Part shown: positions 1-64,000 of the stretch, piece by piece
How positions within the stretch are numbered: the stretch's first letter is position 1
How the letters are laid out: each line of letters begins with the position of its first letter
Source: a virus
IMG/VR virus record: IMGVR_UViG_3300046170_000470
Reading direction: 5' to 3' (one strand)
Length of the DNA: 64,000 nt
Translations under genes and position numbers: made by a program
Notes under the pieces: generated by a model
What the model was told of the DNA's origin: nothing
The model's database searches: none
The model's input: the letters and a program-made list of their open reading frames with translations, nothing else

Positions 1-156
1 TCAATAAATAAGAAGCATCATAAAATTACTCAAGATTATGATAAGCAAAAAAGTAAGCATTTAGAAAAATTAACTGATAAAATGCTTAAAAATGATGAAA
101 AAGCAAACCAATTAAAATCAAAAACAATGAAAGGTGACTTTCTAAAAAACTTTTAA
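1..156 (+). CDS. hypothetical protein, 5' partial
   Basis: Open frame from base 1 to TAA at 154-156 (…KTMKGDFLKNF). Confidence 0.5.
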   Translation, partial: SINKKHHKITQDYDKQKSKHLEKLTDKMLKNDEKANQLKSKTMKGDFLKNF

Positions 157-158
157 TT

Positions 159-474
159 ATGAAATTTAAACACAATTGGCAATTCGATACAACAGAAGAA
201 TTAGAGGAAATATTTGGGGGGTGAATCAAAAGAATTACATGATTTAATAGTTGATATAGCTTTAGGTAACTTAAAAACTAAAAGAAAACAAATTCCAGTG
301 GTATCAATTTATACTAAAGATGAAGATATAACTTATGATATTATGATCGATAGGGTTGATATGGTTGAAACCTTAGAACAAAATCTCCAATCCATGGAAG
401 ATTTTGAAGATTATGAGCGATGTCAAAAAATTGTTAACGCTCTAGATTATTTGAAATCAAAATCTCAATTATGA
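159..474 (+). CDS. hypothetical protein with C-terminal UvrB/UvrC (UVR)-like motif; one-base frameshift in G-run near 216-221
   Basis: ATG at 159 reads MKFKHNWQFDTTEELEEIFG and joins the 214..474 ORF (GESKEL…) if one G is removed; EDFEDYERCQKI resembles the UVR motif. Confidence 0.6.
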
Positions 475-1046
475 AAAATTTATTTAAAAATTTGTTTATT
501 ATTTTAGGTTTATCCTTATTGATGGCTTTTACTAACTATACTCGTCCTAAAAAGTCACCTATTAATACTATATTAAGTGCCCCTGTAGTAAAGATAGATA
601 CAAAAATTAAACTAGAAGAAATTAAAATAAAAGGCCATACGGCCTTTTTAACTGCTCTAGGTCATAGAGAATCAGGCAATAGATATCATGTAGTTAACCG
701 TTTTGGTTATATGGGTAAATATCAATTTGGTAAATCAACATTAAAAACATTAAAGATTAAAGTCACCAAAGAAGAGTTTTTAAATAATCCTAATTTGCAG
801 GAAGAAGCAATGAGAAAATTACTTATATATAATAAAAAACGTCTTAAAAAATATATAGATAAGTTTGATGGGCAAGTAATAAATGGTATATTAATCACCG
901 AATCAGGATTATTAGCTGCGGCACACTTAGGGGGTGCTGGTAGTGTTAAAAAATGGTTCAGAACTGGAAAAATAAAACAAGATGGTAATGGTGTAAAAAT
1001 AACTCAATACATGGAGCAATTTTCTGGTTATATCTTATATTTATAA
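471..1046 (+). CDS. lysozyme-like/lytic transglycosylase with N-terminal hydrophobic segment
   Basis: LGHRESGNRY catalytic Glu motif, GKYQFG and LLAAAHLGGAG motifs; N-terminal LFIILGLSLLMAF. Confidence 0.75.
   Translation: MKNLFKNLFIILGLSLLMAFTNYTRPKKSPINTILSAPVVKIDTKIKLEEIKIKGHTAFLTALGHRESGNRYHVVNRFGYMGKYQFGKSTLKTLKIKVTKEEFLNNPNLQEEAMRKLLIYNKKRLKKYIDKFDGQVINGILITESGLLAAAHLGGAGSVKKWFRTGKIKQDGNGVKITQYMEQFSGYILYL
1037..1046 (+). promoter_or_regulatory. late-type promoter motif ATATTTATAA
   Basis: Same 10-mer found upstream of many structural genes; 11 nt before ATG 1058. Confidence 0.5.
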
Positions 1047-1057
1047 TCAAAAAGATT

Positions 1058-1192
1058 ATGGCAAGAGTAGTTGTAGGTGATTATAAACCGAATAAAAGAA
1101 AAAAACGACCTGGGATACACGCAAAAAGCAAATCCAGTAAAATGAAACAAAGTAAAAACTATGTTAAACAGTACAAGGGACAAGGGAAATAG
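1058..1192 (+). CDS. small basic protein (44 aa)
   Basis: MARVVVGDYKPNKRKKRPGIHAKSKSSKMKQSKNYVKQYKGQGK; below the ORF-track cutoff. Confidence 0.6.
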   Translation: MARVVVGDYKPNKRKKRPGIHAKSKSSKMKQSKNYVKQYKGQGK

Positions 1193-1346
1193 AATGAATG
1201 TAACAGTAACAAGCTTATTTAATCATATGACCGATGCTGATTTTTTGGCATTACATGAAGCGGGTGAGCTAAAAAATTTCTGTTGGGCTTTATCTGTAGA
1301 TCTACAATCTAAAAAAAATGAAAAAGATTATACTTACTCAGCATGA
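1161..1346 (+). CDS. hypothetical protein (start probably near 1194)
   Basis: ORF track; fits the tight gene packing. Confidence 0.45.
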   Translation: MLNSTRDKGNRMNVTVTSLFNHMTDADFLALHEAGELKNFCWALSVDLQSKKNEKDYTYSA

Positions 1347-1512
1347 ATGGTATGATGCCATGAAACTTCCTACACCTCACAGAAATAGGAAGAAATATAG
1401 ACGCAAAGAAAAGCATAAGAAAAATGGGAACCAATTTGGTTCCCATAATTATTTTTCATATATTTACAGAGTAAAATTAAGGTTATGGCTCTTTGGGAAT
1501 TTAGAAATTTAA
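1318..1512 (+). CDS. hypothetical basic protein
   Basis: ORF track; 3' end overlaps a promoter, so the C-terminus is uncertain. Confidence 0.4.
   Translation: MKKIILTQHEWYDAMKLPTPHRNRKKYRRKEKHKKNGNQFGSHNYFSYIYRVKLRLWLFGNLEI
1435..1467 (+). promoter_or_regulatory. early promoter TTTGG-N19-TATATTTAC, overlapping the hairpin at 1424-1446
   Basis: Matches the Bacteroidota sigmaA -33 TTTG / -7 TAnnTTTG layout; recurs with identical spacing. Confidence 0.75.
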
Positions 1513-1925
1513 ATAAATATGGTAATTACAGAAAACGAATTATCCATACTGAAGGTGCATTAAGTATACCTAGTAGTGGGTTTGGTCCCTCTGTATTAGC
1601 AAATAGGTTTAAATACAAATATGAACATCCTGTTATGCCACCAATGATTTGGAAAAATAATGGCAAAACATATTTGATGCCATTATGGCAAGAAGTAGTT
1701 GATGGTACTACAGTTGATGATATAGAATGGGTTAAGCCAAAACCTAAGGTTAAGCAAGAACCTATTATTGAAACTCATACTAGTAGTAGCAATGCAGATA
1801 AAACGTATAAAACAGTATATTACCCCGAATCAGGTAAGTTTTATTGTGATTGTCCAGGTAGATGGAGAGCGTTTGATAACCGTTGTAAACACATAAAAGC
1901 ATTAGAATTAAAAATAAATAAATAG
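1485..1925 (+). CDS. SWIM zinc-finger protein
   Basis: FYCDCPG…CKHI (CxC-xn-CxH). Confidence 0.8.
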   Translation: MALWEFRNLNKYGNYRKRIIHTEGALSIPSSGFGPSVLANRFKYKYEHPVMPPMIWKNNGKTYLMPLWQEVVDGTTVDDIEWVKPKPKVKQEPIIETHTSSSNADKTYKTVYYPESGKFYCDCPGRWRAFDNRCKHIKALELKINK

Positions 1926-1932
1926 AGGTTAT

Positions 1933-2343
1933 ATGGATAAATTAATTGTTAAATTTGAAGGTAAAGAAGAACCAACAGTATATAATATTGTTACTTTTCT
2001 TAAAAATAAATCAAAATCAAAAGAAGTATTATTTAGTAATGTTCAAGATTTGATTAGACACCCTTTAACTGAATGGCATGAAATAGTACATGCTGAAGTA
2101 ACTCGTGGTGAAGGTGATGGTGAATCAAAACCATATGAATCCAAATATGAAAAAGAAAATATAGCATTACCTAAAGAAATGGCTAAAGAAATTGTTGAGG
2201 TAGCCACTTCACTTAAAGGTTGTACTATTGATTTTGTTAATAGATGTAATAAAGTATTAAATTTTGATTTACATAAAAAACTAAATAATAAATACGGATT
2301 TACAGGTGCTAAACGTTTATATAATATATTTAAATTAAATTAA
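1933..2343 (+). CDS. hypothetical protein
   Basis: ORF track; AGGTTAT leader. Confidence 0.65.
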   Translation: MDKLIVKFEGKEEPTVYNIVTFLKNKSKSKEVLFSNVQDLIRHPLTEWHEIVHAEVTRGEGDGESKPYESKYEKENIALPKEMAKEIVEVATSLKGCTIDFVNRCNKVLNFDLHKKLNNKYGFTGAKRLYNIFKLN

Positions 2344-2345
2344 TT

Positions 2346-2729
2346 ATGGCTGAAAATAGAGGTAGACCAAGTGAAAATGTAGTTAAACTTACAAAATGGA
2401 ATCTAGATACAGATGATTCTATATGGAAATATGATATGGATAAGTCAACCAATGGTCCTTATTCAGTAGAACAAAAATTTCAAGCTGGAAATAAACCAAA
2501 GAAGCTTAAAATTGACCAAAAATCCTATGGTAAACATCCTGTAGTGATGGTATTTAAAACATCAAATCGTTCTAATGCTAAAACCAAAATTAAAGTATTT
2601 AATAAAAATATAGATTATATTTTAAGTGCTAAAAAATTACCTGGTGTACCTGAGAAGGCAGAAATAATTGATTTAGCTGTTGGTAAATCATTTATATCTA
2701 AATATAAACAAAAATATAATTTAGCTTAA
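2346..2729 (+). CDS. hypothetical basic protein
   Basis: ORF track; N-terminal RGRP (AT-hook-like). Confidence 0.65.
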   Translation: MAENRGRPSENVVKLTKWNLDTDDSIWKYDMDKSTNGPYSVEQKFQAGNKPKKLKIDQKSYGKHPVVMVFKTSNRSNAKTKIKVFNKNIDYILSAKKLPGVPEKAEIIDLAVGKSFISKYKQKYNLA

Positions 2730-2736
2730 TCTTTAT

Positions 2737-2746
2737 ATATTTATAA
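2737..2746 (+). promoter_or_regulatory. late-type promoter motif ATATTTATAA
   Basis: Intergenic, upstream of ATG 2773. Confidence 0.6.
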
Positions 2747-2772
2747 CAAAATATTAATCAATTAATTATCAA

Positions 2773-3054
2773 ATGAAAACAATTTTAGTTATTTTAGTTT
2801 TATTAGTAGCAGCAGCTGCAGTATATTATTTCGGGTTTTATAAAAAAGGAAAAATTAATGATCGTGATGGCGATTTTATTCCTGATGAAGTAGAAGATGC
2901 AGTTGAAGATGTAAAAGAAGTTGCTAAAGAAGTAAAACGCAGAGCCAAAAACGTTAAAAAAGAACTTAAAGACGTAGTAGAACAATCTAAAGATGTAGTT
3001 GATGCTGCAAAGGGGAAAAAACGTAGAGGTAGAAAACCAAAATCTAAAAAATAA
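2773..3054 (+). CDS. membrane-anchored coiled-coil protein
   Basis: N-terminal TM helix, DRDGDFIPDE, basic tail. Confidence 0.7.
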   Translation: MKTILVILVLLVAAAAVYYFGFYKKGKINDRDGDFIPDEVEDAVEDVKEVAKEVKRRAKNVKKELKDVVEQSKDVVDAAKGKKRRGRKPKSKK

Positions 3055-4091
3055 TGAGCAAATATAATTTAATAGACATTTACGAGCAATACCAAATCGG
3101 TTCAGGTTGGACCACAGATTTTGATTATGATGGAATGTTAATGGCTGGGCTAAAAGCAGGAGTTGATACTGATATTGAAATCCTAAAGAAAATGTCTGAT
3201 GATTTTGAAGATGTTAACTATCATAGAGAAAATAACCACTTACAAAATGCTATTGAGGCGTTAGAAGATGGTGCTACTAAAGAAGCAGCTATGTTTTTTG
3301 GAGATTTTCATGCTGAAATTAAACAAACTATTAAAGACCAAGGTATGGATATTGAACCAACAGTAGGTAAATTTATGGCTTCTAAAATGGAAGAGGGTGA
3401 AGAAGTAACTGAAACTGAAGAAGTGGAAGAAGTATCTTCACGTGAAGGTTCTCGTATTGAAGGTTTACTTAGTATTCCTTTAAAAGCTAAATTCTTAGAA
3501 GCATTTCAAGATTTATATTTTGATTTAGTTGAAGAAGATCCATTCATGGCTGAAGATGTAGTTGATCATTTAGGTATTGAAATGTTAAAACATTTAGATG
3601 CTATCCAAGCTCAAGGTGATAAATTAGCTGGTGTAAATACAGATGCTGACTTTGAAAGAGAGCAAAGAATGCAAATGAGTATGAGAGAAGAAAAAATGTC
3701 TCTAGAAGATATAGTTAAGTCAACTAAAGTTGATGGCACTATGGAAGATTTAGAAAAAGCAGTAATGGTTAAAGCTAAAAAATCAGGTTTAGATGTTACG
3801 GATAAAGAAGTTGAAGATGCAGTTGAAAAACATGCTGATATGGCTTTGGGCTTAATGGAAGAGATAGGTCCTACTGGAATTGCAGTGTCACAAAAACAAC
3901 TTGATGATCTTGAAAAACTTGGAGCTATTTCTGGGTTAGAAGTAACTGTTCAAGACAAAGATGGATCAAATGTACGAAAAGTAGATTATACCTTAACTAA
4001 TACAGACTTTAAAAAAGGTGATGATGATTATGATTATCTAGAAGAAGGTCTAAAAGAACACTTCGGTCGTTTCATGAAAGATTATCAATAA
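3054..4091 (+). CDS. acidic protein, possible internal head protein
   Basis: 345 aa, very E/D-rich, downstream of a late motif. Confidence 0.6.
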   Translation: MSKYNLIDIYEQYQIGSGWTTDFDYDGMLMAGLKAGVDTDIEILKKMSDDFEDVNYHRENNHLQNAIEALEDGATKEAAMFFGDFHAEIKQTIKDQGMDIEPTVGKFMASKMEEGEEVTETEEVEEVSSREGSRIEGLLSIPLKAKFLEAFQDLYFDLVEEDPFMAEDVVDHLGIEMLKHLDAIQAQGDKLAGVNTDADFEREQRMQMSMREEKMSLEDIVKSTKVDGTMEDLEKAVMVKAKKSGLDVTDKEVEDAVEKHADMALGLMEEIGPTGIAVSQKQLDDLEKLGAISGLEVTVQDKDGSNVRKVDYTLTNTDFKKGDDDYDYLEEGLKEHFGRFMKDYQ

Positions 4092-4115
4092 AATAATTTA
4101 AAATAGATTAAAGAT

Positions 4116-4150
4116 AATGCGGTATCCATTTGGTTACCGCATTTTTTTTT
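4116..4150 (+). terminator. intrinsic terminator overlapping an early promoter
   Basis: AATGCGGTA…TACCGCATT stem followed by a T-run. Confidence 0.75.
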
Positions 4151-4161
4151 CGTATATTTAC
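4129..4161 (+). promoter_or_regulatory. early promoter TTTGG-N19-TATATTTAC
   Basis: Exact motif and spacing. Confidence 0.8.
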
Positions 4162-4198
4162 CATGTTGATAATTAAGTCAACGCATTAAATAAAGGTT

Positions 4199-4345
4199 AT
4201 GAACGAACAATTTATTAAAGCAATTACAATTGCAATTGACAAAAAAATGATTACTGCCGACCAAGGGTTTGAGATCATTAGAGAGCAAAGTACTGAGCGT
4301 ACTAGTGTTATTAACGAAACTATAGGTTTCAACCAAAAAAGATAG
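4199..4345 (+). CDS. microprotein (48 aa)
   Basis: TAAAGGTT-ATG leader; MNEQFIKAITIAIDKKMIT…. Confidence 0.6.
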   Translation: MNEQFIKAITIAIDKKMITADQGFEIIREQSTERTSVINETIGFNQKR

Positions 4346-4347
4346 TT

Positions 4348-4635
4348 ATGAAAACATTTGACGATTTAAAATTTACAAAACATAAAGTTACTAAAAAAGC
4401 TATTATGGCATCACTTGAACTTAAACCTAATGTGTTTATATCAGTAGTTGCAGGTGAAGGAATGTACAGTACATCTAGAAAAGGTGTTAGAGCCGAATGT
4501 ACTAAAGTTGAAGATGCTTCTTCATTTGAAGTTGCCATCATAGATGAAAATTTACCTGATGATGAGCAGCAATGGGATGTTAATGGTTGGCAAACGAGAG
4601 AAGATATTAATAAATTAATAATTGAGAACTCATGA
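4348..4635 (+). CDS. hypothetical protein
   Basis: ORF track, operonic. Confidence 0.7.
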   Translation: MKTFDDLKFTKHKVTKKAIMASLELKPNVFISVVAGEGMYSTSRKGVRAECTKVEDASSFEVAIIDENLPDDEQQWDVNGWQTREDINKLIIENS

Positions 4636-4868
4636 GTAAAGATAAAAGATATGTAGTGACAATGGATATGTATGTTTATGCTGATAGTGATTATATGGCT
4701 AAGAAACGAGCACATGATTTAAAATTATCAATTGAGAATAGACGCCATTCAGATCAGGTTACAGTAACTGAAATTGGTGAGCAACCGTTTGCTTCTATGG
4801 AATATAGAAAATTAGATGATCTTACATTTATGTCTAAAGATTTGTCTAACAAACCGTTACCATTTTAA
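4632..4868 (+). CDS. hypothetical protein
   Basis: ORF track, ATGA overlap. Confidence 0.65.
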   Translation: MSKDKRYVVTMDMYVYADSDYMAKKRAHDLKLSIENRRHSDQVTVTEIGEQPFASMEYRKLDDLTFMSKDLSNKPLPF

Positions 4869-5003
4869 TATGATAAAACAAGGAGATAAAATATTAGTAT
4901 ACGAAGATAAAATTAAAGTAGTATTTGGCATTCATACAAATGGAAACCCATTAATTAAAAATGGAGATACATTATGTCAAGTACCCTTAGATAAATGTAG
5001 AAA

Positions 5004-5378
5004 ATGGTAGCAGACCAAATTTTAAAAATAGCAAATAGGGTATACCCTAAAATTAGGGAATATTATGGTTTAGGTAAAAAAGAATACCCACAAATCGAAG
5101 TACATAAAAATATTCTAGTTAGATTAAGTGGTGAGCCTGAGGCTGAAGGTGAACCCGCCGATGCTGAATTTGATCGTAAAGAAAATAAATTATTTATCTA
5201 TTCAGATTACAATAATAGCGTTGAAGATATAATCAGAGGGATTATTCATGAATATGTTCATTATTTACAATCTGGTTCTTGGATGAAAAGGTATTACAAT
5301 ATGGGTTACAAATATGGTAATCATCCTTATGAAATATCAGCTAAAAAAGCAGAAGAAAATTGGAAGATGTTTGCATAA
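5004..5378 (+). CDS. zincin-type metallopeptidase-like protein
   Basis: IIHEYVHYLQ (HExxH) and downstream HPYEISA. Confidence 0.7.
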   Translation: MVADQILKIANRVYPKIREYYGLGKKEYPQIEVHKNILVRLSGEPEAEGEPADAEFDRKENKLFIYSDYNNSVEDIIRGIIHEYVHYLQSGSWMKRYYNMGYKYGNHPYEISAKKAEENWKMFA

Positions 5379-5381
5379 AAA

Positions 5382-5414
5382 TTTGGCTACCCGGGCTAGG
5401 GTTCGTATATTTAC
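5382..5414 (+). promoter_or_regulatory. early promoter TTTGG-N19-TATATTTAC
   Basis: Exact motif and spacing. Confidence 0.8.
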
Positions 5415-5456
5415 CACGTTGATGCAGTTAAGTATCACATTAAAACAATAAAGGTT

Positions 5457-6203
5457 ATGAATGCACAGTTAGATTTATTTAAAGGTTTAGTTTTGACAAC
5501 AGAACAACAAGAACAAATTGATAGTTTTATCAAACGCCAAACTTTAAATGCTGGTGAAGCAGATAGGAATGTTGGTAGAATTATGATGATGCTTGATGAA
5601 GCAGGATTTGTTCAAGGTGTTGATTATGATAGTAATTTTGAGGTTTACGAAGTTACTAAAGAAAGAGAATTTGGTTATTCTTATAATAATACTAATTTTG
5701 AATATGAAGTTACTTATATGAATGCTGTAGGTGGTGTTTATCTAATTGTTGATACTATTAAAGAAGGTAAGATAGTAAAATATAATACTCCCGTTAGTAG
5801 AGAAGGTAATAAATTAATGTGTACTAGTATTACTGAGCAGTACAGATATTATAAGCCAAGTACATTACTTACTAAACTTAAAGAAAGTAGAAAAGCTAAA
5901 ATACAAGAACTTAGTAGACAAAATAAAGAGCAAGTATGTTTAGATTATACAGTTGCTAAATACCAGAAATTATATCCTGAAGCTACAGTTAAAGTAGGTT
6001 CTGATTATTATAAAGGATATAACGGACGTAGTTACGATCAATTTAAAATAGTAGTAATTAAATTCAAATCAGGTAGTAGTGTTACTTTTAAATTGGGTTA
6101 TGATTATGATCTTGATTCAGAAAGATTACATAAGAGATATGATGCTCAAGAAGAAACTGTTGAGCAATCATTAGAAAGATTTAACAATCAAAAAGCTAAA
6201 TAA
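5457..6203 (+). CDS. hypothetical protein
   Basis: 248 aa ORF with TAAAGGTT-ATG leader. Confidence 0.75.
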   Translation: MNAQLDLFKGLVLTTEQQEQIDSFIKRQTLNAGEADRNVGRIMMMLDEAGFVQGVDYDSNFEVYEVTKEREFGYSYNNTNFEYEVTYMNAVGGVYLIVDTIKEGKIVKYNTPVSREGNKLMCTSITEQYRYYKPSTLLTKLKESRKAKIQELSRQNKEQVCLDYTVAKYQKLYPEATVKVGSDYYKGYNGRSYDQFKIVVIKFKSGSSVTFKLGYDYDLDSERLHKRYDAQEETVEQSLERFNNQKAK

Positions 6204-6204
6204 T

Positions 6205-6378
6205 ATGGCATTAGAAAATAAACCATTTAAAGTTACAGTAGAACATTGGGATGAAAAAATCACAGTAGAGAAAGATCATAGTGATGTTACATGGGATGAA
6301 TTTGTAGAGATGTTAAGAACTGTATCTAGAGGAGTAGGATATAGTCAAGAAGGTATAGATGAATTATTTGGATCTTAA
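6205..6378 (+). CDS. hypothetical small protein (57 aa)
   Basis: MALENKPFKVTVEHWDEK… fills the gap between neighbours. Confidence 0.55.
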   Translation: MALENKPFKVTVEHWDEKITVEKDHSDVTWDEFVEMLRTVSRGVGYSQEGIDELFGS

Positions 6379-6386
6379 TAAATAAT

Positions 6387-6695
6387 ATGAAAAATAAATT
6401 ATTAAAAATTAAAAAGTATTATGATGTTGAATTCACTGAGGATTGGAAACAAGGTCTTGATTGGTATATCTACAGTGAAACTACAGCAGATGGGTATGAA
6501 GTATATGTTTCACATGATAGTAAATCCCCAATGTGTATAAATGATAATGTATTTTATTACGATAATGATTTATCAGATGAATTAGGATATAAAGTAATTG
6601 ATGATGATATATTCCAAATATACGTTGATGATATGGATTCATATTGGTTTGAAGATGCAATAAATGATTTAATTAACGCAAAAGAGGATGAATAA
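6387..6695 (+). CDS. hypothetical acidic protein
   Basis: ORF track. Confidence 0.65.
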   Translation: MKNKLLKIKKYYDVEFTEDWKQGLDWYIYSETTADGYEVYVSHDSKSPMCINDNVFYYDNDLSDELGYKVIDDDIFQIYVDDMDSYWFEDAINDLINAKEDE

Positions 6696-6954
6696 GGCAG
6701 ATACATTTCAACTCCCAGATTGGTTTAATGGTGAAGTTTATGATGAAGGTGAGACCGTTACTAACCCATTTAGTGGTGAGGAGTATACATTAAATAATAT
6801 TGAGCTATCAATGTATGATTTTATAGTAGGTAGCCAATATGTAATGGAAATATCTTCTAAATTTATGAATGAAAAAAGTATAAGTGAGTTTAATAAGGCA
6901 TTAAAGTGGTTTAGAGAGACTAACCCAGAAGCATATAAAATTTTATTAGATTAA
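6688..6954 (+). CDS. hypothetical protein
   Basis: ORF track. Confidence 0.65.
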   Translation: MNKADTFQLPDWFNGEVYDEGETVTNPFSGEEYTLNNIELSMYDFIVGSQYVMEISSKFMNEKSISEFNKALKWFRETNPEAYKILLD

Positions 6955-6956
6955 TT

Positions 6957-7547
6957 ATGAGTAAAAAAATATATAAAGAGTTAGGCAAACCTATAATTGA
7001 TTTTACTCTAAATAAAAATAATTGGGAGTATTTTGATCACCCAAACCATGAAAAGGGGTTCGTTTTAGGTATAATTAACTTAAATATTATTAATGAAAAA
7101 CTAAACAAAGCAGGTTTTCCATATTCCAGTTTATTTGAACTTGAAAAACAAATAGTTAGTAATTATGGGTTAGATGTTAATAAAATACAAAAATGTACTA
7201 TGTTGGGTATATTTTTATCATACTCAGAAGAAGGCCATATAGTACATGAACATAAAGATAGACCTTTAGTATGGTATCCAAAAATAGATGGGTACTATGA
7301 TTATGATAATCCTAATAAAAAGGATATTGAAAGCATTAGATTTAATATTTTACTTCAAAAACCAAAAAACGGGGGTGACCCCATTATTAATAAAGAAAAA
7401 ATAGATGTTGATGAGTTTGAAACTTGGGTTTGTCCCGCGAGTAAATATTACCATACAACCACTGAAGTTAAAGGAGATATACCTAGAATAGTAGTTAGTT
7501 TTGGGTATTATTTAAATAGTAAAGAAAGAAATAAAATCAAAATATGA
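6957..7547 (+). CDS. 2OG-Fe(II) oxygenase superfamily protein
   Basis: HEHKD (HxD), RFNILLQKP…GG, distal H (YYHTT) and PRIVVSFG. Confidence 0.75.
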   Translation: MSKKIYKELGKPIIDFTLNKNNWEYFDHPNHEKGFVLGIINLNIINEKLNKAGFPYSSLFELEKQIVSNYGLDVNKIQKCTMLGIFLSYSEEGHIVHEHKDRPLVWYPKIDGYYDYDNPNKKDIESIRFNILLQKPKNGGDPIINKEKIDVDEFETWVCPASKYYHTTTEVKGDIPRIVVSFGYYLNSKERNKIKI

Positions 7548-7771
7548 AAGTAAAAAAACAAGTTTTACATTATTGCTTGGATCAAGCAAAAAGTTTTTAT
7601 AAATTGGGTGAACGTGATAAGGCAAGAGATTATTGTGATATGGGAATTGGTTACGTAGCAGCCAAAAAAGAAGATGGTTGGGACGGAGAAGACCTAATTG
7701 AAGATGTTAAAATTAACTTATGGTTAGAACGTTTTTGGATGTTTTTAGAAAATAAAAATTTAATGTTGTGA
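7544..7771 (+). CDS. hypothetical protein
   Basis: ORF track. Confidence 0.6.
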   Translation: MKVKKQVLHYCLDQAKSFYKLGERDKARDYCDMGIGYVAAKKEDGWDGEDLIEDVKINLWLERFWMFLENKNLML

Positions 7772-7920
7772 GTAGGATAGAAGAATTAGTATATAGTGCC
7801 CATGAACATGGTAAACGAACTGACTTATTTGATAAGGTTACTAGAATTAAAACCCAAAACCCAAATATGAAGTTAGAGGATGTTTATGATAGAGCATACC
7901 AACAAGTAATGAATACATAA
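7768..7920 (+). CDS. hypothetical small protein (50 aa)
   Basis: GTG start overlapping the previous stop; MSRIEELVYSAHEHG…. Confidence 0.5.
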   Translation: MSRIEELVYSAHEHGKRTDLFDKVTRIKTQNPNMKLEDVYDRAYQQVMNT

Positions 7921-7922
7921 AT

Positions 7923-8300
7923 ATGAAGTTTGCATTAATAGCACATGATAACAAGAAAGCAGATATGGTTGCTTTTGTATCAAAAAGATTAGATTTTTTT
8001 AATAAAAAGGATGTACAAATTGTTACTACTGGAACCACAGGTAAAAAAGTTAAACATGCAGGGATAAAGAATGTTGAAACTGTTAACTCTGGACCAATTG
8101 GGGGTGATGCCGAGATAGCTGCTATGGTAGTAAGAGGAGAAATAACCGCAGTACTTTTTATGAGGGATCCGTTAGATAAGCATCCACATGATGTTGATAT
8201 TAATATGTTAATGAGACTTTGTGATGTTCATGATATCCCTCTTGCTACTAACTATAAAACTGCTAGTATTTTAATTAAGTGGTATAAAAAAATATTTTAA
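7923..8300 (+). CDS. mgsA: methylglyoxal synthase
   Basis: ALIAHDNKK, TGTTG, SGPIGGD, RDPL, PHDVD, RLCDVHDIPLATN: all MGS signature motifs. Confidence 0.95.
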   Translation: MKFALIAHDNKKADMVAFVSKRLDFFNKKDVQIVTTGTTGKKVKHAGIKNVETVNSGPIGGDAEIAAMVVRGEITAVLFMRDPLDKHPHDVDINMLMRLCDVHDIPLATNYKTASILIKWYKKIF

Positions 8301-8648
8301 ATGGATTATAATAAATTATTATTAGGAGTATTTTGGTTTACGTTAGGCCATATAGCTGTATTTTTCCAACTTAATGGTCAATTTAAGTGGGTATGGTTTA
8401 AACAAAATGAATTTTTATTAGCTTGTTGTGGGTTAGTTATTTCTTTTTTTTATATTTGGGGCACAAAATATACAGTAGAAGGATTTAATGGATTATTATG
8501 GCCAACTAGATTTGTAGGTTTTGCTATTGGGATATCTACTTATGCTGTTGGGGTTAGTTATTTCTTTAAAGAGGGAATTACAACCAAAACTTTAATTAGT
8601 TTGATTTTATGTTTAACTCTAATTTCAGTTCAAGTTTTATGGAAATAA
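8301..8648 (+). CDS. small four-TM membrane protein (SMR/DMT-like size and topology)
   Basis: 115 aa with four hydrophobic segments. Confidence 0.55.
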   Translation: MDYNKLLLGVFWFTLGHIAVFFQLNGQFKWVWFKQNEFLLACCGLVISFFYIWGTKYTVEGFNGLLWPTRFVGFAIGISTYAVGVSYFFKEGITTKTLISLILCLTLISVQVLWK

Positions 8649-8689
8649 ACCGTACTATTAAATTATCTTTAAGTAATTAAAAAAATAAA

Positions 8690-9817
8690 ATGAAAAATAA
8701 ATTTACATTTCATGTTTTAGGATTACCTCACACTATAACCAACAAAGAATTTATTGCGTGCGCCTATACTCAAAAAGCATGGAAATTTTGTAAAATGATG
8801 GGTGAGAGGGGTCATACCATATACCATTACGGACATGAAGACAGTAATACCCCTTATGCTGAAAATATTACAGTTATTACAAATAAAGTATGGGAAAAAG
8901 TATATGGCACTCATGATTATAAAAGTAAACTTTTTACATACAATGTTCAAGATGAAGCATATCAAACCTTTTATAAAAATGCTATAAAAGAAATAGGTAA
9001 AAGAAAACAAAAAAATGACTTTATACTCCCATTTTGGGGTTCAGGTGTTAGACCTATATGTGACGCTCACCCAGATCTTATAACAGTAGAACCTGGAATT
9101 GGATATGCAGCAGGACATTGGGCTAATTGGAAAGTATTTGAATCATATGCTATTTACCATGCTTATTGTAATTTAAACTCAGTGGGGGATTGTAACCAAA
9201 ATAACTATGATGTAGTAATACCTAATTATTTTGATTTAGAAGAGTTTGAATTCAATGATAAAAAAGAAGATTATTTTTTGTTTTTAGGTAGAGTATATGA
9301 TGGTAAAGGAGTAAATATAGCTATTCAAGTCACAGAACATTTAGGATATAAATTAAAAATAGCAGGCCAAATAGATAGTAATGGTCCATATGCTAATAAA
9401 GATTTCCCGCCTCATGTTGAATTTGTAGGTTATGCTGATGTAGAAAAAAGAAAAACTTTAATGAAGAATGCTAAGGGTTCATTCCTAGCATCTCAATATT
9501 TAGAACCTTTTGGTGGGGTTCAGATTGAAAATCTATTATGTGGTACACCAACAATAACTTCTGATTGGGGTGCTTTTACTGAAAATAATATTGAAGGTAT
9601 AACAGGTTATAGATGTAGAACATTTGATGATTATCTCCAAGCTGCCATTAAAGTTAATGAAGGTAAAATTGATTATCATACTTGTAGAGAGTATGGAGAA
9701 AAATTTTCATTGAAGAATATAGCTCCTAAATATGAAAAATATTTTCAAGATATTTTAAACGTGTATACTACTAATGGGTGGTATCATACTAATGTTAAAT
9801 TAAAATTAAATAAATAA
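8690..9817 (+). CDS. glycosyltransferase, GT-B fold (GT4-like)
   Basis: FLFLGRVYDGKG, EPFGGVQIE (Ex7E), CGTPTITSDWG. Confidence 0.9.
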   Translation: MKNKFTFHVLGLPHTITNKEFIACAYTQKAWKFCKMMGERGHTIYHYGHEDSNTPYAENITVITNKVWEKVYGTHDYKSKLFTYNVQDEAYQTFYKNAIKEIGKRKQKNDFILPFWGSGVRPICDAHPDLITVEPGIGYAAGHWANWKVFESYAIYHAYCNLNSVGDCNQNNYDVVIPNYFDLEEFEFNDKKEDYFLFLGRVYDGKGVNIAIQVTEHLGYKLKIAGQIDSNGPYANKDFPPHVEFVGYADVEKRKTLMKNAKGSFLASQYLEPFGGVQIENLLCGTPTITSDWGAFTENNIEGITGYRCRTFDDYLQAAIKVNEGKIDYHTCREYGEKFSLKNIAPKYEKYFQDILNVYTTNGWYHTNVKLKLNK

Positions 9818-9820
9818 GTT

Positions 9821-9991
9821 ATGAAGCAATTTTTTACAAACTGGTATCCGATCATTATAGCATTCATTTGTATGTGTTATTCAATTGGATTAGGACTAAC
9901 TGGTAATACAGCTGAAGCACAATACTCAGCTCATTGGCCAGGTACAATTTTATTATTCGCAATAGCAATTAGACAAATACGAGGAAGATGA
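9821..9991 (+). CDS. small membrane protein (56 aa)
   Basis: AAGTT-ATG leader; two hydrophobic segments. Confidence 0.55.
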   Translation: MKQFFTNWYPIIIAFICMCYSIGLGLTGNTAEAQYSAHWPGTILLFAIAIRQIRGR

Positions 9992-10173
9992 GTATAGCAA
10001 TGTTTATAGTAGGGTTTTTCATATTTGCGGTCTACGTAGGATTCTTAATATGGAATATATTTTATAATGCCCGTAAAAATAGAGAAGAAAATTATCCAAA
10101 CTACTATGCTAGGCATGGATACCCACATAAAAGAGTTAGTAGAATAAAGAACAAAAAAGAGGATGTAAAGTGA
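9988..10173 (+). CDS. small membrane protein
   Basis: N-terminal TM helix. Confidence 0.6.
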   Translation: MSIAMFIVGFFIFAVYVGFLIWNIFYNARKNREENYPNYYARHGYPHKRVSRIKNKKEDVK

Positions 10174-10442
10174 GTTTTATTATAGGCTTCAGTTTTATTA
10201 TTTTATTATCTATATTTACAATTGTACTTTGGTTAATATCCAAACGCTTACCTCAAGAATTTATTTTATCTAGTATAGTTTTTATGATGGTAGGAGACGG
10301 AGTATTAGTAGGGCTATGGTATTATGGATTATTAGATATAGTAGAATCAATTAAACAGTTTAGATTAGGAATAGCAGGAGCATTTTGTGTGAGTGCTATG
10401 GGCCGATCAATTTATTTTTTATTACAGAATGAAAAAGTGTAA
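10170..10442 (+). CDS. small membrane protein
   Basis: Three hydrophobic segments, GTG start. Confidence 0.6.
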   Translation: MSFIIGFSFIILLSIFTIVLWLISKRLPQEFILSSIVFMMVGDGVLVGLWYYGLLDIVESIKQFRLGIAGAFCVSAMGRSIYFLLQNEKV

Positions 10443-10773
10443 CATTTGTAAAGAGCAACGATCCGATTGGATGTTTAAAAACAATAAGAAGAAAACATGC
10501 CGCAAATGCGAGTATAGATGGTGGCGTAATATTCTTCGAATGATGGTTAGGGATAGACGCTTAACACCCCTTGAAAGATTAGGCACTAGAGTTGGATATA
10601 TGGGTGTTGGCTTTCTTATAGCGGGACAATGGACCATTAACCCCATGTTATATATGATGGGTTTCACCTGTGTATTAATTCAAGTTAGTATAAGAAGACA
10701 GTGGAATCTAGTAGTATTACAATTAAATGGTCTAATAGCTTGGACCATCCATTTTTTAAATTCATTATCATGA
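10429..10773 (+). CDS. zinc-ribbon plus membrane protein
   Basis: MKKCNIC…CRKC followed by hydrophobic segments. Confidence 0.6.
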   Translation: MKKCNICKEQRSDWMFKNNKKKTCRKCEYRWWRNILRMMVRDRRLTPLERLGTRVGYMGVGFLIAGQWTINPMLYMMGFTCVLIQVSIRRQWNLVVLQLNGLIAWTIHFLNSLS

Positions 10774-10902
10774 CACAAGAAGAAAAAAAATTAAAAGCTA
10801 TTGAGCTAAGTAAACAAATTTTAGAATTAAAAAAATTAGGCTCAACTATTGCTACTAAAAAAACAATTCAAAGTTTACAACAAGAATTAGATAAACTAAA
10901 TT

Positions 10903-11139
10903 ATGCAACATAAGATTGATTTACATGGATTAACTCATGATGAGGCAGCAAGGAAAGTAGAAACTGAACTTATAAGAATATCACTAACTAATTACTACCA
11001 AGTAGAAATTATAACAGGTAAATCTAAGTCAATGCAAGATAAAATAATTAATGAGGTATTAGGACCCCTCAAATTTTTTTATTATATTCCCACTGTAAAT
11101 GAGGGTACAATAATTGTTTGCCCAGATGATTTATTATAA
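10903..11139 (+). CDS. stand-alone Smr/MutS2 C-terminal domain protein
   Basis: KIDLHGLTHDEA, EIITGK, NEG motifs. Confidence 0.8.
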   Translation: MQHKIDLHGLTHDEAARKVETELIRISLTNYYQVEIITGKSKSMQDKIINEVLGPLKFFYYIPTVNEGTIIVCPDDLL

Positions 11140-11142
11140 AAT

Positions 11143-11352
11143 ATGACTTTATATTCTAACATAGTTTACAATAATAACATTGCTTATAAAATACTTGATA
11201 TTATTGCAATACATAATTTTGTAGATAAAAAGGGTAATATAAATAAACAAGTATTGGGGATGTATGTGCATGAAAAAGGTGGTGATCATGTTTTACAACG
11301 TGATAACAAATTTTTAATATGTGAAACAATAGAAGAAGCAACAATAGTATGA
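11143..11352 (+). CDS. hypothetical protein
   Basis: ORF track. Confidence 0.6.
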   Translation: MTLYSNIVYNNNIAYKILDIIAIHNFVDKKGNINKQVLGMYVHEKGGDHVLQRDNKFLICETIEEATIV

Positions 11353-12182
11353 AACGTATATTAGTAACAGGAGCAGGTGGGTTTATAGGAAGCAATTTAA
11401 TGAATTACCTAGCATTAGATAAAACAATATCAATACAAGGTATGGATAACAACCCCCGTATTGATAATGAATATATGATTCATTTAGATATAAAAAACAT
11501 AAATAAATTAGCTTGGAAACCCGATATAATTTATCATTTAGCAGCCCAATCTAAAGTACAACAATCATTCGATGACCCTAAACAAAACGCAGAAGACAAT
11601 GTAATGGGAACTCTAGCAGTATTAGAATATGCCAAAAAATATAAATGTAAAGTAGTATATGCAGGTTCAGCTTCAAGACATACTGATCCATCCTCATCAC
11701 CCTATGCCACTACAAAATATATGGGTGAAACACTTTGTAAAATGTATAGAAAATGTTTTAGTGTAGATGTTGAAATAGCTAGGTTTTATAACGCATATGG
11801 ACCAAATGAATACTTACACCCTACTGAAAGTAATGTAATTGGTATTTGGAGATATAATACCCAAAACAATATAAAATGTAAAATAGTAGGTGATGGTGAA
11901 CAAGAAAGAGACTTTATTCATGTTCAAGACATTGTTGAAGGGCTGGTTGCTATAGGGGATAGTATCTCAAGCCATGACGATGCCTGGGAATTAGGAACAG
12001 GCTCAACTTTAACTGTAAATAATTTAGCTACTATGTTTCATGAAAAATTTAATATTAATTTTGATTGGGTTGAAGACCAAAAAGGTAATGTACGTAAATC
12101 AAAACTAATAAATACAGATGCTTATGAAAGGTTAGGTTGGAAACCTAAAAGAAGATTAGTAGATTATATAATGTCATTATGA
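11349..12182 (+). CDS. NAD-dependent NDP-sugar epimerase/dehydratase (extended SDR)
   Basis: ILVTGAGGFIGS, HLAA, YATTK (YxxxK), RFYNAYGP, GDGEQERDFIHVQD. Confidence 0.92.
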   Translation: MKRILVTGAGGFIGSNLMNYLALDKTISIQGMDNNPRIDNEYMIHLDIKNINKLAWKPDIIYHLAAQSKVQQSFDDPKQNAEDNVMGTLAVLEYAKKYKCKVVYAGSASRHTDPSSSPYATTKYMGETLCKMYRKCFSVDVEIARFYNAYGPNEYLHPTESNVIGIWRYNTQNNIKCKIVGDGEQERDFIHVQDIVEGLVAIGDSISSHDDAWELGTGSTLTVNNLATMFHEKFNINFDWVEDQKGNVRKSKLINTDAYERLGWKPKRRLVDYIMSL

Positions 12183-12433
12183 GCGGAGAAGATATAATAC
12201 AACGAGTAAACGAAATCAAAGAATTAATAATTAGAAACCCAGATGGGGGTGATTTAGCATTAAAGTATTGTGATTACTTAATTGATGATATTTACCTTTA
12301 TCGTAAACAATGCTTATGATTAATAGTGGAAAAGAGTGGAGATGGATGGATGATGAGGATGAATTTCTAGAACAAGGTGTAGATGATTATATATCACCAC
12401 CTAAAACAAGTGGAGCAGTAGAAGATTAGTTAT

Positions 12434-12685
12434 ATGAAAGAACAAGATATAGTAGATTTAGGGTTCAAAAGGGTAGATGTAACAGCAGAAGAAAGTGGTG
12501 ATGATGCCTTTTATTATTACACATATGATTTTGGTAACGGAACATTAAGCCTTATAAGTAATGCTAATAACGAAGTTATTGATGGAAGATGGGGTATAGA
12601 AATATTTGAAGATGAAACCATCCAATTTTGGGGTGTATCCGATTTAAAAAAGTTTATTAATGTAATTAAAAAGAATACGATATGA
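12434..12685 (+). CDS. hypothetical protein
   Basis: ORF track. Confidence 0.6.
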   Translation: MKEQDIVDLGFKRVDVTAEESGDDAFYYYTYDFGNGTLSLISNANNEVIDGRWGIEIFEDETIQFWGVSDLKKFINVIKKNTI

Positions 12686-12938
12686 GAAAAAAACGAGCAT
12701 ATTATGGTTGTGAAATGGAATCACCAATTTATAGACAAGTTGCTGCCGAAATGGCTGCTAAACGAGAGGGCAAAACAGTAATAAACGAGCATAAAACAAA
12801 ACGAGGTAAAAGAAGCAAGTAATGGAAAATCAAGGCAGGTCAAAAAGGCAAATGGAAGGTAATTATAAAATAATGGGTATAGGAATTATAGGAATGATTC
12901 TAACATTAATATTCATAGCTATATTTAATTAAAATTAC

Positions 12939-13886
12939 ATGAAAGTAAGTATTATAATTAGAACTTTTAATAGGCCTCTATTATTAAAACAAGCATTAGC
13001 TTCAATAAGTTTACAATCTCATAAAAACTGGGAAGTAATTATTTTTGATGATAGTAATAGTGGTAAAGATATTTTAAATATAATCCAAAACTTTAGAAAA
13101 CAAAACCCAAATAACACTACTCTTTATTTAAATTCTAATACACCACGTTATTTCTTTAAAAAGAGTTGGGAAGTAGCTCCACAAATTGCCAATGGAGAAG
13201 TTATGGTGAGACTAGATGATGATGATTTATTAGCAGAAAACTCGCTTGAATCAATATCTAAAATTTATACAGACCACCCCTTACTAGATTACTCATATGG
13301 GTCTTGTATTGTATTTAAAGAAGATGAATTAATTAATAGGATGATATCACAATCACCATTAGAAGCCCCTAAAACAAAAGATATATGGGCGGGGTATTTA
13401 GAAAGTCATCCATGGAGAGAACCTTGGCGATGGGTTGAAAATTATTATGATAAACCTAGACACTTTACTTCAATAATCCATTGTAGTAAAGCAAGTATAA
13501 TGTGTAGTTACCACACATATGTTATAAGAACATCCTCTGCATTATCCGCTTTAAATAAATTTAATGTAGTTAGTGACCATGTTGATGATTTAGAAGTAAT
13601 GGGTTCATTAGATTATTTGGGGTTAAGACATACTTCAATAAAATCAACTTTAAGTTATGTTAGAGAACATGATAGTGGTAGAGTAACAGATAATAATCCA
13701 CTAATAAGAGATGAATTGCTTAAAACTAGGGATAAAGTTGAATATTTAAGACCGGAAAATTTCACTTCAAACGTATACTTAGAAAACATAGAAGGCAATA
13801 TCCAAAATGAAGAAATAAGTAATAATGATAGATCAAATTTTAAACAATATTATAATAAAGTGAAACTAAAAGCAAATCAATTATAA
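12939..13886 (+). CDS. glycosyltransferase family 2
   Basis: VSIIIRTFNR, WEVIIFDD, LDDDD (DxD). Confidence 0.9.
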   Translation: MKVSIIIRTFNRPLLLKQALASISLQSHKNWEVIIFDDSNSGKDILNIIQNFRKQNPNNTTLYLNSNTPRYFFKKSWEVAPQIANGEVMVRLDDDDLLAENSLESISKIYTDHPLLDYSYGSCIVFKEDELINRMISQSPLEAPKTKDIWAGYLESHPWREPWRWVENYYDKPRHFTSIIHCSKASIMCSYHTYVIRTSSALSALNKFNVVSDHVDDLEVMGSLDYLGLRHTSIKSTLSYVREHDSGRVTDNNPLIRDELLKTRDKVEYLRPENFTSNVYLENIEGNIQNEEISNNDRSNFKQYYNKVKLKANQL

Positions 13887-13942
13887 AAAATAATTCAAAG
13901 CTTTTGACTACACACCACTAACAATTCATACGTATATACAAT

Positions 13943-14155
13943 ATGGAAGCAATAAAACGGGGAAATGGATGGTATTATAAAGATGATAGTCCACCAAAAT
14001 CAAACTATAAAATCCAAATTACACCACTTGATAAGTCTCAAGAACAATATGTGATGAAAATAGAGACACATGATATAGAATGGTCAATGGAGCAGTACCA
14101 GAGAAATAGAGGACAATTTGAATGGGAAATGATGGATTGGAACATCCAAGTATAA
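13943..14155 (+). CDS. hypothetical protein
   Basis: ORF track; similar to the next ORF. Confidence 0.6.
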   Translation: MEAIKRGNGWYYKDDSPPKSNYKIQITPLDKSQEQYVMKIETHDIEWSMEQYQRNRGQFEWEMMDWNIQV

Positions 14156-14499
14156 AAATAAATAATATGAAAAAGTGGTACACAATTAAAGTTACACCCC
14201 TTGAAGAAGGTAAAAGTGATCAAACATTTAAAATTGAGACATCTAATTTGGATCAAACAATGGACAAATATACTCGTGATAAAGGAAGGTACAATAACGG
14301 CACTATGGGAGATAGTAAGACGTTAAACAAATACCAATTCAGGTTTAAGAATAAGGTATACGAGTGTATAGGTGAAGATAGGGATTGGCAAATTGTCCAG
14401 TTTAAATTTGCAATAAAAGATAAACAATGGCTAACGGTCAGTAATCGAATAATAAATCAATTGAAATGGGGTCCACTAATAAAGGAGATAAAGACATAA
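14122..14499 (+). CDS. hypothetical protein (start probably MKKW near 14167)
   Basis: ORF track. Confidence 0.5.
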   Translation: MGNDGLEHPSIKINNMKKWYTIKVTPLEEGKSDQTFKIETSNLDQTMDKYTRDKGRYNNGTMGDSKTLNKYQFRFKNKVYECIGEDRDWQIVQFKFAIKDKQWLTVSNRIINQLKWGPLIKEIKT

Positions 14500-14810
14500 A
14501 TCATTGTGTATGGTGTGGAGCCTTAACTCCAATGGAGCAAATGCAATTGCCGTCTACACCTATTTTGGAGCATATGGAGGAGAAAATTGATAAAATGGGA
14601 CGTAAACGAATATGGGGTGATAATTCGGATTGGAGTAAGGTTAATATGGATAGTGATTTGGAGGCCGAATTGCTAGTGTATGATGAGATGTTGGCTACTA
14701 TAGAACTTAAAACAGTGTGTGAGCGATGTATAGAGGAGGATGAACGGCTATGGAAGAAATATTACGGTAATCCAGACGATATAGATATATTCTGGGACGA
14801 CGTATTTTAA
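14466..14810 (+). CDS. hypothetical protein with CxxC…CxxC
   Basis: HCVWCG and VCERC. Confidence 0.55.
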   Translation: MGSTNKGDKDINHCVWCGALTPMEQMQLPSTPILEHMEEKIDKMGRKRIWGDNSDWSKVNMDSDLEAELLVYDEMLATIELKTVCERCIEEDERLWKKYYGNPDDIDIFWDDVF

Positions 14811-14813
14811 AAG

Positions 14814-15074
14814 ATGGTTGTATGTAGTCGATGTGGGGAATTAATTGAATCGGGATGGGATTATAGGTGGCATTTTGATAAACATTTGGATGAATTTGAT
14901 AATGCTGAGGATAAACAAAAGTATATAAATGAAACAACGCAAATTATGAGCAGTAAATTTTTTAGTAATAAGAACGATAATAAAACGGATAAACGGGGTA
15001 AGAAAGTAACCAATAAGGGTAAACAAGTACACAATAAGAATATTGGTGTTAAGAAATCTGGACGGGGTAAGTAA
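14814..15074 (+). CDS. small C2H2-like zinc-finger protein
   Basis: CSRC…HFDKH and a basic tail. Confidence 0.5.
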   Translation: MVVCSRCGELIESGWDYRWHFDKHLDEFDNAEDKQKYINETTQIMSSKFFSNKNDNKTDKRGKKVTNKGKQVHNKNIGVKKSGRGK

Positions 15075-15221
15075 ATAATTAAACAATAAATAACATGAGT
15101 AGAAACAGTAACAAACAATTGTACACGCAAACGATGGAGTGGGTGGGTACATTAAAGCAACAACGTAAAAGACGTAGTAAACAAGGTAATTCGCGAATGG
15201 ATTATATGAAACAAAAACGTA

Positions 15222-15332
15222 ATGGCTAAACGTAATAAATTAAAATCGGTTACTTGGATAACCATAGGTGCCATTACTATATTGATTTGGGTAGGGGTCT
15301 ACAATTTGGTGTGGCCATGGTTAGGTAGTTAA
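15222..15332 (+). CDS. membrane microprotein (36 aa)
   Basis: MAKRNKLKSVTWITIGAITILIWVGVYNLVWPWLGS. Confidence 0.45.
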   Translation: MAKRNKLKSVTWITIGAITILIWVGVYNLVWPWLGS

Positions 15333-15630
15333 CCAAGTGTGTCCAACTAGGGTACAAGCCTAACCAACGGGTAGTGATGTAACCAAATGGTGTACTGTTC
15401 TATATATAGTGTATGACCTTAACCTATGGGGTGAGTGGTCTAACCAAGGGTGGGTGTTAACCCATTTACATTGCAAGCCAAGCCTTTTCGACCTACCTTA
15501 AAATATATACGTCGAATTGCATTATTCACAATTGGCACACGTGTAGATCTTTCTTATTCACAATGGCCTGGCATTAAAAATGAGCATGTGACAAAGCCAA
15601 ATGTATTTCATAAATGTTCACAACTATAAT
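15330..15630. repeat. non-coding tract with repeated TAACC(A/T/C) and two TTATTCACA DnaA-box-like 9-mers; candidate origin
   Basis: TAACC at 15330, 15361, 15380, 15420, 15441, 15458; TTATTCACA at 15522 and 15554. Confidence 0.5.
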
Positions 15631-15640
15631 TGCATTTAAA

Positions 15641-15673
15641 TTTGGATACGTGGGATATGGTTCGTATATTTAC
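15641..15673 (+). promoter_or_regulatory. early promoter TTTGG-N19-TATATTTAC
   Basis: Exact motif and spacing. Confidence 0.8.
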
Positions 15674-15690
15674 AGGGTAAAATTAAGGTT

Positions 15691-15855
15691 ATGACAGTAA
15701 ATCCAACAGTAAATCATCATTTATTATTAGAAAACAGGTTAAATCAGTTATTACGTGATGGACATTTATCCAAAGACGTATGGAATGACTTAATCGATTG
15801 TGTTACACTACACAGGCAATTGGAATTTAAACAATTAACAGTAAATCAATTATAA
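15691..15855 (+). CDS. microprotein (54 aa)
   Basis: TAAGGTT-ATG; MTVNPTVNHHLLLENRLNQ…. Confidence 0.65.
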   Translation: MTVNPTVNHHLLLENRLNQLLRDGHLSKDVWNDLIDCVTLHRQLEFKQLTVNQL

Positions 15856-15864
15856 ATTAAGGTT

Positions 15865-16002
15865 ATGAGTTATAATAGAGGTAAAAATTATTTGAAACAG
15901 TTTAAACGACTCAAAAAAGGTCGTGTGATGAATGCATATGAGATAGCAAGTCTAAAAGCGTTTAGCGATGAGTTAAAACAATCATTCACATACAATAAAT
16001 AA
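15865..16002 (+). CDS. basic microprotein (45 aa)
   Basis: TAAGGTT-ATG; MSYNRGKNYLKQFKRLKKG…. Confidence 0.65.
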   Translation: MSYNRGKNYLKQFKRLKKGRVMNAYEIASLKAFSDELKQSFTYNK

Positions 16003-16007
16003 AGGTT

Positions 16008-16115
16008 ATGACAGATATGTTACACCACTTAGCAAGATTAGAGATGATGATGGCCGAGGAACGAGGCATTGATTTATCATACATTGAAGCATTAGAAATA
16101 GTTAAATTAAAATAA
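16008..16115 (+). CDS. microprotein (35 aa)
   Basis: TAAAGGTT-ATG; MTDMLHHLARLEMMMAEERG…. Confidence 0.65.
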   Translation: MTDMLHHLARLEMMMAEERGIDLSYIEALEIVKLK

Positions 16116-16120
16116 AGGTT

Positions 16121-16288
16121 ATGGATCAATACACACTTAAAGTTCATGTTGAACATGGTCACATTGAAAACATATGGTCGGGCAATGACATAAATGAGGC
16201 TCACCACTACGAATCCATTGGTATTAAACATTGGGGCAAGGACAATGTCTGGATATGTGATAACATCCAGGAAATCACCGTCGGGTAA
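16121..16288 (+). CDS. microprotein (55 aa)
   Basis: TAAAGGTT-ATG; MDQYTLKVHVEHGHIENIWSG…. Confidence 0.65.
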   Translation: MDQYTLKVHVEHGHIENIWSGNDINEAHHYESIGIKHWGKDNVWICDNIQEITVG

Positions 16289-16312
16289 AATTACATTAAT
16301 CATTTATTACAA

Positions 16313-16545
16313 CGAGGGTACTCCCAGTGGGGGGTGCCCCGTACCCCTATACCGCGTTGGGCATGCCGCCGGCCGTACGTGGGGGGTATGTATGTAATAC
16401 CACGCGCGTTGATATCCATATGGCGTGTATATGTGAAGGAAAGGGTGTAGGGTATCATATGAAGCTCCTACGGTCTTCTACCCTCGGGTTGTATATACAA
16501 ATATATATCAAAATATATAAGGGGCCCCATTGGGACCCCTTTTTT
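16313..16545 (+). ncRNA. GC-rich multi-hairpin element: candidate structured ncRNA or terminus/packaging site
   Basis: Four predicted stems, the first two relying on G-U pairs, in a GC island inside an AT-rich genome. Confidence 0.4.
16519..16545. terminator. probable bidirectional terminator between convergent units
   Basis: GGGGCCCCA-T-TGGGACCCC followed by T6; AT-rich on the other flank. Confidence 0.65.
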
Positions 16546-16625
16546 CCATTTAACACCAAATTTTAAAAAACACAAAAATGGCAACCTTCTTTTTTCAAAA
16601 ACCTTTTGGTGTCGAGGAAAATATA

Positions 16626-17363
16626 TTAGTTTTCAAACAAATATGTTACTTCATCTTGAGTTATTGCTCTATCCCATACTCCAATATCATCTAATTTACC
16701 ATTAAATGAATCCCATAAAGGGTGATTCATCATCCCAAAAGCTACCTTACCAGATAAAGAAGGAATACCTAGAGTTTTTTGCTCTTCTATTAATACTCCA
16801 TCAAGGTATAACTTAGTTATTGTATCCCCAACCGAGTATACTATATGATGCCAATTATTAGATTGGAGAGATAATTCTACTATATTAACAGTTCTATCAT
16901 CATATATGTTACCTATACTTGGTGTACCTTCATTGGGCCATGTAAATCCTAACTGCCCCGGACCATCATTCCCCCAAAACTCCAGGACTCTAGGGTTAAT
17001 AGAACCATTACCTTCTCTATATACCCATAAAGATATTGTATATATTGATACAGATTCGGTATTTATATCTACTTTTATGAAATTGGTGTTTTTTACACCA
17101 CTAAAATATACACTTTTGTCTTCAACCCCATTTCTATCTTGAGTTAAAATAGAGGTATCTTCAATAGGGTGGTTCTCATTCCCGCTCTCATCTAAACTAT
17201 TACCATTAAAAGGATACCAGGCAATTAAACCCTCTTTAGGGAATGAATCACAAACACAATCACACTCAACTTCAACTTGTTCAATTACCTCTATATATTC
17301 GATGTGGTCTTCACACCCCAATAAAAATAAAACACTTAAAAATAACCATTTTTTCATAACCAA
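16626..17363 (-). CDS. LamG/concanavalin-A-like jellyroll lipoprotein
   Basis: MKKWLFLSVLFLLGC lipobox; GLIAWYPFNGNSLDESGN, TISLWV, WHHIV, LYLDG, FNGKLDDIGVWDRA. Confidence 0.85.
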   Translation of the reverse strand: MVMKKWLFLSVLFLLGCEDHIEYIEVIEQVEVECDCVCDSFPKEGLIAWYPFNGNSLDESGNENHPIEDTSILTQDRNGVEDKSVYFSGVKNTNFIKVDINTESVSIYTISLWVYREGNGSINPRVLEFWGNDGPGQLGFTWPNEGTPSIGNIYDDRTVNIVELSLQSNNWHHIVYSVGDTITKLYLDGVLIEEQKTLGIPSLSGKVAFGMMNHPLWDSFNGKLDDIGVWDRAITQDEVTYLFEN

Positions 17364-17372
17364 AGTTTAAAA

Positions 17373-17780
17373 TTAATATCTACTTAACATATTTGGATCT
17401 TGACCCAAGGTTTTTATATTTTGTTTCAATTGCGTTATTTCATTAAATGCGTCCGTAACATTTTTATTAAACACTTTATTCGATTGTTGTATTTTATTTA
17501 AATTTTCATACGCTACCGCATCTAATTCTTTTATACGCTTATTAATACTACTCAGACTCTCATACTGATCCCTCTCCATACTCGACTGAATATCCATTAT
17601 CAATGTTTTTATATCTTCTATCTCCTCCCTAAGATCTGCTCTTCGGGCAGAGGAGATATGAGATGATTTATTGAACGAGCTCAGTAATTCCGTATGTGAA
17701 GATTTTACCGAACGTAATAGCTTAACCCCATATAATACTCCTACCGATAGTACTCCACCTATAAAATATAATAATTCCAT
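17373..17780 (-). CDS. membrane-anchored coiled-coil protein
   Basis: N-terminal TM and heptad pattern; has its own promoter. Confidence 0.7.
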   Translation of the reverse strand: MELLYFIGGVLSVGVLYGVKLLRSVKSSHTELLSSFNKSSHISSARRADLREEIEDIKTLIMDIQSSMERDQYESLSSINKRIKELDAVAYENLNKIQQSNKVFNKNVTDAFNEITQLKQNIKTLGQDPNMLSRY

Positions 17781-17834
17781 ATAACATTAATTTAGCTAAG
17801 GTGAGCTACCTAATGCTTCACCCTTTTTATTCAC

Positions 17835-17867
17835 ATCAATATACGAATTTTAAATTAACCTTCCTAG
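17835..17867 (-). promoter_or_regulatory. early-type promoter variant CTAGG-N19-TATATTGAT
   Basis: Same spacing and TTCGTATATT core, pointing at the 17780 start. Confidence 0.6.
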
Positions 17868-17902
17868 TTATTTTTAATTCTTCTATTAAACCTAATAATT
17901 TG

Positions 17903-17987
17903 CGGAGAAAGAGGGATTCGAACCCCCGGAGGTGTGACCCTCAACAGTTTTCAAGACTGCCGCATTCGACCACTCTGCCATTTCTCC
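17903..17987 (-). tRNA. tRNA-Ser(TGA)
   Basis: GGAGAAA acceptor, TGGCAGAGTGG D-arm, GCAGT-CTTGAAA-ACTGT anticodon arm, long variable arm, GGTTCGAATCC. Confidence 0.95.
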
Positions 17988-17994
17988 AATTGGG

Positions 17995-18027
17995 TTGAAT
18001 ATACAAATAGTATTTTAGGTACCCACG
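17995..18027 (-). promoter_or_regulatory. early-type promoter variant CGTGG-N19-TATATTCAA for tRNA-Ser
   Basis: Same spacing; ends 7 nt before the tRNA 5' end. Confidence 0.5.
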
Positions 18028-18103
18028 CAATTTTTTATATCCTATAATATATACGTATAGATAGATGTGGGTATGTAAGAGAGAAAGAGTCGTTTTTTTC
18101 TAT

Positions 18104-18113
18104 ATATTTATAA
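18104..18113 (+). promoter_or_regulatory. late-type promoter motif ATATTTATAA
   Basis: 11 nt before ATG 18125. Confidence 0.6.
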
Positions 18114-18124
18114 TAAAATTAAAA

Positions 18125-18469
18125 ATGGCGTCATATACTGCTAATCAACTTTACGGTTCTGGAACTTATGCTGAGGCATTAAATGGAACTAAAACATTTC
18201 AATTTACTAATCCCTCTAATGGTTCTGCTTATTTTATACTTGAAGCAGTAAGAAATGAATTAGGTTTTTATGATTCAACTTCTAATACTGTTGCTAGTGC
18301 TTCCTATTCTTTAGGGAGTGGAATTAGTGGTTTAGTAACTTCTTCGTACATTGCTGGGGTAGCTATTGAACCCGGGGTTCATTCTATGTCTATAACTTTT
18401 GAAAATAACACTCCTATTAGTGGGTCTATCTTAAGAACCACAGGGGAAATTTCTCTTATAATTTCCTAA
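18125..18469 (+). CDS. Ser/Thr/Gly-rich protein, probably structural
   Basis: MASYTANQLYGSG…; late motif upstream; composition like the tail proteins. Confidence 0.65.
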   Translation: MASYTANQLYGSGTYAEALNGTKTFQFTNPSNGSAYFILEAVRNELGFYDSTSNTVASASYSLGSGISGLVTSSYIAGVAIEPGVHSMSITFENNTPISGSILRTTGEISLIIS

Positions 18470-18486
18470 AAGTAATGCGCCGGAGG

Positions 18487-18519
18487 TTTGGCTACCCGGG
18501 ATATCATTCGTATATTTAC
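18487..18519 (+). promoter_or_regulatory. early promoter TTTGG-N19-TATATTTAC
   Basis: Exact motif and spacing. Confidence 0.8.
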
Positions 18520-18562
18520 CATGTTGTGATAATGAAGTTGCAACACTAATTAAATAAAGGTT

Positions 18563-18892
18563 ATGACAAGTACAGATGTTAAAAATTTCAGAAGTGATTT
18601 TCAAAATGCAGTTACAGAATTGCAAAAAAAGTATGGTGTTAATATTAGCACAGGTACTATCCGTTATTCAGATAGTGAATTAAGATTTAAAGTTACCGCT
18701 CGTAAAGGTAAAGTTACCCCTAAATTAACAAAAGAAGCTTTTCAAGTAGGTGATAAAGTTAAAATTAACCATAAAAGTGCCAATGGTAAAGAATGGTTAG
18801 TAGAAAAAATCATGTCTAAAAATATTAGAGTTTCAGAAATAGGTGGTTTTGGTATGGTTAGAGTTTCACCAAGTTTATTAGAAAAGCTTTAA
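18563..18892 (+). CDS. hypothetical protein with C-terminal SH3/KOW-like beta barrel
   Basis: FQVGDKVKI…VEKI…IRV; TAAAGGTT-ATG leader. Confidence 0.65.
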   Translation: MTSTDVKNFRSDFQNAVTELQKKYGVNISTGTIRYSDSELRFKVTARKGKVTPKLTKEAFQVGDKVKINHKSANGKEWLVEKIMSKNIRVSEIGGFGMVRVSPSLLEKL

Positions 18893-18909
18893 AAGTAATG
18901 CACGGGAAG

Positions 18910-18943
18910 CTTGGCTTCCCAGGCAGCCCTTTCGTATATTTAC
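18910..18943 (+). promoter_or_regulatory. early promoter CTTGG-N20-TATATTTAC inside hairpin GGGAAGC-TTG-GCTTCCC
   Basis: Motif match. Confidence 0.75.
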
Positions 18944-18993
18944 GTGTTCGAATGTTTCGAGCTATTAAAATTAATTAAATTAAAATAAAAGTT

Positions 18994-19797
18994 ATGTTAG
19001 ATTACACAAGTTCAAATTTCAAAAGTTTAGAAGAGTTAAAAGAAATCGCTCCTAGTATTTTTACTACAAAGGGTGCAGAAAGTACTTCAGATAAGTACAC
19101 ACACATTCCTACTGATCGGGTTATTCAAGATATGGAGTTACTAGGTTGGAAAGTTGTTGATGCTAAAGAGGTTAAAGCCCGTGAAAATGTTGGTTTCCAA
19201 AAGCATTTAGTTGTATTTAGAAATCCTGATGTTGTTATTAATGGTGAAGATGGTGATACTGTTTACCCACAAGTATTACTTACCAATTCTCATGATGGTA
19301 AAAATTCATTTACCTTTACTGCAGGTTTATTTAGAATGATTTGTGAAAATGGATTAGTTGTTGCTGATACTAAGTTTGAAGATTTTAAAGTTAAACATAT
19401 GGGTTATGATTTTGAAACACTTCAGGATACAATTAAAGAAATTATTGGTAATCTTGATTTAACTGTTGAATCAATGAATAAAATGAAAGAAACAGAGCTT
19501 AATGAAGAACAAATGTTTAATTTAGCTAAATCGTTTCTTGATATGAGAGTTGAAGGTACAAATAATACCTATGCTAAGGATGCAATTCAGGAAGTTTTAG
19601 ATCCTCAACGTTCAGAAGATATGGGGAATGGATTATGGGAAGTATTTAATCGTGTTCAAGAGAACATTATGGAAGGTAATTTTGAATACCTTACAGTTAA
19701 AGGAAAACCACGTCAAGCTCGAATTATCAAAAATTTCAAGCAAGATCAGGATTTGAATAAGAAAATGTTTAGTAAAGCATTAGAGTTTGTAGCATAA
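18994..19797 (+). CDS. DUF932/DUF945 family protein
   Basis: APSIF, SDKYTHIPT, NSHDG, AGLFRMICENGLV, LWEVFNRVQEN. Confidence 0.88.
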   Translation: MLDYTSSNFKSLEELKEIAPSIFTTKGAESTSDKYTHIPTDRVIQDMELLGWKVVDAKEVKARENVGFQKHLVVFRNPDVVINGEDGDTVYPQVLLTNSHDGKNSFTFTAGLFRMICENGLVVADTKFEDFKVKHMGYDFETLQDTIKEIIGNLDLTVESMNKMKETELNEEQMFNLAKSFLDMRVEGTNNTYAKDAIQEVLDPQRSEDMGNGLWEVFNRVQENIMEGNFEYLTVKGKPRQARIIKNFKQDQDLNKKMFSKALEFVA

Positions 19798-20573
19798 TGG
19801 ATATAACTAAAAAGATAGTAATAATGGTTACGGGTTGTCATGCACAGCCCGATAACCATAAAGAATGTGAAAGGACTTGGGTACCTTTATTAAGGGAAAT
19901 GGGGTTTAGGGTAATAACAGCAGTTGGAAATCCTAAATTAGATGAGGTTGGTATAATGACTCCTGAGGATTTTGAGAATTATTATACATTTATTGATGAG
20001 AATACAATCCAGTTTAATACTTTCGATAGTAAAGATGGATTATTTGATAAAAGTATAAAGTTACCATCTAAATGGGTTCTTGAAGAAACTAAATATGAGT
20101 ATTACTTTAGAATAGATTCTGACTCATTTGTAAGAGGAGACAACTTTTTGAAAATGTTAGAAGAAAACTTTCAAATGTCTCCTGATTTAGATTATTTGGG
20201 TTGTTGTTTACCTTGGTGTGGGTGGAATCCACACCATCATAACCGTTTATATATTTGTAGACATAGACATTTTGGAGCAGGATGTGGTTATATGGTATCT
20301 CGAAGAGCAATGCGTATTGCACTTGATAAAATGAGAGTTTTACAACCCTCAGAATTTCAAGCAGATGATTGGGTGTTAGGTAGAGCAATGTGGGAGAATG
20401 GAATACCCTTAATACATGATTCAAGAATTTACTTTGAATCAAAACATAAAAAAATAATTGCAGATTATAACGGAATAGGTATTCCTGATATTTCTGATAA
20501 AGATTCACATTTAGCAATTCAACATTATATGAATGGTCATATGGAAGATGCTATTAAAAAATTAGAATTATAA
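19797..20573 (+). CDS. GT31/Fringe-like galactosyltransferase-family protein
   Basis: CERTW, YYFRIDSDSFV (DxD), GAGCGYMVS, ADDWVLG. Confidence 0.75.
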   Translation: MDITKKIVIMVTGCHAQPDNHKECERTWVPLLREMGFRVITAVGNPKLDEVGIMTPEDFENYYTFIDENTIQFNTFDSKDGLFDKSIKLPSKWVLEETKYEYYFRIDSDSFVRGDNFLKMLEENFQMSPDLDYLGCCLPWCGWNPHHHNRLYICRHRHFGAGCGYMVSRRAMRIALDKMRVLQPSEFQADDWVLGRAMWENGIPLIHDSRIYFESKHKKIIADYNGIGIPDISDKDSHLAIQHYMNGHMEDAIKKLEL

Positions 20574-21220
20574 TGAGAAAGTTTATTTTAATTAGTTTAA
20601 TAAGTTTCTTCTGGGCATGTAGTCCGGAGGAGATTGTTTCACCTTATCCTTGTTTAAGTGGTGATTGTGAATCATTATTTGAAATTGACCCTTTAGTATC
20701 ACCTGGTGTATATCAGGATAATAATGGGTATTGGCATATAGAACATCAGGGTTATAATTATTTTACAATTAAAGGCAAGTTGGAAGAATTAGATCCTCAT
20801 TACGTAATTAATGGTGTTCCTTTAATAGAAACCACCTTTGATTCCAATTATTGGGTTTGGATTTCCAATTTTCAATTTACTGTTCCACTATACAGCGTAT
20901 TAAGTTATTTCACTAGTGGTGACTACCAAACACCAATCCCAGTTGGTGATTTAACGTATACTATTGAAGATATGGCACAAAACCACCCACCATTAAATAT
21001 AGCTGGGTATCAGATTCAGAAAAATCAATGTTTAGATTGTCCATATTCTGAAACCTTATTAGGAACTTATAGTAAGTATACTTATGAACCCCAACAACAA
21101 ATATTTTTTGATAATGAGATGGTGGGTGATACTGCTATTGTAATGGTTCAAACAAAATTTAATAGTGATGTTGGGATTAGAGAAATTAAAGAAAAAGAAT
21201 TTAAAATTATATTCGAATGA
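20573..21220 (+). CDS. lipoprotein of unknown function
   Basis: MRKFILISLISFFWAC-SPEE lipobox with acidic residues after Cys. Confidence 0.7.
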   Translation: MRKFILISLISFFWACSPEEIVSPYPCLSGDCESLFEIDPLVSPGVYQDNNGYWHIEHQGYNYFTIKGKLEELDPHYVINGVPLIETTFDSNYWVWISNFQFTVPLYSVLSYFTSGDYQTPIPVGDLTYTIEDMAQNHPPLNIAGYQIQKNQCLDCPYSETLLGTYSKYTYEPQQQIFFDNEMVGDTAIVMVQTKFNSDVGIREIKEKEFKIIFE

Positions 21221-21693
21221 GTCTAGATAAAATTACAGTTAAAGAAGCTAAACAATTTATCCCATTAAAAGAAAACTATGGGAATACGGATTTAGAACAT
21301 GCTAGATATTTTACCCTAACACCCAGCGAAAAAGGGGATGGATGGGAAAATGTAACGTATTATACCGATAAAAAATATGGGTTATATGCGGATAAAGGTG
21401 ATGGGGATCAATGGGTATATGTTTTATCTAACCCAACACAACCAGGGTTATTAAAAATAGGTTATACTAAAAAATTACCTGAAGAACGAGCTAAACAAAT
21501 ATCATCAGCAACAGGTGTTGCCCTACCCTATAAAGTAGAATGGGCATACCAATGTTTTAATGGTGAAATGGTAGAAAGAGAAGTACACCATAAATTAAAG
21601 GCACAACGTGTTAATAGCAGTAAAGAATTTTTCCAAATTAGCTTGGAAGAGGCAAAAGAAACAATTAACTTAATAGGAAGTAAATTTAAATAA
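21217..21693 (+). CDS. GIY-YIG superfamily T5orf172-domain protein
   Basis: WVYVLSNP…LLKIGYT…ERAKQISSATGV…EREVH…KEFF. Confidence 0.88.
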   Translation: MSLDKITVKEAKQFIPLKENYGNTDLEHARYFTLTPSEKGDGWENVTYYTDKKYGLYADKGDGDQWVYVLSNPTQPGLLKIGYTKKLPEERAKQISSATGVALPYKVEWAYQCFNGEMVEREVHHKLKAQRVNSSKEFFQISLEEAKETINLIGSKFK

Positions 21694-21694
21694 T

Positions 21695-21886
21695 ATGACA
21701 GACCAAGAAAAATTAGATCTACAAAAAGCAGAATTAATCAATGATTTATTGGCAACATCAACTGTAATGGAAGAATTATGGAATTATCATCCAGAAAATC
21801 CAAATAAAAAAGATGTTATTAAAGAATATCAAACCCTTTTAAAAATCCAAAGGGATATTGAAAAAGAACTTAAAGAATTAGGATAA
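21695..21886 (+). CDS. hypothetical protein
   Basis: ORF track. Confidence 0.6.
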   Translation: MTDQEKLDLQKAELINDLLATSTVMEELWNYHPENPNKKDVIKEYQTLLKIQRDIEKELKELG

Positions 21887-21893
21887 TCAAAAT

Positions 21894-21978
21894 GCCTCGG
21901 TGGTGGAATTGGTAGACACGCCGGACTTAAAATCCTGTGACCTGAAAGGTCGTGCCGGTTCGATTCCGGCCCGAGGTA
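21894..21978 (+). tRNA. tRNA-Leu(TAA)
   Basis: GCCTCGG/CCGAGGT acceptor, TGGTGGAATTGGTAGACAC D-arm, CTTAAAA loop, variable arm, GGTTCGATTCC. Confidence 0.95.
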
Positions 21979-21992
21979 CATATGTATAACTG

Positions 21993-22433
21993 ATGAGAAA
22001 AGATGGAATAGATAAAGATAGTATATTTAACTTATTTGAGGATAACACCTCACAAGAGGAAGTTATAGCTACTAGAAAATCTTTAGATGATTTTATAAAA
22101 TCTCCACTTGCTAAGATTGGGATGTTTACTAAATTAATTCTAAACCATTTTGTATTTCATCAAAAATTACAAAAGTTTTTAAAAAAAGAAGAACCTTCAT
22201 ATAATTCTGAATCTACAAGGGAGGCAGCTGATTTTACTATATTTAATAGGTCTTGGCATTATATAAAAAATATAGACATTGAAAATCCAGAACACATTGA
22301 TGCTATTTTAAATTTCAACCCAAAGATATTTAATAAAGCTCTACAAAGTTCCATTATGTATTTTGAAGCATGTGAACAATACGAAAGATGTGCACATTTA
22401 TTGAACATCCAACAAATAGTTAAAAGGCTTTAA
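21993..22433 (+). CDS. hypothetical protein with C-terminal UVR-like motif
   Basis: YFEACEQYERCAHL; ATATGTATAA variant at 21980. Confidence 0.65.
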   Translation: MRKDGIDKDSIFNLFEDNTSQEEVIATRKSLDDFIKSPLAKIGMFTKLILNHFVFHQKLQKFLKKEEPSYNSESTREAADFTIFNRSWHYIKNIDIENPEHIDAILNFNPKIFNKALQSSIMYFEACEQYERCAHLLNIQQIVKRL

Positions 22434-22439
22434 AAATAA

Positions 22440-22471
22440 TTAGGATATACAAAACTATCCATGTACCTTGG
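22440..22471 (+). promoter_or_regulatory. early-type promoter variant TTAGG-N19-TACCTTGG
   Basis: Same spacing; -7 element close to TAnnTTTG. Confidence 0.5.
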
Positions 22472-22566
22472 TATTACAGATTTTGGGAAATAAGGAATAA
22501 AAAGGATTGGAAATAAAGGTAATAATAGGGGTTTAAGGGACATCCTGTTTTAAATATAAATAAGTC

Positions 22567-22764
22567 ATGAGAAATAGAAATTTAATCGATCGTAAATTAG
22601 ATCAACTAGAAACTACATTAATTACATTACAACAAATCGTTAATAGACAATCACCAATTGAATCCTATAGAGCCAATATTATTAAAGCTCAGGGGTTAGT
22701 TGGAGATTTAAAAGATATGGTTGAAGCAGAGCCCATGTCATCAAGTGAATTAAATAAAGTATAA
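22567..22764 (+). CDS. hypothetical protein
   Basis: ORF track. Confidence 0.6.
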   Translation: MRNRNLIDRKLDQLETTLITLQQIVNRQSPIESYRANIIKAQGLVGDLKDMVEAEPMSSSELNKV

Positions 22765-22773
22765 ATAAAGGTT

Positions 22774-23547
22774 ATGAATTTAACAGCAGAACAAATCCAA
22801 GCGAATTGGGAAGAATTTAATTCTAATATTAGAACCCATATTGAGGGAGATCGTAAATATAAATTACTTGATTTTTATAAAAAATATGAAGAGCGTATTA
22901 TCTTAATGCCTGCTGCTCATAAAAAAGAGTACCATAATGCATTCCCAGGTGGGTATGTAGAACACGTAAACAGAGTAGTTCGTTGTGCCTTAAAACAATA
23001 TGAACTATGGAAAGAAGAAGGGGCAGATATGTCTACCTTTACCTTGGAGGAACTAGTTTTCTCTGCTATTAATCATGACCTTGGTAAGATGGGGGATGAA
23101 GACAATGAATCTTACATCCCCCAGACTGACCAATGGAGAAAGGATAAATTGGGAGAGGATTATATGTTTAATAAGAAGGTGCCTTTCGCCTCTGTTCCTG
23201 ATCGTGGTTTATTTCTACTTCAGTCTCATGGGATTCAATATACATTTAATGAAATGTTAGCTATCCAGACACATGATGGTTTGTATGATGAAGCAAATAA
23301 AAAATATCTATTTGCCTTTATGCCAGAACAAAAACCTCGTACCTGCCTCCCATTTATTTTACATCAGGCAGATTTAATGTCTGCTCGTATAGAATTTGAA
23401 AGGGAATGGTTACCTAAACTAAAAGGAGAAGATAGCGTGGAGCCCCAAAAGAAAAATTATACATTAAACAAGAAAACTAGTTCAAAATCAAAGGCACTTA
23501 ATACAATATCAAGTCCAGGATTAAAGAATATGTTAGACAGTTTATGA
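22774..23547 (+). CDS. HD-domain phosphohydrolase (YhaM-like HD domain)
   Basis: YHNAFPGGYVEH, HDLGK, HDG, LHQAD. Confidence 0.85.
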   Translation: MNLTAEQIQANWEEFNSNIRTHIEGDRKYKLLDFYKKYEERIILMPAAHKKEYHNAFPGGYVEHVNRVVRCALKQYELWKEEGADMSTFTLEELVFSAINHDLGKMGDEDNESYIPQTDQWRKDKLGEDYMFNKKVPFASVPDRGLFLLQSHGIQYTFNEMLAIQTHDGLYDEANKKYLFAFMPEQKPRTCLPFILHQADLMSARIEFEREWLPKLKGEDSVEPQKKNYTLNKKTSSKSKALNTISSPGLKNMLDSL

Positions 23548-23822
23548 TATTAGAAATTATAATAGGAGTATTAGGGTTGTTAGTCGTTATCTTAGGGTAT
23601 ACGACTTTTAACCTTTTAAGAAAAAATGAGAAAGCAGAGGACATCATTATTTCACAAAACATTTTTATTGAAAATATATTATCCCAAATAAATAAATCTC
23701 AAAAACGTTTAGAAGAAATAGACGAAAAAGGAACGTTTCAGGGGGATGATGAGATAGGTTGGTTTTTTAATGAAATAAAGCAATTACAAAATGATCTTTC
23801 GAGATTTAAAACTAACCAATAA
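23544..23822 (+). CDS. membrane-anchored protein
   Basis: N-terminal TM plus coiled coil. Confidence 0.65.
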   Translation: MILEIIIGVLGLLVVILGYTTFNLLRKNEKAEDIIISQNIFIENILSQINKSQKRLEEIDEKGTFQGDDEIGWFFNEIKQLQNDLSRFKTNQ

Positions 23823-23824
23823 TA

Positions 23825-24529
23825 ATGGCCAAAAAACGAAGAAAAAAGAGTAAAAACTACTTTACTCAAGAAACAGAGGATTTTATTGTTTTATACAATA
23901 ATGAACCTGATTCTGAAGTTAGAAGTAAGATATATGAAACTCACATTCACTATCCCTTCTTTAAACTTACCCAAAATATAATTCACACTTTTAAATTTTA
24001 TCATACAGAAGTAGAAAATTTAGAACATCTTCAACATGAAATAATTACATTTTTATTATCTAAGATACATTTATTTGACCCAACTAGAGGGGCAAAGGCA
24101 TATTCTTACTTTGGTACTATTGTTAAAAGATGGTTAATATTATATAATACCAAAAACTATACTAAAAAAATTAAAAAAGTAGATGTTGATGTTTTAACAG
24201 GAGAAAATTCAACTCATACTTATAGCATTGGAGATGATAAAGTAAAAAGTGATTTAGATAAATATGTTGATATATTTGTACACCATGTTTCAGAAAATAT
24301 TTATGATTTATTTCCCAAGAAAAATGATGCACAGATAGCAGATGCAATTTTAGAATTATTTCGTAAAAGAGAAGACTTAGAGGTTTTTAATAAAAAGGCA
24401 CTTTATATCTATATTAGAGAAATGGTAGATGTAAAAACCCCCAAAATAACTAAAATAGCTGATAAACTTCATGATATATTTAAATCACAATATATATTTT
24501 ATTTAGAAAACGGTTACGCTAGATTCTAA
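23825..24529 (+). CDS. phage sigma factor, T4 gp55-like late sigma (sigma70 region 2)
   Basis: LQHEIITFLLSKIHLFDPTRGAKAYSYFGTIVKRWL resembles region 2.2-2.4; sits directly before the structural module. Confidence 0.7.
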   Translation: MAKKRRKKSKNYFTQETEDFIVLYNNEPDSEVRSKIYETHIHYPFFKLTQNIIHTFKFYHTEVENLEHLQHEIITFLLSKIHLFDPTRGAKAYSYFGTIVKRWLILYNTKNYTKKIKKVDVDVLTGENSTHTYSIGDDKVKSDLDKYVDIFVHHVSENIYDLFPKKNDAQIADAILELFRKREDLEVFNKKALYIYIREMVDVKTPKITKIADKLHDIFKSQYIFYLENGYARF

Positions 24530-24544
24530 ACCTTCTTTATATCA

Positions 24545-24554
24545 ATATTTATAA
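24545..24554 (+). promoter_or_regulatory. late promoter motif ATATTTATAA
   Basis: 10 nt before ATG 24565. Confidence 0.7.
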
Positions 24555-24564
24555 CCAAAATATT

Positions 24565-24924
24565 ATGGGAGCATTAGACAATGTGGTATTCGGAAAGAAA
24601 AAATTCTCGGATATTCTTAATGAAATTTACGATAACCAGAAAAGAAAAGAAAAACAAATTACTGGTTTAATCTCTGAACTTAAACCACTTATTAATGATA
24701 TAGGTGATGCTACTTTGATCGTTCCACTTATTAAAGAATATATGGAAATTGGCGTTCGTAACGATGAACAATTAATTAAAATGGCAACTATAATACAGCG
24801 TGCGCTTAATAATAGTTCTAGTGAAGATACATTAGGTATAACGGATGAAGAAAAAGCTGAATTAATGGCTGAGTTAGATAAGCTTAATAAGAACTTCGAA
24901 GAAAAAGATGGCAACAACAAGTAA
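24565..24924 (+). CDS. hypothetical helical protein
   Basis: ORF track. Confidence 0.7.
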   Translation: MGALDNVVFGKKKFSDILNEIYDNQKRKEKQITGLISELKPLINDIGDATLIVPLIKEYMEIGVRNDEQLIKMATIIQRALNNSSSEDTLGITDEEKAELMAELDKLNKNFEEKDGNNK

Positions 24925-26170
24925 AGGATTTGCTTACGTACAACAATCGAATAACTCTACGGGTAATAATTTAGATTTTGATTTAGAAAATTTAGATTTA
25001 AAACTTATACCTGCTAGAGTTACTGATATTATATTAGATGAAACTCATCCTAAATTTCAAAAATACGGTAGTTGGAGTAGTATAGGAACCATTTTTTATG
25101 AACTAATAAATAATACTTCTAGAGATAAAAACAATCAACCTATAGCGAAACCCTTTTTTCCCCAATTTAAAAGTCCCCCTTTAGTAAACGAAATTGTATT
25201 ATTATTCCAACTCCCAGATAAAGATATGGGAATAAATGATACTTCCAAAATTTATTATTATCTAAATACTGTTTCACTTTGGAATCACCCCCACCATAAT
25301 GCTTATCCTAATGTCTATCAGTATAGTGCTGAACAATTAGATAGAAAAAAACCCCAAGATGTAGAAAATGGTGAAACCAAAGAAACTATAACTCAAACTG
25401 AAGGTTTAAATTTAGATGGTGATCATATTACTGGGGGGAGTTTTATTGAAAAATCTAATATACAACCCTTAATTCCTTTTAAAGGTGATAATATTATAGA
25501 AAGTAGATTTGGTAGTTCAATTAGGTTAGGTAATACATCTAAAACCTCAACTTTTTTAAGTAATAATTGGTCTGATTCTGGGGAAAATGGAGACCCCATT
25601 ATGGTTATAAGAAATGGACAACCATCAGAAACTAATCCTCCTGGGTTTGTTCCTATAGTAGAAAATATAAATAAAGATCTTTCTTCAATTTATTTAACTT
25701 CAAAACAAAAAATCCCATTATTGGCTTCAAGTTTAAATTTTACAGCCATATCTAGGGATAATTCTCCAACATACCCCGAAAGTTATAATAAAAATTCTCA
25801 AATAATATTAAACTCGGGGAGATTATTTTTTAATAGCACTAGTGATAGTATATTACTATCTTCTAAAAAGGTAATTAATTTATCTGCTGAAGAAGAAATA
25901 GGTTTAGCTAGTAGGAAAGCAATTACTCTTGAATCTGAAACAATAAATTTAGGGGGTTTAAACGCCACTCAACCAGCAATAGCTGGGGATACTTTTTTAA
26001 AATCACTAAAAAGTTTAACTTTTGCTTTAGAAGCCTTAGCAAATGCTCTTAATAATGACCCCAAAGTAGGACCCGCAACTCAATTTGCTGGAAATATCTT
26101 AAATGAACAGTTAAAGAAATTTAATGAAAGTTATGATAGTTTTACATCTAAAAGGGTAAAAATAAGCTAA
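24908..26170 (+). CDS. baseplate hub/central spike protein (gp5/VgrG-like)
   Basis: N-terminal OB-like P-x-x-N-E-I-V segment, GDNIIESRFGSSIRLG, C-terminal beta-repeat; baseplate context. Confidence 0.6.
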   Translation: MATTSKGFAYVQQSNNSTGNNLDFDLENLDLKLIPARVTDIILDETHPKFQKYGSWSSIGTIFYELINNTSRDKNNQPIAKPFFPQFKSPPLVNEIVLLFQLPDKDMGINDTSKIYYYLNTVSLWNHPHHNAYPNVYQYSAEQLDRKKPQDVENGETKETITQTEGLNLDGDHITGGSFIEKSNIQPLIPFKGDNIIESRFGSSIRLGNTSKTSTFLSNNWSDSGENGDPIMVIRNGQPSETNPPGFVPIVENINKDLSSIYLTSKQKIPLLASSLNFTAISRDNSPTYPESYNKNSQIILNSGRLFFNSTSDSILLSSKKVINLSAEEEIGLASRKAITLESETINLGGLNATQPAIAGDTFLKSLKSLTFALEALANALNNDPKVGPATQFAGNILNEQLKKFNESYDSFTSKRVKIS

Positions 26171-26171
26171 G

Positions 26172-27527
26172 ATGGACGCAAAGGATTTATTAGAAGCAGG
26201 TATAGATTTTATAAAGACCAAAGCGGGGCAAAAAGCTTTAGGTGTTGGGTTAGATGCTACTTTCTTAAAAACTCCAACAGAAAAAATATTAGAAGATTCT
26301 CCCAATTCTAAAAGTTTAAAAGAAAAATTTAATTCCTTTATCCCACAATTAGAAGAATTTGAAATAGAAGGAAGACTTTATGATGAAATAACTTCTAAAC
26401 CTATAGAAGGAGTTAAAGTAGAACCTATATTAGCTATACAAGAAGGAAAAAAAGTATTTACTGATGAAAATGGTAAATTTAATATAAAACTTAAAATTCC
26501 TATACTCCCATATAATAATAAAGCTTTAGTAGAACCCAAATTAACATATACTAAAAAAGGATATATTCCTCAATATGCCGAATTACTAACTTCCCAAAGA
26601 AGGGTTAAGTTATATTTAAGAACAAAACCATTACTTAATATAAAATTAGCTGCTGATTTTGAAGTTGATGAACTTAAAATCAAAATATACGAAAAAATAG
26701 AAGAAGCTGCTAATAAAGCAGCATCCCTCCCAGAAAAAATTCTTATAGTTAGAAGAAAAGCTATAGAAAAAATGACAAATACCATTTTATTTAAACTTCT
26801 TCCTTTAGGTGTTGGGTTATTATTAGTATTTGGTATAACTAAAATTAAAGATAGAAATAAAAAAATATGCCCTACTCCTTCACAATTAAGAAGAGCAGTT
26901 AAAAAACGAAATTCCATAGTTAAAGCTATAAACCAGCTTTACCTTATGTTAATTGTTAATGTAGGTTTAGCTGTATTATTTAACTATTTATTTATTCAAT
27001 TAAAAGGAGTCAGGGCCCAAATTTCTAGTTTATCATTTCCAACAGCCTCCCCTCCTGGAGTAGGAGTACCTTATTCACTAATTTCAACCTTAGAAAATGT
27101 AAAAGGTATATTAGATAAACTTGCTAATCAAAATAAAACATTAAATATTCAACTTATTATTGCCCTAATATTTTTTGTAGTAGGAATGATAATAATAACT
27201 ATGATATTAAAAACCATTGATTCTTTAATATTTGAATGTGCTAAAGATACAGAGATTGATTTGGAAGAATTAAACCCCGAAATCCAAAATTTAACAAAAG
27301 AAGCAGAGGATAATATAGTTACCCCTGATAAAATTAATGGATTTAAAATTGAAGTAATAGAAGTAGATAAAAATGCCATTGGTAAATACAAAAAAAGACA
27401 AGCTATTGGTAAAAATTCTCAGGGTATTATTTTAGTAAGGGGAGACGAATCATTTGGTTCTAGTGATTCTGTCCTTATTAATGAACTTATATTCTACATT
27501 AGGTCAAACGATTTAAAAGCATTTTAA
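26172..27527 (+). CDS. membrane protein with CarboxypepD_reg-like domain
   Basis: IEGRLYDEITSKPIEGVKV…TDENGKFNI…KKGY; three hydrophobic helices. Confidence 0.6.
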   Translation: MDAKDLLEAGIDFIKTKAGQKALGVGLDATFLKTPTEKILEDSPNSKSLKEKFNSFIPQLEEFEIEGRLYDEITSKPIEGVKVEPILAIQEGKKVFTDENGKFNIKLKIPILPYNNKALVEPKLTYTKKGYIPQYAELLTSQRRVKLYLRTKPLLNIKLAADFEVDELKIKIYEKIEEAANKAASLPEKILIVRRKAIEKMTNTILFKLLPLGVGLLLVFGITKIKDRNKKICPTPSQLRRAVKKRNSIVKAINQLYLMLIVNVGLAVLFNYLFIQLKGVRAQISSLSFPTASPPGVGVPYSLISTLENVKGILDKLANQNKTLNIQLIIALIFFVVGMIIITMILKTIDSLIFECAKDTEIDLEELNPEIQNLTKEAEDNIVTPDKINGFKIEVIEVDKNAIGKYKKRQAIGKNSQGIILVRGDESFGSSDSVLINELIFYIRSNDLKAF

Positions 27528-27531
27528 TTTA

Positions 27532-27541
27532 ATATTTATAA
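27532..27541 (+). promoter_or_regulatory. late promoter motif ATATTTATAA
   Basis: Intergenic, before 27556. Confidence 0.7.
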
Positions 27542-27555
27542 TAAATCATACACAT

Positions 27556-27927
27556 ATGAAAGTTAGTCAATTAAAAACAATAGTAAAAGAAGCAGTTAGA
27601 GAGGCAATTCAAGATGAATTAAAAGATATTCTGCTTGAAGCAGTACGCTCCCCTAAACAGGTAGTTTCAGAATATAAACCTACTAACCCAACTGTATCTA
27701 CACCTTCTCCTACTAACCCAGTAGCAACAAAAACAAGAGAAGAAATTAGAGAAAATTATATGAATGTTTTAGGAGGTATGATGCCCGGTAAAGATGGTAC
27801 TATTTCTGCTAATACTAATCATATGCCCTTACAAGTAACAAATACTGATACTGCAAGTCCTAATGGAAGTTTACCTCAGGGGAATGTATCAATGGATCAA
27901 ATTATGGGATTAATGAATAAAAGATAA
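27556..27927 (+). CDS. hypothetical late protein
   Basis: MKVSQLKTIVKEAVREAI N-terminus. Confidence 0.7.
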   Translation: MKVSQLKTIVKEAVREAIQDELKDILLEAVRSPKQVVSEYKPTNPTVSTPSPTNPVATKTREEIRENYMNVLGGMMPGKDGTISANTNHMPLQVTNTDTASPNGSLPQGNVSMDQIMGLMNKR

Positions 27928-27929
27928 AA

Positions 27930-28337
27930 ATGGCATTTGGAGCAAAACAGATATTTCCTAATGATACCAGAGCACGTGTAGCTATTGGTGTTAATTTACC
28001 ATTAAATGGTAATGCTGTATTTGACTCTAATTACCAAACAAAAGATTCTATTAAAAGTAACTTAATAAATTATTTTTTAACCAACCCAGGGGAAAGAAAT
28101 GGGAATCCTACTTTTGGAGCAGGACTTAAAAATTTTTTATTTGAACAAATAACCCAGGACAATTTAGATTTTTTAGAAGAAAATATTCAAGAAAAATTAA
28201 AAAATTATTTTCCTAATATAGATGTAGAAGATGTTGAATTAACTTCTAACCAAGATTTAAACAAAATAACAATATCTATTTCATACTCAATATCTAATAC
28301 GGGTATAAATGATAATTTAGAATTAAGCTTTGCATAA
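27930..28337 (+). CDS. baseplate wedge subunit, GPW/gp25 family
   Basis: IKSNLINYFLTNPGER…PTFGAGLKNFLFE. Confidence 0.9.
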   Translation: MAFGAKQIFPNDTRARVAIGVNLPLNGNAVFDSNYQTKDSIKSNLINYFLTNPGERNGNPTFGAGLKNFLFEQITQDNLDFLEENIQEKLKNYFPNIDVEDVELTSNQDLNKITISISYSISNTGINDNLELSFA

Positions 28338-30175
28338 TGGCAACAAATAGAGAAATAAAATATTTAAACCAAGATTTTAGTGGGTATAGGACTAATTTAA
28401 TAAATTATGCACAAACCTACTTCCCTACTACTTATACAGATTTTTCTGCTACTTCTCCTGGAGTTATGTTTATGGAGATGGCCTCTTATGTAGGTGATGT
28501 TTTAACTTATTATTTAAATAACCAAATACAGGAAAACTTTTTACAATACTCCAGACAAACATCTAATATATATGATTTAGCTTACATGTTTGGGTATAAA
28601 CCAAAAGTTACAGGATTAGCAACCGTTAATATTGATTTTTATCAAGAATTACCTGCTAAAACTGTAGATGGTAAAAAAGTACCTGATTATGATTATGCCT
28701 TATATATTGAAGAAAACACCCAAATAACCTCTAATGTTGGTTCCCAAAAATTCATAATTGAAGACCCTGTTGATTTTACTATATCTAGTTCACTAGACCC
28801 AACAATAGTTAAAATAGCACAAGTATCAGATGGAGAACCTGTATATTTCTTATTAAAGAAAACCAGAAAGGCAATTTCGGGCACAATAAACTCAACTACT
28901 TTTACTTTCACAACCCCAACAGAATTCCCTACAGTAAGTATTTCATCTAATAATATAGCCAATATAGTTGATATTACAGATTCAGATGGTAACCTATATT
29001 ATGAGGTAGACCATTTAGCACAAGACTTAGTATTTAATGATATAAAAAATACTAATATAAATGACCCCAACAATTATCAAAATACAGATACCCCTTATAT
29101 CCTAAAAACAAAACAAGTCCAACGTAGGTTTGCCACTCGTTTTTTATCTGAAAATGAATTACAACTTCAATTTGGGTCGGGTAATGCTGATAATAATGAT
29201 GAAGATATTATACCAAACCCAACAAATGTAGGTTTAGGTTTACCATTTGAACGTAATAAATTAACCACAGCTTATAGCCCAACTAATTTTATTTTTACTA
29301 ATTCATATGGTATTGCCCCTTCAAATACTACTTTAACAGTAAGGTATTTAGCTGGTGGAGGTATTTCATCTAATGTATCTTCTAATACTTTAACTTCTTT
29401 AGATAATTCAACTATTAAGTTTTTAAAGAATAATCTTAATCCAACTACTTCAAATTATATTTTTAATACAGCGGCATCAAATAACTCAACTGCTGCTTCG
29501 GGGGGTAAAGATGGTGATACTATAGAAGAAATTAGGCAAAATTCTATTTCTAATTATTCTTCACAATTAAGAAACGTTACGGCTAATGATTACCTAGTTA
29601 GATCTTTAAGCATGCCCCCTAAATATGGTGTAGTATCAAAGGCACATACTCAAAAACCAAATGTAGAAGATTATTTATCTTCATTAGATTTGTATATTTT
29701 ATCTTTTGATTCAAGTTCAAAACTTAAAACATCTTCTACTACATTAAAAAATAATTTAAAAACATATTTAAACCAATATAGAATGATAGGTGATACTATT
29801 TCTATTAAGGATGCCTTTATAATTAATATTGCTTGTGATTTTGAAATCATAACATTACCTAACTATAATAATAATGAAATTATATTAGCATGCATTACAG
29901 CAGTACAAAGTTATTTTAATATAGATAAATGGCAAATAAACCAACCTATTATATTAAGAGATATTCAAATATTATTAGATAATATAGAAGGAGTACAAAC
30001 CGTTAAAAAAGTAAAAATTACAAATAAAGCAGGAACAACTTCCGGGTATTCTAAATATGCTTATGATATTAAGGGAGCGACCCAAAATGGTGTAATATAT
30101 CCATCATTAGACCCTTCTATATTTGAATTAAAATATTTAAACCAAGATATTAAAGGAAAAGTAGTAACAATATAA
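28337..30175 (+). CDS. baseplate wedge subunit (gp6/baseplate J-like)
   Basis: DFSATSPGVMFMEMASYVGD, GYKP, GGKDGDTIEEIR, RNVTANDY. Confidence 0.88.
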   Translation: MATNREIKYLNQDFSGYRTNLINYAQTYFPTTYTDFSATSPGVMFMEMASYVGDVLTYYLNNQIQENFLQYSRQTSNIYDLAYMFGYKPKVTGLATVNIDFYQELPAKTVDGKKVPDYDYALYIEENTQITSNVGSQKFIIEDPVDFTISSSLDPTIVKIAQVSDGEPVYFLLKKTRKAISGTINSTTFTFTTPTEFPTVSISSNNIANIVDITDSDGNLYYEVDHLAQDLVFNDIKNTNINDPNNYQNTDTPYILKTKQVQRRFATRFLSENELQLQFGSGNADNNDEDIIPNPTNVGLGLPFERNKLTTAYSPTNFIFTNSYGIAPSNTTLTVRYLAGGGISSNVSSNTLTSLDNSTIKFLKNNLNPTTSNYIFNTAASNNSTAASGGKDGDTIEEIRQNSISNYSSQLRNVTANDYLVRSLSMPPKYGVVSKAHTQKPNVEDYLSSLDLYILSFDSSSKLKTSSTTLKNNLKTYLNQYRMIGDTISIKDAFIINIACDFEIITLPNYNNNEIILACITAVQSYFNIDKWQINQPIILRDIQILLDNIEGVQTVKKVKITNKAGTTSGYSKYAYDIKGATQNGVIYPSLDPSIFELKYLNQDIKGKVVTI

Positions 30176-30176
30176 A

Positions 30177-31338
30177 ATGGCAGTATATAAATTATTTCCC
30201 GAAAAAGATACAACTATATATTCAGCATATCCTGTTATGAATACAGGATTAGATGCAATTTTAGAAGTATCTAATACAGTACCTTCAATTGCTCCTTCCC
30301 CTAGGGTTGCTAGAGCATTAGTACAATTTAATCAAGATGAAATTGAAGATGTTGTAAATAACAAAATTTCAGGAGCAAATTGGTCTGGGAGTTTAAAATT
30401 ATTTATAGCTCAAGCCCAAGGTATTAACTTAGATACTATTATAAAAACATATCCTGCTTCTGAAAATTGGAGTAATGGAACAGGTGAGTATGGAGATTCC
30501 CCCCCAAACCGTAAATGGGACTAGTTGGAAATATATTAATTATTCTGGTTCAGATATTTGGAAAACTGGTGGGTATACTCCGTATGTAACAGGTTCCTAT
30601 TCAGGTAGTATTAGTACGGGTTTAGCTAATGGAGTAGGAGGTAACTGGTATACAGGATCGGGTTATATAGATGGAGAATTAGTTGCTAGTCAGTCATTTG
30701 GTTTAAGATCTGAAAAAGATTTGGACATGAATGTGACTAATATTATAAATGCATGGTATTCATCCTCAACTGAATCCCCTATTAATCCTATAGATAATAA
30801 TGGTTTTATTTTAAAATTAACAAGTAGTGTTGAATATAGCACTTCTAGATCAATTCAACCTATATTTAAATATTATTCAACAGATACTAATACAATTTAC
30901 CCCCCAACTTTAGAGTTTAAATGGGATGATCAATCTTTTGAAACAGGTAATCTATTAGAAATAACAACCTCAGATTTGTTTGTGTCTTTAGATAATAACC
31001 CAGGAACATTTAGATCAGAAAGTGTAAATAGATTTAGATTAAACGTGAGGGAGCAATTTCCTATCCGTACATTTCAAACATCATCTCTATACACTACAAA
31101 TAAACATTTAAATAATGAATCACTATATGCTATAAAAGATTTAGATACAAATGAATTTGTTATAAATTTCGATTCTAATTTTACTAAAATATCATGTGAT
31201 CCAAATGGGAATTATTTTGATATTTATATGAATGGATTAGAACCAGAAAGATATTATAAAATATTAATAAAAACTACTATTAATGGTAGTACTATAGTTA
31301 AGGATGAAGATTATTACTTTAAAGTAATTAATGGGTAA
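30177..31338 (+). CDS. structural protein; two ORFs joined across a frameshift in the C-run near 30500
   Basis: 30177..30524 and 30475..31338 read as one protein (…YGDSP-QTVNGTSW…). Confidence 0.7.
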
Positions 31339-31778
31339 TGGAAAAAAAAGTAGACGTAAAAAAGAAAGTATTTAATAAACCCCAATACATTAAAACTATA
31401 AATACAAAGTTTAATGAATTGGGAGTTACAGATATAGTTGAAGATATAGAATCTACTGTAACTGTAAATGATTTTTTTCAATATTATGATGAATTATTTT
31501 TTGAAATTCCTTCAACTGGACCTAAAAATTCCCATGAATATTTAGTTAAAACTAGTGGTGAATATATAAATTATGACCAAGATAGTGATATAGTAAAAGC
31601 ATTACAAGAAGAAATTACATCTTTACGAGAAGAAAATTTACAATTACAAGTAGATATAGTTAAGGCTCAAACTGGAGAAAATATATCAATTACACCTTCA
31701 TTAGATGCTCAAGTTATTTCTACTGATAATACTGATGTCTTAAATTCTATTGGGGCTGGTGGTTTAAACGGATTATAA
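31338..31778 (+). CDS. hypothetical structural protein
   Basis: ORF track, coiled-coil segment. Confidence 0.7.
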   Translation: MEKKVDVKKKVFNKPQYIKTINTKFNELGVTDIVEDIESTVTVNDFFQYYDELFFEIPSTGPKNSHEYLVKTSGEYINYDQDSDIVKALQEEITSLREENLQLQVDIVKAQTGENISITPSLDAQVISTDNTDVLNSIGAGGLNGL

Positions 31779-31779
31779 A

Positions 31780-34700
31780 ATGGAAGATAAAGTTTTAATT
31801 TTACCTGTAGATTCACAAACATTCGAAGTGGTGGAATATTCGACTGAAGATACTTCTCTAATTTCTTCTTTTGAATTAGACACTGAATTTTCCAAGTCAT
31901 CAGACTACATTGAATACTATATATTTGATGAAAATCAAAATATAATTTTTCCTAATTCTACAACCGAACTTTTATCTTATAGTGTAAGAGATGGGCATGT
32001 AATGATAGATCCTAAACAGGATTTACAAAGGAATGACTTTGATGAGGGTAACTATTATATAAATTATAACTTTTATAGAAAACATCTTAACTCTGATATA
32101 CTAAATAAGTATTATATAGAAGAAATATCCTCAGATAGAACTGAAATTAGATTAAATTCAACAACTATATCTAATTCTGATATTGAAACTTCAACAAATG
32201 AATTTACCAATTATAGAAACACAAAAGATTATTTTGTTGATTTTTATTTAAATTTTGGGGACAACAATTTAATAATAGCTAATAATGCCCAATTAGATGT
32301 TATAAATGAAACAGACTATTCTATTTTAATTAAATTATACTCCCCACTCCCTTCAGATTTTAATTTGAAGTCACAATGTTGGGTTATAGAAAAAATATCT
32401 GAAGATCAATCTTATCAGGTTAAATTTCCTATACCTGTATTTGATCCACAAGATTTTGAATTCATAGCAGGGCCTAATTTAAGTTTAGATATAAAAGATG
32501 AAACTGGAGTTTCTTCACAAGAATATTCTTACGATACTTTAATTAATTCGTCTATTACATCTTCTAATTCTCAAATTCAAAGTTTATTAGCAGAAAAAGG
32601 AATTAAAATTAACGTAAATTATGAGAACTTTTCAAATTATGTTAAATTTTCTTCAGCTAAAATTAGGTTAGAAAACTTTTATTATAAAGTAGGATTAATT
32701 GAAAATTATACTAATCAAATTACTACTTTAGATTCTAATATAACTAGTAATACTTCTACTTCTACTGAATTTAGCTCCTCAAAAGCTGTATTTGAAGAAC
32801 AAATAAATTCTATTATTAAGAATTTTGATGGGTATGAATACTTCCTTTATTATAATTCTGGATCAGATTTTAGTTATCCTAAATCTAATTCATCCCTTCC
32901 TTATACTTTATATTCTACAGGAAGTACAGAAGTATTAGAATGGATAGGTAGTGCCGACTCTACAAACGACTTACTATGGAGGGTTTAGCCCTTTCAGCAT
33001 CAAATTATGATGAAGACAACCAAGATTATTTATATTGGAATATCCCGGAATATCTAAGAGATGATCCAAATAATAGACAATATGAATTGTTTATTGATAT
33101 GGTAGGCCAACACTTTGATAATATTTGGATTTATACTAAAGATATAGTAAACAAATTTGATGCGGATAACCGTTTAAATTATGGTATTTCTAAAGATTTA
33201 GTAGCAGATGCTATTAAAGACTTTGGTATTAAATTATATTCAAATAATTATAATACTAACGATTTATATAAATCATTTTTAGGCATAACCCCATCAGGAA
33301 ATACCTTTCCTCAAAATAACATTCAATCTTACTTCCCTGTATCTCCAGGTAATGAGTACATAGATACCCGTATATCTGCATCAAATGACATAATGCCATT
33401 AGACGATGTTAATAAGCGATTATATAAACGAATATACCATAATATACCGTATTTACTTAAAACTAAAGGCACAATAGCTGGATTAAGAGCATTAATAACC
33501 TCTTATGGTATTCCTGATACAGTTTTACGTATAAATGAATTTGGTGGTAAAAATAAAATTAATAAACAAGATTGGGATTATAAACAAAATATATTTAATT
33601 ATGCTTTAGAAGTAAGTAAAGATAGCTATTTTAGCTCTTCACTTACCCCAAACACCAATTTTTCTACAACAAACCCAGAAACAATACAGTTTAGATTCAA
33701 AACACCAGGAATACCTACATCAAGTACTTATCAATGTTTATTTGCTACTGATACCTCAAACCGGTTAGTAATAGAATATACAGGGTCTAGTTATGTAAGT
33801 GGTTCCCATTCAGGATCTATAGCTGATCCTTATAATGAATATGGTACTATAAAATGGGTTGATGGGCTAAATCCCGAAATAAATGTTAGTGCATATTTAC
33901 CAATATTTAATGGTGAATGGTGGTCAATAATGCTAAATGCAGATGCTACTACAACTTCTTTATCTGTAGCTAATAGTATAGATAATAAAATTGGTTTCTC
34001 AAGTTATGATTCAGATGATAGATATAGTAACTTTTACCACATTGCAGATAATGCTACTTTTCCTTACCCCTATGGGTTTCAATTGTCGGGTCAAAGCTAT
34101 GAACCTTTTTCAGGGTCAATTCAAGAAATAAGATATTATTCTTCTAGCATTAATACTTCTTCTTTTGAAGATTTTGTACTTAACCCATTATCATTTAATG
34201 GAAATGGATCAACAACATCTGATGAATTAATATTTAGAGCGGATTTAGGGAGTTTATCTTCTACTTCTAGTAGAGAATCAATACACCCTAAAGTAACGGG
34301 TTCATGGGGTATAACTTCATCTTTTGCAAACGGAGATAGCAATTTTATTTTAGAAAACCCAACATTCGTTTCTAATAAAGAATTTATATATCAAAACCAA
34401 CCCTTCCAAGGTATTAAAAATAAAATTAGTGATAAAATTTCAATATTTGAAAATATATTACCTGAAGGAGATACTTTATCCTCAAAAAGATCAATTCAAC
34501 AATATTCTTATTTAACCCAAAGTACTACCCCAGATGCTGATTATTTAGAAGTAGCCTTTTCTCCAACAAATCAAATTAATGATGATATAACAGCAGAATT
34601 AGGTAACTTTAATATAGGTGATTATATAGGTGATCCTAGACATATATCAGAATCAAGAACAAATTATCCTGATTTAGATAAATTAAGAGACCAATATTTT

Positions 34701-36099
34701 TTAAAATATATTAAAAGTTATGATGTTAAAGATTTTATTCGTTTAATAAAATACTTTGATAATTCATTATTTAAAATGATTAAAGATTTTACCCCTGCTA
34801 GAACAAATTTGTCTGCAGGAGTAGTAGTAAAACAACATTTATTAGAAAGAAATACTTACTCAGCAATTCCCTGTATCATATGAAAACCAAACATATTCAG
34901 GCTCAGTAAAATCATTCCCAAGAAATTATAGTACTGGATCTAGTAATTCTGCAAATTATGACCCAATAAGTGGTTCATCTTTATATGTTAGTAAAGGTGG
35001 GACTGTAGGTATATTTGAAAGATTTAACGGTTTAACTTTTTCTCCAAGTGGGAGTGATGGGGATGGCCCCAATAATGTATTTGGTATTACCCAAAGTTGG
35101 AACGAATATTTCCCATCAATATCAGGTTCAGTAAAATATCCTAGAGATGACCAAAGGGAATTTTACAATGGTGAATTTAGTCAATCTAGTCATATTAAAT
35201 TACAAAGGGGATTAAATATAGGAGAAGATGATCCTTGTTATGAATATACAAATTGGGAAAATGTTCCTGATTTATTATATAGATTAGAATTCTTTAGTGG
35301 TTCTAATAATGCATATAGAATAGAATCATATACACCACCACCACCAATTGTAGGAGATGAATATTATCTTTCTCCAAATTCTTCATATACCCCAGGAGAA
35401 GCTTGCCAACTAACAGGAAGTTTGTCTGCTTTTATAAACGTCCCATCAATTCACTCTATTAATATAGATGACATTTTATATGGGGAAGAATCTTTAGAAA
35501 ACCCAATTGATGGTGAGGGGAAATGGTGGGGTATTAGACCTATGAACTCAACTTTACCAAATAATCAATTTTCATTAAAAATTACATCTGAGGGGGTAAT
35601 ACTAGATAAAAGAATATGTAAAGTTGTATATTCTGCTATGTTATTAAAAGAAGCTACAAACAATACCCTTCAACAAGTAGTATATAATGGAGATTATAGT
35701 ATAGGTGATTTTGTTAGTATCGCAAATTTAGATTTAGAACTTCCAATACCAGGATGTTGGGAGATTATAGATATAGTCACTCAGACAGCAATCCCAACAC
35801 TAGAAATTACAAACATTTGCACCCCAGTACCACCCCTATTAGACTGTATGGGTCTTGGGTATCATTCATATAGCCCTTACCAAGCATGTAATATAGCACA
35901 AAACACCCCAGAAAATGACTTGGATCAGTATTGTTTATCATCCAATTCTCCCATAACAAACATAGGTAATGCAATTGCTATATACGACTCAGGAAGTATT
36001 GATTATGCAAATCCAGGTGTCTATTCAGATGGGTTTGGGTATAGATTTTGGGATGGTCAAGAATTTATAGGAAATACTATCCGTTGTCAACAAAATTAA
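31780..36099 (+). CDS. large baseplate wedge/tail protein (gp7/Tail_P2_I-like segment) with two frameshifts near 32970 and 34870
   Basis: ORFs 31780..32988 and 32976..34883 plus an open frame 34870..36099; IPEYL and LLKTKGTIAGLRALITSYG motifs. Confidence 0.65.
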
Positions 36100-36116
36100 T
36101 AAAATAGATATAAAAA

Positions 36117-39100
36117 ATGAGTTTAGATTATTACCAAATATTTAACGATTCAGCAGATACTAAAGCATTTGCCTATACTAGTGGGTCTGTTTCTCCTGGT
36201 AATACATTTACCATAGAAATTACAGGAAATAGCTCTTCTATTATAGAAAGCTACATCCAACCCTATAATTTAGTATTAGGTACTTCTGAACAAGAATTTT
36301 TAAGTGATAGTTTTTTCCCATCAACACCAGGAAATGCTTGGTTATGGAATGATGGAAATAAAGTAAAATATATTAAAATCCACCATACATCTATTAATGA
36401 CCAAAGTATAGCTCCTTATATAAATAGTACAAATATTATTTCATTTTATTTAGATAGTGCTGTAAATTCTTTAGGAAATTATTTACATGGGGAGGATGTT
36501 CAAGAAGTTGAAGATTATGCTTTAAATAATAGTACTCCATACCCTCAAAGCTATAGTTTGTTAGTAATAGACCAAAATAACCCTATTACCTCAACAGCAG
36601 TAGCATCTAGTAATGCTGATAATATAAACTATAACTTCTTTGCTAGTGGTAGTTATACATGGTATGCTACATCTTCAGGAAAAACAGAAGAACCTGTAGC
36701 TTCTAGTGGGTTTAGTTCTTCATTAGCACAGGGCTTTTTTCCTAAAAATTTAGAAGATTTTGGTGATGAACAATTTTTTAGAGGGTGGAATAATGCCAAC
36801 TACTATGTGCAAGGTAATTTAATTGAAACCACAGGATTCTTAAGTGATGTTTTATTACAATTTAATACGGGTTCAACAGAAAGAGATTATGATGTTAATA
36901 ATCCTTACCAACATAGTGTATTACCATTTTTTATAGATTCCCCTTATTCTTTGGAATTAATAGATAACACTAACTTTTCTGCCTATAATACCCAAAACCG
37001 AGTAGTACAAATAGGACCTAGATTTATTTATTCTGCATCTATATCTAATTATGGAGATGATGAATTTGATGGAATAGGAGTATATGATGGTGTAGATGAA
37101 ACGGGCGAATTAACATATTATTATAAAGAAGATACTAATGAAATATTAGTTAGTGATCCTGATGGTATTATAAATAACCCCAAATCTGAAACTGTATTAT
37201 ATGAAGCTATTAACAACCATAAACTAATCTCATTAAATAATGCCCAAACATATACTACAGAAGAGGGTAGGGATATAATTATAGGAGCAAATAATGAACT
37301 ATGGTTATATAGAGGAAAACAACCAATAGGAACAGGAGATACTAATGCCTGGAATTATAATAGATATTTACATAGACCATATAAAATATATTTAGTAACA
37401 CAATTAGGTCCTAATGGGGTTTCTTCTAATATTAAGGAAGCTCATATAGCATTTTCATCATCATTAGCTAGTGATAGACCCTTAGATGGCACCTATGTAT
37501 TTAATTCTAGCTTAAACCAAGATGTAGAACTCACAGCTTCTGTTACATTAACAGCTTCACATTATGGTTCTGGATATGACCTAGCTACATATGATTCTTC
37601 CGATGAATACGATGAAATAAACCCACCATTATCTCTAGTTACTTGGGAGACTGCTTCATTAAGACTATACCAAGGTAATGTAAATAATAATGGATTTATT
37701 TTAGCATCATCTAGTATCTATATTAATGATGTTAATACAGACAATAAATTATTTTTATCACATTCTATATCATCAAATGCTATCAATGTTGGAGATGCTT
37801 TTAGATTAGCCTTGTTTGTAGATACTTCAAGCCAATCAACTCCTATCAACTCAGCTTTAATAGCTACTGAATATGATATGAAGATATCAGCTTCCCTCCC
37901 TGATGCAAGTGATTTGGTACCTACTTATTTGGATAACATTTTACAAGTATCTGATGATTGTGATCCAACATCAGGAAATGCAGTAGCTTCTAATCCAAAC
38001 CATATATTAATGGATGTAGATTACAGCTCAGAATATAGTGGATCACTCTCTCCAATTAATTTTAATCAAATTATGGATAGAACAGCTACAAAAGCAACAG
38101 TACCTGATTGGAATTATACTCATACTAGTATAGTTAGTGGTAGATATGAAGGTAAACAATTGCAATCACAAAGATACAATGTGTATTCTTCAAATGATAT
38201 TATGTTGTTAGGTAAAGTCTCTTCCATAGATTACAAAAATGCTTATGTAGGATATTTTAGTAAGATTATCGACCCTTACCCTGTATTAAATAATAAGACT
38301 GCTTATTATATAAAATATTTAATAGATGATCAGGGTAATTTATTAGATCCTTCTTTAAGTGATGCTAATTACCATAATTTATTAGGTGTATTTTCTCCTA
38401 ACGAAGAAAGAATAGGAAACAATAATGCACCAAAACCCACCATGGCAGCAGGTATTGTTAACAATCCCGGTAGTTCTAATGAATTAATGAAGTTAGAAGA
38501 TTTATCTGATGTATTTAAAGTGGGGTATTATCCTTCACCTATTTTATACTCTCAAACTTCATCAGTAGATTATATCGGGGATGCAAACTTAGGATCAGGT
38601 ATCCCATTAACAGGATCTAGTTATCTACAATCACTTTCCGATTATTCAGATTATGCCTTTACTTTAACAGGTCTGGTCCCAAATTCTCAATCAACAGAAA
38701 TAAAAAGAGGATATCGATATATTACAGATAATTTCCCAATGCCCCAAAATGTAACATATCAAGGACCAAGTGCGACATCTTCATTTTTCTATGATGGAGC
38801 TGACCATGCCCCTGATTTTACAGGCACCATCCCCTATATATACTTTTCAGATACATCTGCAACAGGATCAGGAATAGGAGGAGAAGGAGATTGGAATGGT
38901 AATCCACCAACATCTTCAGGAGGAGACTTATCAGATGTTTATATCCCCTCTATAGATTATACTTTTTACACAACGGGTTTACCAAAAAGAAAAACATATA
39001 GTTGGTTGTCTGGAACTTCAACCCACCAAAGGGATTTTGGAGATATTTTCTTCTACCTTCAGAAAGATGATAACGCTAATTTTACAACTCCCCAAAATAT

Positions 39101-40184
39101 GACTATAAAAGTAGATAGTGTAGAATTAGATTGGATGGGTAATATTGGACTTAGTATGGATGACCCAAATATAGTCCCTGTTAGTCAATTATCAACTCCA
39201 ACAAATAACGTTTGGAGTTATCCTAATAACAACCAACCCTTTCAAATAAGTTTTCATAGTGACATAACCAGTATGGTAGAACAAGCAGGAGTAACTTGGA
39301 ACCATGCTAAAAGTATGCCTGGCAGTTATGATGGGAATACTGTAGGTACTTCAAAATATAGATGGAGAATTAAATTATCCTTAAAAGAAGGTGTTTCTGG
39401 GAATAATTTATCACAAAAAGATTTTATAAGATGGAAAGTTGATGGGGAAATTAATCATATTATGACCCATGATGATCACTATGGAGGTAGAAAAAGAGGA
39501 TTTTTCCCTGATGTACCCAATGGAAGTGACGAGGCGGGTAATGCTATTGTAACAATGAAAGTAGTAGGTGATAATACTCAAGCTGCTTCAACTACAAATA
39601 ATGCAACACCTGATTATTGGGTATTTTCTGGAAGTAGCCGTGATACATTATTATGTTCCTCTTCCATACTAAATCAAACTTATGGTCAAAATTATTACCA
39701 AGGTGATTTAATATACAATGGATCAGTTACTGGTTCTCAACCTACAGAATCAATTGGAGGAGCATTAAATCCTGATTTTCCATATAATAGGGAACCTTTA
39801 TTTATACAAATGGGATCTGTTAAAAACCCATGGGAAATCTACCCCGGGGATGAAATTAGATTTGAAAATAAAGAATCATATGCTAGAGAAATCAAACAAA
39901 TATTTGCCCCAGGAGAATCTGGGGATGTTATTGGGGGTTATCCAGCTTTAAAAATAAAATTAAATGAAGATCTTAATGGAAGTATAGATTTAAATCATTT
40001 TATAATAAGAAGATATGATGAAGCTAAAAATATTGTGATTATGGATCAACAAAAACCCTATGGGATTCCATTATCTGCTTCCACATCACCAGGTATTCTT
40101 AAACCAGAATTTGTTGTAGATAAATTAGACATAGAACCTGAAAAAATATTTGGTGAATTAATTGATAAGAAAATATTAGATTAA
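36117..40184 (+). CDS. large virion structural protein (1355 aa)
   Basis: ORF track; S/T/N-rich; tail context. Confidence 0.75.
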   Translation: MSLDYYQIFNDSADTKAFAYTSGSVSPGNTFTIEITGNSSSIIESYIQPYNLVLGTSEQEFLSDSFFPSTPGNAWLWNDGNKVKYIKIHHTSINDQSIAPYINSTNIISFYLDSAVNSLGNYLHGEDVQEVEDYALNNSTPYPQSYSLLVIDQNNPITSTAVASSNADNINYNFFASGSYTWYATSSGKTEEPVASSGFSSSLAQGFFPKNLEDFGDEQFFRGWNNANYYVQGNLIETTGFLSDVLLQFNTGSTERDYDVNNPYQHSVLPFFIDSPYSLELIDNTNFSAYNTQNRVVQIGPRFIYSASISNYGDDEFDGIGVYDGVDETGELTYYYKEDTNEILVSDPDGIINNPKSETVLYEAINNHKLISLNNAQTYTTEEGRDIIIGANNELWLYRGKQPIGTGDTNAWNYNRYLHRPYKIYLVTQLGPNGVSSNIKEAHIAFSSSLASDRPLDGTYVFNSSLNQDVELTASVTLTASHYGSGYDLATYDSSDEYDEINPPLSLVTWETASLRLYQGNVNNNGFILASSSIYINDVNTDNKLFLSHSISSNAINVGDAFRLALFVDTSSQSTPINSALIATEYDMKISASLPDASDLVPTYLDNILQVSDDCDPTSGNAVASNPNHILMDVDYSSEYSGSLSPINFNQIMDRTATKATVPDWNYTHTSIVSGRYEGKQLQSQRYNVYSSNDIMLLGKVSSIDYKNAYVGYFSKIIDPYPVLNNKTAYYIKYLIDDQGNLLDPSLSDANYHNLLGVFSPNEERIGNNNAPKPTMAAGIVNNPGSSNELMKLEDLSDVFKVGYYPSPILYSQTSSVDYIGDANLGSGIPLTGSSYLQSLSDYSDYAFTLTGLVPNSQSTEIKRGYRYITDNFPMPQNVTYQGPSATSSFFYDGADHAPDFTGTIPYIYFSDTSATGSGIGGEGDWNGNPPTSSGGDLSDVYIPSIDYTFYTTGLPKRKTYSWLSGTSTHQRDFGDIFFYLQKDDNANFTTPQNMTIKVDSVELDWMGNIGLSMDDPNIVPVSQLSTPTNNVWSYPNNNQPFQISFHSDITSMVEQAGVTWNHAKSMPGSYDGNTVGTSKYRWRIKLSLKEGVSGNNLSQKDFIRWKVDGEINHIMTHDDHYGGRKRGFFPDVPNGSDEAGNAIVTMKVVGDNTQAASTTNNATPDYWVFSGSSRDTLLCSSSILNQTYGQNYYQGDLIYNGSVTGSQPTESIGGALNPDFPYNREPLFIQMGSVKNPWEIYPGDEIRFENKESYAREIKQIFAPGESGDVIGGYPALKIKLNEDLNGSIDLNHFIIRRYDEAKNIVIMDQQKPYGIPLSASTSPGILKPEFVVDKLDIEPEKIFGELIDKKILD

Positions 40185-40185
40185 C

Positions 40186-40195
40186 ATATTTATAA
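40186..40195 (+). promoter_or_regulatory. late promoter motif ATATTTATAA
   Basis: Intergenic, before 40215. Confidence 0.7.
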
Positions 40196-40214
40196 CATAT
40201 AATTATATAACAAA

Positions 40215-40871
40215 ATGGGATACTTAAACAATTCAGTAGTAACAGTAGATGCTATCTTAACTAAAAAAGGTAGAGAATTGTTAGCTAGAAACGATGGTTC
40301 TTTTAGAATTACACAATTTGCCCTAGCTGATGATGAGATCGATTATACCTTATTTAATCCTTCTCACCCCTCTGGTTCTGCATTTTATGGTGAAGCAATT
40401 GATGGAATGCCTTTATTAGAAGCATTTCCAGATGAAAGCCAAATTATGAAATATAAACTAGCAACTTTACCAAGAGGCACAGCTAAATTACCTATATTAA
40501 ACTTAGGTTATTCTGCTATTACTTTAAAACAAGGAGCTTCATTAGCAATTACTCCTCAAACTTTAAATTATCTAGATAACGAACAAACATTTGAAACAAG
40601 TGGTTATTCGGCTACTATTGCAGATGTCCGTTTATTAGCTGAATATTCTGGTTTAGGTATTAATACTGAAGCTGCTACTACACAAAATACACAATCTACA
40701 TTAGGTACTAATGTGTCTAAAACAGTTATAGGATCTCAAATTAATTTAAGATCTACAACTATCAATACTTTATTTGGAAATCAAACTTCTTTAGTAACAA
40801 CATTAACTGTTGTAGGTTTAGATAGTGGAGCTAGAATCACTATCCCTGTAACAATAAACAAAACAACATAA
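40215..40871 (+). CDS. baseplate/fibre-attachment protein
   Basis: AILTKKGRELLA…ITQFALAD resembles the DUF3751 N-terminal part. Confidence 0.6.
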   Translation: MGYLNNSVVTVDAILTKKGRELLARNDGSFRITQFALADDEIDYTLFNPSHPSGSAFYGEAIDGMPLLEAFPDESQIMKYKLATLPRGTAKLPILNLGYSAITLKQGASLAITPQTLNYLDNEQTFETSGYSATIADVRLLAEYSGLGINTEAATTQNTQSTLGTNVSKTVIGSQINLRSTTINTLFGNQTSLVTTLTVVGLDSGARITIPVTINKTT

Positions 40872-40877
40872 TAAGCT

Positions 40878-41894
40878 ATGGGATTTAAAAGATTAGAAGC
40901 CGAAGACTTTTTAGTTAGTTCAGATACAGTATCCTCAACTTTATGGACCAATGGTGATGCTACTTTACATACTTTTACAACATCATCTACCCAAGAACAA
41001 GATAGATCAGGTAAATATTATTTAAGTGTATTTAATACTTCATCTGAATATAATGGTCAAATACAATTTGATATAGCATTTGGTGATGAAAATGGAAGAG
41101 GAACTACTGCTTACAACTCAACTGTTGATGCTTCAAGAACCTATAGTAAAACTATTTATGGTCAATATAGAACTTTAATATTAGAAGATGAAAGTGCTAA
41201 ATTTCATTTTGGTAACGTTGAACAAAGTAATTTTTATGTTTTAAATATGTCAAGAGCTAGGTATAAAGAGAAATTATTGCCTGGTTCATTTAATTTAACA
41301 TTAAGTGGAAGTGATTCTGGTAACCCTGCACTACAATTAACAGATAATTCAAGGGATGTAAATTTACCTAATTATTATGGTACTCAAAGAGCATATCAAA
41401 TTGTAAGTGGATCAAATGGTAATGCTTATAGTGGAACAGGATATACTTCAGATTCAGGATCCTATGGTTTATTTTTACCTGATACTGGAACAATAATGTT
41501 AAATGCCGCAGCTCTAGATCTAAATAATATTGAAGGAATTAATTTAAGTTCAAGTTTAGAGGCAAATTTCACAGGTGATAATCCACAAAAATTATATAAA
41601 GCCATTTCAGGTAGTGGTGCCTTTACCTTAAATTCAGAAGAAACTATTTCATCAGATTATATATTTGTTAGAGCAAGAAACTCAGAATTTAATTATTCAG
41701 AAAACCCAAGTTTTATTTCAGGCTCAACAGGAGAAGTAATCTATAGTTATTTTATTAACAACCCACAAGTATACCCAACATCAATTGGTTTATATAATGA
41801 TTCAAATGAATTATTAGCAGTAGCTAAATTATCAAGACCTTTACGTAAAGACTTTACAAAAGAAGCTCTTATTAGAGTTAAACTAGATTTTTAA
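40878..41894 (+). CDS. baseplate/fibre-attachment protein
   Basis: C-terminal TSIGLYNDSNELLAVAKLSRP. Confidence 0.6.
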   Translation: MGFKRLEAEDFLVSSDTVSSTLWTNGDATLHTFTTSSTQEQDRSGKYYLSVFNTSSEYNGQIQFDIAFGDENGRGTTAYNSTVDASRTYSKTIYGQYRTLILEDESAKFHFGNVEQSNFYVLNMSRARYKEKLLPGSFNLTLSGSDSGNPALQLTDNSRDVNLPNYYGTQRAYQIVSGSNGNAYSGTGYTSDSGSYGLFLPDTGTIMLNAAALDLNNIEGINLSSSLEANFTGDNPQKLYKAISGSGAFTLNSEETISSDYIFVRARNSEFNYSENPSFISGSTGEVIYSYFINNPQVYPTSIGLYNDSNELLAVAKLSRPLRKDFTKEALIRVKLDF

Positions 41895-41899
41895 AATGA

Positions 41900-42955
41900 A
41901 TGGGCGCTTTCAAAACTTTAACTTCGAAAGATTTTGTAATAGCCCCTTTAGAGCTAAATAAAGGATTTAGGTTTGAAGGGAGTGATGCTCTTATATCCTC
42001 CTCAGTTGAAATAGATAGATTCTTAGGGGGTGAATCATCAATTAATGATCCAACAGGACATCTTCTTATTATGTCCCAATCTTCTGTTTATCATTCTATA
42101 AAACAATTATATTATTCAAATTACATTTCGGGTAGTAATGGAAATGTTCAAACTGCTTTCACTCAATCTGAAAATACAGATGGTACTTTTGATGGGCTAT
42201 TCCCTTCAAATGCATATATAAATTTTGAACCATCTAATTTAGATCCTAAAAGGTATTTTCCTACTAGTTCTTATAATACTTTTCAATTAGAAGGAGGGGT
42301 ATATGGAGAAGCTTTGTATGATATTGATTCGTATAGTAGTATAGTTGTAACCCCTAAAATTGGGGTTATGTCTGTTCCAAAATATATGTTCGGAGATTTC
42401 CTTCAACCCAATTCTATATCTATTAGTACCTCAAGTGGAAGCTATAAAGATGATGGGGAAGGAAGATTACAAAGAATAAATAGTGATGGTAGTTTAATAT
42501 ATGTAGGTAATGTAATTTATGAACATGGGATGGTCATACTTACAGGAGGTACAAGAACTGAATCTACTGGTGAACTCGGGGGGGAATATGATGAAAGTGA
42601 ATATGGTAATGGAATTTATGGGGGTAGAACAGTAGGTAATAATGATATCTTTAATTTTGTAAGAGATACTAATATTACTTGTTCATTCTCAAGTTCATAC
42701 ACTATATATGAAACACAATATAAATGTACTATAGGTGAAAGTGAATTCAATTTATCTCAAAATCCAAGTATATCCTCTGGTTCAAATGGGTTACTATTAG
42801 ATTTTGCAAAAGAAGATTATTTTTCTCCCTATATTACATCTATAGGTTTATATAATGACCAACGTGATCTATTAGCTATTGCTAAATTATCCCAACCTTT
42901 AGCTACATCAACAACAACAGACACATCCATTTTAATAAACCTTGACAGACAATAA
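41900..42955 (+). CDS. paralog of the preceding protein
   Basis: C-terminal TSIGLYNDQRDLLAIAKLSQP; EFN.S.NPS shared. Confidence 0.6.
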   Translation: MGAFKTLTSKDFVIAPLELNKGFRFEGSDALISSSVEIDRFLGGESSINDPTGHLLIMSQSSVYHSIKQLYYSNYISGSNGNVQTAFTQSENTDGTFDGLFPSNAYINFEPSNLDPKRYFPTSSYNTFQLEGGVYGEALYDIDSYSSIVVTPKIGVMSVPKYMFGDFLQPNSISISTSSGSYKDDGEGRLQRINSDGSLIYVGNVIYEHGMVILTGGTRTESTGELGGEYDESEYGNGIYGGRTVGNNDIFNFVRDTNITCSFSSSYTIYETQYKCTIGESEFNLSQNPSISSGSNGLLLDFAKEDYFSPYITSIGLYNDQRDLLAIAKLSQPLATSTTTDTSILINLDRQ

Positions 42956-42963
42956 AAAACCAT

Positions 42964-42973
42964 ATATTTATAA
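42964..42973 (+). promoter_or_regulatory. late promoter motif ATATTTATAA
   Basis: Intergenic, before 42992. Confidence 0.7.
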
Positions 42974-42991
42974 CAAAATACTGAAGACAAA

Positions 42992-45058
42992 ATGGCCAAA
43001 CAACTCAATTATTCTGGATCTGCATTAAATAATGCAATTTCCCCAGGTTTAACTATACGCGCAGACCATGTTACTCAATCTATAGATGCTTTTACAGGTG
43101 CTGAAGATTATGATATCACAATATCAGGATCTTTTGGAGTAACTGGACCAACTAGTTTAACTGGTTCTTTATCTGTATCTGGACTCACAGAAGCTTCCGA
43201 TGGTGCTAATACAGTAATGTGGGACTCATCAACAAATCAATTATTTTTCACCGGTTCTTATGGTGAAAGTAGTATTAATACCTCATCAGGTTCCTCAGGT
43301 TCCTCAGGTTCTTCTGGTTCATCAGGAGAAAATGGAACCCACGGTTCTTCAGGCTCATCAGGATCATCAGGTGTAAGTGGTTCTTCAGGCTCATCAGGTT
43401 CTTCTGGTTCATCAGGAGTTAATGGAGGTAATGGAACACATGGTTCCTCAGGCTCATCCGGAGAAAACGGAACACATGGCTCTTCAGGCTCTTCAGGCTC
43501 TTCAGGCTCAAGCGGCACAAGTGGCTCTTCAGGAGAAAACGGAACACATGGCTCTTCAGGCTCTTCAGGAGAAAATGGAACCCACGGTTCTTCAGGCTCT
43601 TCAGGATCATCAGGTGAAAGTGGAACACACGGCTCTTCAGGCTCAAGTGGTTCATCAGGCTCAAGTGGGTCAAGTGGCTCATCAGGAGTTAATGGAGGTA
43701 ATGGAACACATGGCTCTTCAGGCTCTTCAGGAGAAAATGGAACCCACGGTTCTTCAGGCTCTTCAGGTTCATCAGGCGAAAATGGAACACATGGCTCTTC
43801 AGGCTCAAGTGGTTCATCAGGTTCATCTGGCCCAGCAATAGAAATTCTTGATGAAAGTACATCTTTAACAACAAGTGTTACATCTATAGATTTTCAAGGT
43901 GATGGTGTTGAAGCAACTACTACTAATGGTGACGTAATAGTAACTATTTCAGGGGGTGGTTCAGGCTCTGGCTCAAGTGGCTCTTCAGGCTCAAGCGGTT
44001 CATCAGGCGCAAACGGTTCATCAGGCTCAAGCGGCTCATCAGGCTCATCAGGTGAAAATGGAACACACGGTTCTTCAGGCTCATCTGGAGAAAATGGAAC
44101 CCACGGTTCTTCAGGCTCTTCAGGATCATCTGGAGAAAATGGAACACATGGCTCTTCAGGTTCATCAGGCGAAAATGGAACACATGGCTCTTCAGGATCA
44201 TCAGGTGAAAATGGAACACATGGCTCTTCAGGATCATCTGGAGAAAATGGAACCCATGGCTCGTCAGGCTCAAGTGGTTCATCAGGCGAAAATGGAACAC
44301 ATGGCTCTTCAGGATCATCTGGAGAAAACGGAACACACGGCTCGTCAGGCTCTTCAGGTTCATCAGGCGAAAATGGAACACATGGCTCATCAGGATCAAG
44401 TGGTTCATCAGGAGTAAATGGTGGTGGAGGTGGAGGTATCTCTACTGTATTAAATAATACAATTAGATATGAAGCTTATAGTTCTACTAATGATAAAGTG
44501 GAAATATTATCTACAGGTACATTATATACAGGTTTATCTTGGAGTAGAAGCTCAACTACTGTAACTGTTACTTCTACTTCTCACGGTTTATCTAATGGTG
44601 ATTATATTGTAGTAAGAAATGGTGCCGATGATTATTTATATGCTAGTATTACTTATATAGATGCTAACTCATTTTCTTACACTTCAGGTACTTCTGGAAC
44701 TGCTTCTGGTACAGATGGAGCATATGTAGTTGCAGCAGAAGTAACAACATATTCTTCTTCAGGGTGTACTATAGCTTGTGCTTCAGGTGGGGATGTTCAA
44801 ATAATTAGTATAAAAGCTACTTCATCAGGTTCATCAACATTTACAATCACAATGCCCACTAGCATAAGTAATGGAGCAGGTGCAAACACCAGTAGATATA
44901 ATCTTAACCCACCAATTATAGCTGTATTTGCTGATGGTGGGGGGTACAATGCGAATGGTACTGTTTCTATAAATACTATTAGCAACTTTAACCAATTCCA
45001 AGTAGGAGGGTTAACAACAGGTTTTAGTGGTTATAGTGTAATAAGAGCTACTTTTTAG
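42992..45058 (+). CDS. Gly-Ser-Ser collagen-like fibre protein 1
   Basis: Two long (GSS)n/GENGTH Gly-X-Y tracts; C-terminal beta domain. Confidence 0.8.
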   Translation: MAKQLNYSGSALNNAISPGLTIRADHVTQSIDAFTGAEDYDITISGSFGVTGPTSLTGSLSVSGLTEASDGANTVMWDSSTNQLFFTGSYGESSINTSSGSSGSSGSSGSSGENGTHGSSGSSGSSGVSGSSGSSGSSGSSGVNGGNGTHGSSGSSGENGTHGSSGSSGSSGSSGTSGSSGENGTHGSSGSSGENGTHGSSGSSGSSGESGTHGSSGSSGSSGSSGSSGSSGVNGGNGTHGSSGSSGENGTHGSSGSSGSSGENGTHGSSGSSGSSGSSGPAIEILDESTSLTTSVTSIDFQGDGVEATTTNGDVIVTISGGGSGSGSSGSSGSSGSSGANGSSGSSGSSGSSGENGTHGSSGSSGENGTHGSSGSSGSSGENGTHGSSGSSGENGTHGSSGSSGENGTHGSSGSSGENGTHGSSGSSGSSGENGTHGSSGSSGENGTHGSSGSSGSSGENGTHGSSGSSGSSGVNGGGGGGISTVLNNTIRYEAYSSTNDKVEILSTGTLYTGLSWSRSSTTVTVTSTSHGLSNGDYIVVRNGADDYLYASITYIDANSFSYTSGTSGTASGTDGAYVVAAEVTTYSSSGCTIACASGGDVQIISIKATSSGSSTFTITMPTSISNGAGANTSRYNLNPPIIAVFADGGGYNANGTVSINTISNFNQFQVGGLTTGFSGYSVIRATF

Positions 45059-45083
45059 TAAATTACAATATATTAAAATTATT

Positions 45084-45114
45084 AAATCCTCCATATTGGG
45101 GGATTTTTTTTTTT
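45084..45114 (+). terminator. intrinsic terminator
   Basis: AAATCCTCCA-TAT-TGGGGGATTT followed by a T-run. Confidence 0.8.
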
Positions 45115-45124
45115 ATATTTATAA
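45115..45124 (+). promoter_or_regulatory. late promoter motif ATATTTATAA
   Basis: Directly after the terminator. Confidence 0.7.
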
Positions 45125-45160
45125 TAAAATATTCATATTTGCAAATTAAATATTTAAAAC

Positions 45161-48100
45161 ATGGCTAACCAACCTTTTTACGGTAAATTATCTTTTGCTA
45201 CCCCTACAAGTCTTAATGTAAGTGCTTTTTATGGTGATACTACTTCAGGAGATAGGTGGATTACAAATATTTCCACCTACCCAGGATACGATAAAGACTT
45301 ACTAATAGTAGGATTAGAATTAAATGACGTAGGAGGTAATTTTGGGGGAAGCATTCCTATAATCACCACAGTTGATTTGGGTAATAATAGAGTAGAGGTT
45401 AATATAGCAGCTACCACCACCACTGCATCCCCCGGGATTTTTGCTGCTTCTACCCCTAGTGGGATATACTTTTTCCCCTCAGCATCACTTACAGATCTTA
45501 ATTTAGAAATTGGTGTTAATGATATTACAGGAAGCTTAGATACAGATTTTCAAGAAGGGGATACTAAATATATTATAATAGGTCAAGCTGCTAGTACTGG
45601 TGGTACTATTAAATATGGTAGATTTCATCAATATGTAATTTCTGAAGTAAAATATAGAGGGAGCTCTGATTTATCCTTTTATATAACTTGGGATGAAGAA
45701 GGAACTGAAAGTGGTTATGGGGATAAATTATATGGTGGTTCAAACCAAACACTTCCTATAACATCACTAACCCCTAGTGAATCTTTAGCCCCAATATTTA
45801 CCCGAGCTTTATCAGGATTTGGTGATTTAGCTATTGGGTCTGATATAGCTGCTTACCAAATAGCACTAAATAATTTTTTTGATACAGCTTTAGTCGATAT
45901 ATATTCAGGTAGCGACCTAATTCAAGGTAATGCTGATTTTATAAAATTTACGGGTTCAGGAGTTGAAAGTATTGAAGTATCTTCAAGTGGAGATAATACA
46001 GGAGTTACTGTTACTATCCAAGGTGGTGGTGGGGCAGACACAGATTGGTTTGAAGGCGACACATATTTAAGTGCATCAAAAGATGTCCTTATTACAGGTA
46101 GCCTAAATGTATCTGGCAGCGCTGAAATAACTGGATCTACCAGTATACTTGGAGATTTAACCGTTGAGGGTACAGGATCTTTTAGTGTAATACATACAAT
46201 ATACGAAACCTCTTCAATTATATATGCTAGCGGTTCAACCAAATTTGGGGACACATTAGATGACACACACCAACTTACAGGTTCTGTTGGTATAACTGGG
46301 TCCCTATCTATAAAAGATTTAGAAGAAGATAATTCATTAACTAAAACCTTAGTAATAGATGATGAAGGCTTAATAAAATATTCAACATCCGGAGGAAACC
46401 ATAGTAGTGGTACTTCAGGCTCATCAGGCTCATCAGGCTCAAGTGGCTCATCAGGCTCAAGTGGCTCATCAGGTGAAAATGGTACCCACGGATCATCAGG
46501 CAGCTCAGGTTCATCAGGTGAAAACGGAACACATGGTTCATCAGGCTCAAGTGGCTCATCAGGTGAAAACGGAACACATGGCTCATCAGGCTCAAGTGGC
46601 TCATCTGGAAGCTCAGGTTCATCAGGTGAAAACGGAACACACGGCTCATCAGGCTCAAGTGGCTCATCTGGAAGCTCAGGTTCATCAGGTGAAAACGGAA
46701 CACACGGCTCATCAGGCTCAAGTGGCTCATCAGGCGAAAACGGAACACATGGTTCATCAGGCTCAAGTGGCTCATCAGGCGAAAACGGAACACATGGTTC
46801 ATCAGGTTCATCAGGATCAAGCGGTTCATCTGGAAGCTCAGGCTCATCTGGAGAAAATGGAACCCACGGCTCTTCAGGCTCGTCAGGATCATCAGGTGAA
46901 AATGGAACACACGGCTCTTCAGGCTCAAGTGGTTCATCAGGAGTAAATGGTTCCTCAGGTTCCTCAGGCTCAAGTGGCTCATCAGGATCAAGCGGTTCAT
47001 CAGGAGTAAATGGTTCCTCAGGTTCCTCAGGCTCAAGTGGCTCATCAGGATCAAGCGGTTCATCAGGAGTAAATGGTTCCTCAGGTTCCTCAGGCTCAAG
47101 TGGCTCATCAGGATCAAGCGGTTCATCAGGCTCAAGTGGTTCATCAGGAGTAAATGGTTCCTCAGGTTCCTCAGGCTCAAGCGGTTCATCAGGTTCAAGC
47201 GGTACTTCAGGTCTTTTAGATTTAAGTGGTAGTTTAGAAAACGGTTTAATCACTTATGATGGTGATGGAACTGGAACTATTGAATCTAATGCTTCATTTG
47301 ATGGAAATACTTTAACAATTACAGGTAGCTTAATATTAACAGATACTGCTTCTATTGGTTATCTTGAAACAATATACGAAATCTTCATCTATAATATATA
47401 GTTCAGGTTCAACCAAATTTGGGGATACATTAGATGATACCCATGAATATACAGGTAGTGTAACAATTACAGGTTCTTTAGGAGTATTAGATCTTGAAGA
47501 AATGCCAACCGAAACTGCAACTGTTGTAGTTAATAGTGATGGTACATTTGGATATAGAAATAATGCTGCTAGTTCAGGTTCAAGTGGCAGTTCAGGTTCA
47601 TCAGGCGAAAATGGAACACATGGATCTTCAGGCTCAAGTGGTTCTTCAGGATCTTCAGGCAGCTCAGGCTCATCAGGCAGCTCAGGCTCTTCAGGCTCAA
47701 GCGGCTCATCAGGCTCATCAGGCGCAAACGGTTCATCAGGCTCAAGCGGCTCATCAGGCTCATCAGGTTCATCTGGAACTAGTGGCTCATCAGGCAGCTC
47801 AGGCTCATCAGGAGTTAATGGAGGTAATGGAACACATGGTTCATCAGGCTCATCAGGCTCATCAGGGTCAAGCGGCACTTCAGGATCAAGCGGTTCAAGT
47901 GGCTCATCAGGAGTTAATGGAGGTAATGGAACACATGGTTCTTCAGGTTCATCAGGCTCTTCAGGAGCAAATGGAACACATGGTTCTTCAGGCTCTTCAG
48001 GATCATCAGGCTCAAGTGGCTCATCAGGTTCAAGCGGCTCAAGCGGCTCTTCAGGAAAAAATGGCTCATCAGGCTCTTCTGGTTCATCAGGAGAAAATGG

Positions 48101-49370
48101 AACACACGGCTCCTCAGGTAGCTCAGGCTCATCAGGTACTTCTGGAGAAAGTTTAGGGGGAGGGTATATCCATACTCAATTAGCCTCCTCAAGTTTATGG
48201 GAAGTAACTCACAGTTTAAATACAAGACCTTTAAATGTAGATGTATATAACTCAGGATACCAAGCAATACTTACAGAATATGTAACATTCCCAGATGAAA
48301 ATACTGCTACAATTGAATTTAATGGAGATAGTGAAGCAGGATATGCAATATTCTCAAGTATTTCAGCCTCATATACCCAATCATTAGCCACATTAGATAT
48401 TGTAACAAATAATGGCAACACTACTACAAATGATATTACAGTTGGTGGTATAACTGCAAGTGGATTAACATACCCAGATACAGATGGTACAGAAGGCCAA
48501 GTATTAACTACGGATGGAGCTGGCAATTTAACATTTGAAACAATTGAAGATGTTTATGTAAGAGTTAAAAATGTATCAGGTACTACTTTATATAGAGGAA
48601 CTCCAGTTCATGCAACTTCCTCAGTATCTTCAGGGAATGCTACCCCTGTTATTGCAGCTTCAGCATCAGTTGCTACAACAATGCCTGCAACATTTGTAAT
48701 TTATGATGAATTTATAAATGATACAGATGAAGGTTTAGCTTTATTATCAGGATTTATCCAAGGAGTAGATACTTCTACATTTAAAGTAGGTGAGGTAGTA
48801 TATGTAGGTGAAAATAGTGGATTTACAAATGTTAAACCTACAGGATCAAATAATTTAATCCAAAACTTAGGTATAGTAACTAAAGTTCATGCCTCAAATG
48901 GTAGTGGATGGATTTATGGTTCAGGTAGATCAAATGATGTACCAAACCTACCAGAAGGAAAAATATGGGTTGGATCTAACACATATTCAGTAACTTCATC
49001 AATTTTCAGTTTAGATGAACCCAATAGTATAGCAACAGTAGATGGAGATTTAACTGTAATAGGAACAGGTTCATTTGGAACAATTCATACCATATATGAA
49101 ACAGCATCAATTATATACTCTAGTGGTTCAACTAAATTTGGAGATACATTAGATGATACCCATGTATTTACAGGATCAGTTAATATAACAGGATCTCTAG
49201 AAGTAACTGGAAGCCTAAATGTCTCAGGTAGTTTAATAGTTGATGGTCCAATTGTAAGTACAGTATTTGAAAATTCATATTCAAGTGATACGGAAGCAGG
49301 AGCAGCAGGAGTACCTATACATGGATTATATAGAAATGGAAATTTCTTATTTGTAAGATTAAATAGTTAA
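45161..49370 (+). CDS. Gly-Ser-Ser collagen-like fibre protein 2 (frameshift near 47380)
   Basis: 45161..47401 and 47355..49370 join within the repeated motif TIYETSSIIYSSGSTKFGDTLDDTH, present three times. Confidence 0.75.
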
Positions 49371-49391
49371 AAAAATAAATAAAAAAAAGAT

Positions 49392-51957
49392 ATGCCTTAT
49401 TCATTTTCAGGTGGTTTAATAGTAACGGGTTCAATAACTGGATCTATAGATATAGTAGCCGAAAATAACCTTTCAGGTTCAAAATTAAATTTATCTAATC
49501 TAGATGCTATTGCTGATGATACAGTATTAGTAATTGATGGGGATGGTAACGTAGGTACCAAAGAAGCTGCTGCATCATCAGGCTCATCAGGCTCATCAGG
49601 CGCAAACGGTTCATCAGGCTCAAGCGGTTCATCAGGCTCATCAGGGTCAAGCGGCTCATCAGGCTCATCAGGCTCAAGCGGCTCAAGCGGCTCATCAGGC
49701 TCATCAGGCGCAAACGGTTCATCAGGCTCATCAGGGTCAAGCGGCTCATCAGGCTCATCAGGCTCAAGCGGCTCAAGCGGCTCATCAGGCTCATCAGGCG
49801 CAAACGGTTCATCAGGCTCATCAGGGTCAAGCGGCTCATCAGGTACATCTGGTTCATCAGGAACTAGTGGAACATCAGGTTCATCAGGTACATCAGGTTC
49901 AAGTGGCACTTCAGGTACTTCAGGCACAAGTGGGGGGGACAGGACAAAGAGGTATAGATGGTGCCATATCAGCACCCTACTTTTATGATCCTTTTACAAA
50001 CGCCGATTCTGGTGCCGGAAATGGTAGTATAAGGTTTAACAATTCTACTATTACATCTGCAACAACAGCTTATGTAAGAGATGATGATAAAAATGGAAAT
50101 GATTGGGAAGATTTCTATGATGTTATAGCCGGAGTATCTAATTCCGATGCCAAAGCGTATATGCAAGTTTCGGCAAAAGACAATCCGGCTGATTTTGTAT
50201 TATTTGAAATAACAAGTGCCTTTAATGGTACCAATATATTTAATTTTACTATAAATGCCCTAGCTTACTCTTCAGTTCAAAACCCCTTTAGTAATTTAGA
50301 GAATATAACCTTATCTTTTTCAATAGCTGGTAATGATGGTACATCAGGCTCATCAGGCTCATCAGGCTCATCAGGGTCAAGCGGCTCTTCAGGAGCAACT
50401 GGTTCATCAGGTTCAAGTGGTACTTCAGGTGCCCGAGGACCCGAAGGCTCATTTGGTGGTGCTTCATTCCAATATCGAGTAGATAATGCTACAACAGGAG
50501 ATCCAGGAAATGCCCATTTAGGGTTTAATAGTCTTGCACAAAAGAACTCCACCACTATAAGGATTAGTACAGAGGATGCTGATAACAATGACATTTCAAA
50601 TTTCTTAAAGACTATAGATGATTCAACTTCTACAATAAAGGGTCATTTTAAAATAAGTAATTATTTAGACTCTGGTCAATTTTTATTATTTACAATATCT
50701 ACCATTGTAGAAACAACCGAAGATTATTATACAATAACTTGTTCTAATGTAGACGCAAGTGCAAATAGTCCGTTTGATGATGATGAACAAGTAATTATTA
50801 CATTTGCAAGAACTGGAGATAAAGGAGATGATGGAACTTCAGGTTCATCAGGGTCAAGCGGCTCTTCAGGCTCTTCAGGCTCTTCAGGCTCATCAGGCGG
50901 AAACGGCTCATCAGGCTCATCAGGCTCATCAGGCGGAAACGGCTCATCAGGCTCATCAGGCTCTTCAGGCTCTTCAGGCTCTTCAGGCTCTTCAGGAGCA
51001 ACTGGTTCATCAGGCTCATCAGGCTCATCAGGAGTAAATGGTGTAGGTGGGGGAGGTAATAGTCCCTACGAGTATTCTTCTTCTGTTTCCTCATCGGGGA
51101 TACAACCAGTTTCAGGTTCAAACACTGCAAGTGGTTTTTATTCTGGAATAGGATCTGGATTTAGCAACACCGCAAAGGGCAATTCCTCTCATGTAAATGG
51201 GGGTGAGTATAATAATATTTGTAAACAAGGTTATCTGTCTACTATTGGTGGTGGTTCTTATAATATAGTAAGTTCATCTTACAGCACTATTGGTGGTGGT
51301 AATTATAATAGTATTAGTGGTTCCGAATTTTATGATAAATTTGCTACAATTGGTGGTGGTTTTTCAAATTTAGTTAGTGGTTATGCAAGTACTATAGGAG
51401 GTGGTTATCAAAATCGTATAAATACATATGGAAGAAGTCATACTATTGGGGGAGGATGTAATAACACAGTTTCCTCATTCGGTGAATCTGTAATTGCTGG
51501 TGGAAATTTAAATACTATATCAGGATCAACTTCCATCTACAGTGGTATTTTAGGTGGAAATTTCAATACCATCAAACATGCGAACTCATTTATTATAGGT
51601 AGTAATTTAACATCCTCAGCAGTTTGTACAACATTTATGAATAATGCTTGTGTTATTGGAGATGTAACAGCAAATGATTTTATTACAACATCTGATAGAG
51701 ATTTAAAAACAAATATCCAAGAAATTGAAAATGGTTTAGATATTATTAAACAATTTTCAGCATACGAATATGAAAAATTAGGTAAACAAGATGCTGGTTT
51801 TATAGCTCAAGAAGTAGCAGAAGCAATTCCATATGCAGTATCTACTGGTACTAATGGGTATTTAACTATGAAAGACAGACCCGTATTAGCTCATATGCAT
51901 AACGCAATAATTGAACTAGAAAAACGTGTTAAAGCTATTGAAGACCAATTAACATAA
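49392..51957 (+). CDS. collagen-like tail fibre with C-terminal peptidase S74 intramolecular chaperone (frameshift in G-run near 49935)
   Basis: GSS tracts, STIGGG-x-N repeats, TSDRDLKTNI…GFIAQEV. Confidence 0.8.
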
Positions 51958-51969
51958 AAAATCCGTATT

Positions 51970-52871
51970 ATGGGAGTACCATACACAGGTTCATATAAAA
52001 TGTTTGATACGGGTTCTAATGAAAACCCTATAAATACTTCTATACGTGGAGCACAAAAACACGATGCCGAGGATTCAGTAAATAGTAGTATTAGATTTAC
52101 TACTAACATTGAAAATTCCCAAGTACCTTTATTTGACCCCTTTATACGCAGGTAATGTATTTTCTTTAGAGGATATAACAAGATCCTCCCAATGGAGAGG
52201 ATATCCTATAGGAAGTAGAATGTTATACTTGTAGTTTTGAAGAAATTGAAAACCCTGATAATAGAACACTTATAGTTTCCTGTTCTGTTTTATCCCCAGA
52301 AGTTACATTTAAAGTTAATGGTAGTGGTCAAACAAGTGTTACTAATGGTGCAATATCAATTGCCACTACAAGGGATTCAGTTGTATCCTTAAGTGCTACC
52401 AACATAGATACTACCACCCCTACAGAACAATTTATAGGGTGGAGTTATTCTGCTGATGGTATTACAGGATATTTAGATACAAGTACTAGCTACAGTCATA
52501 CTGTAGAGGATGATGTTACTATATATGCAATAGCTGATTTATCAGATGCTATTAGTTTAGAATTTTGTTTTAAATCCCCATCAACAGGAAAAACAGAAAT
52601 ATGTAATGAATGTGGTTCAACTGTAACAGTTTATTTTGATAGAAGTGAATATGATACTAACCCTTTAGAAGATTTAATATGGTATAGTAATTCATCTTTA
52701 TCAAGCTATAGTAATAGTGGATTTTATAGAAAAAAAACTACAATAACCCGAAATTCTTTTTTTGGTATAAGAACAAGAACAATAATAGATAGTACTATTT
52801 ATGAGGTAAATGGTTCAAACGGAGTAGCAACTATATGGGATAGTTGTAATGGATTTATAAGTTGTACATAA
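51970..52871 (+). CDS. structural protein, frameshifted near 52140-52230
   Basis: ORF 51970..52155, then coding-like frame without its own start ending at TAA 52869-52871. Confidence 0.5.
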
Positions 52872-52873
52872 TT

Positions 52874-53812
52874 ATGGCAAAATATTTTAGAGTAACAATA
52901 GAATCAAGTTTATACTCCACATTTAGTGTGGTGTATTCTACTAATTCAAACCCAAATGTTTTTAACCACACAGCAGATATATGGAGTGAAACTACACCCT
53001 ATGTTGCAGCCACAAATTTAACATATCTCCAATTAACAGATAATGGTGGTTTAGTAGTAGTAACTGATGATGATGTATATCAAATAAAAATAGAAGATGA
53101 AAATGGTTATTGTAATGATTGCACTAGTACTACCTTTGGGGTAGCCCAAGTAATATATAGTTTATCTGGTATAAGACTTGATAGAGAACTTACTACTTTT
53201 AATTATGTTGGTTCACAAAATAATGATCTATACCTATCCTCTAATTCAAATTCGGGTTACTATGCTATTAATGGTACTACTAGTACTCCTTATGGCCCAG
53301 GAACAGCAGCTGGTGATGTATACCCCGTACAAAATAATAGATTCCAATCAGGGAATAATACAAAAACATTTGATTCTTCTTCTGGATATAATTTTGGTAA
53401 CCCTGGAGGTGCTTTATGGTATTCTCTATCAGGTAGTACTGGATATACTGGAAATAGTGATCCTTTTGGTGCTAGAACTTCTGATATAGCTTTTGGTATG
53501 AGTTTTAATGATTTTAAACAACCTTCAGACTTTGGTTTTACTTATGAAGATGTTATAAGTGCAATGGCTTATTTATCTTTTACTGCCTCTTTTGCAACAG
53601 GAACTAATGTTACTATGTCAGTAGCTTATGCCTCGGATAATACAAACCCTTCTGATGGATTAAATAGTGATTGGGTTTTAGATGAATATGAAGCAATTGA
53701 AGATGGATCAACGGGGTTATGGAAATTTGAGGGCTATGGAAATGAGGTTTCATTTACAAATAACTCTGGAGATTCATCTTGGGCCAAACCCGTAATAAAA
53801 TTAGGAAGTTAA
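52874..53812 (+). CDS. structural protein
   Basis: MAKYFRVTIES…; tail context. Confidence 0.7.
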   Translation: MAKYFRVTIESSLYSTFSVVYSTNSNPNVFNHTADIWSETTPYVAATNLTYLQLTDNGGLVVVTDDDVYQIKIEDENGYCNDCTSTTFGVAQVIYSLSGIRLDRELTTFNYVGSQNNDLYLSSNSNSGYYAINGTTSTPYGPGTAAGDVYPVQNNRFQSGNNTKTFDSSSGYNFGNPGGALWYSLSGSTGYTGNSDPFGARTSDIAFGMSFNDFKQPSDFGFTYEDVISAMAYLSFTASFATGTNVTMSVAYASDNTNPSDGLNSDWVLDEYEAIEDGSTGLWKFEGYGNEVSFTNNSGDSSWAKPVIKLGS

Positions 53813-53827
53813 ATATAAAATTAAAAT

Positions 53828-56800
53828 ATGCCAAGTATACAACTTTCATTTGATAAAAATAGTTTTACATCAGCAACCCCTGATTGGGATTTAGCTGGTG
53901 AATATAGTAATGGATTAAGATTTAATACTATATCCAAAACATTAGAATTAGATAATACTAATCATGGTTTAGTATCTTTTACTATATCACCTTCAGGCAC
54001 CACAGATTATAATTTTGGTTCTGTCCATTTCTCTACTCCCAACGGTAGTATTGTATCAGTTGCTATAGCTCAAAACGATTTATACCTCCCCCATAATTTA
54101 GAAGGAGGACCAAGTTCTCATATATTTAAAGATGAGACAACATCAACCTCTTCAATAACTTATTATGTAATTGTTAATGGAGACCCTGATAATGTAACAT
54201 CTTTATTAAATATATCTATAGCATTAGCTAAAGATGGAAGTATACCTAGTACAAATCCTACAATAGATCTAAGTTGGGATTGTTCTCCTTCAGGAGGAAC
54301 TATATATGAATATGAAATGGGGCTACATACTTGGTCTCCATATGATGCTAAAAATGATACAGGTGATAATCCAACATTAACAACAAAATTATATTCTTTT
54401 AGCCCAATCTCAGATTGGACATCATTATCTAATAAAAGAGTTTATAGTTCCCCATATTTCGAAAACCCAGCATTAAATTATTATTATGGGTATGGAGATA
54501 AAGTTTATAGAGTTGGGGAACCATGGAGTAGAAGTTATGGCCTTAGATATTTTTATGAAACTAGAGTTACTTGGCATTGGTTCTTTAAAAAGAGGCAAAG
54601 AACAACTTTAAAAACTATTGGTCCCGAAGAAACTATAGTAAATAATGAATATGATGGTTATCAAAGTTGGGAGTCTTTAGCATGTACAGAACCTACAATG
54701 AGAAATGTTGGAAGAATTAGACAACGTTACAATAATAACACTTTAACCCAACCCGAAAAATATAGATATTATTTAGGATTCCACCCCACAATAAAAAATA
54801 GATCAAATTCAAGTGATGCCAAATCTGAGTACCCAGGATATTCATATAATAGAGTTGCAGGCCCCTTTACTCAATGGAGTTATAGTAAGAAAAGAAGTTA
54901 TGGTATTACTGGATTAGTACATGCACTTTCTAGATTAACAACAGGAATTATAAATGGGTATAACCCTAGTTCAATGGGACGTTTTCCTTTTTGGAGTGTA
55001 GCTGGTCCTTTAGGAATAGCAGCACTAGCCGCACTTGGAGTAGGTGGGGCAATTGCTGGTGAAGTACTTGCTATATTAAACTCATTAGGAGGACCTTTTG
55101 CAAAAGTAACAGCATGGCTAGGAACTCTCCTTGAGTCCTCAGCAACGGGGAATTGGATAGTTGTTGGTCTTATGCTTGTTGCCTTAATTATTAGTTTTAT
55201 AAAGGCTCTAAAACCACGAACAATTTCATCTCGAGAAGTTTGTAATAAGTTTCTTCACCATTTTACTTCTACTCCCTATATTAACCAAAGTAATATAATT
55301 TATAAGGATGATACTTTTAGTACTAGAAATTATGGTTATTATAGTGATGGGGTATACTATTATTACCAACCTCAAAATAGTGGGGTTAATTTTAAAGAAT
55401 TATCTTATATTAATGCTTGGAATTTAGATGAAGACAACCCACAGTTTTTTACTGATTATTCTTACCCTGCAGATAACCCTACACTAGTAACAGACTTTAA
55501 AAAATTAATTTTATTACCCTATTGTTCAGGTAAACCTATACCTTATTGTGGGTTAGATGGAAATAATAATCCCAATCCAATATATAGTAGTAAAGCCTTC
55601 TCTCACACCGTAGAATATACTTGTTGTGCTTTAGAAGATTGTAGTAATCCTACAGTTATTTCACTCCCCGAAGGATTTGTAAGAAGTTGTATTAGTCAAG
55701 CTGATGCAGATGACCAAGCAGAGGAACACTTTAGTGCTTCAATAGAATATGCTGAAAACCATTCTTCATATGGTCAAACTTTATATGAATCAATAGGACA
55801 ATTAGATGTAAGTTTTACCCACGAAATAAAAGAAGAAGATAACCCAACAGTATTATCTCTATTTTATGATATAAGAAGTGGATCAGATGCTCCTATTGGT
55901 ACCCCTTTATATTATGATTTTACAGGATGTCAAAAGGCATTACCTGGATACTATGCTACTGGTAGTACTAGTAGTTCTTATCCAAAATATTATTATAAAG
56001 TTGAAGATGGGAAAGTAGCTGCTATATATACTCAAAGTGCTGCTTCATCTACTACCGTAAGTCCCGGTAACTATCCTATAATTACAACAAATGAAGGATC
56101 TAGTAGTAATTGGTATTTAAAAAGTAACAATAGATCATCACTTTCATATTATGTTTTATCCACTAATGATAGAACATTTGATGTTAACAGCTTACTTACA
56201 AGTTCTCCTTATACTTTAAGTGCAGGACATATAATTTCAGGATCTTATAGTAATGATTCATTTCAAAAATATGCAAGTTATAATAGCAATGGGATAACTA
56301 GTACAAACACATCAGAACAAGGAACAGGATGGTATGCTCCTTTAAATGGGTGGAAACCTGAAGATGAAGATTTCTTCTTTTACCAAAACACCTTAGAAGA
56401 TTGGTTAGGTGGAACGGCATATGCTACTTCCCAATCAGCTATTTGTACCTCAACACTTAATATTACTCGTTATCATGATGGAGTAGGAAATGATCCCAAT
56501 TTAGGTGATAAAATTTATGATACTAATAATATAGAAGACCCAACGGATGATGGGTTTATAAGATTCTCTTCAGGATATTATCTACAAGTGGTAGATGGAG
56601 TAGTTTCTAATATTACTTCATGTACCGCATCTTCCCAATTTTCAGGAAGTACAATAACAGGTTCTCTTGATGGGGCATGTGTCCTTTCTATAAATACATT
56701 ATATGAACATAATGGAAGTTCTTCCTTCCCCACAGTAGGAGATACAGTTTCAGTCTCTGGAGGTAGTACTGTCTCTAATGGATTTATTAACACTAGCATT

Positions 56801-57613
56801 GGTGCATTACAAACAGATAGTGATGGTATGATAGTTGATATTATAGATTGTTCCTCATATACAGGATTACCACTTGATATGGAAGTTGGAGTCAATAGTA
56901 TATTAGGTGAAAGTTGGTATGGTTACTCGGATCCAAATAATTTAAGTCTTAATAGTAATGATGTAACAGGTGATGGAGCAGAATTAGTAAGTGGGTTCCT
57001 TGGAGCTAGTCTTGGAGAAGGTGCAACTGATTGGAGAATAAGCTGGCATTTAATAACTTGGTTAGGATGGAGAGATGATAATGTTTATATGGCATTAAGA
57101 AAAACAAGCAATGTAGCATCCCTCCCCTTTACATCCCTTAGTCTTACTACTGATCTTTCTAAAGAAGCAAGCCACCTTTTTTGTGATAACACAGATTATG
57201 GTCTGAATGCCACCAGCACAAATATTTATTTATATTCTCCAACAGCAAATGGATATGAGGATTATGCAACATCTATTATACCTGGAATGAGTGTTACAGG
57301 AACAGGTGTACCTAGTAATACTACAGTTCTGGCACCACCATCTTGGAGTCAGGCTCTTGGTAGATGGACAGTACCTGTAAATAAAACTATTACTTATAAT
57401 AATGTATGTGGTAATTTATTAACATTTACTAAAAATAATCACACATCAACTTATTATAATAACTCCTCTGCTACTGTAACTACTTATACAAGTGTTAATG
57501 ATGTAGCAGGAGGATCAGCAGATTATATAGTATATAAATGGTCAAGTACATCCAACCCATTTGTACAATCTGGACAAGATGTAGAAGTTAATTTTACTTA
57601 TTCAACTCCTTAA
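53828..57613 (+). CDS. large multidomain virion protein with hydrophobic hairpin, DUF5977-like segment and Cys-bounded repeats
   Basis: FWSVAGPLGIAALAALG…LVALIISFIK; LPEGFVRSCISQADADDQA; two C…HxG…P..GD…C modules. Confidence 0.7.
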   Translation: MPSIQLSFDKNSFTSATPDWDLAGEYSNGLRFNTISKTLELDNTNHGLVSFTISPSGTTDYNFGSVHFSTPNGSIVSVAIAQNDLYLPHNLEGGPSSHIFKDETTSTSSITYYVIVNGDPDNVTSLLNISIALAKDGSIPSTNPTIDLSWDCSPSGGTIYEYEMGLHTWSPYDAKNDTGDNPTLTTKLYSFSPISDWTSLSNKRVYSSPYFENPALNYYYGYGDKVYRVGEPWSRSYGLRYFYETRVTWHWFFKKRQRTTLKTIGPEETIVNNEYDGYQSWESLACTEPTMRNVGRIRQRYNNNTLTQPEKYRYYLGFHPTIKNRSNSSDAKSEYPGYSYNRVAGPFTQWSYSKKRSYGITGLVHALSRLTTGIINGYNPSSMGRFPFWSVAGPLGIAALAALGVGGAIAGEVLAILNSLGGPFAKVTAWLGTLLESSATGNWIVVGLMLVALIISFIKALKPRTISSREVCNKFLHHFTSTPYINQSNIIYKDDTFSTRNYGYYSDGVYYYYQPQNSGVNFKELSYINAWNLDEDNPQFFTDYSYPADNPTLVTDFKKLILLPYCSGKPIPYCGLDGNNNPNPIYSSKAFSHTVEYTCCALEDCSNPTVISLPEGFVRSCISQADADDQAEEHFSASIEYAENHSSYGQTLYESIGQLDVSFTHEIKEEDNPTVLSLFYDIRSGSDAPIGTPLYYDFTGCQKALPGYYATGSTSSSYPKYYYKVEDGKVAAIYTQSAASSTTVSPGNYPIITTNEGSSSNWYLKSNNRSSLSYYVLSTNDRTFDVNSLLTSSPYTLSAGHIISGSYSNDSFQKYASYNSNGITSTNTSEQGTGWYAPLNGWKPEDEDFFFYQNTLEDWLGGTAYATSQSAICTSTLNITRYHDGVGNDPNLGDKIYDTNNIEDPTDDGFIRFSSGYYLQVVDGVVSNITSCTASSQFSGSTITGSLDGACVLSINTLYEHNGSSSFPTVGDTVSVSGGSTVSNGFINTSIGALQTDSDGMIVDIIDCSSYTGLPLDMEVGVNSILGESWYGYSDPNNLSLNSNDVTGDGAELVSGFLGASLGEGATDWRISWHLITWLGWRDDNVYMALRKTSNVASLPFTSLSLTTDLSKEASHLFCDNTDYGLNATSTNIYLYSPTANGYEDYATSIIPGMSVTGTGVPSNTTVLAPPSWSQALGRWTVPVNKTITYNNVCGNLLTFTKNNHTSTYYNNSSATVTTYTSVNDVAGGSADYIVYKWSSTSNPFVQSGQDVEVNFTYSTP

Positions 57614-57641
57614 TTTTTTAATAAACTGAAATAAAAACTTA

Positions 57642-57651
57642 ATATTTATAA
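57642..57651 (+). promoter_or_regulatory. late promoter motif ATATTTATAA
   Basis: Intergenic. Confidence 0.7.
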
Positions 57652-57669
57652 TAAAACACAACGTAAAAA

Positions 57670-57928
57670 ATGGCATATTTAAAAGGACAGGTTGTTTCCG
57701 GAAGTTCATTCCTTGGTAGGACCCCAATTAATAACTGGGTCACTAGTAGTCCAAGGAGAATCGGCATCATCAGATTTTTTTATTATAAAATCTGGGAGTG
57801 CCGACCTATTAAAGGCAACTAGTAATGGAATAATTCAATTTCATGTACATGAAGATTCATATACCCCCCCTGCTTCTTTAGGTGGAATTTTCTTTCATTC
57901 TTCTTCTATGTATGTTGGGTTAGAATAA
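57670..57928 (+). CDS. small structural protein (frameshift near 57710)
   Basis: MAYLKGQVVSGSSF joins VGPQLITGSLVVQG… of the 57692 ORF. Confidence 0.55.
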
Positions 57929-57990
57929 AAAATATTTCATATGTATAATAAAATAACCTTAATATAATAATCTTTTTAAACACAATTTAA

Positions 57991-59634
57991 ATGGCAACAT
58001 GGAAAAAAGTAGTGGTATCCGGATCGGCGGTATCACAATTAAATAACGATTCCGGATATTTAGTCTCAGGACAATCAGGTGCGGTGGTCCTTTCAGGATC
58101 CTTCAGTGGTTCATTCCAAGGAGATGGTACTAATTTAACAGGAATTTCAGCCGATACTTTAGCAAATTCATTAACAGATGGTAATGGTATTGCAGATTTT
58201 TCTTTTAATGGTTCAGCAGGAGCTAGTGTTGCTGTTGAAGCAGATGGCTCTACCTTATCTGTAGGATCAGGTGGCGTAAAAGTTGCAGATGCTGGAATTA
58301 CTGCTACTCAATTAGCAACTTCAATTGCTGGTGACGGTTTATCTGGTGGTGCTGGTACAGCATTAAGTGTAAATGTTGATGGAACAAGTATTACATCTTC
58401 AGGTGACAATTTAACATTAGCAGGAACTACATTTAGTTCTTCTGTTGATTCTAGAATTGACGCTGCTCAAACTCAAGCAACTACTAACTCAGCTTCACTT
58501 GCTGCTTTAGATGCAACTTATGCAACTGATGCTGCTTTATCCGCTGTAGAAGCAACTGCTTCAGCAGCTAGAAGTGTAATTGCAGGTGATGTTACTACCA
58601 ATGCTGATGATATTTCTACTAATGCAGGTAATATTTCTACCAATGCAGCCGGTATTGCTTCTAACTCAGCTTCAATTGCTGCTTTAGATACAGATTTTGC
58701 TACTGATGCAGATTTAACTGCTTTATCAGCTTCATTATCTGCAAGAGATACTGTAAACGAAGGTGATATTGATACATTACAAGCTGTACAAGGCGCTTTA
58801 GTCGCTGCAACAGCTTCTTATGCTTCATCAACATCAGTAACAAATGCTTCAGCTTCATTAGCTGCTGATGTTACTGTTAATGCTGGTGATATTGATGGTT
58901 TAGAAGCTGTACAAGGCGCTTTAGTTGCTGCAACATCTTCTTATGCTTCATCAACATCAGTAACAAATGCTTCAGCTTCATTAGCTGCTAGTATTACTAC
59001 TAATGCAGGTAATATTTCTACCAATGCGAGTGATATTGATGATTTAGAAGCTATTCAAGGTGCTTTAGTTGCTGCAACAGCTTCTTATGCTTCATCAACA
59101 TCAGTAACAAACCTTTCTTCTTCATTAGATGCAGCTAAACAAGATAATATTAGCGTATCAGATACTTCAGGACAAGGTGGAATTGATTTAACATTATCAG
59201 CTGATAATATTTCAGGTACAACTGTAGGATTAGGTGCTTCAGATAATGTACAATTTGCTGATATACTTGCTACAGGTGATGTAACAGTACAAGGTGATTT
59301 AACTGTACAAGGTACTACAACAAGTATCAATACTACTAATTTAGATGTTGAAGATAAGTTTATCTTACTTAACTCTGGATCCGCTAACCCGGATGAAGGG
59401 GGTATTGTAATTGATGAAGGATCAGGTACTGGTCACGCATTCTTACTTGATTCAGCTTCTACTCGATTCGGATTTAAAGCATCTTTAGATAGCACCACTA
59501 CAGGTGATGTTACTCCAGAAGCTTTTGCTTCAGCAGTAGTAGATTTACCAGCAGGACATTCAGATACATCTGAATACCAGAAAAATGGTAACATTAAAAT
59601 TGATTCAAGTGGAAATATTTTCATTTATTCATAG
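57991..59634 (+). CDS. tail fibre protein with Ala/Ser-rich coiled-coil repeats
   Basis: Three copies of QGALVAATASYASSTSVTN; GDLTVQGTTTSINTTNLDVEDKFILLN. Confidence 0.8.
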   Translation: MATWKKVVVSGSAVSQLNNDSGYLVSGQSGAVVLSGSFSGSFQGDGTNLTGISADTLANSLTDGNGIADFSFNGSAGASVAVEADGSTLSVGSGGVKVADAGITATQLATSIAGDGLSGGAGTALSVNVDGTSITSSGDNLTLAGTTFSSSVDSRIDAAQTQATTNSASLAALDATYATDAALSAVEATASAARSVIAGDVTTNADDISTNAGNISTNAAGIASNSASIAALDTDFATDADLTALSASLSARDTVNEGDIDTLQAVQGALVAATASYASSTSVTNASASLAADVTVNAGDIDGLEAVQGALVAATSSYASSTSVTNASASLAASITTNAGNISTNASDIDDLEAIQGALVAATASYASSTSVTNLSSSLDAAKQDNISVSDTSGQGGIDLTLSADNISGTTVGLGASDNVQFADILATGDVTVQGDLTVQGTTTSINTTNLDVEDKFILLNSGSANPDEGGIVIDEGSGTGHAFLLDSASTRFGFKASLDSTTTGDVTPEAFASAVVDLPAGHSDTSEYQKNGNIKIDSSGNIFIYS

Positions 59635-59657
59635 TAAATAGTACTTTTAATAAAATT

Positions 59658-59683
59658 GGGTGGTCTTTGACCACCCTTTTTTT
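59658..59683 (+). terminator. intrinsic terminator
   Basis: GGGTGGTC-TTT-GACCACCC followed by T7. Confidence 0.85.
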
Positions 59684-59713
59684 ATCTTATATTTATCACT
59701 ATATAATTAAATA

Positions 59714-59932
59714 ATGTATAAAATTATTATGGGACTACTCAATAAAAAAACAAAAAAACCTATACCAAAACAAAAACCAAAACCTATTGAGTTTGAGTTA
59801 GGAACAGAAGAGATACGCATTATACTACAAGGAATCCAAAACAGCACTTATAAAGGAAAAGATATAGAAATGATGTATAATTTAGTTTTAAAACTTCAAG
59901 ACCTCTATCAAAAATCCCTTGATAATAAATAA
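59714..59932 (+). CDS. small hypothetical protein
   Basis: ORF track; ATATTTATCA upstream. Confidence 0.6.
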   Translation: MYKIIMGLLNKKTKKPIPKQKPKPIEFELGTEEIRIILQGIQNSTYKGKDIEMMYNLVLKLQDLYQKSLDNK

Positions 59933-59939
59933 ATTTCCC

Positions 59940-59949
59940 ATATTTATAA
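59940..59949 (+). promoter_or_regulatory. late promoter motif ATATTTATAA
   Basis: Intergenic, before the structured leader. Confidence 0.7.
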
Positions 59950-60011
59950 CTATATTATAGGCCATAACGGAAGTGGGCTCTTTGAGTAACCAACCATAAT
60001 AAAACATAAAC

Positions 60012-62789
<2,778 letters not shown>

Positions 62790-62790
<1 letters not shown>

Positions 62791-63503
62791 TGGCTTTACC
62801 CTCTGCAGGAAATCCTCTTAGTTTTAGCCAAATTAGAACAGAACTAAGTGCCGCGAGTACAAACGTATCTTTACGTAGTATGAGCAGTACAGCTGGTAAA
62901 TCAACACCAGATGCTGTATCCGAATTTTACGGTTATACTCATTCATCTGTAGATCTAGGATTATCCTCAGCTTTATATACACAAAATTTATCATCAACTA
63001 CCTCTTGGGATATATTCCAAGGTGATAATGAAATTGCTTCATTAAGTGACTATAATGGTAGTAATGGTAGATTAGTAATCCAATATACAAATGGAACCTG
63101 CTGTACCACCTACCAAGGAGACTTTCAAATTGGAGCCACTATAATTATAGGTAATACTACTTATAACTTATCTACAAGTAGAACAGGATGGCAATCCACA
63201 ACCACAAATACTAGTACCTATAGTGGGGCAAGTTGGAGTGATTTAGGAACATCAAGATCTGGAGGTAGATGGAGTGTAACTAATGCTGTTCCTTCTTCAT
63301 CAGGAACAGGTACATCAGTGGATACAACAGTCGAATCAACTGGTTATCATGTATATGCAGAAACAAGTGGAGGAAGTATGTCAGGTTATAACTTCTGGTT
63401 ACGAAGCCCAATCACGGCTTTTGATGATGCTTTAGAATTTAGTTTTGTTTCTTTTGGTCCTAATGTAGGAACATATAAAGTATACCTTGACGTAACATCT
63501 TAA
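62790..63503 (+). CDS. fibre-tip/adhesin-like protein with C-terminal MAM-like segment
   Basis: MALPSAGNPLSFSQIRTEL…SEFYG N-terminus; GYHVYAETS…LRSP. Confidence 0.6.
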
Positions 63504-63512
63504 TATTTATAA
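63503..63512 (+). promoter_or_regulatory. late promoter motif ATATTTATAA
   Basis: Motif match, but only 3 nt before the next ATG. Confidence 0.4.
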
Positions 63513-63515
63513 AAT

Positions 63516-63812
63516 ATGGAATTTAATTGGCACATAAATAATTTAACTAGAAATACATCTGACGGATTAGTATATGATATAGAATATGTATATGAAACTA
63601 TCGTTAGTGGATCTATAGCTCAAAAATATGGCAACATAGAAGTATCAGGATCATCAACAGAAGACAGTTTCGTGCCTTTTGAAGATTTAACCCAAGATAT
63701 AATATTAGGATGGATTACAGGAAGTTTTGATATTCCTACACTCCAAACCGAACTATCTTCATCCGTAAGTAAATTAGTAAGCGGAGAATCTACACAGGAA
63801 ACCCCTTTTTAA
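63516..63812 (+). CDS. small fibre-associated phage protein
   Basis: FVPFEDLTQDIILGW motif, typical of small proteins next to fibre genes. Confidence 0.65.
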   Translation: MEFNWHINNLTRNTSDGLVYDIEYVYETIVSGSIAQKYGNIEVSGSSTEDSFVPFEDLTQDIILGWITGSFDIPTLQTELSSSVSKLVSGESTQETPF

Positions 63813-63866
63813 AATAGGTTGTATATCTGATTTATTTTTATTATATTGGGTCAAATTTAAGGTTAT

Positions 63867-64000
63867 ATGAATATATCTCAACAGTATAAATGTATCTTTA
63901 TCCATGTAAATAAAACTGCAGGGAGAAGTGTTAGCACTACTATATTCGGAGATATTAAAGAACACTTAACCTCAAAAGAACTTTTTGATTTATATGATAC
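63867..64000 (+). CDS. sulfotransferase family protein, 3' partial
   Basis: MNISQQYKCIFIHVNKTAGRSV contains a 5'-PSB-like KTAG motif; TAAGGTTAT leader. Confidence 0.7.
   Translation, partial: MNISQQYKCIFIHVNKTAGRSVSTTIFGDIKEHLTSKELFDLYD

Follow-up and report, generated by a model that had tools for sequence, protein, structure and literature searches.

A conserved module between converging genes of uncultured marine phages: a variable repeat array, a sequence-conserved core and a structured RNA on the minus strand

Introduction

What is an abruptly GC-rich, highly self-complementary island doing in the AT-rich genome of a virus? Such an island lies at positions 16313-16545 of the DNA analysed here, a stretch of 64,000 nucleotides from IMG/VR record IMGVR_UViG_3300046170_000470 (hereafter the window). 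In a preliminary description, made from the letters of the sequence, it was taken for a novel structured non-coding RNA of the + strand or, alternatively, for a signal marking the genome end. Several of the observations behind this proposal are correct. The GC content reaches 0.49-0.525 between 16200 and 16499, compared with 0.26-0.40 in the flanks and about 0.32 in the genome, and three of the seven CGCG tetranucleotides of the whole window fall within the island. All four proposed stems can be drawn in the window sequence, the 12-bp palindrome is found at 16489-16500, and the hairpin placed downstream of it (16519-16545) is recognized as terminator-like by a scan. The island does lie 3' of an operon of small ORFs (15691-16288) and opposite to leftward genes. 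It was also rightly described as neither a tRNA nor a member of a recognized RNA family: ARAGORN and Rfam model RF00005 detected no tRNA or tmRNA in 16313-16629, and Rfam 15 at the gathering score returned only two tRNAs in the whole window. With the threshold relaxed to E values of up to 10, the region 16000-16900 gave weak, hairpin-driven matches, the best of them at E 0.42 and 20.6 bits (gathering score 100). An exact 24-mer of the island had no match in IMG/VR. The question was whether the pairing that can be drawn in one sequence is kept among its relatives.

Results

Relatives of the locus were collected by anchoring on the DUF932 gene (18994-19797), which yielded 80 IMG/VR loci; the Laminin_G protein, used as a search anchor, found no relatives. 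When the region 14000-19000 was compared with these 80 loci by BLAST, the segment 16387-16626 was detected in about 20 of them at 72-93% identity, similar to that of the neighbouring genes, while no homologues of 16313-16386 were found outside the closest relatives. A degenerate pattern of the conserved core retrieved 28 IMG/VR loci and at least 120 metagenome loci, nearly all of them from marine or Baltic samples. The contigs bearing the core, over 100 in number, belong to uncultured marine phages known from viromes and metagenomes. Among 185,579 prokaryotic genomes the pattern occurred once and was rejected on reading as a chance match. Searches for near and distant DNA similarity in 50,697 phage records, with either the window or a more typical relative as the query, gave no match, and the island region had none at the DNA level in cultured phage records. 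The phage itself is large and myovirus-like, its baseplate wedge protein being 44% identical to that of Flavobacterium phage immuto; the clade consists of uncultured marine myophages whose nearest cultured relative is a Flavobacterium phage.

Comparison of the relatives resolves the locus into the features listed in Table 1. The flagged island is the fast-evolving left part of a conserved, ORF-free module that occurs in a single copy, one per related record (47-139 kb) and with no other copy in the 64-kb window. The convergence of genes upon this module is conserved as well: of 49 loci, 35 have a + strand ORF as their closest upstream neighbour, and 40 have a - strand ORF as the closest one downstream.

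Table 1. Features of the locus in window coordinates
Feature	Position	Strand	Remarks
Early-type promoter cassette (putative)	15630-15673	+	Copy of the 5-member repeat family D13
Four small ORFs (54, 45, 35 and 55 aa)	15691-16288	+	ORF list
Variable GC-enriched array	16313-16392	+	Defined from alignments of relatives
Stem 1 of the preliminary description	16316-16339	+	10 bp with two G-U pairs; also two adjacent degenerate GGGTACCC-type palindromes
Short (AT)n run	up to about 16392		3' edge of the array
Conserved core	16393-16505	.	Ends in invariant TATATAC..ATAT; contains proposed stems 3 and 4 and the palindrome 16489-16500
Gap	core-hairpin interval		Small inserted ORFs, in either orientation, in about 20 of 69 relatives
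Covariation-supported structured RNA, 116 nt	16514-16629	-	Overlaps the flagged island only in the GC hairpin
GC hairpin	16519-16545	.	Common to both converging units
Conserved 80-nt block	16546-16626
245-aa protein with Laminin_G_3 (concanavalin-like) domain	16626-17363	-	Pfam PF13385, 3.1e-19
135-aa gene	17373-17780	-	3' tail is the structured RNA
tRNA-Ser (UGA)	17902-17987	-	ARAGORN and Rfam; head of the leftward module
Second copy of the 18-nt end of the core	17992-18009	+	17/18 identical to 16486-16503

On the rightward side, the putative promoter cassette belongs to a repeat family whose copies lie at 1424, 4118, 5371, 15630 and 18476, and whose sequence suggests a role as early promoters. 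The four small ORFs had no match among PHROG families. The last of them, of 55 aa, is detectable upstream of only 23 of 114 elements, and the idea of a conserved upstream partner gene for the array was dropped on this ground. On the leftward side, most relatives have the 135-aa gene immediately next to the conserved block, which indicates that the Laminin_G gene is an insertion in this phage. The sole Pfam match of the 135-aa protein, to FapA, is weak and below the cut-off. The two copies of the 18-nt core end bracket the leftward module; their local alignment score of 33 is of borderline significance, as 2 out of 300 shuffled sequences reach it, and so do 2 out of 298 windows of the genome. 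Paralogy of the island with the gap 17985-18125 was rejected, as this single borderline repeat is all that the two share.

The core, about 110 nt long, has a mean column identity of 71% in an alignment of 30 sequences (A1), and a larger set comprised at least 114 unique cores. This conservation is one of sequence and not of structure. The RNAalifold consensus amounts to -3.4 kcal/mol for the 30 sequences, formed by weak long-range A/U pairing, and to -1.6 kcal/mol for 114 unique sequences; folding z, averaged over 45 distinct cores, comes to -0.38 for the + strand and -0.13 for the - strand. Nor is the core kept as a coding sequence. None of the reading frames stays open throughout the 30 sequences, lineages with a paired +1/-1 indel have a stop in the commonest open frame, and column variability is equal at the three codon positions, without 3-base periodicity. 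On these grounds a coding role of island and core was rejected, also for the frame that terminates at the TAA with which the core begins. As a general promoter motif, GTATATAC / TATATAC was rejected: it is not enriched in the window, and a literature search for it found nothing relevant.

We then consider the four stems from which a multi-hairpin RNA of the + strand had been deduced. Folded alone, the segment 16300-16550 reaches -94.6 kcal/mol on the + strand (z -2.33, equalled by 5 of 200 shuffles) and a z of -1.14 on the - strand, so the window's own fold speaks for such an RNA. Of the four stems only stem 1 survives among homologues. In a 12-sequence subclade that has the architecture of the window, in which this part can be aligned and outside which it has no detectable homology, stem 1 is paired in 98.3% of cells, mostly through one-sided G-U changes (five pairs are invariant, three vary on one side and one on both), while stem 2 is paired in only 43.3%. 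Because stem 1 also consists of two adjacent degenerate palindromes, it reads equally well at the DNA level. Stems 3 and 4 are paired in 70.4% of cells against 70.5% in shuffles, with covariation below the shuffle mean and a score reached by 427 of 500 shuffles. The best alternative register of the core fares little differently (86.9% against 85.5% paired, with 109 of 500 shuffles matching its covariation). One hairpin of 6 bp within the core, of the ACGCGC/GCGUGU type, is paired in 93% of cells, with C-G to U-G and G-U to A-U changes, and is the one feature of the core that would favour a + strand RNA.

G-U-dependent pairing had been read as a mark of selection on + strand RNA; this applies to stem 1 only. 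Among 66 distinct versions of the array the mean folding z is -1.30 on the + strand and -0.69 on the - strand, and z is lower on the + strand in 40 of the 66, a further point in favour of a + strand RNA, but it exceeds the - strand in stability in only 25 of the 66 homologues. Against such an RNA stand the lack of conservation of stems 2, 3 and 4, the absence of a consensus structure among 30 or 114 sequences, a core z of about 0, covariation that does not exceed that of shuffles, the ambiguous nature of stem 1 and the lack of any Rfam match. Since covariation is missing, the + strand model of the island is largely refuted: its stems taken together do no better than shuffles, and we regard a structured RNA of this kind as very improbable.

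What, then, is the variable part? The array cannot be aligned across the family, yet its composition and internal periodicity are characteristic. Across 66 distinct homologues it averages 42% GC, with values up to 56%. The palindrome GTAC occurs 193 times against 31 expected, in 64 of the 66; TAC outnumbers GTA by 622 to 329, and TACTT outnumbers AAGTA by 100 to 4. Distances between TAC trinucleotides peak at 4, 7-8, 11, 15, 18, 22, 26 and 33, and the autocorrelation of the whole sequence at 11, 22, 33 and 44, a signal of which the core has no trace. TRF detected 11-nt units such as TACTTACTACA, as well as 18-nt units; the 11-nt unit of relatives carries three TAC, and TAC positions relative to the core fall into three sharp phases modulo 11. 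Taken together, the motif skew, periodicity and phase identify the array as a degenerate tandem repeat whose length varies in steps of one unit. The window's own repeats are weak; those of periods 11 and 18, together with the (AT)n run, are seen in relatives. The idea that GTAC is an avoided restriction site concentrated in the island was discarded, since GTAC is not depleted genome-wide (194 observed, 208 expected).

A tract of this kind also bears on the proposal of a genome end. Among the matches listed, 52 contig ends lie within 700 nt upstream of the core and 20 downstream of it. The hypervariable repeat tract breaks assemblies, which explains why metagenome contigs of these phages repeatedly end at this point, and the pile-up is hence no evidence of physical ends. 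Several contigs of 44-47 kb run from the array to collagen-like repeats about 45 kb further on, as two assembly break points would give. Nine related IMG/VR records were checked: all are classed as linear and none has end repeats. Eight of them are fragments with an estimated completeness of 29-85%, and the only complete one (100%, 166 kb) is without the element by BLAST. Nothing in the available data indicates a genome end at the island.

One account of the array would be that of a functionally neutral minisatellite, arising by slippage in an untranslated gap, with the stems as by-products of palindrome-containing repeats. It would agree with the hypervariability between close relatives, with indels in unit lengths, with the breaking of assemblies at the array and with the small ORFs inserted nearby in either orientation, from which it appears that the gap tolerates change. 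However, a neutral tract in a genome of 32% GC should drift towards AT, and the array has not done so; moreover, the same type of array is present at the same place in every lineage that bears the core. We consider neutrality improbable.

Another possibility is that array and core form a DNA-level site of protein assembly. A replication origin would be its likeliest form, ahead of a packaging (pac-type) or partition-type site. A DNA-binding protein of the phage would then recognize the tandem 11- and 18-nt repeats as iterons, the DNA would be unwound at the (AT)n run and the AT-rich flanks, and the site would be activated by early transcription entering it, as is the case for the origins of λ and T4. 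Exact 11-nt direct repeats with TAC phase-locked to the core in three modulo-11 peaks are what such a site might show, although unit-length slippage in any tandem repeat also gives an 11-nt phase lock, and the strand asymmetry, inherent to direct repeats, proves nothing either way. Period-18 direct repeats, in about two copies each by TRF, were found in two relatives, and by eye up to three tandem GTGGTACT-type units can be seen in several others. The six-fold enrichment of GTAC, the GC enrichment in an AT-rich genome, which argues for selection, the conserved CATATATAT run and invariant TATATAC..ATAT adjoining the array, a core kept in sequence and not in fold, the single copy and the clustering of contig breaks all point in the same direction. 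On the other hand, no gene for an initiator, helicase loader or terminase was recognized among the neighbours scanned, and genes converge on the site instead of diverging from it. The related records, all classed as linear and without end repeats, the absence of the element from the complete 166-kb relative by BLAST and the lack of matches in cultured relatives also weigh against it. An assembly site on DNA is possible, in our judgement, though rather unlikely.

To the right of the core and gap lies the GC hairpin. The terminator scan placed a site at 16541-16519 on the - strand, with a stem of 10 pairs, of which 7 are G-C; on the + strand TTTTTT comes directly after this stem, and on the - strand an A-run precedes it. 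With its GC-rich stem-loop and U-run, the hairpin is a predicted intrinsic terminator. Its four central pairs are 98% paired and show compensatory changes, and in the minus orientation G-U cells exceed A-C cells by 39 to 11. The A-run before the hairpin is at once the U-run of the rightward terminator and, within the leftward RNA described below, the 3' strand of its outer stem. Many relatives have a poor U-tail on the leftward side. About one relative in five carries an ORF for a small membrane protein 3' of the hairpin on the leftward strand; there the RNA would be a 5' leader and not a terminal element.

The conserved fold of the locus was found on the - strand, at 16629-16514. The 80-nt block carries a long-range inverted repeat that is kept paired although lineages differ in its sequence: ACGCC/GGCGU, ACACU/AGUGU, UACCCA/UGGGUA, GGCGA/UCGCC and GACGCCC/GGGCGUC are all seen. 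The RNA is a long, rod-like hairpin in two parts, with an outer stem, an inner stem, an A/U extension and a small apical hairpin with invariant GGUUGCCAUU, followed by the GC hairpin. The copy in the window folds at -38.5 kcal/mol (z -4.49), a value as good as which was given by none of 200 shuffles. The RNAalifold consensus of the minus strand, -10.3 kcal/mol, comprises the inverted-repeat stem and the GC hairpin, with compensatory changes in 9 of 11 pairs.

Covariation was assessed in alignments of different kinds. In a plain MAFFT alignment of 58 sequences with a structure of 21 pairs (A2), pairing was 85.3% against 79.2% in shuffles, two-sided changes were present in 17 of the 21 pairs (9.3 in shuffles), and compensatory cells numbered 67 (19.5 in shuffles); none of 500 shuffles reached any of five measures, and a control with slid partners peaked at 0. 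An alignment of 74 cmsearch hits, 65 of them distinct, with 18 pairs (A5) gave 91.8% pairing against 82.3% in shuffles, a percentage that is inflated because A5 was fitted to the model. Here, the slid-partner peak was sharp at 0, with at most 63% elsewhere; 16 of 18 pairs showed two-sided changes, there were 78 compensatory cells against 14.9, and again 0 of 500 shuffles matched any of the five measures. The plain MAFFT alignments A2 and A3 lead to the same verdict as A5. In the minus-strand reading, G-U cells number 127 and A-C cells 26, an asymmetry that identifies the - strand as that of the RNA. Thus, with a consensus fold, covariation and excess folding energy, the leftward element is a structured RNA.

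Its distribution is equally consistent. Ocean and Baltic samples have yielded at least 65 distinct sequences of the RNA. The covariance model R1, which scores 122.8 bits in the window (itself part of the seed), is matched once at each locus, in every case on the other strand from DUF932. The nearest upstream leftward gene in 62 distinct loci is a homologue of the 135-aa gene in 49 and the Laminin_G gene in 12, so that the RNA stands directly 3' of one or the other in 61 of the 62. Searches with R1 of Flavobacterium phage immuto, Microcystis phage Mel-JY01, a 484-kb uncultured phage and the complete 166-kb relative gave nothing below E 0.03, and the RNA has no match in Rfam. It belongs to no described family and is a new RNA motif in an uncultured phage clade. 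The suggestion that this locus holds a novel structured RNA was therefore sound in itself and misplaced in strand and position, as the RNA is not the island and lies mostly outside the coordinates that had been flagged.

Discussion

The eye-catching GC island is not the conserved fold of this locus. It is a hypervariable array with an 11-nt period, placed beside a core conserved in sequence, and the fold lies next to it on the opposite strand. The explanation to which we incline, with modest confidence, is that island and core are the 3' untranslated tail of the rightward operon and that the structured RNA is a 3'-terminal element of the leftward one, the two meeting at the point of convergence. 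From the arrangement of the sequence we infer that both strands are transcribed. The early small-ORF operon would be read rightward through array and core, stopping at the GC hairpin with its U-run, and the island would be its 3' untranslated tail. The leftward module of the 135-aa gene would be read through the rod hairpin and ended, or stabilised, by the same GC hairpin. The leftward RNA may function as a small RNA derived from a 3' UTR, or as a stabilising or regulatory tail, and its invariant apical loop GGUUGCCAUU may be a contact site for another RNA or for a protein. Local hairpins of the stem 1 type are lineage-specific in this explanation. It should be added that the GC enrichment of the array, its repeat of 11 bp, one helical turn, and its GTAC palindromes fit a protein-binding array at the DNA level at least as well as an RNA tail.

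A more elaborate version would make the leftward RNA a regulator acting in trans, whose apical GGUUGCCAUU and U-run would pair with AAAUGGCAAC, with array and core, on the opposite strand, as a second control site of the same switch at the DNA or RNA level. The apical loop is antisense to AAAUGGCAAC at the start of three structural ORFs, at 24908, 28337 (baseplate wedge) and 57991, and such a regulator, originating in an early-type module, could restrain late-gene translation or set its timing. However, these matches at start codons are 8-10 nt long, and such short matches are not beyond chance; a search of the window for targets of the apical-loop 15-mer likewise found no match beyond chance. 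We find this proposal hardly probable.

The module combines a new RNA motif with a conserved candidate cis-element in an uncultured phage clade. To our knowledge, few structured RNAs are known from phages of marine Bacteroidota, whose hosts largely lack classical Shine-Dalgarno and Hfq systems. The covariance model R1, tightly linked to one gene module, provides a concrete object for RNA-seq, probing and target searches. Array and core are a candidate cis-acting site, either origin-like or a regulatory 3' tail.

Several known systems resemble parts of this module. In the pac site of phage P1, short repeats flank the cleavage region, and the present locus likewise has clusters of short motifs beside a conserved stretch of about 100 bp, although no terminase gene is adjacent to array or core. 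Origins of the iteron type, such as λ ori and those of iteron plasmids, and short-repeat centromeres, such as R1 parC with its 11-bp repeats, offer a further parallel: the 11- and 18-nt tandem direct repeats of the array vary among relatives, adjoin AT-rich DNA and the core, and occur once per genome. However, no cognate initiator or partition gene is found nearby, and the repeats are much more degenerate than classical iterons; the likeness is one of form only. As in REP and BIME elements, GC-rich imperfect palindromes are found here in a presumably transcribed gap, at operon 3' ends and between convergent genes. REP elements of enterobacteria are dispersed in hundreds of copies, and identity with them is ruled out by the single copy of the present element, both in the 64-kb window and in the related records of 47-139 kb.

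The GC hairpin is similar to bidirectional intrinsic terminators, having a GC-rich stem, 7-10 pairs long, flanked on opposite sides by a T-run and an A-run, at a conserved convergence. It differs from them in being built into a larger conserved fold, in which the A-run is the 3' strand of the outer stem, and in the poor leftward U-tail of many relatives. The last comparison is with small RNAs derived from 3' UTRs and with the structured 3' tails of operons in bacteria and phages, such as CpxQ and SroC; we know of no described equivalents from phages of the Bacteroidota type. Known from its sequence, the leftward RNA resembles RNAs of the CpxQ and SroC type in that it lies directly 3' of the last gene of its module, ends in the GC hairpin of that module and exposes a highly conserved sequence like those used as seeds or contact sites.

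The leftward module and its surroundings

The leftward module, made up of the Laminin_G gene, the gene of the 135-aa protein and tRNA-Ser, is flanked in its entirety by the two copies of an 18-nt direct repeat of borderline significance (p ~0.007), and it may be an inserted or invertible cassette which this repeat marks. The gap separating the conserved core of the GC-rich island from its GC hairpin was found to be an insertion hot spot in relatives (L087/L107, L089, L090, L096, L103, L082/L091). Several relatives carry in this gap a leftward-strand hydrophobic ORF of 38-41 aa, and two have there a rightward-strand 42-aa ORF, whose start directly follows TATATACTTATAT.

Judged by eye on the sequence of the relative L102, the 135-aa protein, which is linked to the leftward RNA, seems to have a membrane helix at its N-terminus and a coiled coil after it; its sole match in Pfam was FapA, weak and below the cut-off. 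The DUF932 gene is common to 156 IMG/VR stretches, at 66-100% protein identity, a spread far wider than that of the adjoining genes.

Promoter-like motifs and gene starts

Two recurrent motifs were found in the window (Table). The early-type promoter cassette consists of TTTGG, about 19 nt and TTCGTATATTTAC; behind it lie a stem-loop and an AAAGGTT-ATG leader. A -7-like box resembling that of the cassette was also noted upstream of the 135-aa gene. The second motif, probably the late promoter, immediately precedes the starts of structural genes. Because of its third listed copy, we suggest that the gene listed from 18065 truly starts at about 18128. Several structural genes open with ATGGCAAC or ATGGCA (Met-Ala-Thr), to which the invariant apical loop of the leftward RNA, a covarying structured RNA, is exactly complementary; matches this short are not beyond chance.

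Table. Positions of the described features in the window
Feature	Position	Strand
Early-type promoter cassette (44-nt repeat family)	1424, 4118, 5371, 15630, 18476; also 18885-18960	
Probable late promoter, TA(A/T)ATATTTATAA	24535-24560, 57640-57660, 18100-18120	
-7-like box, TTCGTATATTGATG	near 17845	-
Structural-gene starts, ATGGCAAC or ATGGCA	24908, 28337, 57991; also 27930, 30177	
18-nt direct repeat, GGGTTG(T/A)ATATACAAATA	16486-16503, 17992-18009	
135-aa protein gene	17373-17780	-
DUF932 gene	18994-19797	
9-nt-periodic repeats	60100-61800	

Collagen-like repeats and apparent assembly break points

The 9-nt-periodic region (Gly-X-Y-type) is fragmented, with numerous short ORFs on either strand, and its repeat copies differ through 1-nt indels; it looks like a collagen-like fibre gene with sequencing or assembly frameshifts. 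About 10 IMG/VR contigs of 42.6-47.6 kb, coming from separate samples (those behind L011, L012, L017, L021, L025, L028, L038, L040, L041 and L046), all begin within about 3 kb of the module, the conserved ORF-free region of gene convergence, and their length matches the interval between the island and the repeats at about 61 kb. The module and the collagen-like repeats seem to be two sites at which assemblies of this phage clade recurrently break.

Follow-up and report, generated by a model that had tools for sequence, protein, structure and literature searches.

A possible serine glycosylation tag, [ST]-G-S, on the tail surface of marine T4-like phages

The late proteins encoded by a 64,000-nucleotide stretch of viral DNA (IMG/VR record IMGVR_UViG_3300046170_000470, hereafter the window) were found to contain the tripeptide Ser/Thr-Gly-Ser ([ST]GS) again and again. 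What is this motif for, and is it read by an enzyme? The question extends to an entire clade of T4-like phages, abundant in the sea and known from hundreds of contigs, in which [ST]GS occurs on the tail surface at four to six times the chance level. On the basis of sequence comparison, we tentatively favour a Ser-directed glycosylation tag on the phage tail surface, a reading that we regard as plausible rather than probable. The main rival, which is rather unlikely in our judgement, is purely structural. It takes [ST]-G-S for a tight strand-exit or turn element of beta-solenoid fibres and surface loops that stays unmodified; the sugar genes would then have another purpose, for instance in remodelling the host envelope or in modifying DNA.

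Occurrence of the motif in the window

The collagen-like G-X-Y runs were masked before counting, and each protein was compared with composition-matched shuffles of itself. The ORFs starting at or after position 30177 contained 78 [ST]GS sites against 21.4 +/- 4.5 expected, and none of the 1000 shuffles reached this number, whereas the ORFs upstream of 30177 contained 4 sites against 3.75 expected. The recurrence from 30 kb onward and the scarcity in early proteins, both described in the initial annotation, were thus confirmed, and all of the motif examples quoted there were recovered; the enrichment was found in the late proteins only, and composition alone was not enough to produce it. Under a first-order Markov null, which is conservative, 39.8 sites were expected (Poisson p 5e-8). 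When the four collagen-like fibre genes were removed altogether, 47 sites remained against 14.4 expected (p 9e-12). In a ranking of all tripeptides, SGS was first (46 observed, 12.3 expected), followed by TGS (32 observed, 9.2 expected). The near-variants SGT (10/9.2), TGT (8/7.4), AGS (0/5.8), and GSS (9/12.3) were at or below expectation, and NGS and DGS likewise showed no enrichment. Codon triplets varied widely among the sites; the signal therefore resides in the protein and is no DNA word. The late proteins are indeed rich in S, G, and T, and as many as 241 sites were counted with the collagen-like repeats included, as would be expected if the motif were a by-product of composition, of these repeats or of a DNA-level word. 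Such an origin was ruled out, and its probability is negligible, because the enrichment survived masking, shuffling, the Markov null, and the removal of the fibre genes, the permuted tripeptides were unenriched, and the codons were diverse.

The first position of the motif was occupied by Thr in 41% of the sites. Most sites (56 of 78) were isolated, and 22 had another site within 8 residues. The residue preceding the motif was hydrophobic or aromatic at 67% of the sites, and hydrophobic residues alternated around them, both of which favour the structural reading. The flanks typically contained I, V, Y, F, and L, but not D or E. The genes that carry the motif are given in Table 1, together with the sugar genes of the window.

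Table 1. Motif-bearing genes and sugar genes of the window ([ST]GS counts with the numbers expected)
Feature	Position	Strand	Evidence
GT4-like gene	8690-9817	+	Pfam
NDP-sugar epimerase/dehydratase	11349-12182	+	Pfam
GT2 gene	12939-13886	+	Pfam
GT31-like (Galactosyl_T) gene	19797-20573	+	weak Pfam match, 26.9 bits (cut-off 23)
First protein after gp6, predicted CBM-like beta-sandwich, 5 [ST]GS	30177..31338	+	AF2 model of orthologue, counts
Two outer-baseplate proteins, 402 and 635 aa	31780..34883	+	2 and 5 [ST]GS, 0.3 and 0.7 expected
Baseplate or fibre protein, 1355 aa	36117..40184	+	8 [ST]GS, 2.0 expected
218-aa protein and two ~340-aa paralogues	40215..42955	+	counts, family conservation
Four collagen-like fibre genes	42992..51957	+	Pfam Collagen PF01391, Peptidase_S74
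78-aa ORF and 547-aa fibre-like protein	57692..59634	+	PHROG 'virion structural protein'
DUF7936 protein, 98 aa	63516..63812	+	3 [ST]GS, 0.23 expected
Putative Sulfotransfer_2 gene, N-terminus, truncated by the window edge	63867..64000	+	full-length homologues

The first protein after gp6 is read in the window as two overlapping frames (30177-30524 and 30475-31338), and relatives contain one ORF of about 380 aa at the counterpart. The AF2 model of its L050 orthologue (pLDDT 82.7) had its best fold matches in 8wab and 7vbo, which are chondroitin-sulfate and alginate CBMs, and the motif sites of this model are predicted to lie in coil, directly after strands. The two outer-baseplate proteins are homologous to a single fused protein of 1400 aa in the 484-kb outgroup LR756508 (2 sites, 0.86 expected). 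For the 1355-aa protein, PHROG and PDB searches gave no relative. The 218-aa protein contained one invariant H-P-S-G-S site, followed by 5 and 3 sites in the two paralogues. Four sites of the 338-aa family were more than 80% conserved, and the HPSGS and VVSGS sites were kept in LR756508 as well. This conservation, with some sites ancient enough to be shared with the outgroup, speaks for the structural reading and against a tag.

The four fibre genes matched PF01391 with E-values of 1.7e-45, 6e-40, 2e-26, and 4e-12 and contained long unbroken G-X-Y runs. Their repeats, of the Gly-Ser-Ser, Gly-Ala-Thr and similar types, were proline-free, and [ST]GS recurred at each triplet boundary. Outside the repeats, the fibres contained 6, 12, 10, and 3 sites, against 2.1, 1.8, 1.6, and 1.6 expected, respectively, with hexapeptide runs of the TGSxxV-SGSxxI type in the non-collagen parts. 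The last of the four carries the Peptidase_S74 chaperone domain. Many fibre sites fall in regular, hydrophobic-flanked repeats of 4, 6 or 14 residues, such as the TGSxxV hexapeptides and the TGSLSGSFTGSADI-type 14-mers; these have a structural look and count against the tag. The 547-aa fibre-like protein contained V-S-G-S and L-S-G-S-F-S-G-S-F at its N-terminus, and the enrichment at 57692..59634 was weak (4 sites, 2.2 expected). The enrichment was uneven, as the late ORFs 53828-57613, 52862-53812, and 62790-63503 showed none. The inner baseplate proteins at 24908-30175 contained zero sites.

Distribution among relatives and on the virion

In the proteins downstream of gp6 of 80 relatives, SGS was observed 586 times (90 expected) and TGS 436 times (71 expected). 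The highest enrichment was that of SGS (6.5x), followed by TGS (6.1x), TAS (4.0x), SAS (3.2x), and TSS (3.2x), so that the middle position favoured Gly to Ala or Ser, a preference that a turn element would also show. The variants SGT (0.7x), TGT (0.7x), NGS (0.9x), DGS (1.1x), and SGN (0.5x) were unenriched, and GSS and SSG did not exceed 1.7x. A generic beta-turn would take Asn or Asp at position 1 and Thr or Asn at position 3. Since SGS and TGS were enriched and SGT, TGT, NGS, DGS, and SGN were not, the specificity exceeds turn propensity, and the structural reading leaves unexplained the exclusion of Thr from position 3 and of Asn and Asp from position 1.

No comparable excess was found in T4 (12 observed, 15 expected), PA5oct (3/5.8), Flavobacterium phage 11b (8/5.2) or crAss001 (4/4.0). 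In LR756508, the homologous proteins were weakly enriched (6 against 3.0), and the outgroup mostly had unrelated residues at the motif sites of the clade, with some sites shared. Homologous folds in T4, PA5oct, and LR756508 therefore work without the motif, which argues against a structural need for it. Within a 287-aa family, 8 sites were present at frequencies of 15-80% and 21 were sporadic, which indicates site turnover; that isolated loop sites of unrelated globular domains are gained and lost within families is likewise difficult for the structural reading. By these comparisons, the motif is lineage-specific and is not required by the fold.

In a set of 59 sheaths, every motif site lay within residues 1-460 and the conserved C-terminal core was free of them, and this restriction to the outer domains also counts against a purely structural element. 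In the cultured relative Flavobacterium phage immuto, the capsid contained 1 site (0.6 expected), the portal 0, the tape measure 0 (1.1 expected), and gp6 0. The motif is limited to exterior parts of the tail, namely the fibres, the outer baseplate, the outer sheath domains, and the neck adaptor. The earlier proposal of a motif spread over unrelated virion proteins therefore holds in that the motif is specific, independent of fold and confined to the virion, but not in its extent, as the capsid, portal, and tape measure of immuto were unenriched. The non-virion proteins of immuto and of two further relatives, G001 and G002, contained 16 [ST]GS against 24.2 expected. This is no clear depletion, since the control [AN]GS was similar (12 against 22.3), and the lack of clear avoidance weakens the tag and suits the structural reading.

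A motif found only on receptor-facing tail parts could also belong to adhesion loops, if the tail proteins had converged on Ser/Gly loops near aromatic residues to bind capsule or marine polysaccharide. The predicted fold of the first post-gp6 protein, which is that of chondroitin-sulfate- and alginate-binding modules, would agree with this, as would the 2-7x enrichment of Trp, Tyr, and His within 5 residues of the motif in relatives. However, the motif also saturates the outer sheath domains, the neck adaptor, and the regular shafts of the fibres, for which receptor binding would not be expected, and we know of no carbohydrate-binding sites that are built on a fixed tripeptide. We consider glycan binding improbable.

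Sugar genes and candidate enzymes

The initial annotation took the motif for the attachment site of a glycosaminoglycan (GAG)-like, possibly sulfated glycan, built on Ser-Gly by the GT31-like enzyme, the other transferases, and the sulfotransferase of the window. All of the named genes are within the window or at its edge, and the sulfotransferase is downstream of the fibre genes, as that proposal had it. The GT4-like, epimerase/dehydratase, and GT2 genes are real, with generic polysaccharide-type matches in NCBIfam. The 44 in-window residues from 63867 had no Pfam match on their own; they appear to be the start of a 202-aa Sulfotransfer_2 protein, whose full-length homologues are 82-95% identical over these residues and carry PF03567. 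The GT31-like gene is present too, but its Pfam match is marginal and NCBIfam gave zero matches for it.

As enzymes for the motif, these genes fared poorly. No orthologues of the GT4-like, GT2, GT31-like, and sulfotransferase genes were found in immuto, G001, G002, G003, G005, and the Microcystis phage Mel-JY01, in which the motif enrichment was equal to or above that of the window; no sulfotransferase gene was found in the relatives compared. The epimerase was the only one of the 8690..13886 sugar genes with an orthologue in a relative (33% identical, in immuto). In the close relative G003, the DUF932 gene and the gene that follows it, 98.5% and 70% identical to those of the window, respectively, have no GT31-like gene between them, and gene order thus marks the GT31-like gene as a lineage-specific, recent insertion. 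The motif did not co-vary with the GT31-like and sulfotransferase genes, and relatives without them were equally enriched, an outcome that the initial annotation had itself named as evidence against its proposal. The analogy with GAG sites does not hold either, as the residues around the motif are hydrophobic or aromatic instead of acidic. The GAG-like version is largely refuted by these comparisons and very improbable; sulfation and glycan mimicry are speculation. The GT4-like, GT2, GT31-like, and sulfotransferase genes are variable accessory genes, and the conserved reader is not among them; at most, they would tailor the glycan, or they would act on host polysaccharide.

Sugar-transferase gene sets were found in every complete clade member examined. 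A pair of GT-B enzymes, of about 480 and 436 aa, and a small GT2 were conserved in immuto, G001, G002, G005, and Mel-JY01, where the genes of the pair sit among the early genes. All five enriched genomes tested encoded the 436-aa GT-B, and the three non-enriched genomes, LR756508, T4, and PA5oct, lacked it, a co-distribution that rests on one evolutionary transition.

A second candidate is an enzyme of the TibC/Aah type. In G003, the protein L120:9977-12877, whose gene adjoins the sheath gene, was found to be a TibC homologue. It matched PDB 4rap in phmmer (E 1.5e-32 to 5e-33, TibC residues 37-387 of 406) and TIGR04414 with 190.2 bits (E 5e-56), just under the NCBIfam equivalog cut-off of 200, with an alignment that spans positions 13-371 of the 374 in the model. 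The reference residues of TibC are the catalytic base Asp110 and the sugar-binding Thr226, Lys230, Arg286, and Trp305 (PMC4358343). The phage protein contained conserved Asp110, Thr226, Lys230, and Trp305, whereas Arg286 was substituted with Thr and Pro300 with Gly. The iron-finger was also kept, as Cys 439, 442, 458, and 470 align with TibC 339, 342, 358, and 370 (spacing +3, +16, +12). From these matches, the protein appears to be a bona fide homologue of the TibC/Aah-type protein O-glycosyltransferases, and the changed residues suggest another sugar donor. The enzyme carries a PIG-L deacetylase domain as a fusion, and its gene is flanked by UDP-sugar dehydratase-type genes; given this fusion, these neighbours, and the Arg286 substitution, the phage sugar is probably not heptose.

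Relatives of the TibC-like gene were found in 135 viral contigs, and the sheath gene was adjacent in 76 of the 80 contigs kept for analysis. Small tandem-repeat proteins of the TGSL-SGSF type, the richest of which has 27 sites in 261 aa, are encoded beside it. The sequences of the TibC-like family itself, which are mutually related, contained 2 [ST]GS against 20.1 expected. The gene had no tblastn match in the 64-kb window with the G003 protein as query, and it was absent from the complete or near-complete genomes of G001, G002, and immuto and from the adaptor-sheath interval at 44 of 67 loci. Among these 67 loci, the sheath contained 5.87 sites per protein with the gene and 5.86 without it; the adaptor contained 3.17 with and 1.27 without, a difference confounded by phylogeny. 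Neither the GT-B pair nor the TibC-like gene is inside the window, and no single transferase tracked the motif among the genomes compared; both are points against the tag, and the independence of motif density from the TibC-like gene and from the transferases of the window is consistent with a structural role.

The proposed tag and known glycosylation systems

Under the favoured tag reading, [ST]-[G>A>S]-S would be a short recognition tag placed by selection on the tail exterior across the clade. It would most likely serve as the acceptor at which serine is O-glycosylated under phage direction in the cytoplasm of the infected cell, and the tail would thereby obtain a sugar coat. We infer both that some encoded enzyme acts on the motif and which enzyme and sugar would be involved. 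A more specific form of the proposal, possible but held with greater doubt, is that the clade marks all outward tail parts with a Ser-specific 'sugar code', [ST]-[G/A/S]-S, and reads it with its own cytoplasmic GT-B enzymes. The readers would be the ~480/436-aa pair, together with the TibC/Aah-type enzyme in many members, and the GT31-like, GT2, and sulfotransferase genes of the window would diversify the coat. If true, phages would thereby gain their first defined dispersed O-glycosylation sequon, and the enzyme family that glycosylates autotransporters would be seen in use by a phage for the first time.

The closest known systems are TibC-TibA and Aah-AIDA-I of E. coli (TIGR04414, 'strand-loop-strand O-heptosyltransferase'), in which beta-rich repeat proteins undergo cytoplasmic, Ser-specific O-glycosylation (PMC4358343). 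There, loops between strands are modified and the enzyme gene is beside the substrate gene, just as the phage homologue is beside motif-rich tail genes. TibC was measured as Ser-only, which parallels the strict Ser at position 3 of the motif (PMC4358343). However, Thr, the residue at position 1 in 41% of the sites, is no acceptor for TibC, and the known acceptor serines of TibA precede G-G or A-A and are not preceded by [ST]-G (PMC4358343), so that the sites are S-G-G or S-A-A instead of [ST]-G-S; both points count against the tag. The phage system also differs in that its candidate substrates are virion proteins and not secreted adhesins, in the altered Arg286, the PIG-L fusion, and the dehydratase-type neighbours of its enzyme, and in that the homologue is outside the window and missing from many equally enriched relatives.

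The mycobacteriophages Che8, Corndog, and Myrna reportedly encode transferases that add O-linked sugars to their own structural proteins, and the acceptors are said to be C-terminal stretches of capsid and tail-tube subunits. Here, by contrast, the candidate acceptor is a tripeptide scattered over the fibres, outer baseplate, sheath, and neck, and the capsid of immuto was unenriched. Eukaryotic GAG attachment, by a xylosyltransferase acting on Ser-Gly in an acidic context, shares the Ser-Gly dipeptide; the phage motif differs in its hydrophobic or aromatic flanks, in a third residue that must be Ser and a first that may be Thr, and in that the GT31-like gene, itself a marginal match, lacks conservation. 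Bacillus anthracis BclA and the Mimivirus fibrils are glycosylated, Ser/Thr-rich, collagen-like G-X-Y surface filaments whose makers encode their own sugar pathway. The phage motif differs in being abundant in non-collagen proteins too, whereas the four fibres of the window, as proline-free Gly-Ser-Ser collagen-like proteins, resemble these filaments.

The [ST]GS tripeptide in the late proteins

The window was found to be part of an uncultured marine T4-like myovirus, the nearest cultured relative of which is the Flavobacterium phage vB_FspM_immuto (gp6-type baseplate wedge 44% identical at the protein level). All the peptides quoted by the initial annotation were found in the window. Its claim that Ser/Thr-Gly-Ser ([ST]GS) abounds in the late proteins and is scarce in the early ones was borne out when G-X-Y runs were masked and the sites were compared with 1000 composition-matched shuffles. 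The ORFs from 30177 on contained 78 sites against 21.4 +/- 4.5 in the shuffles, none of which reached 78, whereas the ORFs before 30177 contained 4 against 3.75. The first-order Markov expectation for the late ORFs was 39.8 (p 5e-8), a conservative value since the copies of the motif raise the dipeptide counts from which it is computed. When the four collagen-like fibre genes were left out, 47 late sites were counted against 14.4, and 56 of the 78 sites were isolated. SGS was the most enriched of all tripeptides in the late ORFs, followed by TGS; in the window SGT, TGT, AGS, NGS, GSS and SSG were at or below expectation. The masked shuffles, the tripeptide controls and the removal of the fibre genes led us to reject composition, collagen repeats and local serine/glycine clustering as the source of the motif. 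The codon combinations at the sites were many and different, which places the signal in the protein and not in the DNA; a DNA-level word was thus rejected. The motif was preceded by I, V, Y, F or L at 67% of the window sites, and the fibre proteins of the window contained motif runs with a period of six.

Features of the window and of the relatives' loci (L-numbers) considered here
Feature	Location	Observation
Early or auxiliary genes	window, up to about 24 kb	
ORF with MGS-like (methylglyoxal synthase) domain	window 7923-8300	among the early genes; Pfam E 1.8e-13
Inner baseplate genes, including gp25-like and gp6-like genes	window 24908-30175	
Outer-baseplate and fibre genes	window, from 30177 on	
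Post-gp6 gene	window 30177-31338	two overlapping frames (30177-30524, 30475-31338); either a frameshift or an assembly error
1261-aa late protein	window 53828-57613	long hydrophobic stretch, rich in Gly, Ala and Leu, around residues 410-470, apparently membrane-spanning; not enriched in [ST]GS (5 against 3.05)
Collagen-like fibre gene	window 60012-61825	G-A-T/G-P-T repeats; N-terminus of W-K-K-L-I-V-S-G-S type; broken across all three frames, by either repeat-driven frameshifting or assembly error
Cut ORF	window, at 63867	start of a Sulfotransfer_2 protein
Post-gp6 orthologue	L050:11867-13000	AF2 model, pLDDT 82.7, beta-sandwich
TibC-like protein of G003	L120:9977-12877	967 aa; directly upstream of the sheath gene
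TibC-like fusion protein of Mel-JY01	L107:4750-8430	1227 aa; the immediately preceding gene encodes a fibre protein with 13 motif sites
Tandem-repeat proteins	L123:4093-4671, L136:777-1562, L131:4351-5016	15-27 motif copies in 192-261 residues

Distribution of the motif in the clade and on the tail

The fibre module of immuto contained 60 sites against 13.2 and its non-structural proteins 8 against 14. The immuto sheath contained 7 against 1.3, the major capsid protein 1 against 0.6, the tape measure 0 against 1.1 and the portal none. In 80 IMG/VR relatives, the proteins downstream of gp6 contained SGS 586 and TGS 436 times (expected 90 and 71), and SGT and TGT 50 and 42 times (expected 71 and 62); those upstream of gp6 contained 83 SGS and 24 TGS (expected 55 and 50). 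The fuller rule was found to be [ST]-[G>A>S]-S, where TAS, SAS and TSS occurred at 4.0, 3.2 and 3.2 times the expectation, respectively, and [ST]-N-S, [ST]-D-S, [ST]-G-x and x-G-S were not enriched. The baseplate module of a deeper relative, Microcystis phage Mel-JY01, contained 45 sites against 6.3. A genome-wide avoidance of [ST]GS was sought in the non-virion proteins, and no clear depletion was found.

Outside the clade, [ST]GS was counted 12 times against 15 in the structural and fibre proteins of T4, 3 against 5.8 in PA5oct, 4 against 4.0 in the crAss001 fibres and 8 against 5.2 in the Flavobacterium siphovirus 11b, where [ST]GT was 13 against 6.1. The most informative control was LR756508, a 484-kb uncultured phage with a gp6 38% identical. 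Although its proteins downstream of gp6 are homologues of the window's, only 6 sites were counted in them against 3.0. Unrelated residues were present at most clade sites, and a few ancient sites, such as H-P-S-G-S and V-V-S-G-S, were kept. We conclude that the enrichment arose within this lineage and that the folds themselves do not require it. On the evidence of T4, PA5oct and LR756508 we rejected the idea that the motif is common to T4-type baseplate, fibre or sheath folds, and on that of 11b and crAss001 the idea that it is common to Bacteroidota phages.

In 59 distinct sheath proteins, every motif site was within residues 1-460, of which residues about 50 to 300 were poorly conserved (0.06-0.37) and the rest 0.5-0.7. 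Residues roughly 460-738, with the Pfam sheath domains and the highest conservation (0.63-0.88), contained no site. By analogy with known contractile sheaths, we assign the N-terminal and middle parts to the outer domains and the C-terminal part to the core that faces the tube. In 25 homologues of the gp13-like head-tail adaptor, 84 sites were counted against 7.3. The distribution over sheath, adaptor, baseplate and fibres indicates that the tag marks the tail exterior.

The post-gp6 gene reads as one uninterrupted frame of about 380 aa in immuto, in G003 and G004 (two relatives' genomes) and in some 60 other relatives. The fold of the modelled orthologue is like that of carbohydrate-binding modules for chondroitin sulfate and alginate (8wab, 7vbo), and the model suggests an outer-baseplate polysaccharide-binding protein. 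Its motif sites are in coil, directly after strands. That such sites serve as glycan-binding loops would suit this resemblance, but we consider it improbable. Many sites vary among the orthologues (8 at 15-80% frequency, 21 sporadic). In a 338-aa family four sites were more than 80% conserved; the AF2 model of that protein was too poor for use (pLDDT 46.5). Ten outer-baseplate proteins gave no match in PHROGs, and three of these ten gave none in PDB sequence searches.

At its first position a generic turn would accept Asn or Asp, and at its third Thr or Asn. These residues were excluded by the tripeptide data. Together with the homologous folds without the motif, the turnover of sites in loops of unrelated domains and their presence on exposed parts only, these sequence patterns lead us to argue that something recognises the tripeptide as such. 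A purely structural role would agree with the many fibre sites in regular repeats, which are plainly architectural; it is regarded as the main rival of the glycosylation reading given below, and as slightly less probable.

Glycosyltransferase genes of the window and its relatives

The GT4-like, epimerase/dehydratase, GT2 and weak GT31-like genes were confirmed in the window. No orthologue of the window transferases or the sulfotransferase was found in immuto, Mel-JY01 or the relatives G001 (complete), G002, G003 and G005. The GT31-like gene was missing from G003, where its flanking genes abut directly (upstream DUF932 gene 98.5% and downstream gene 70% identical to the window), so that it is an insertion in the window. 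The initial annotation proposed to test the co-occurrence of motif enrichment with GT31 and sulfotransferase genes in related phages, and held that equal enrichment in relatives lacking the transferases would count against its reading. As such relatives were equally enriched, these genes were rejected as conserved partners of the motif, and the GT31-built, possibly sulfated coat is very improbable.

The set conserved in the relatives comprised two GT-B proteins (about 480 and 436 aa), a small zinc-ribbon protein and a 207-aa GT2. Its position expected from synteny with G005 is about 8-12 kb upstream of the window. All five enriched genomes that were tested encode the 436-aa GT-B, which LR756508, T4 and PA5oct lack; the 480-aa GT-B, with chlorovirus B736L as closest solved relative, was also present in LR756508. 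A GtfA/GtfB-like identity was sought for the pair, and only generic GT-B matches were found. The complete genomes of the lineage all carry transferase sets, which makes serine glycosylation the most economical candidate. Glycosylation of the serine at the tail-surface tag is accordingly put forward as a tentative candidate, a real possibility short of a probable one.

The TibC-like protein of the relatives

G003, some of whose genes are up to 99% identical to their counterparts in the window, encodes a protein whose residues 148-488 match the E. coli protein O-glycosyltransferase TibC (E 1.5e-32; TIGR04414 score 190 bits, slightly short of the 200-bit cut-off). The catalytic Asp110, Thr226, Lys230 and Trp305 and the four iron-finger cysteines, with identical spacing, were retained; Arg286 was substituted by Thr. 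The protein also has a PIG-L deacetylase domain and its neighbours are of the UDP-sugar dehydratase type, which suggests that the sugar is not heptose. Relatives of this protein were found in 135 viral contigs, and the sheath gene adjoined in 76 of the 80 kept. In Mel-JY01 the TibC-like domain is fused to a Glycos_transf_1 (GT-B) domain and a GT4-like part, which is 50% identical to a 290-aa PHROG-glycosyltransferase partner in G003. Loci with the TibC-like gene also contained small neck-proximal tandem-repeat proteins (TGSL-SGSF-TGSA-DI-type units), an arrangement like that of tibC adjoining tibA. An N-terminal signature search found no member of this tandem-repeat fibre in loci without the TibC-like gene.

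TibC modifies serine, not threonine, and its known acceptor serines in TibA are followed by G-G or A-A (PMC4358343), a pattern from which the phage motif differs. What the TIGR04414 family is said to recognise is a strand-loop-strand arrangement, not a linear sequence. G001, G002 and immuto lack the TibC-like gene, and it was not found either in G004 and G005, which are incomplete contigs. In 67 distinct neck-sheath loci the sheath contained 5.87 sites with the gene (n=23) and 5.86 without it (n=44), which leaves the gene unsupported as the cause of the motif in the sheath. The adaptor contained 3.17 sites with the gene against 1.27 without it, a comparison confounded by phylogeny. Given its patchy presence, the equal sheath counts, the lack of clear depletion in non-virion proteins, the differing TibA pattern and the architectural repeats, the link between gene and motif is a tentative one. 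The TibC-like enzymes (the G003 protein and 98 homologues, L123-L202) were nearly free of [ST]GS (2 against 20.1), as was the 290-aa GT4 partner (1 against 12.3); this is possibly self-avoidance, but the proteins compared are relatives of one another.

Should the tag prove to be a site of glycosylation, sugar-modified tails would be widespread among abundant marine phages and would have escaped notice until now. This would affect the view of host recognition, of how phages withstand proteases and avoid adhering to marine polysaccharide, and of phage 'auxiliary' sugar genes, and modified sites could be predicted by a simple rule from the sequence. A structural motif would amount to a construction rule, peculiar to this lineage, for the fibres and the loops on the surface, undescribed by current fold predictors and family libraries. 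Two clade members are in culture, immuto without the TibC-like gene and Mel-JY01 with it, so that the question is directly testable. The Mel-JY01 fusion protein is annotated in its record, over the whole length, as an FkbM methyltransferase, and at another place the same genome has a gene annotated as a prolyl 4-hydroxylase.
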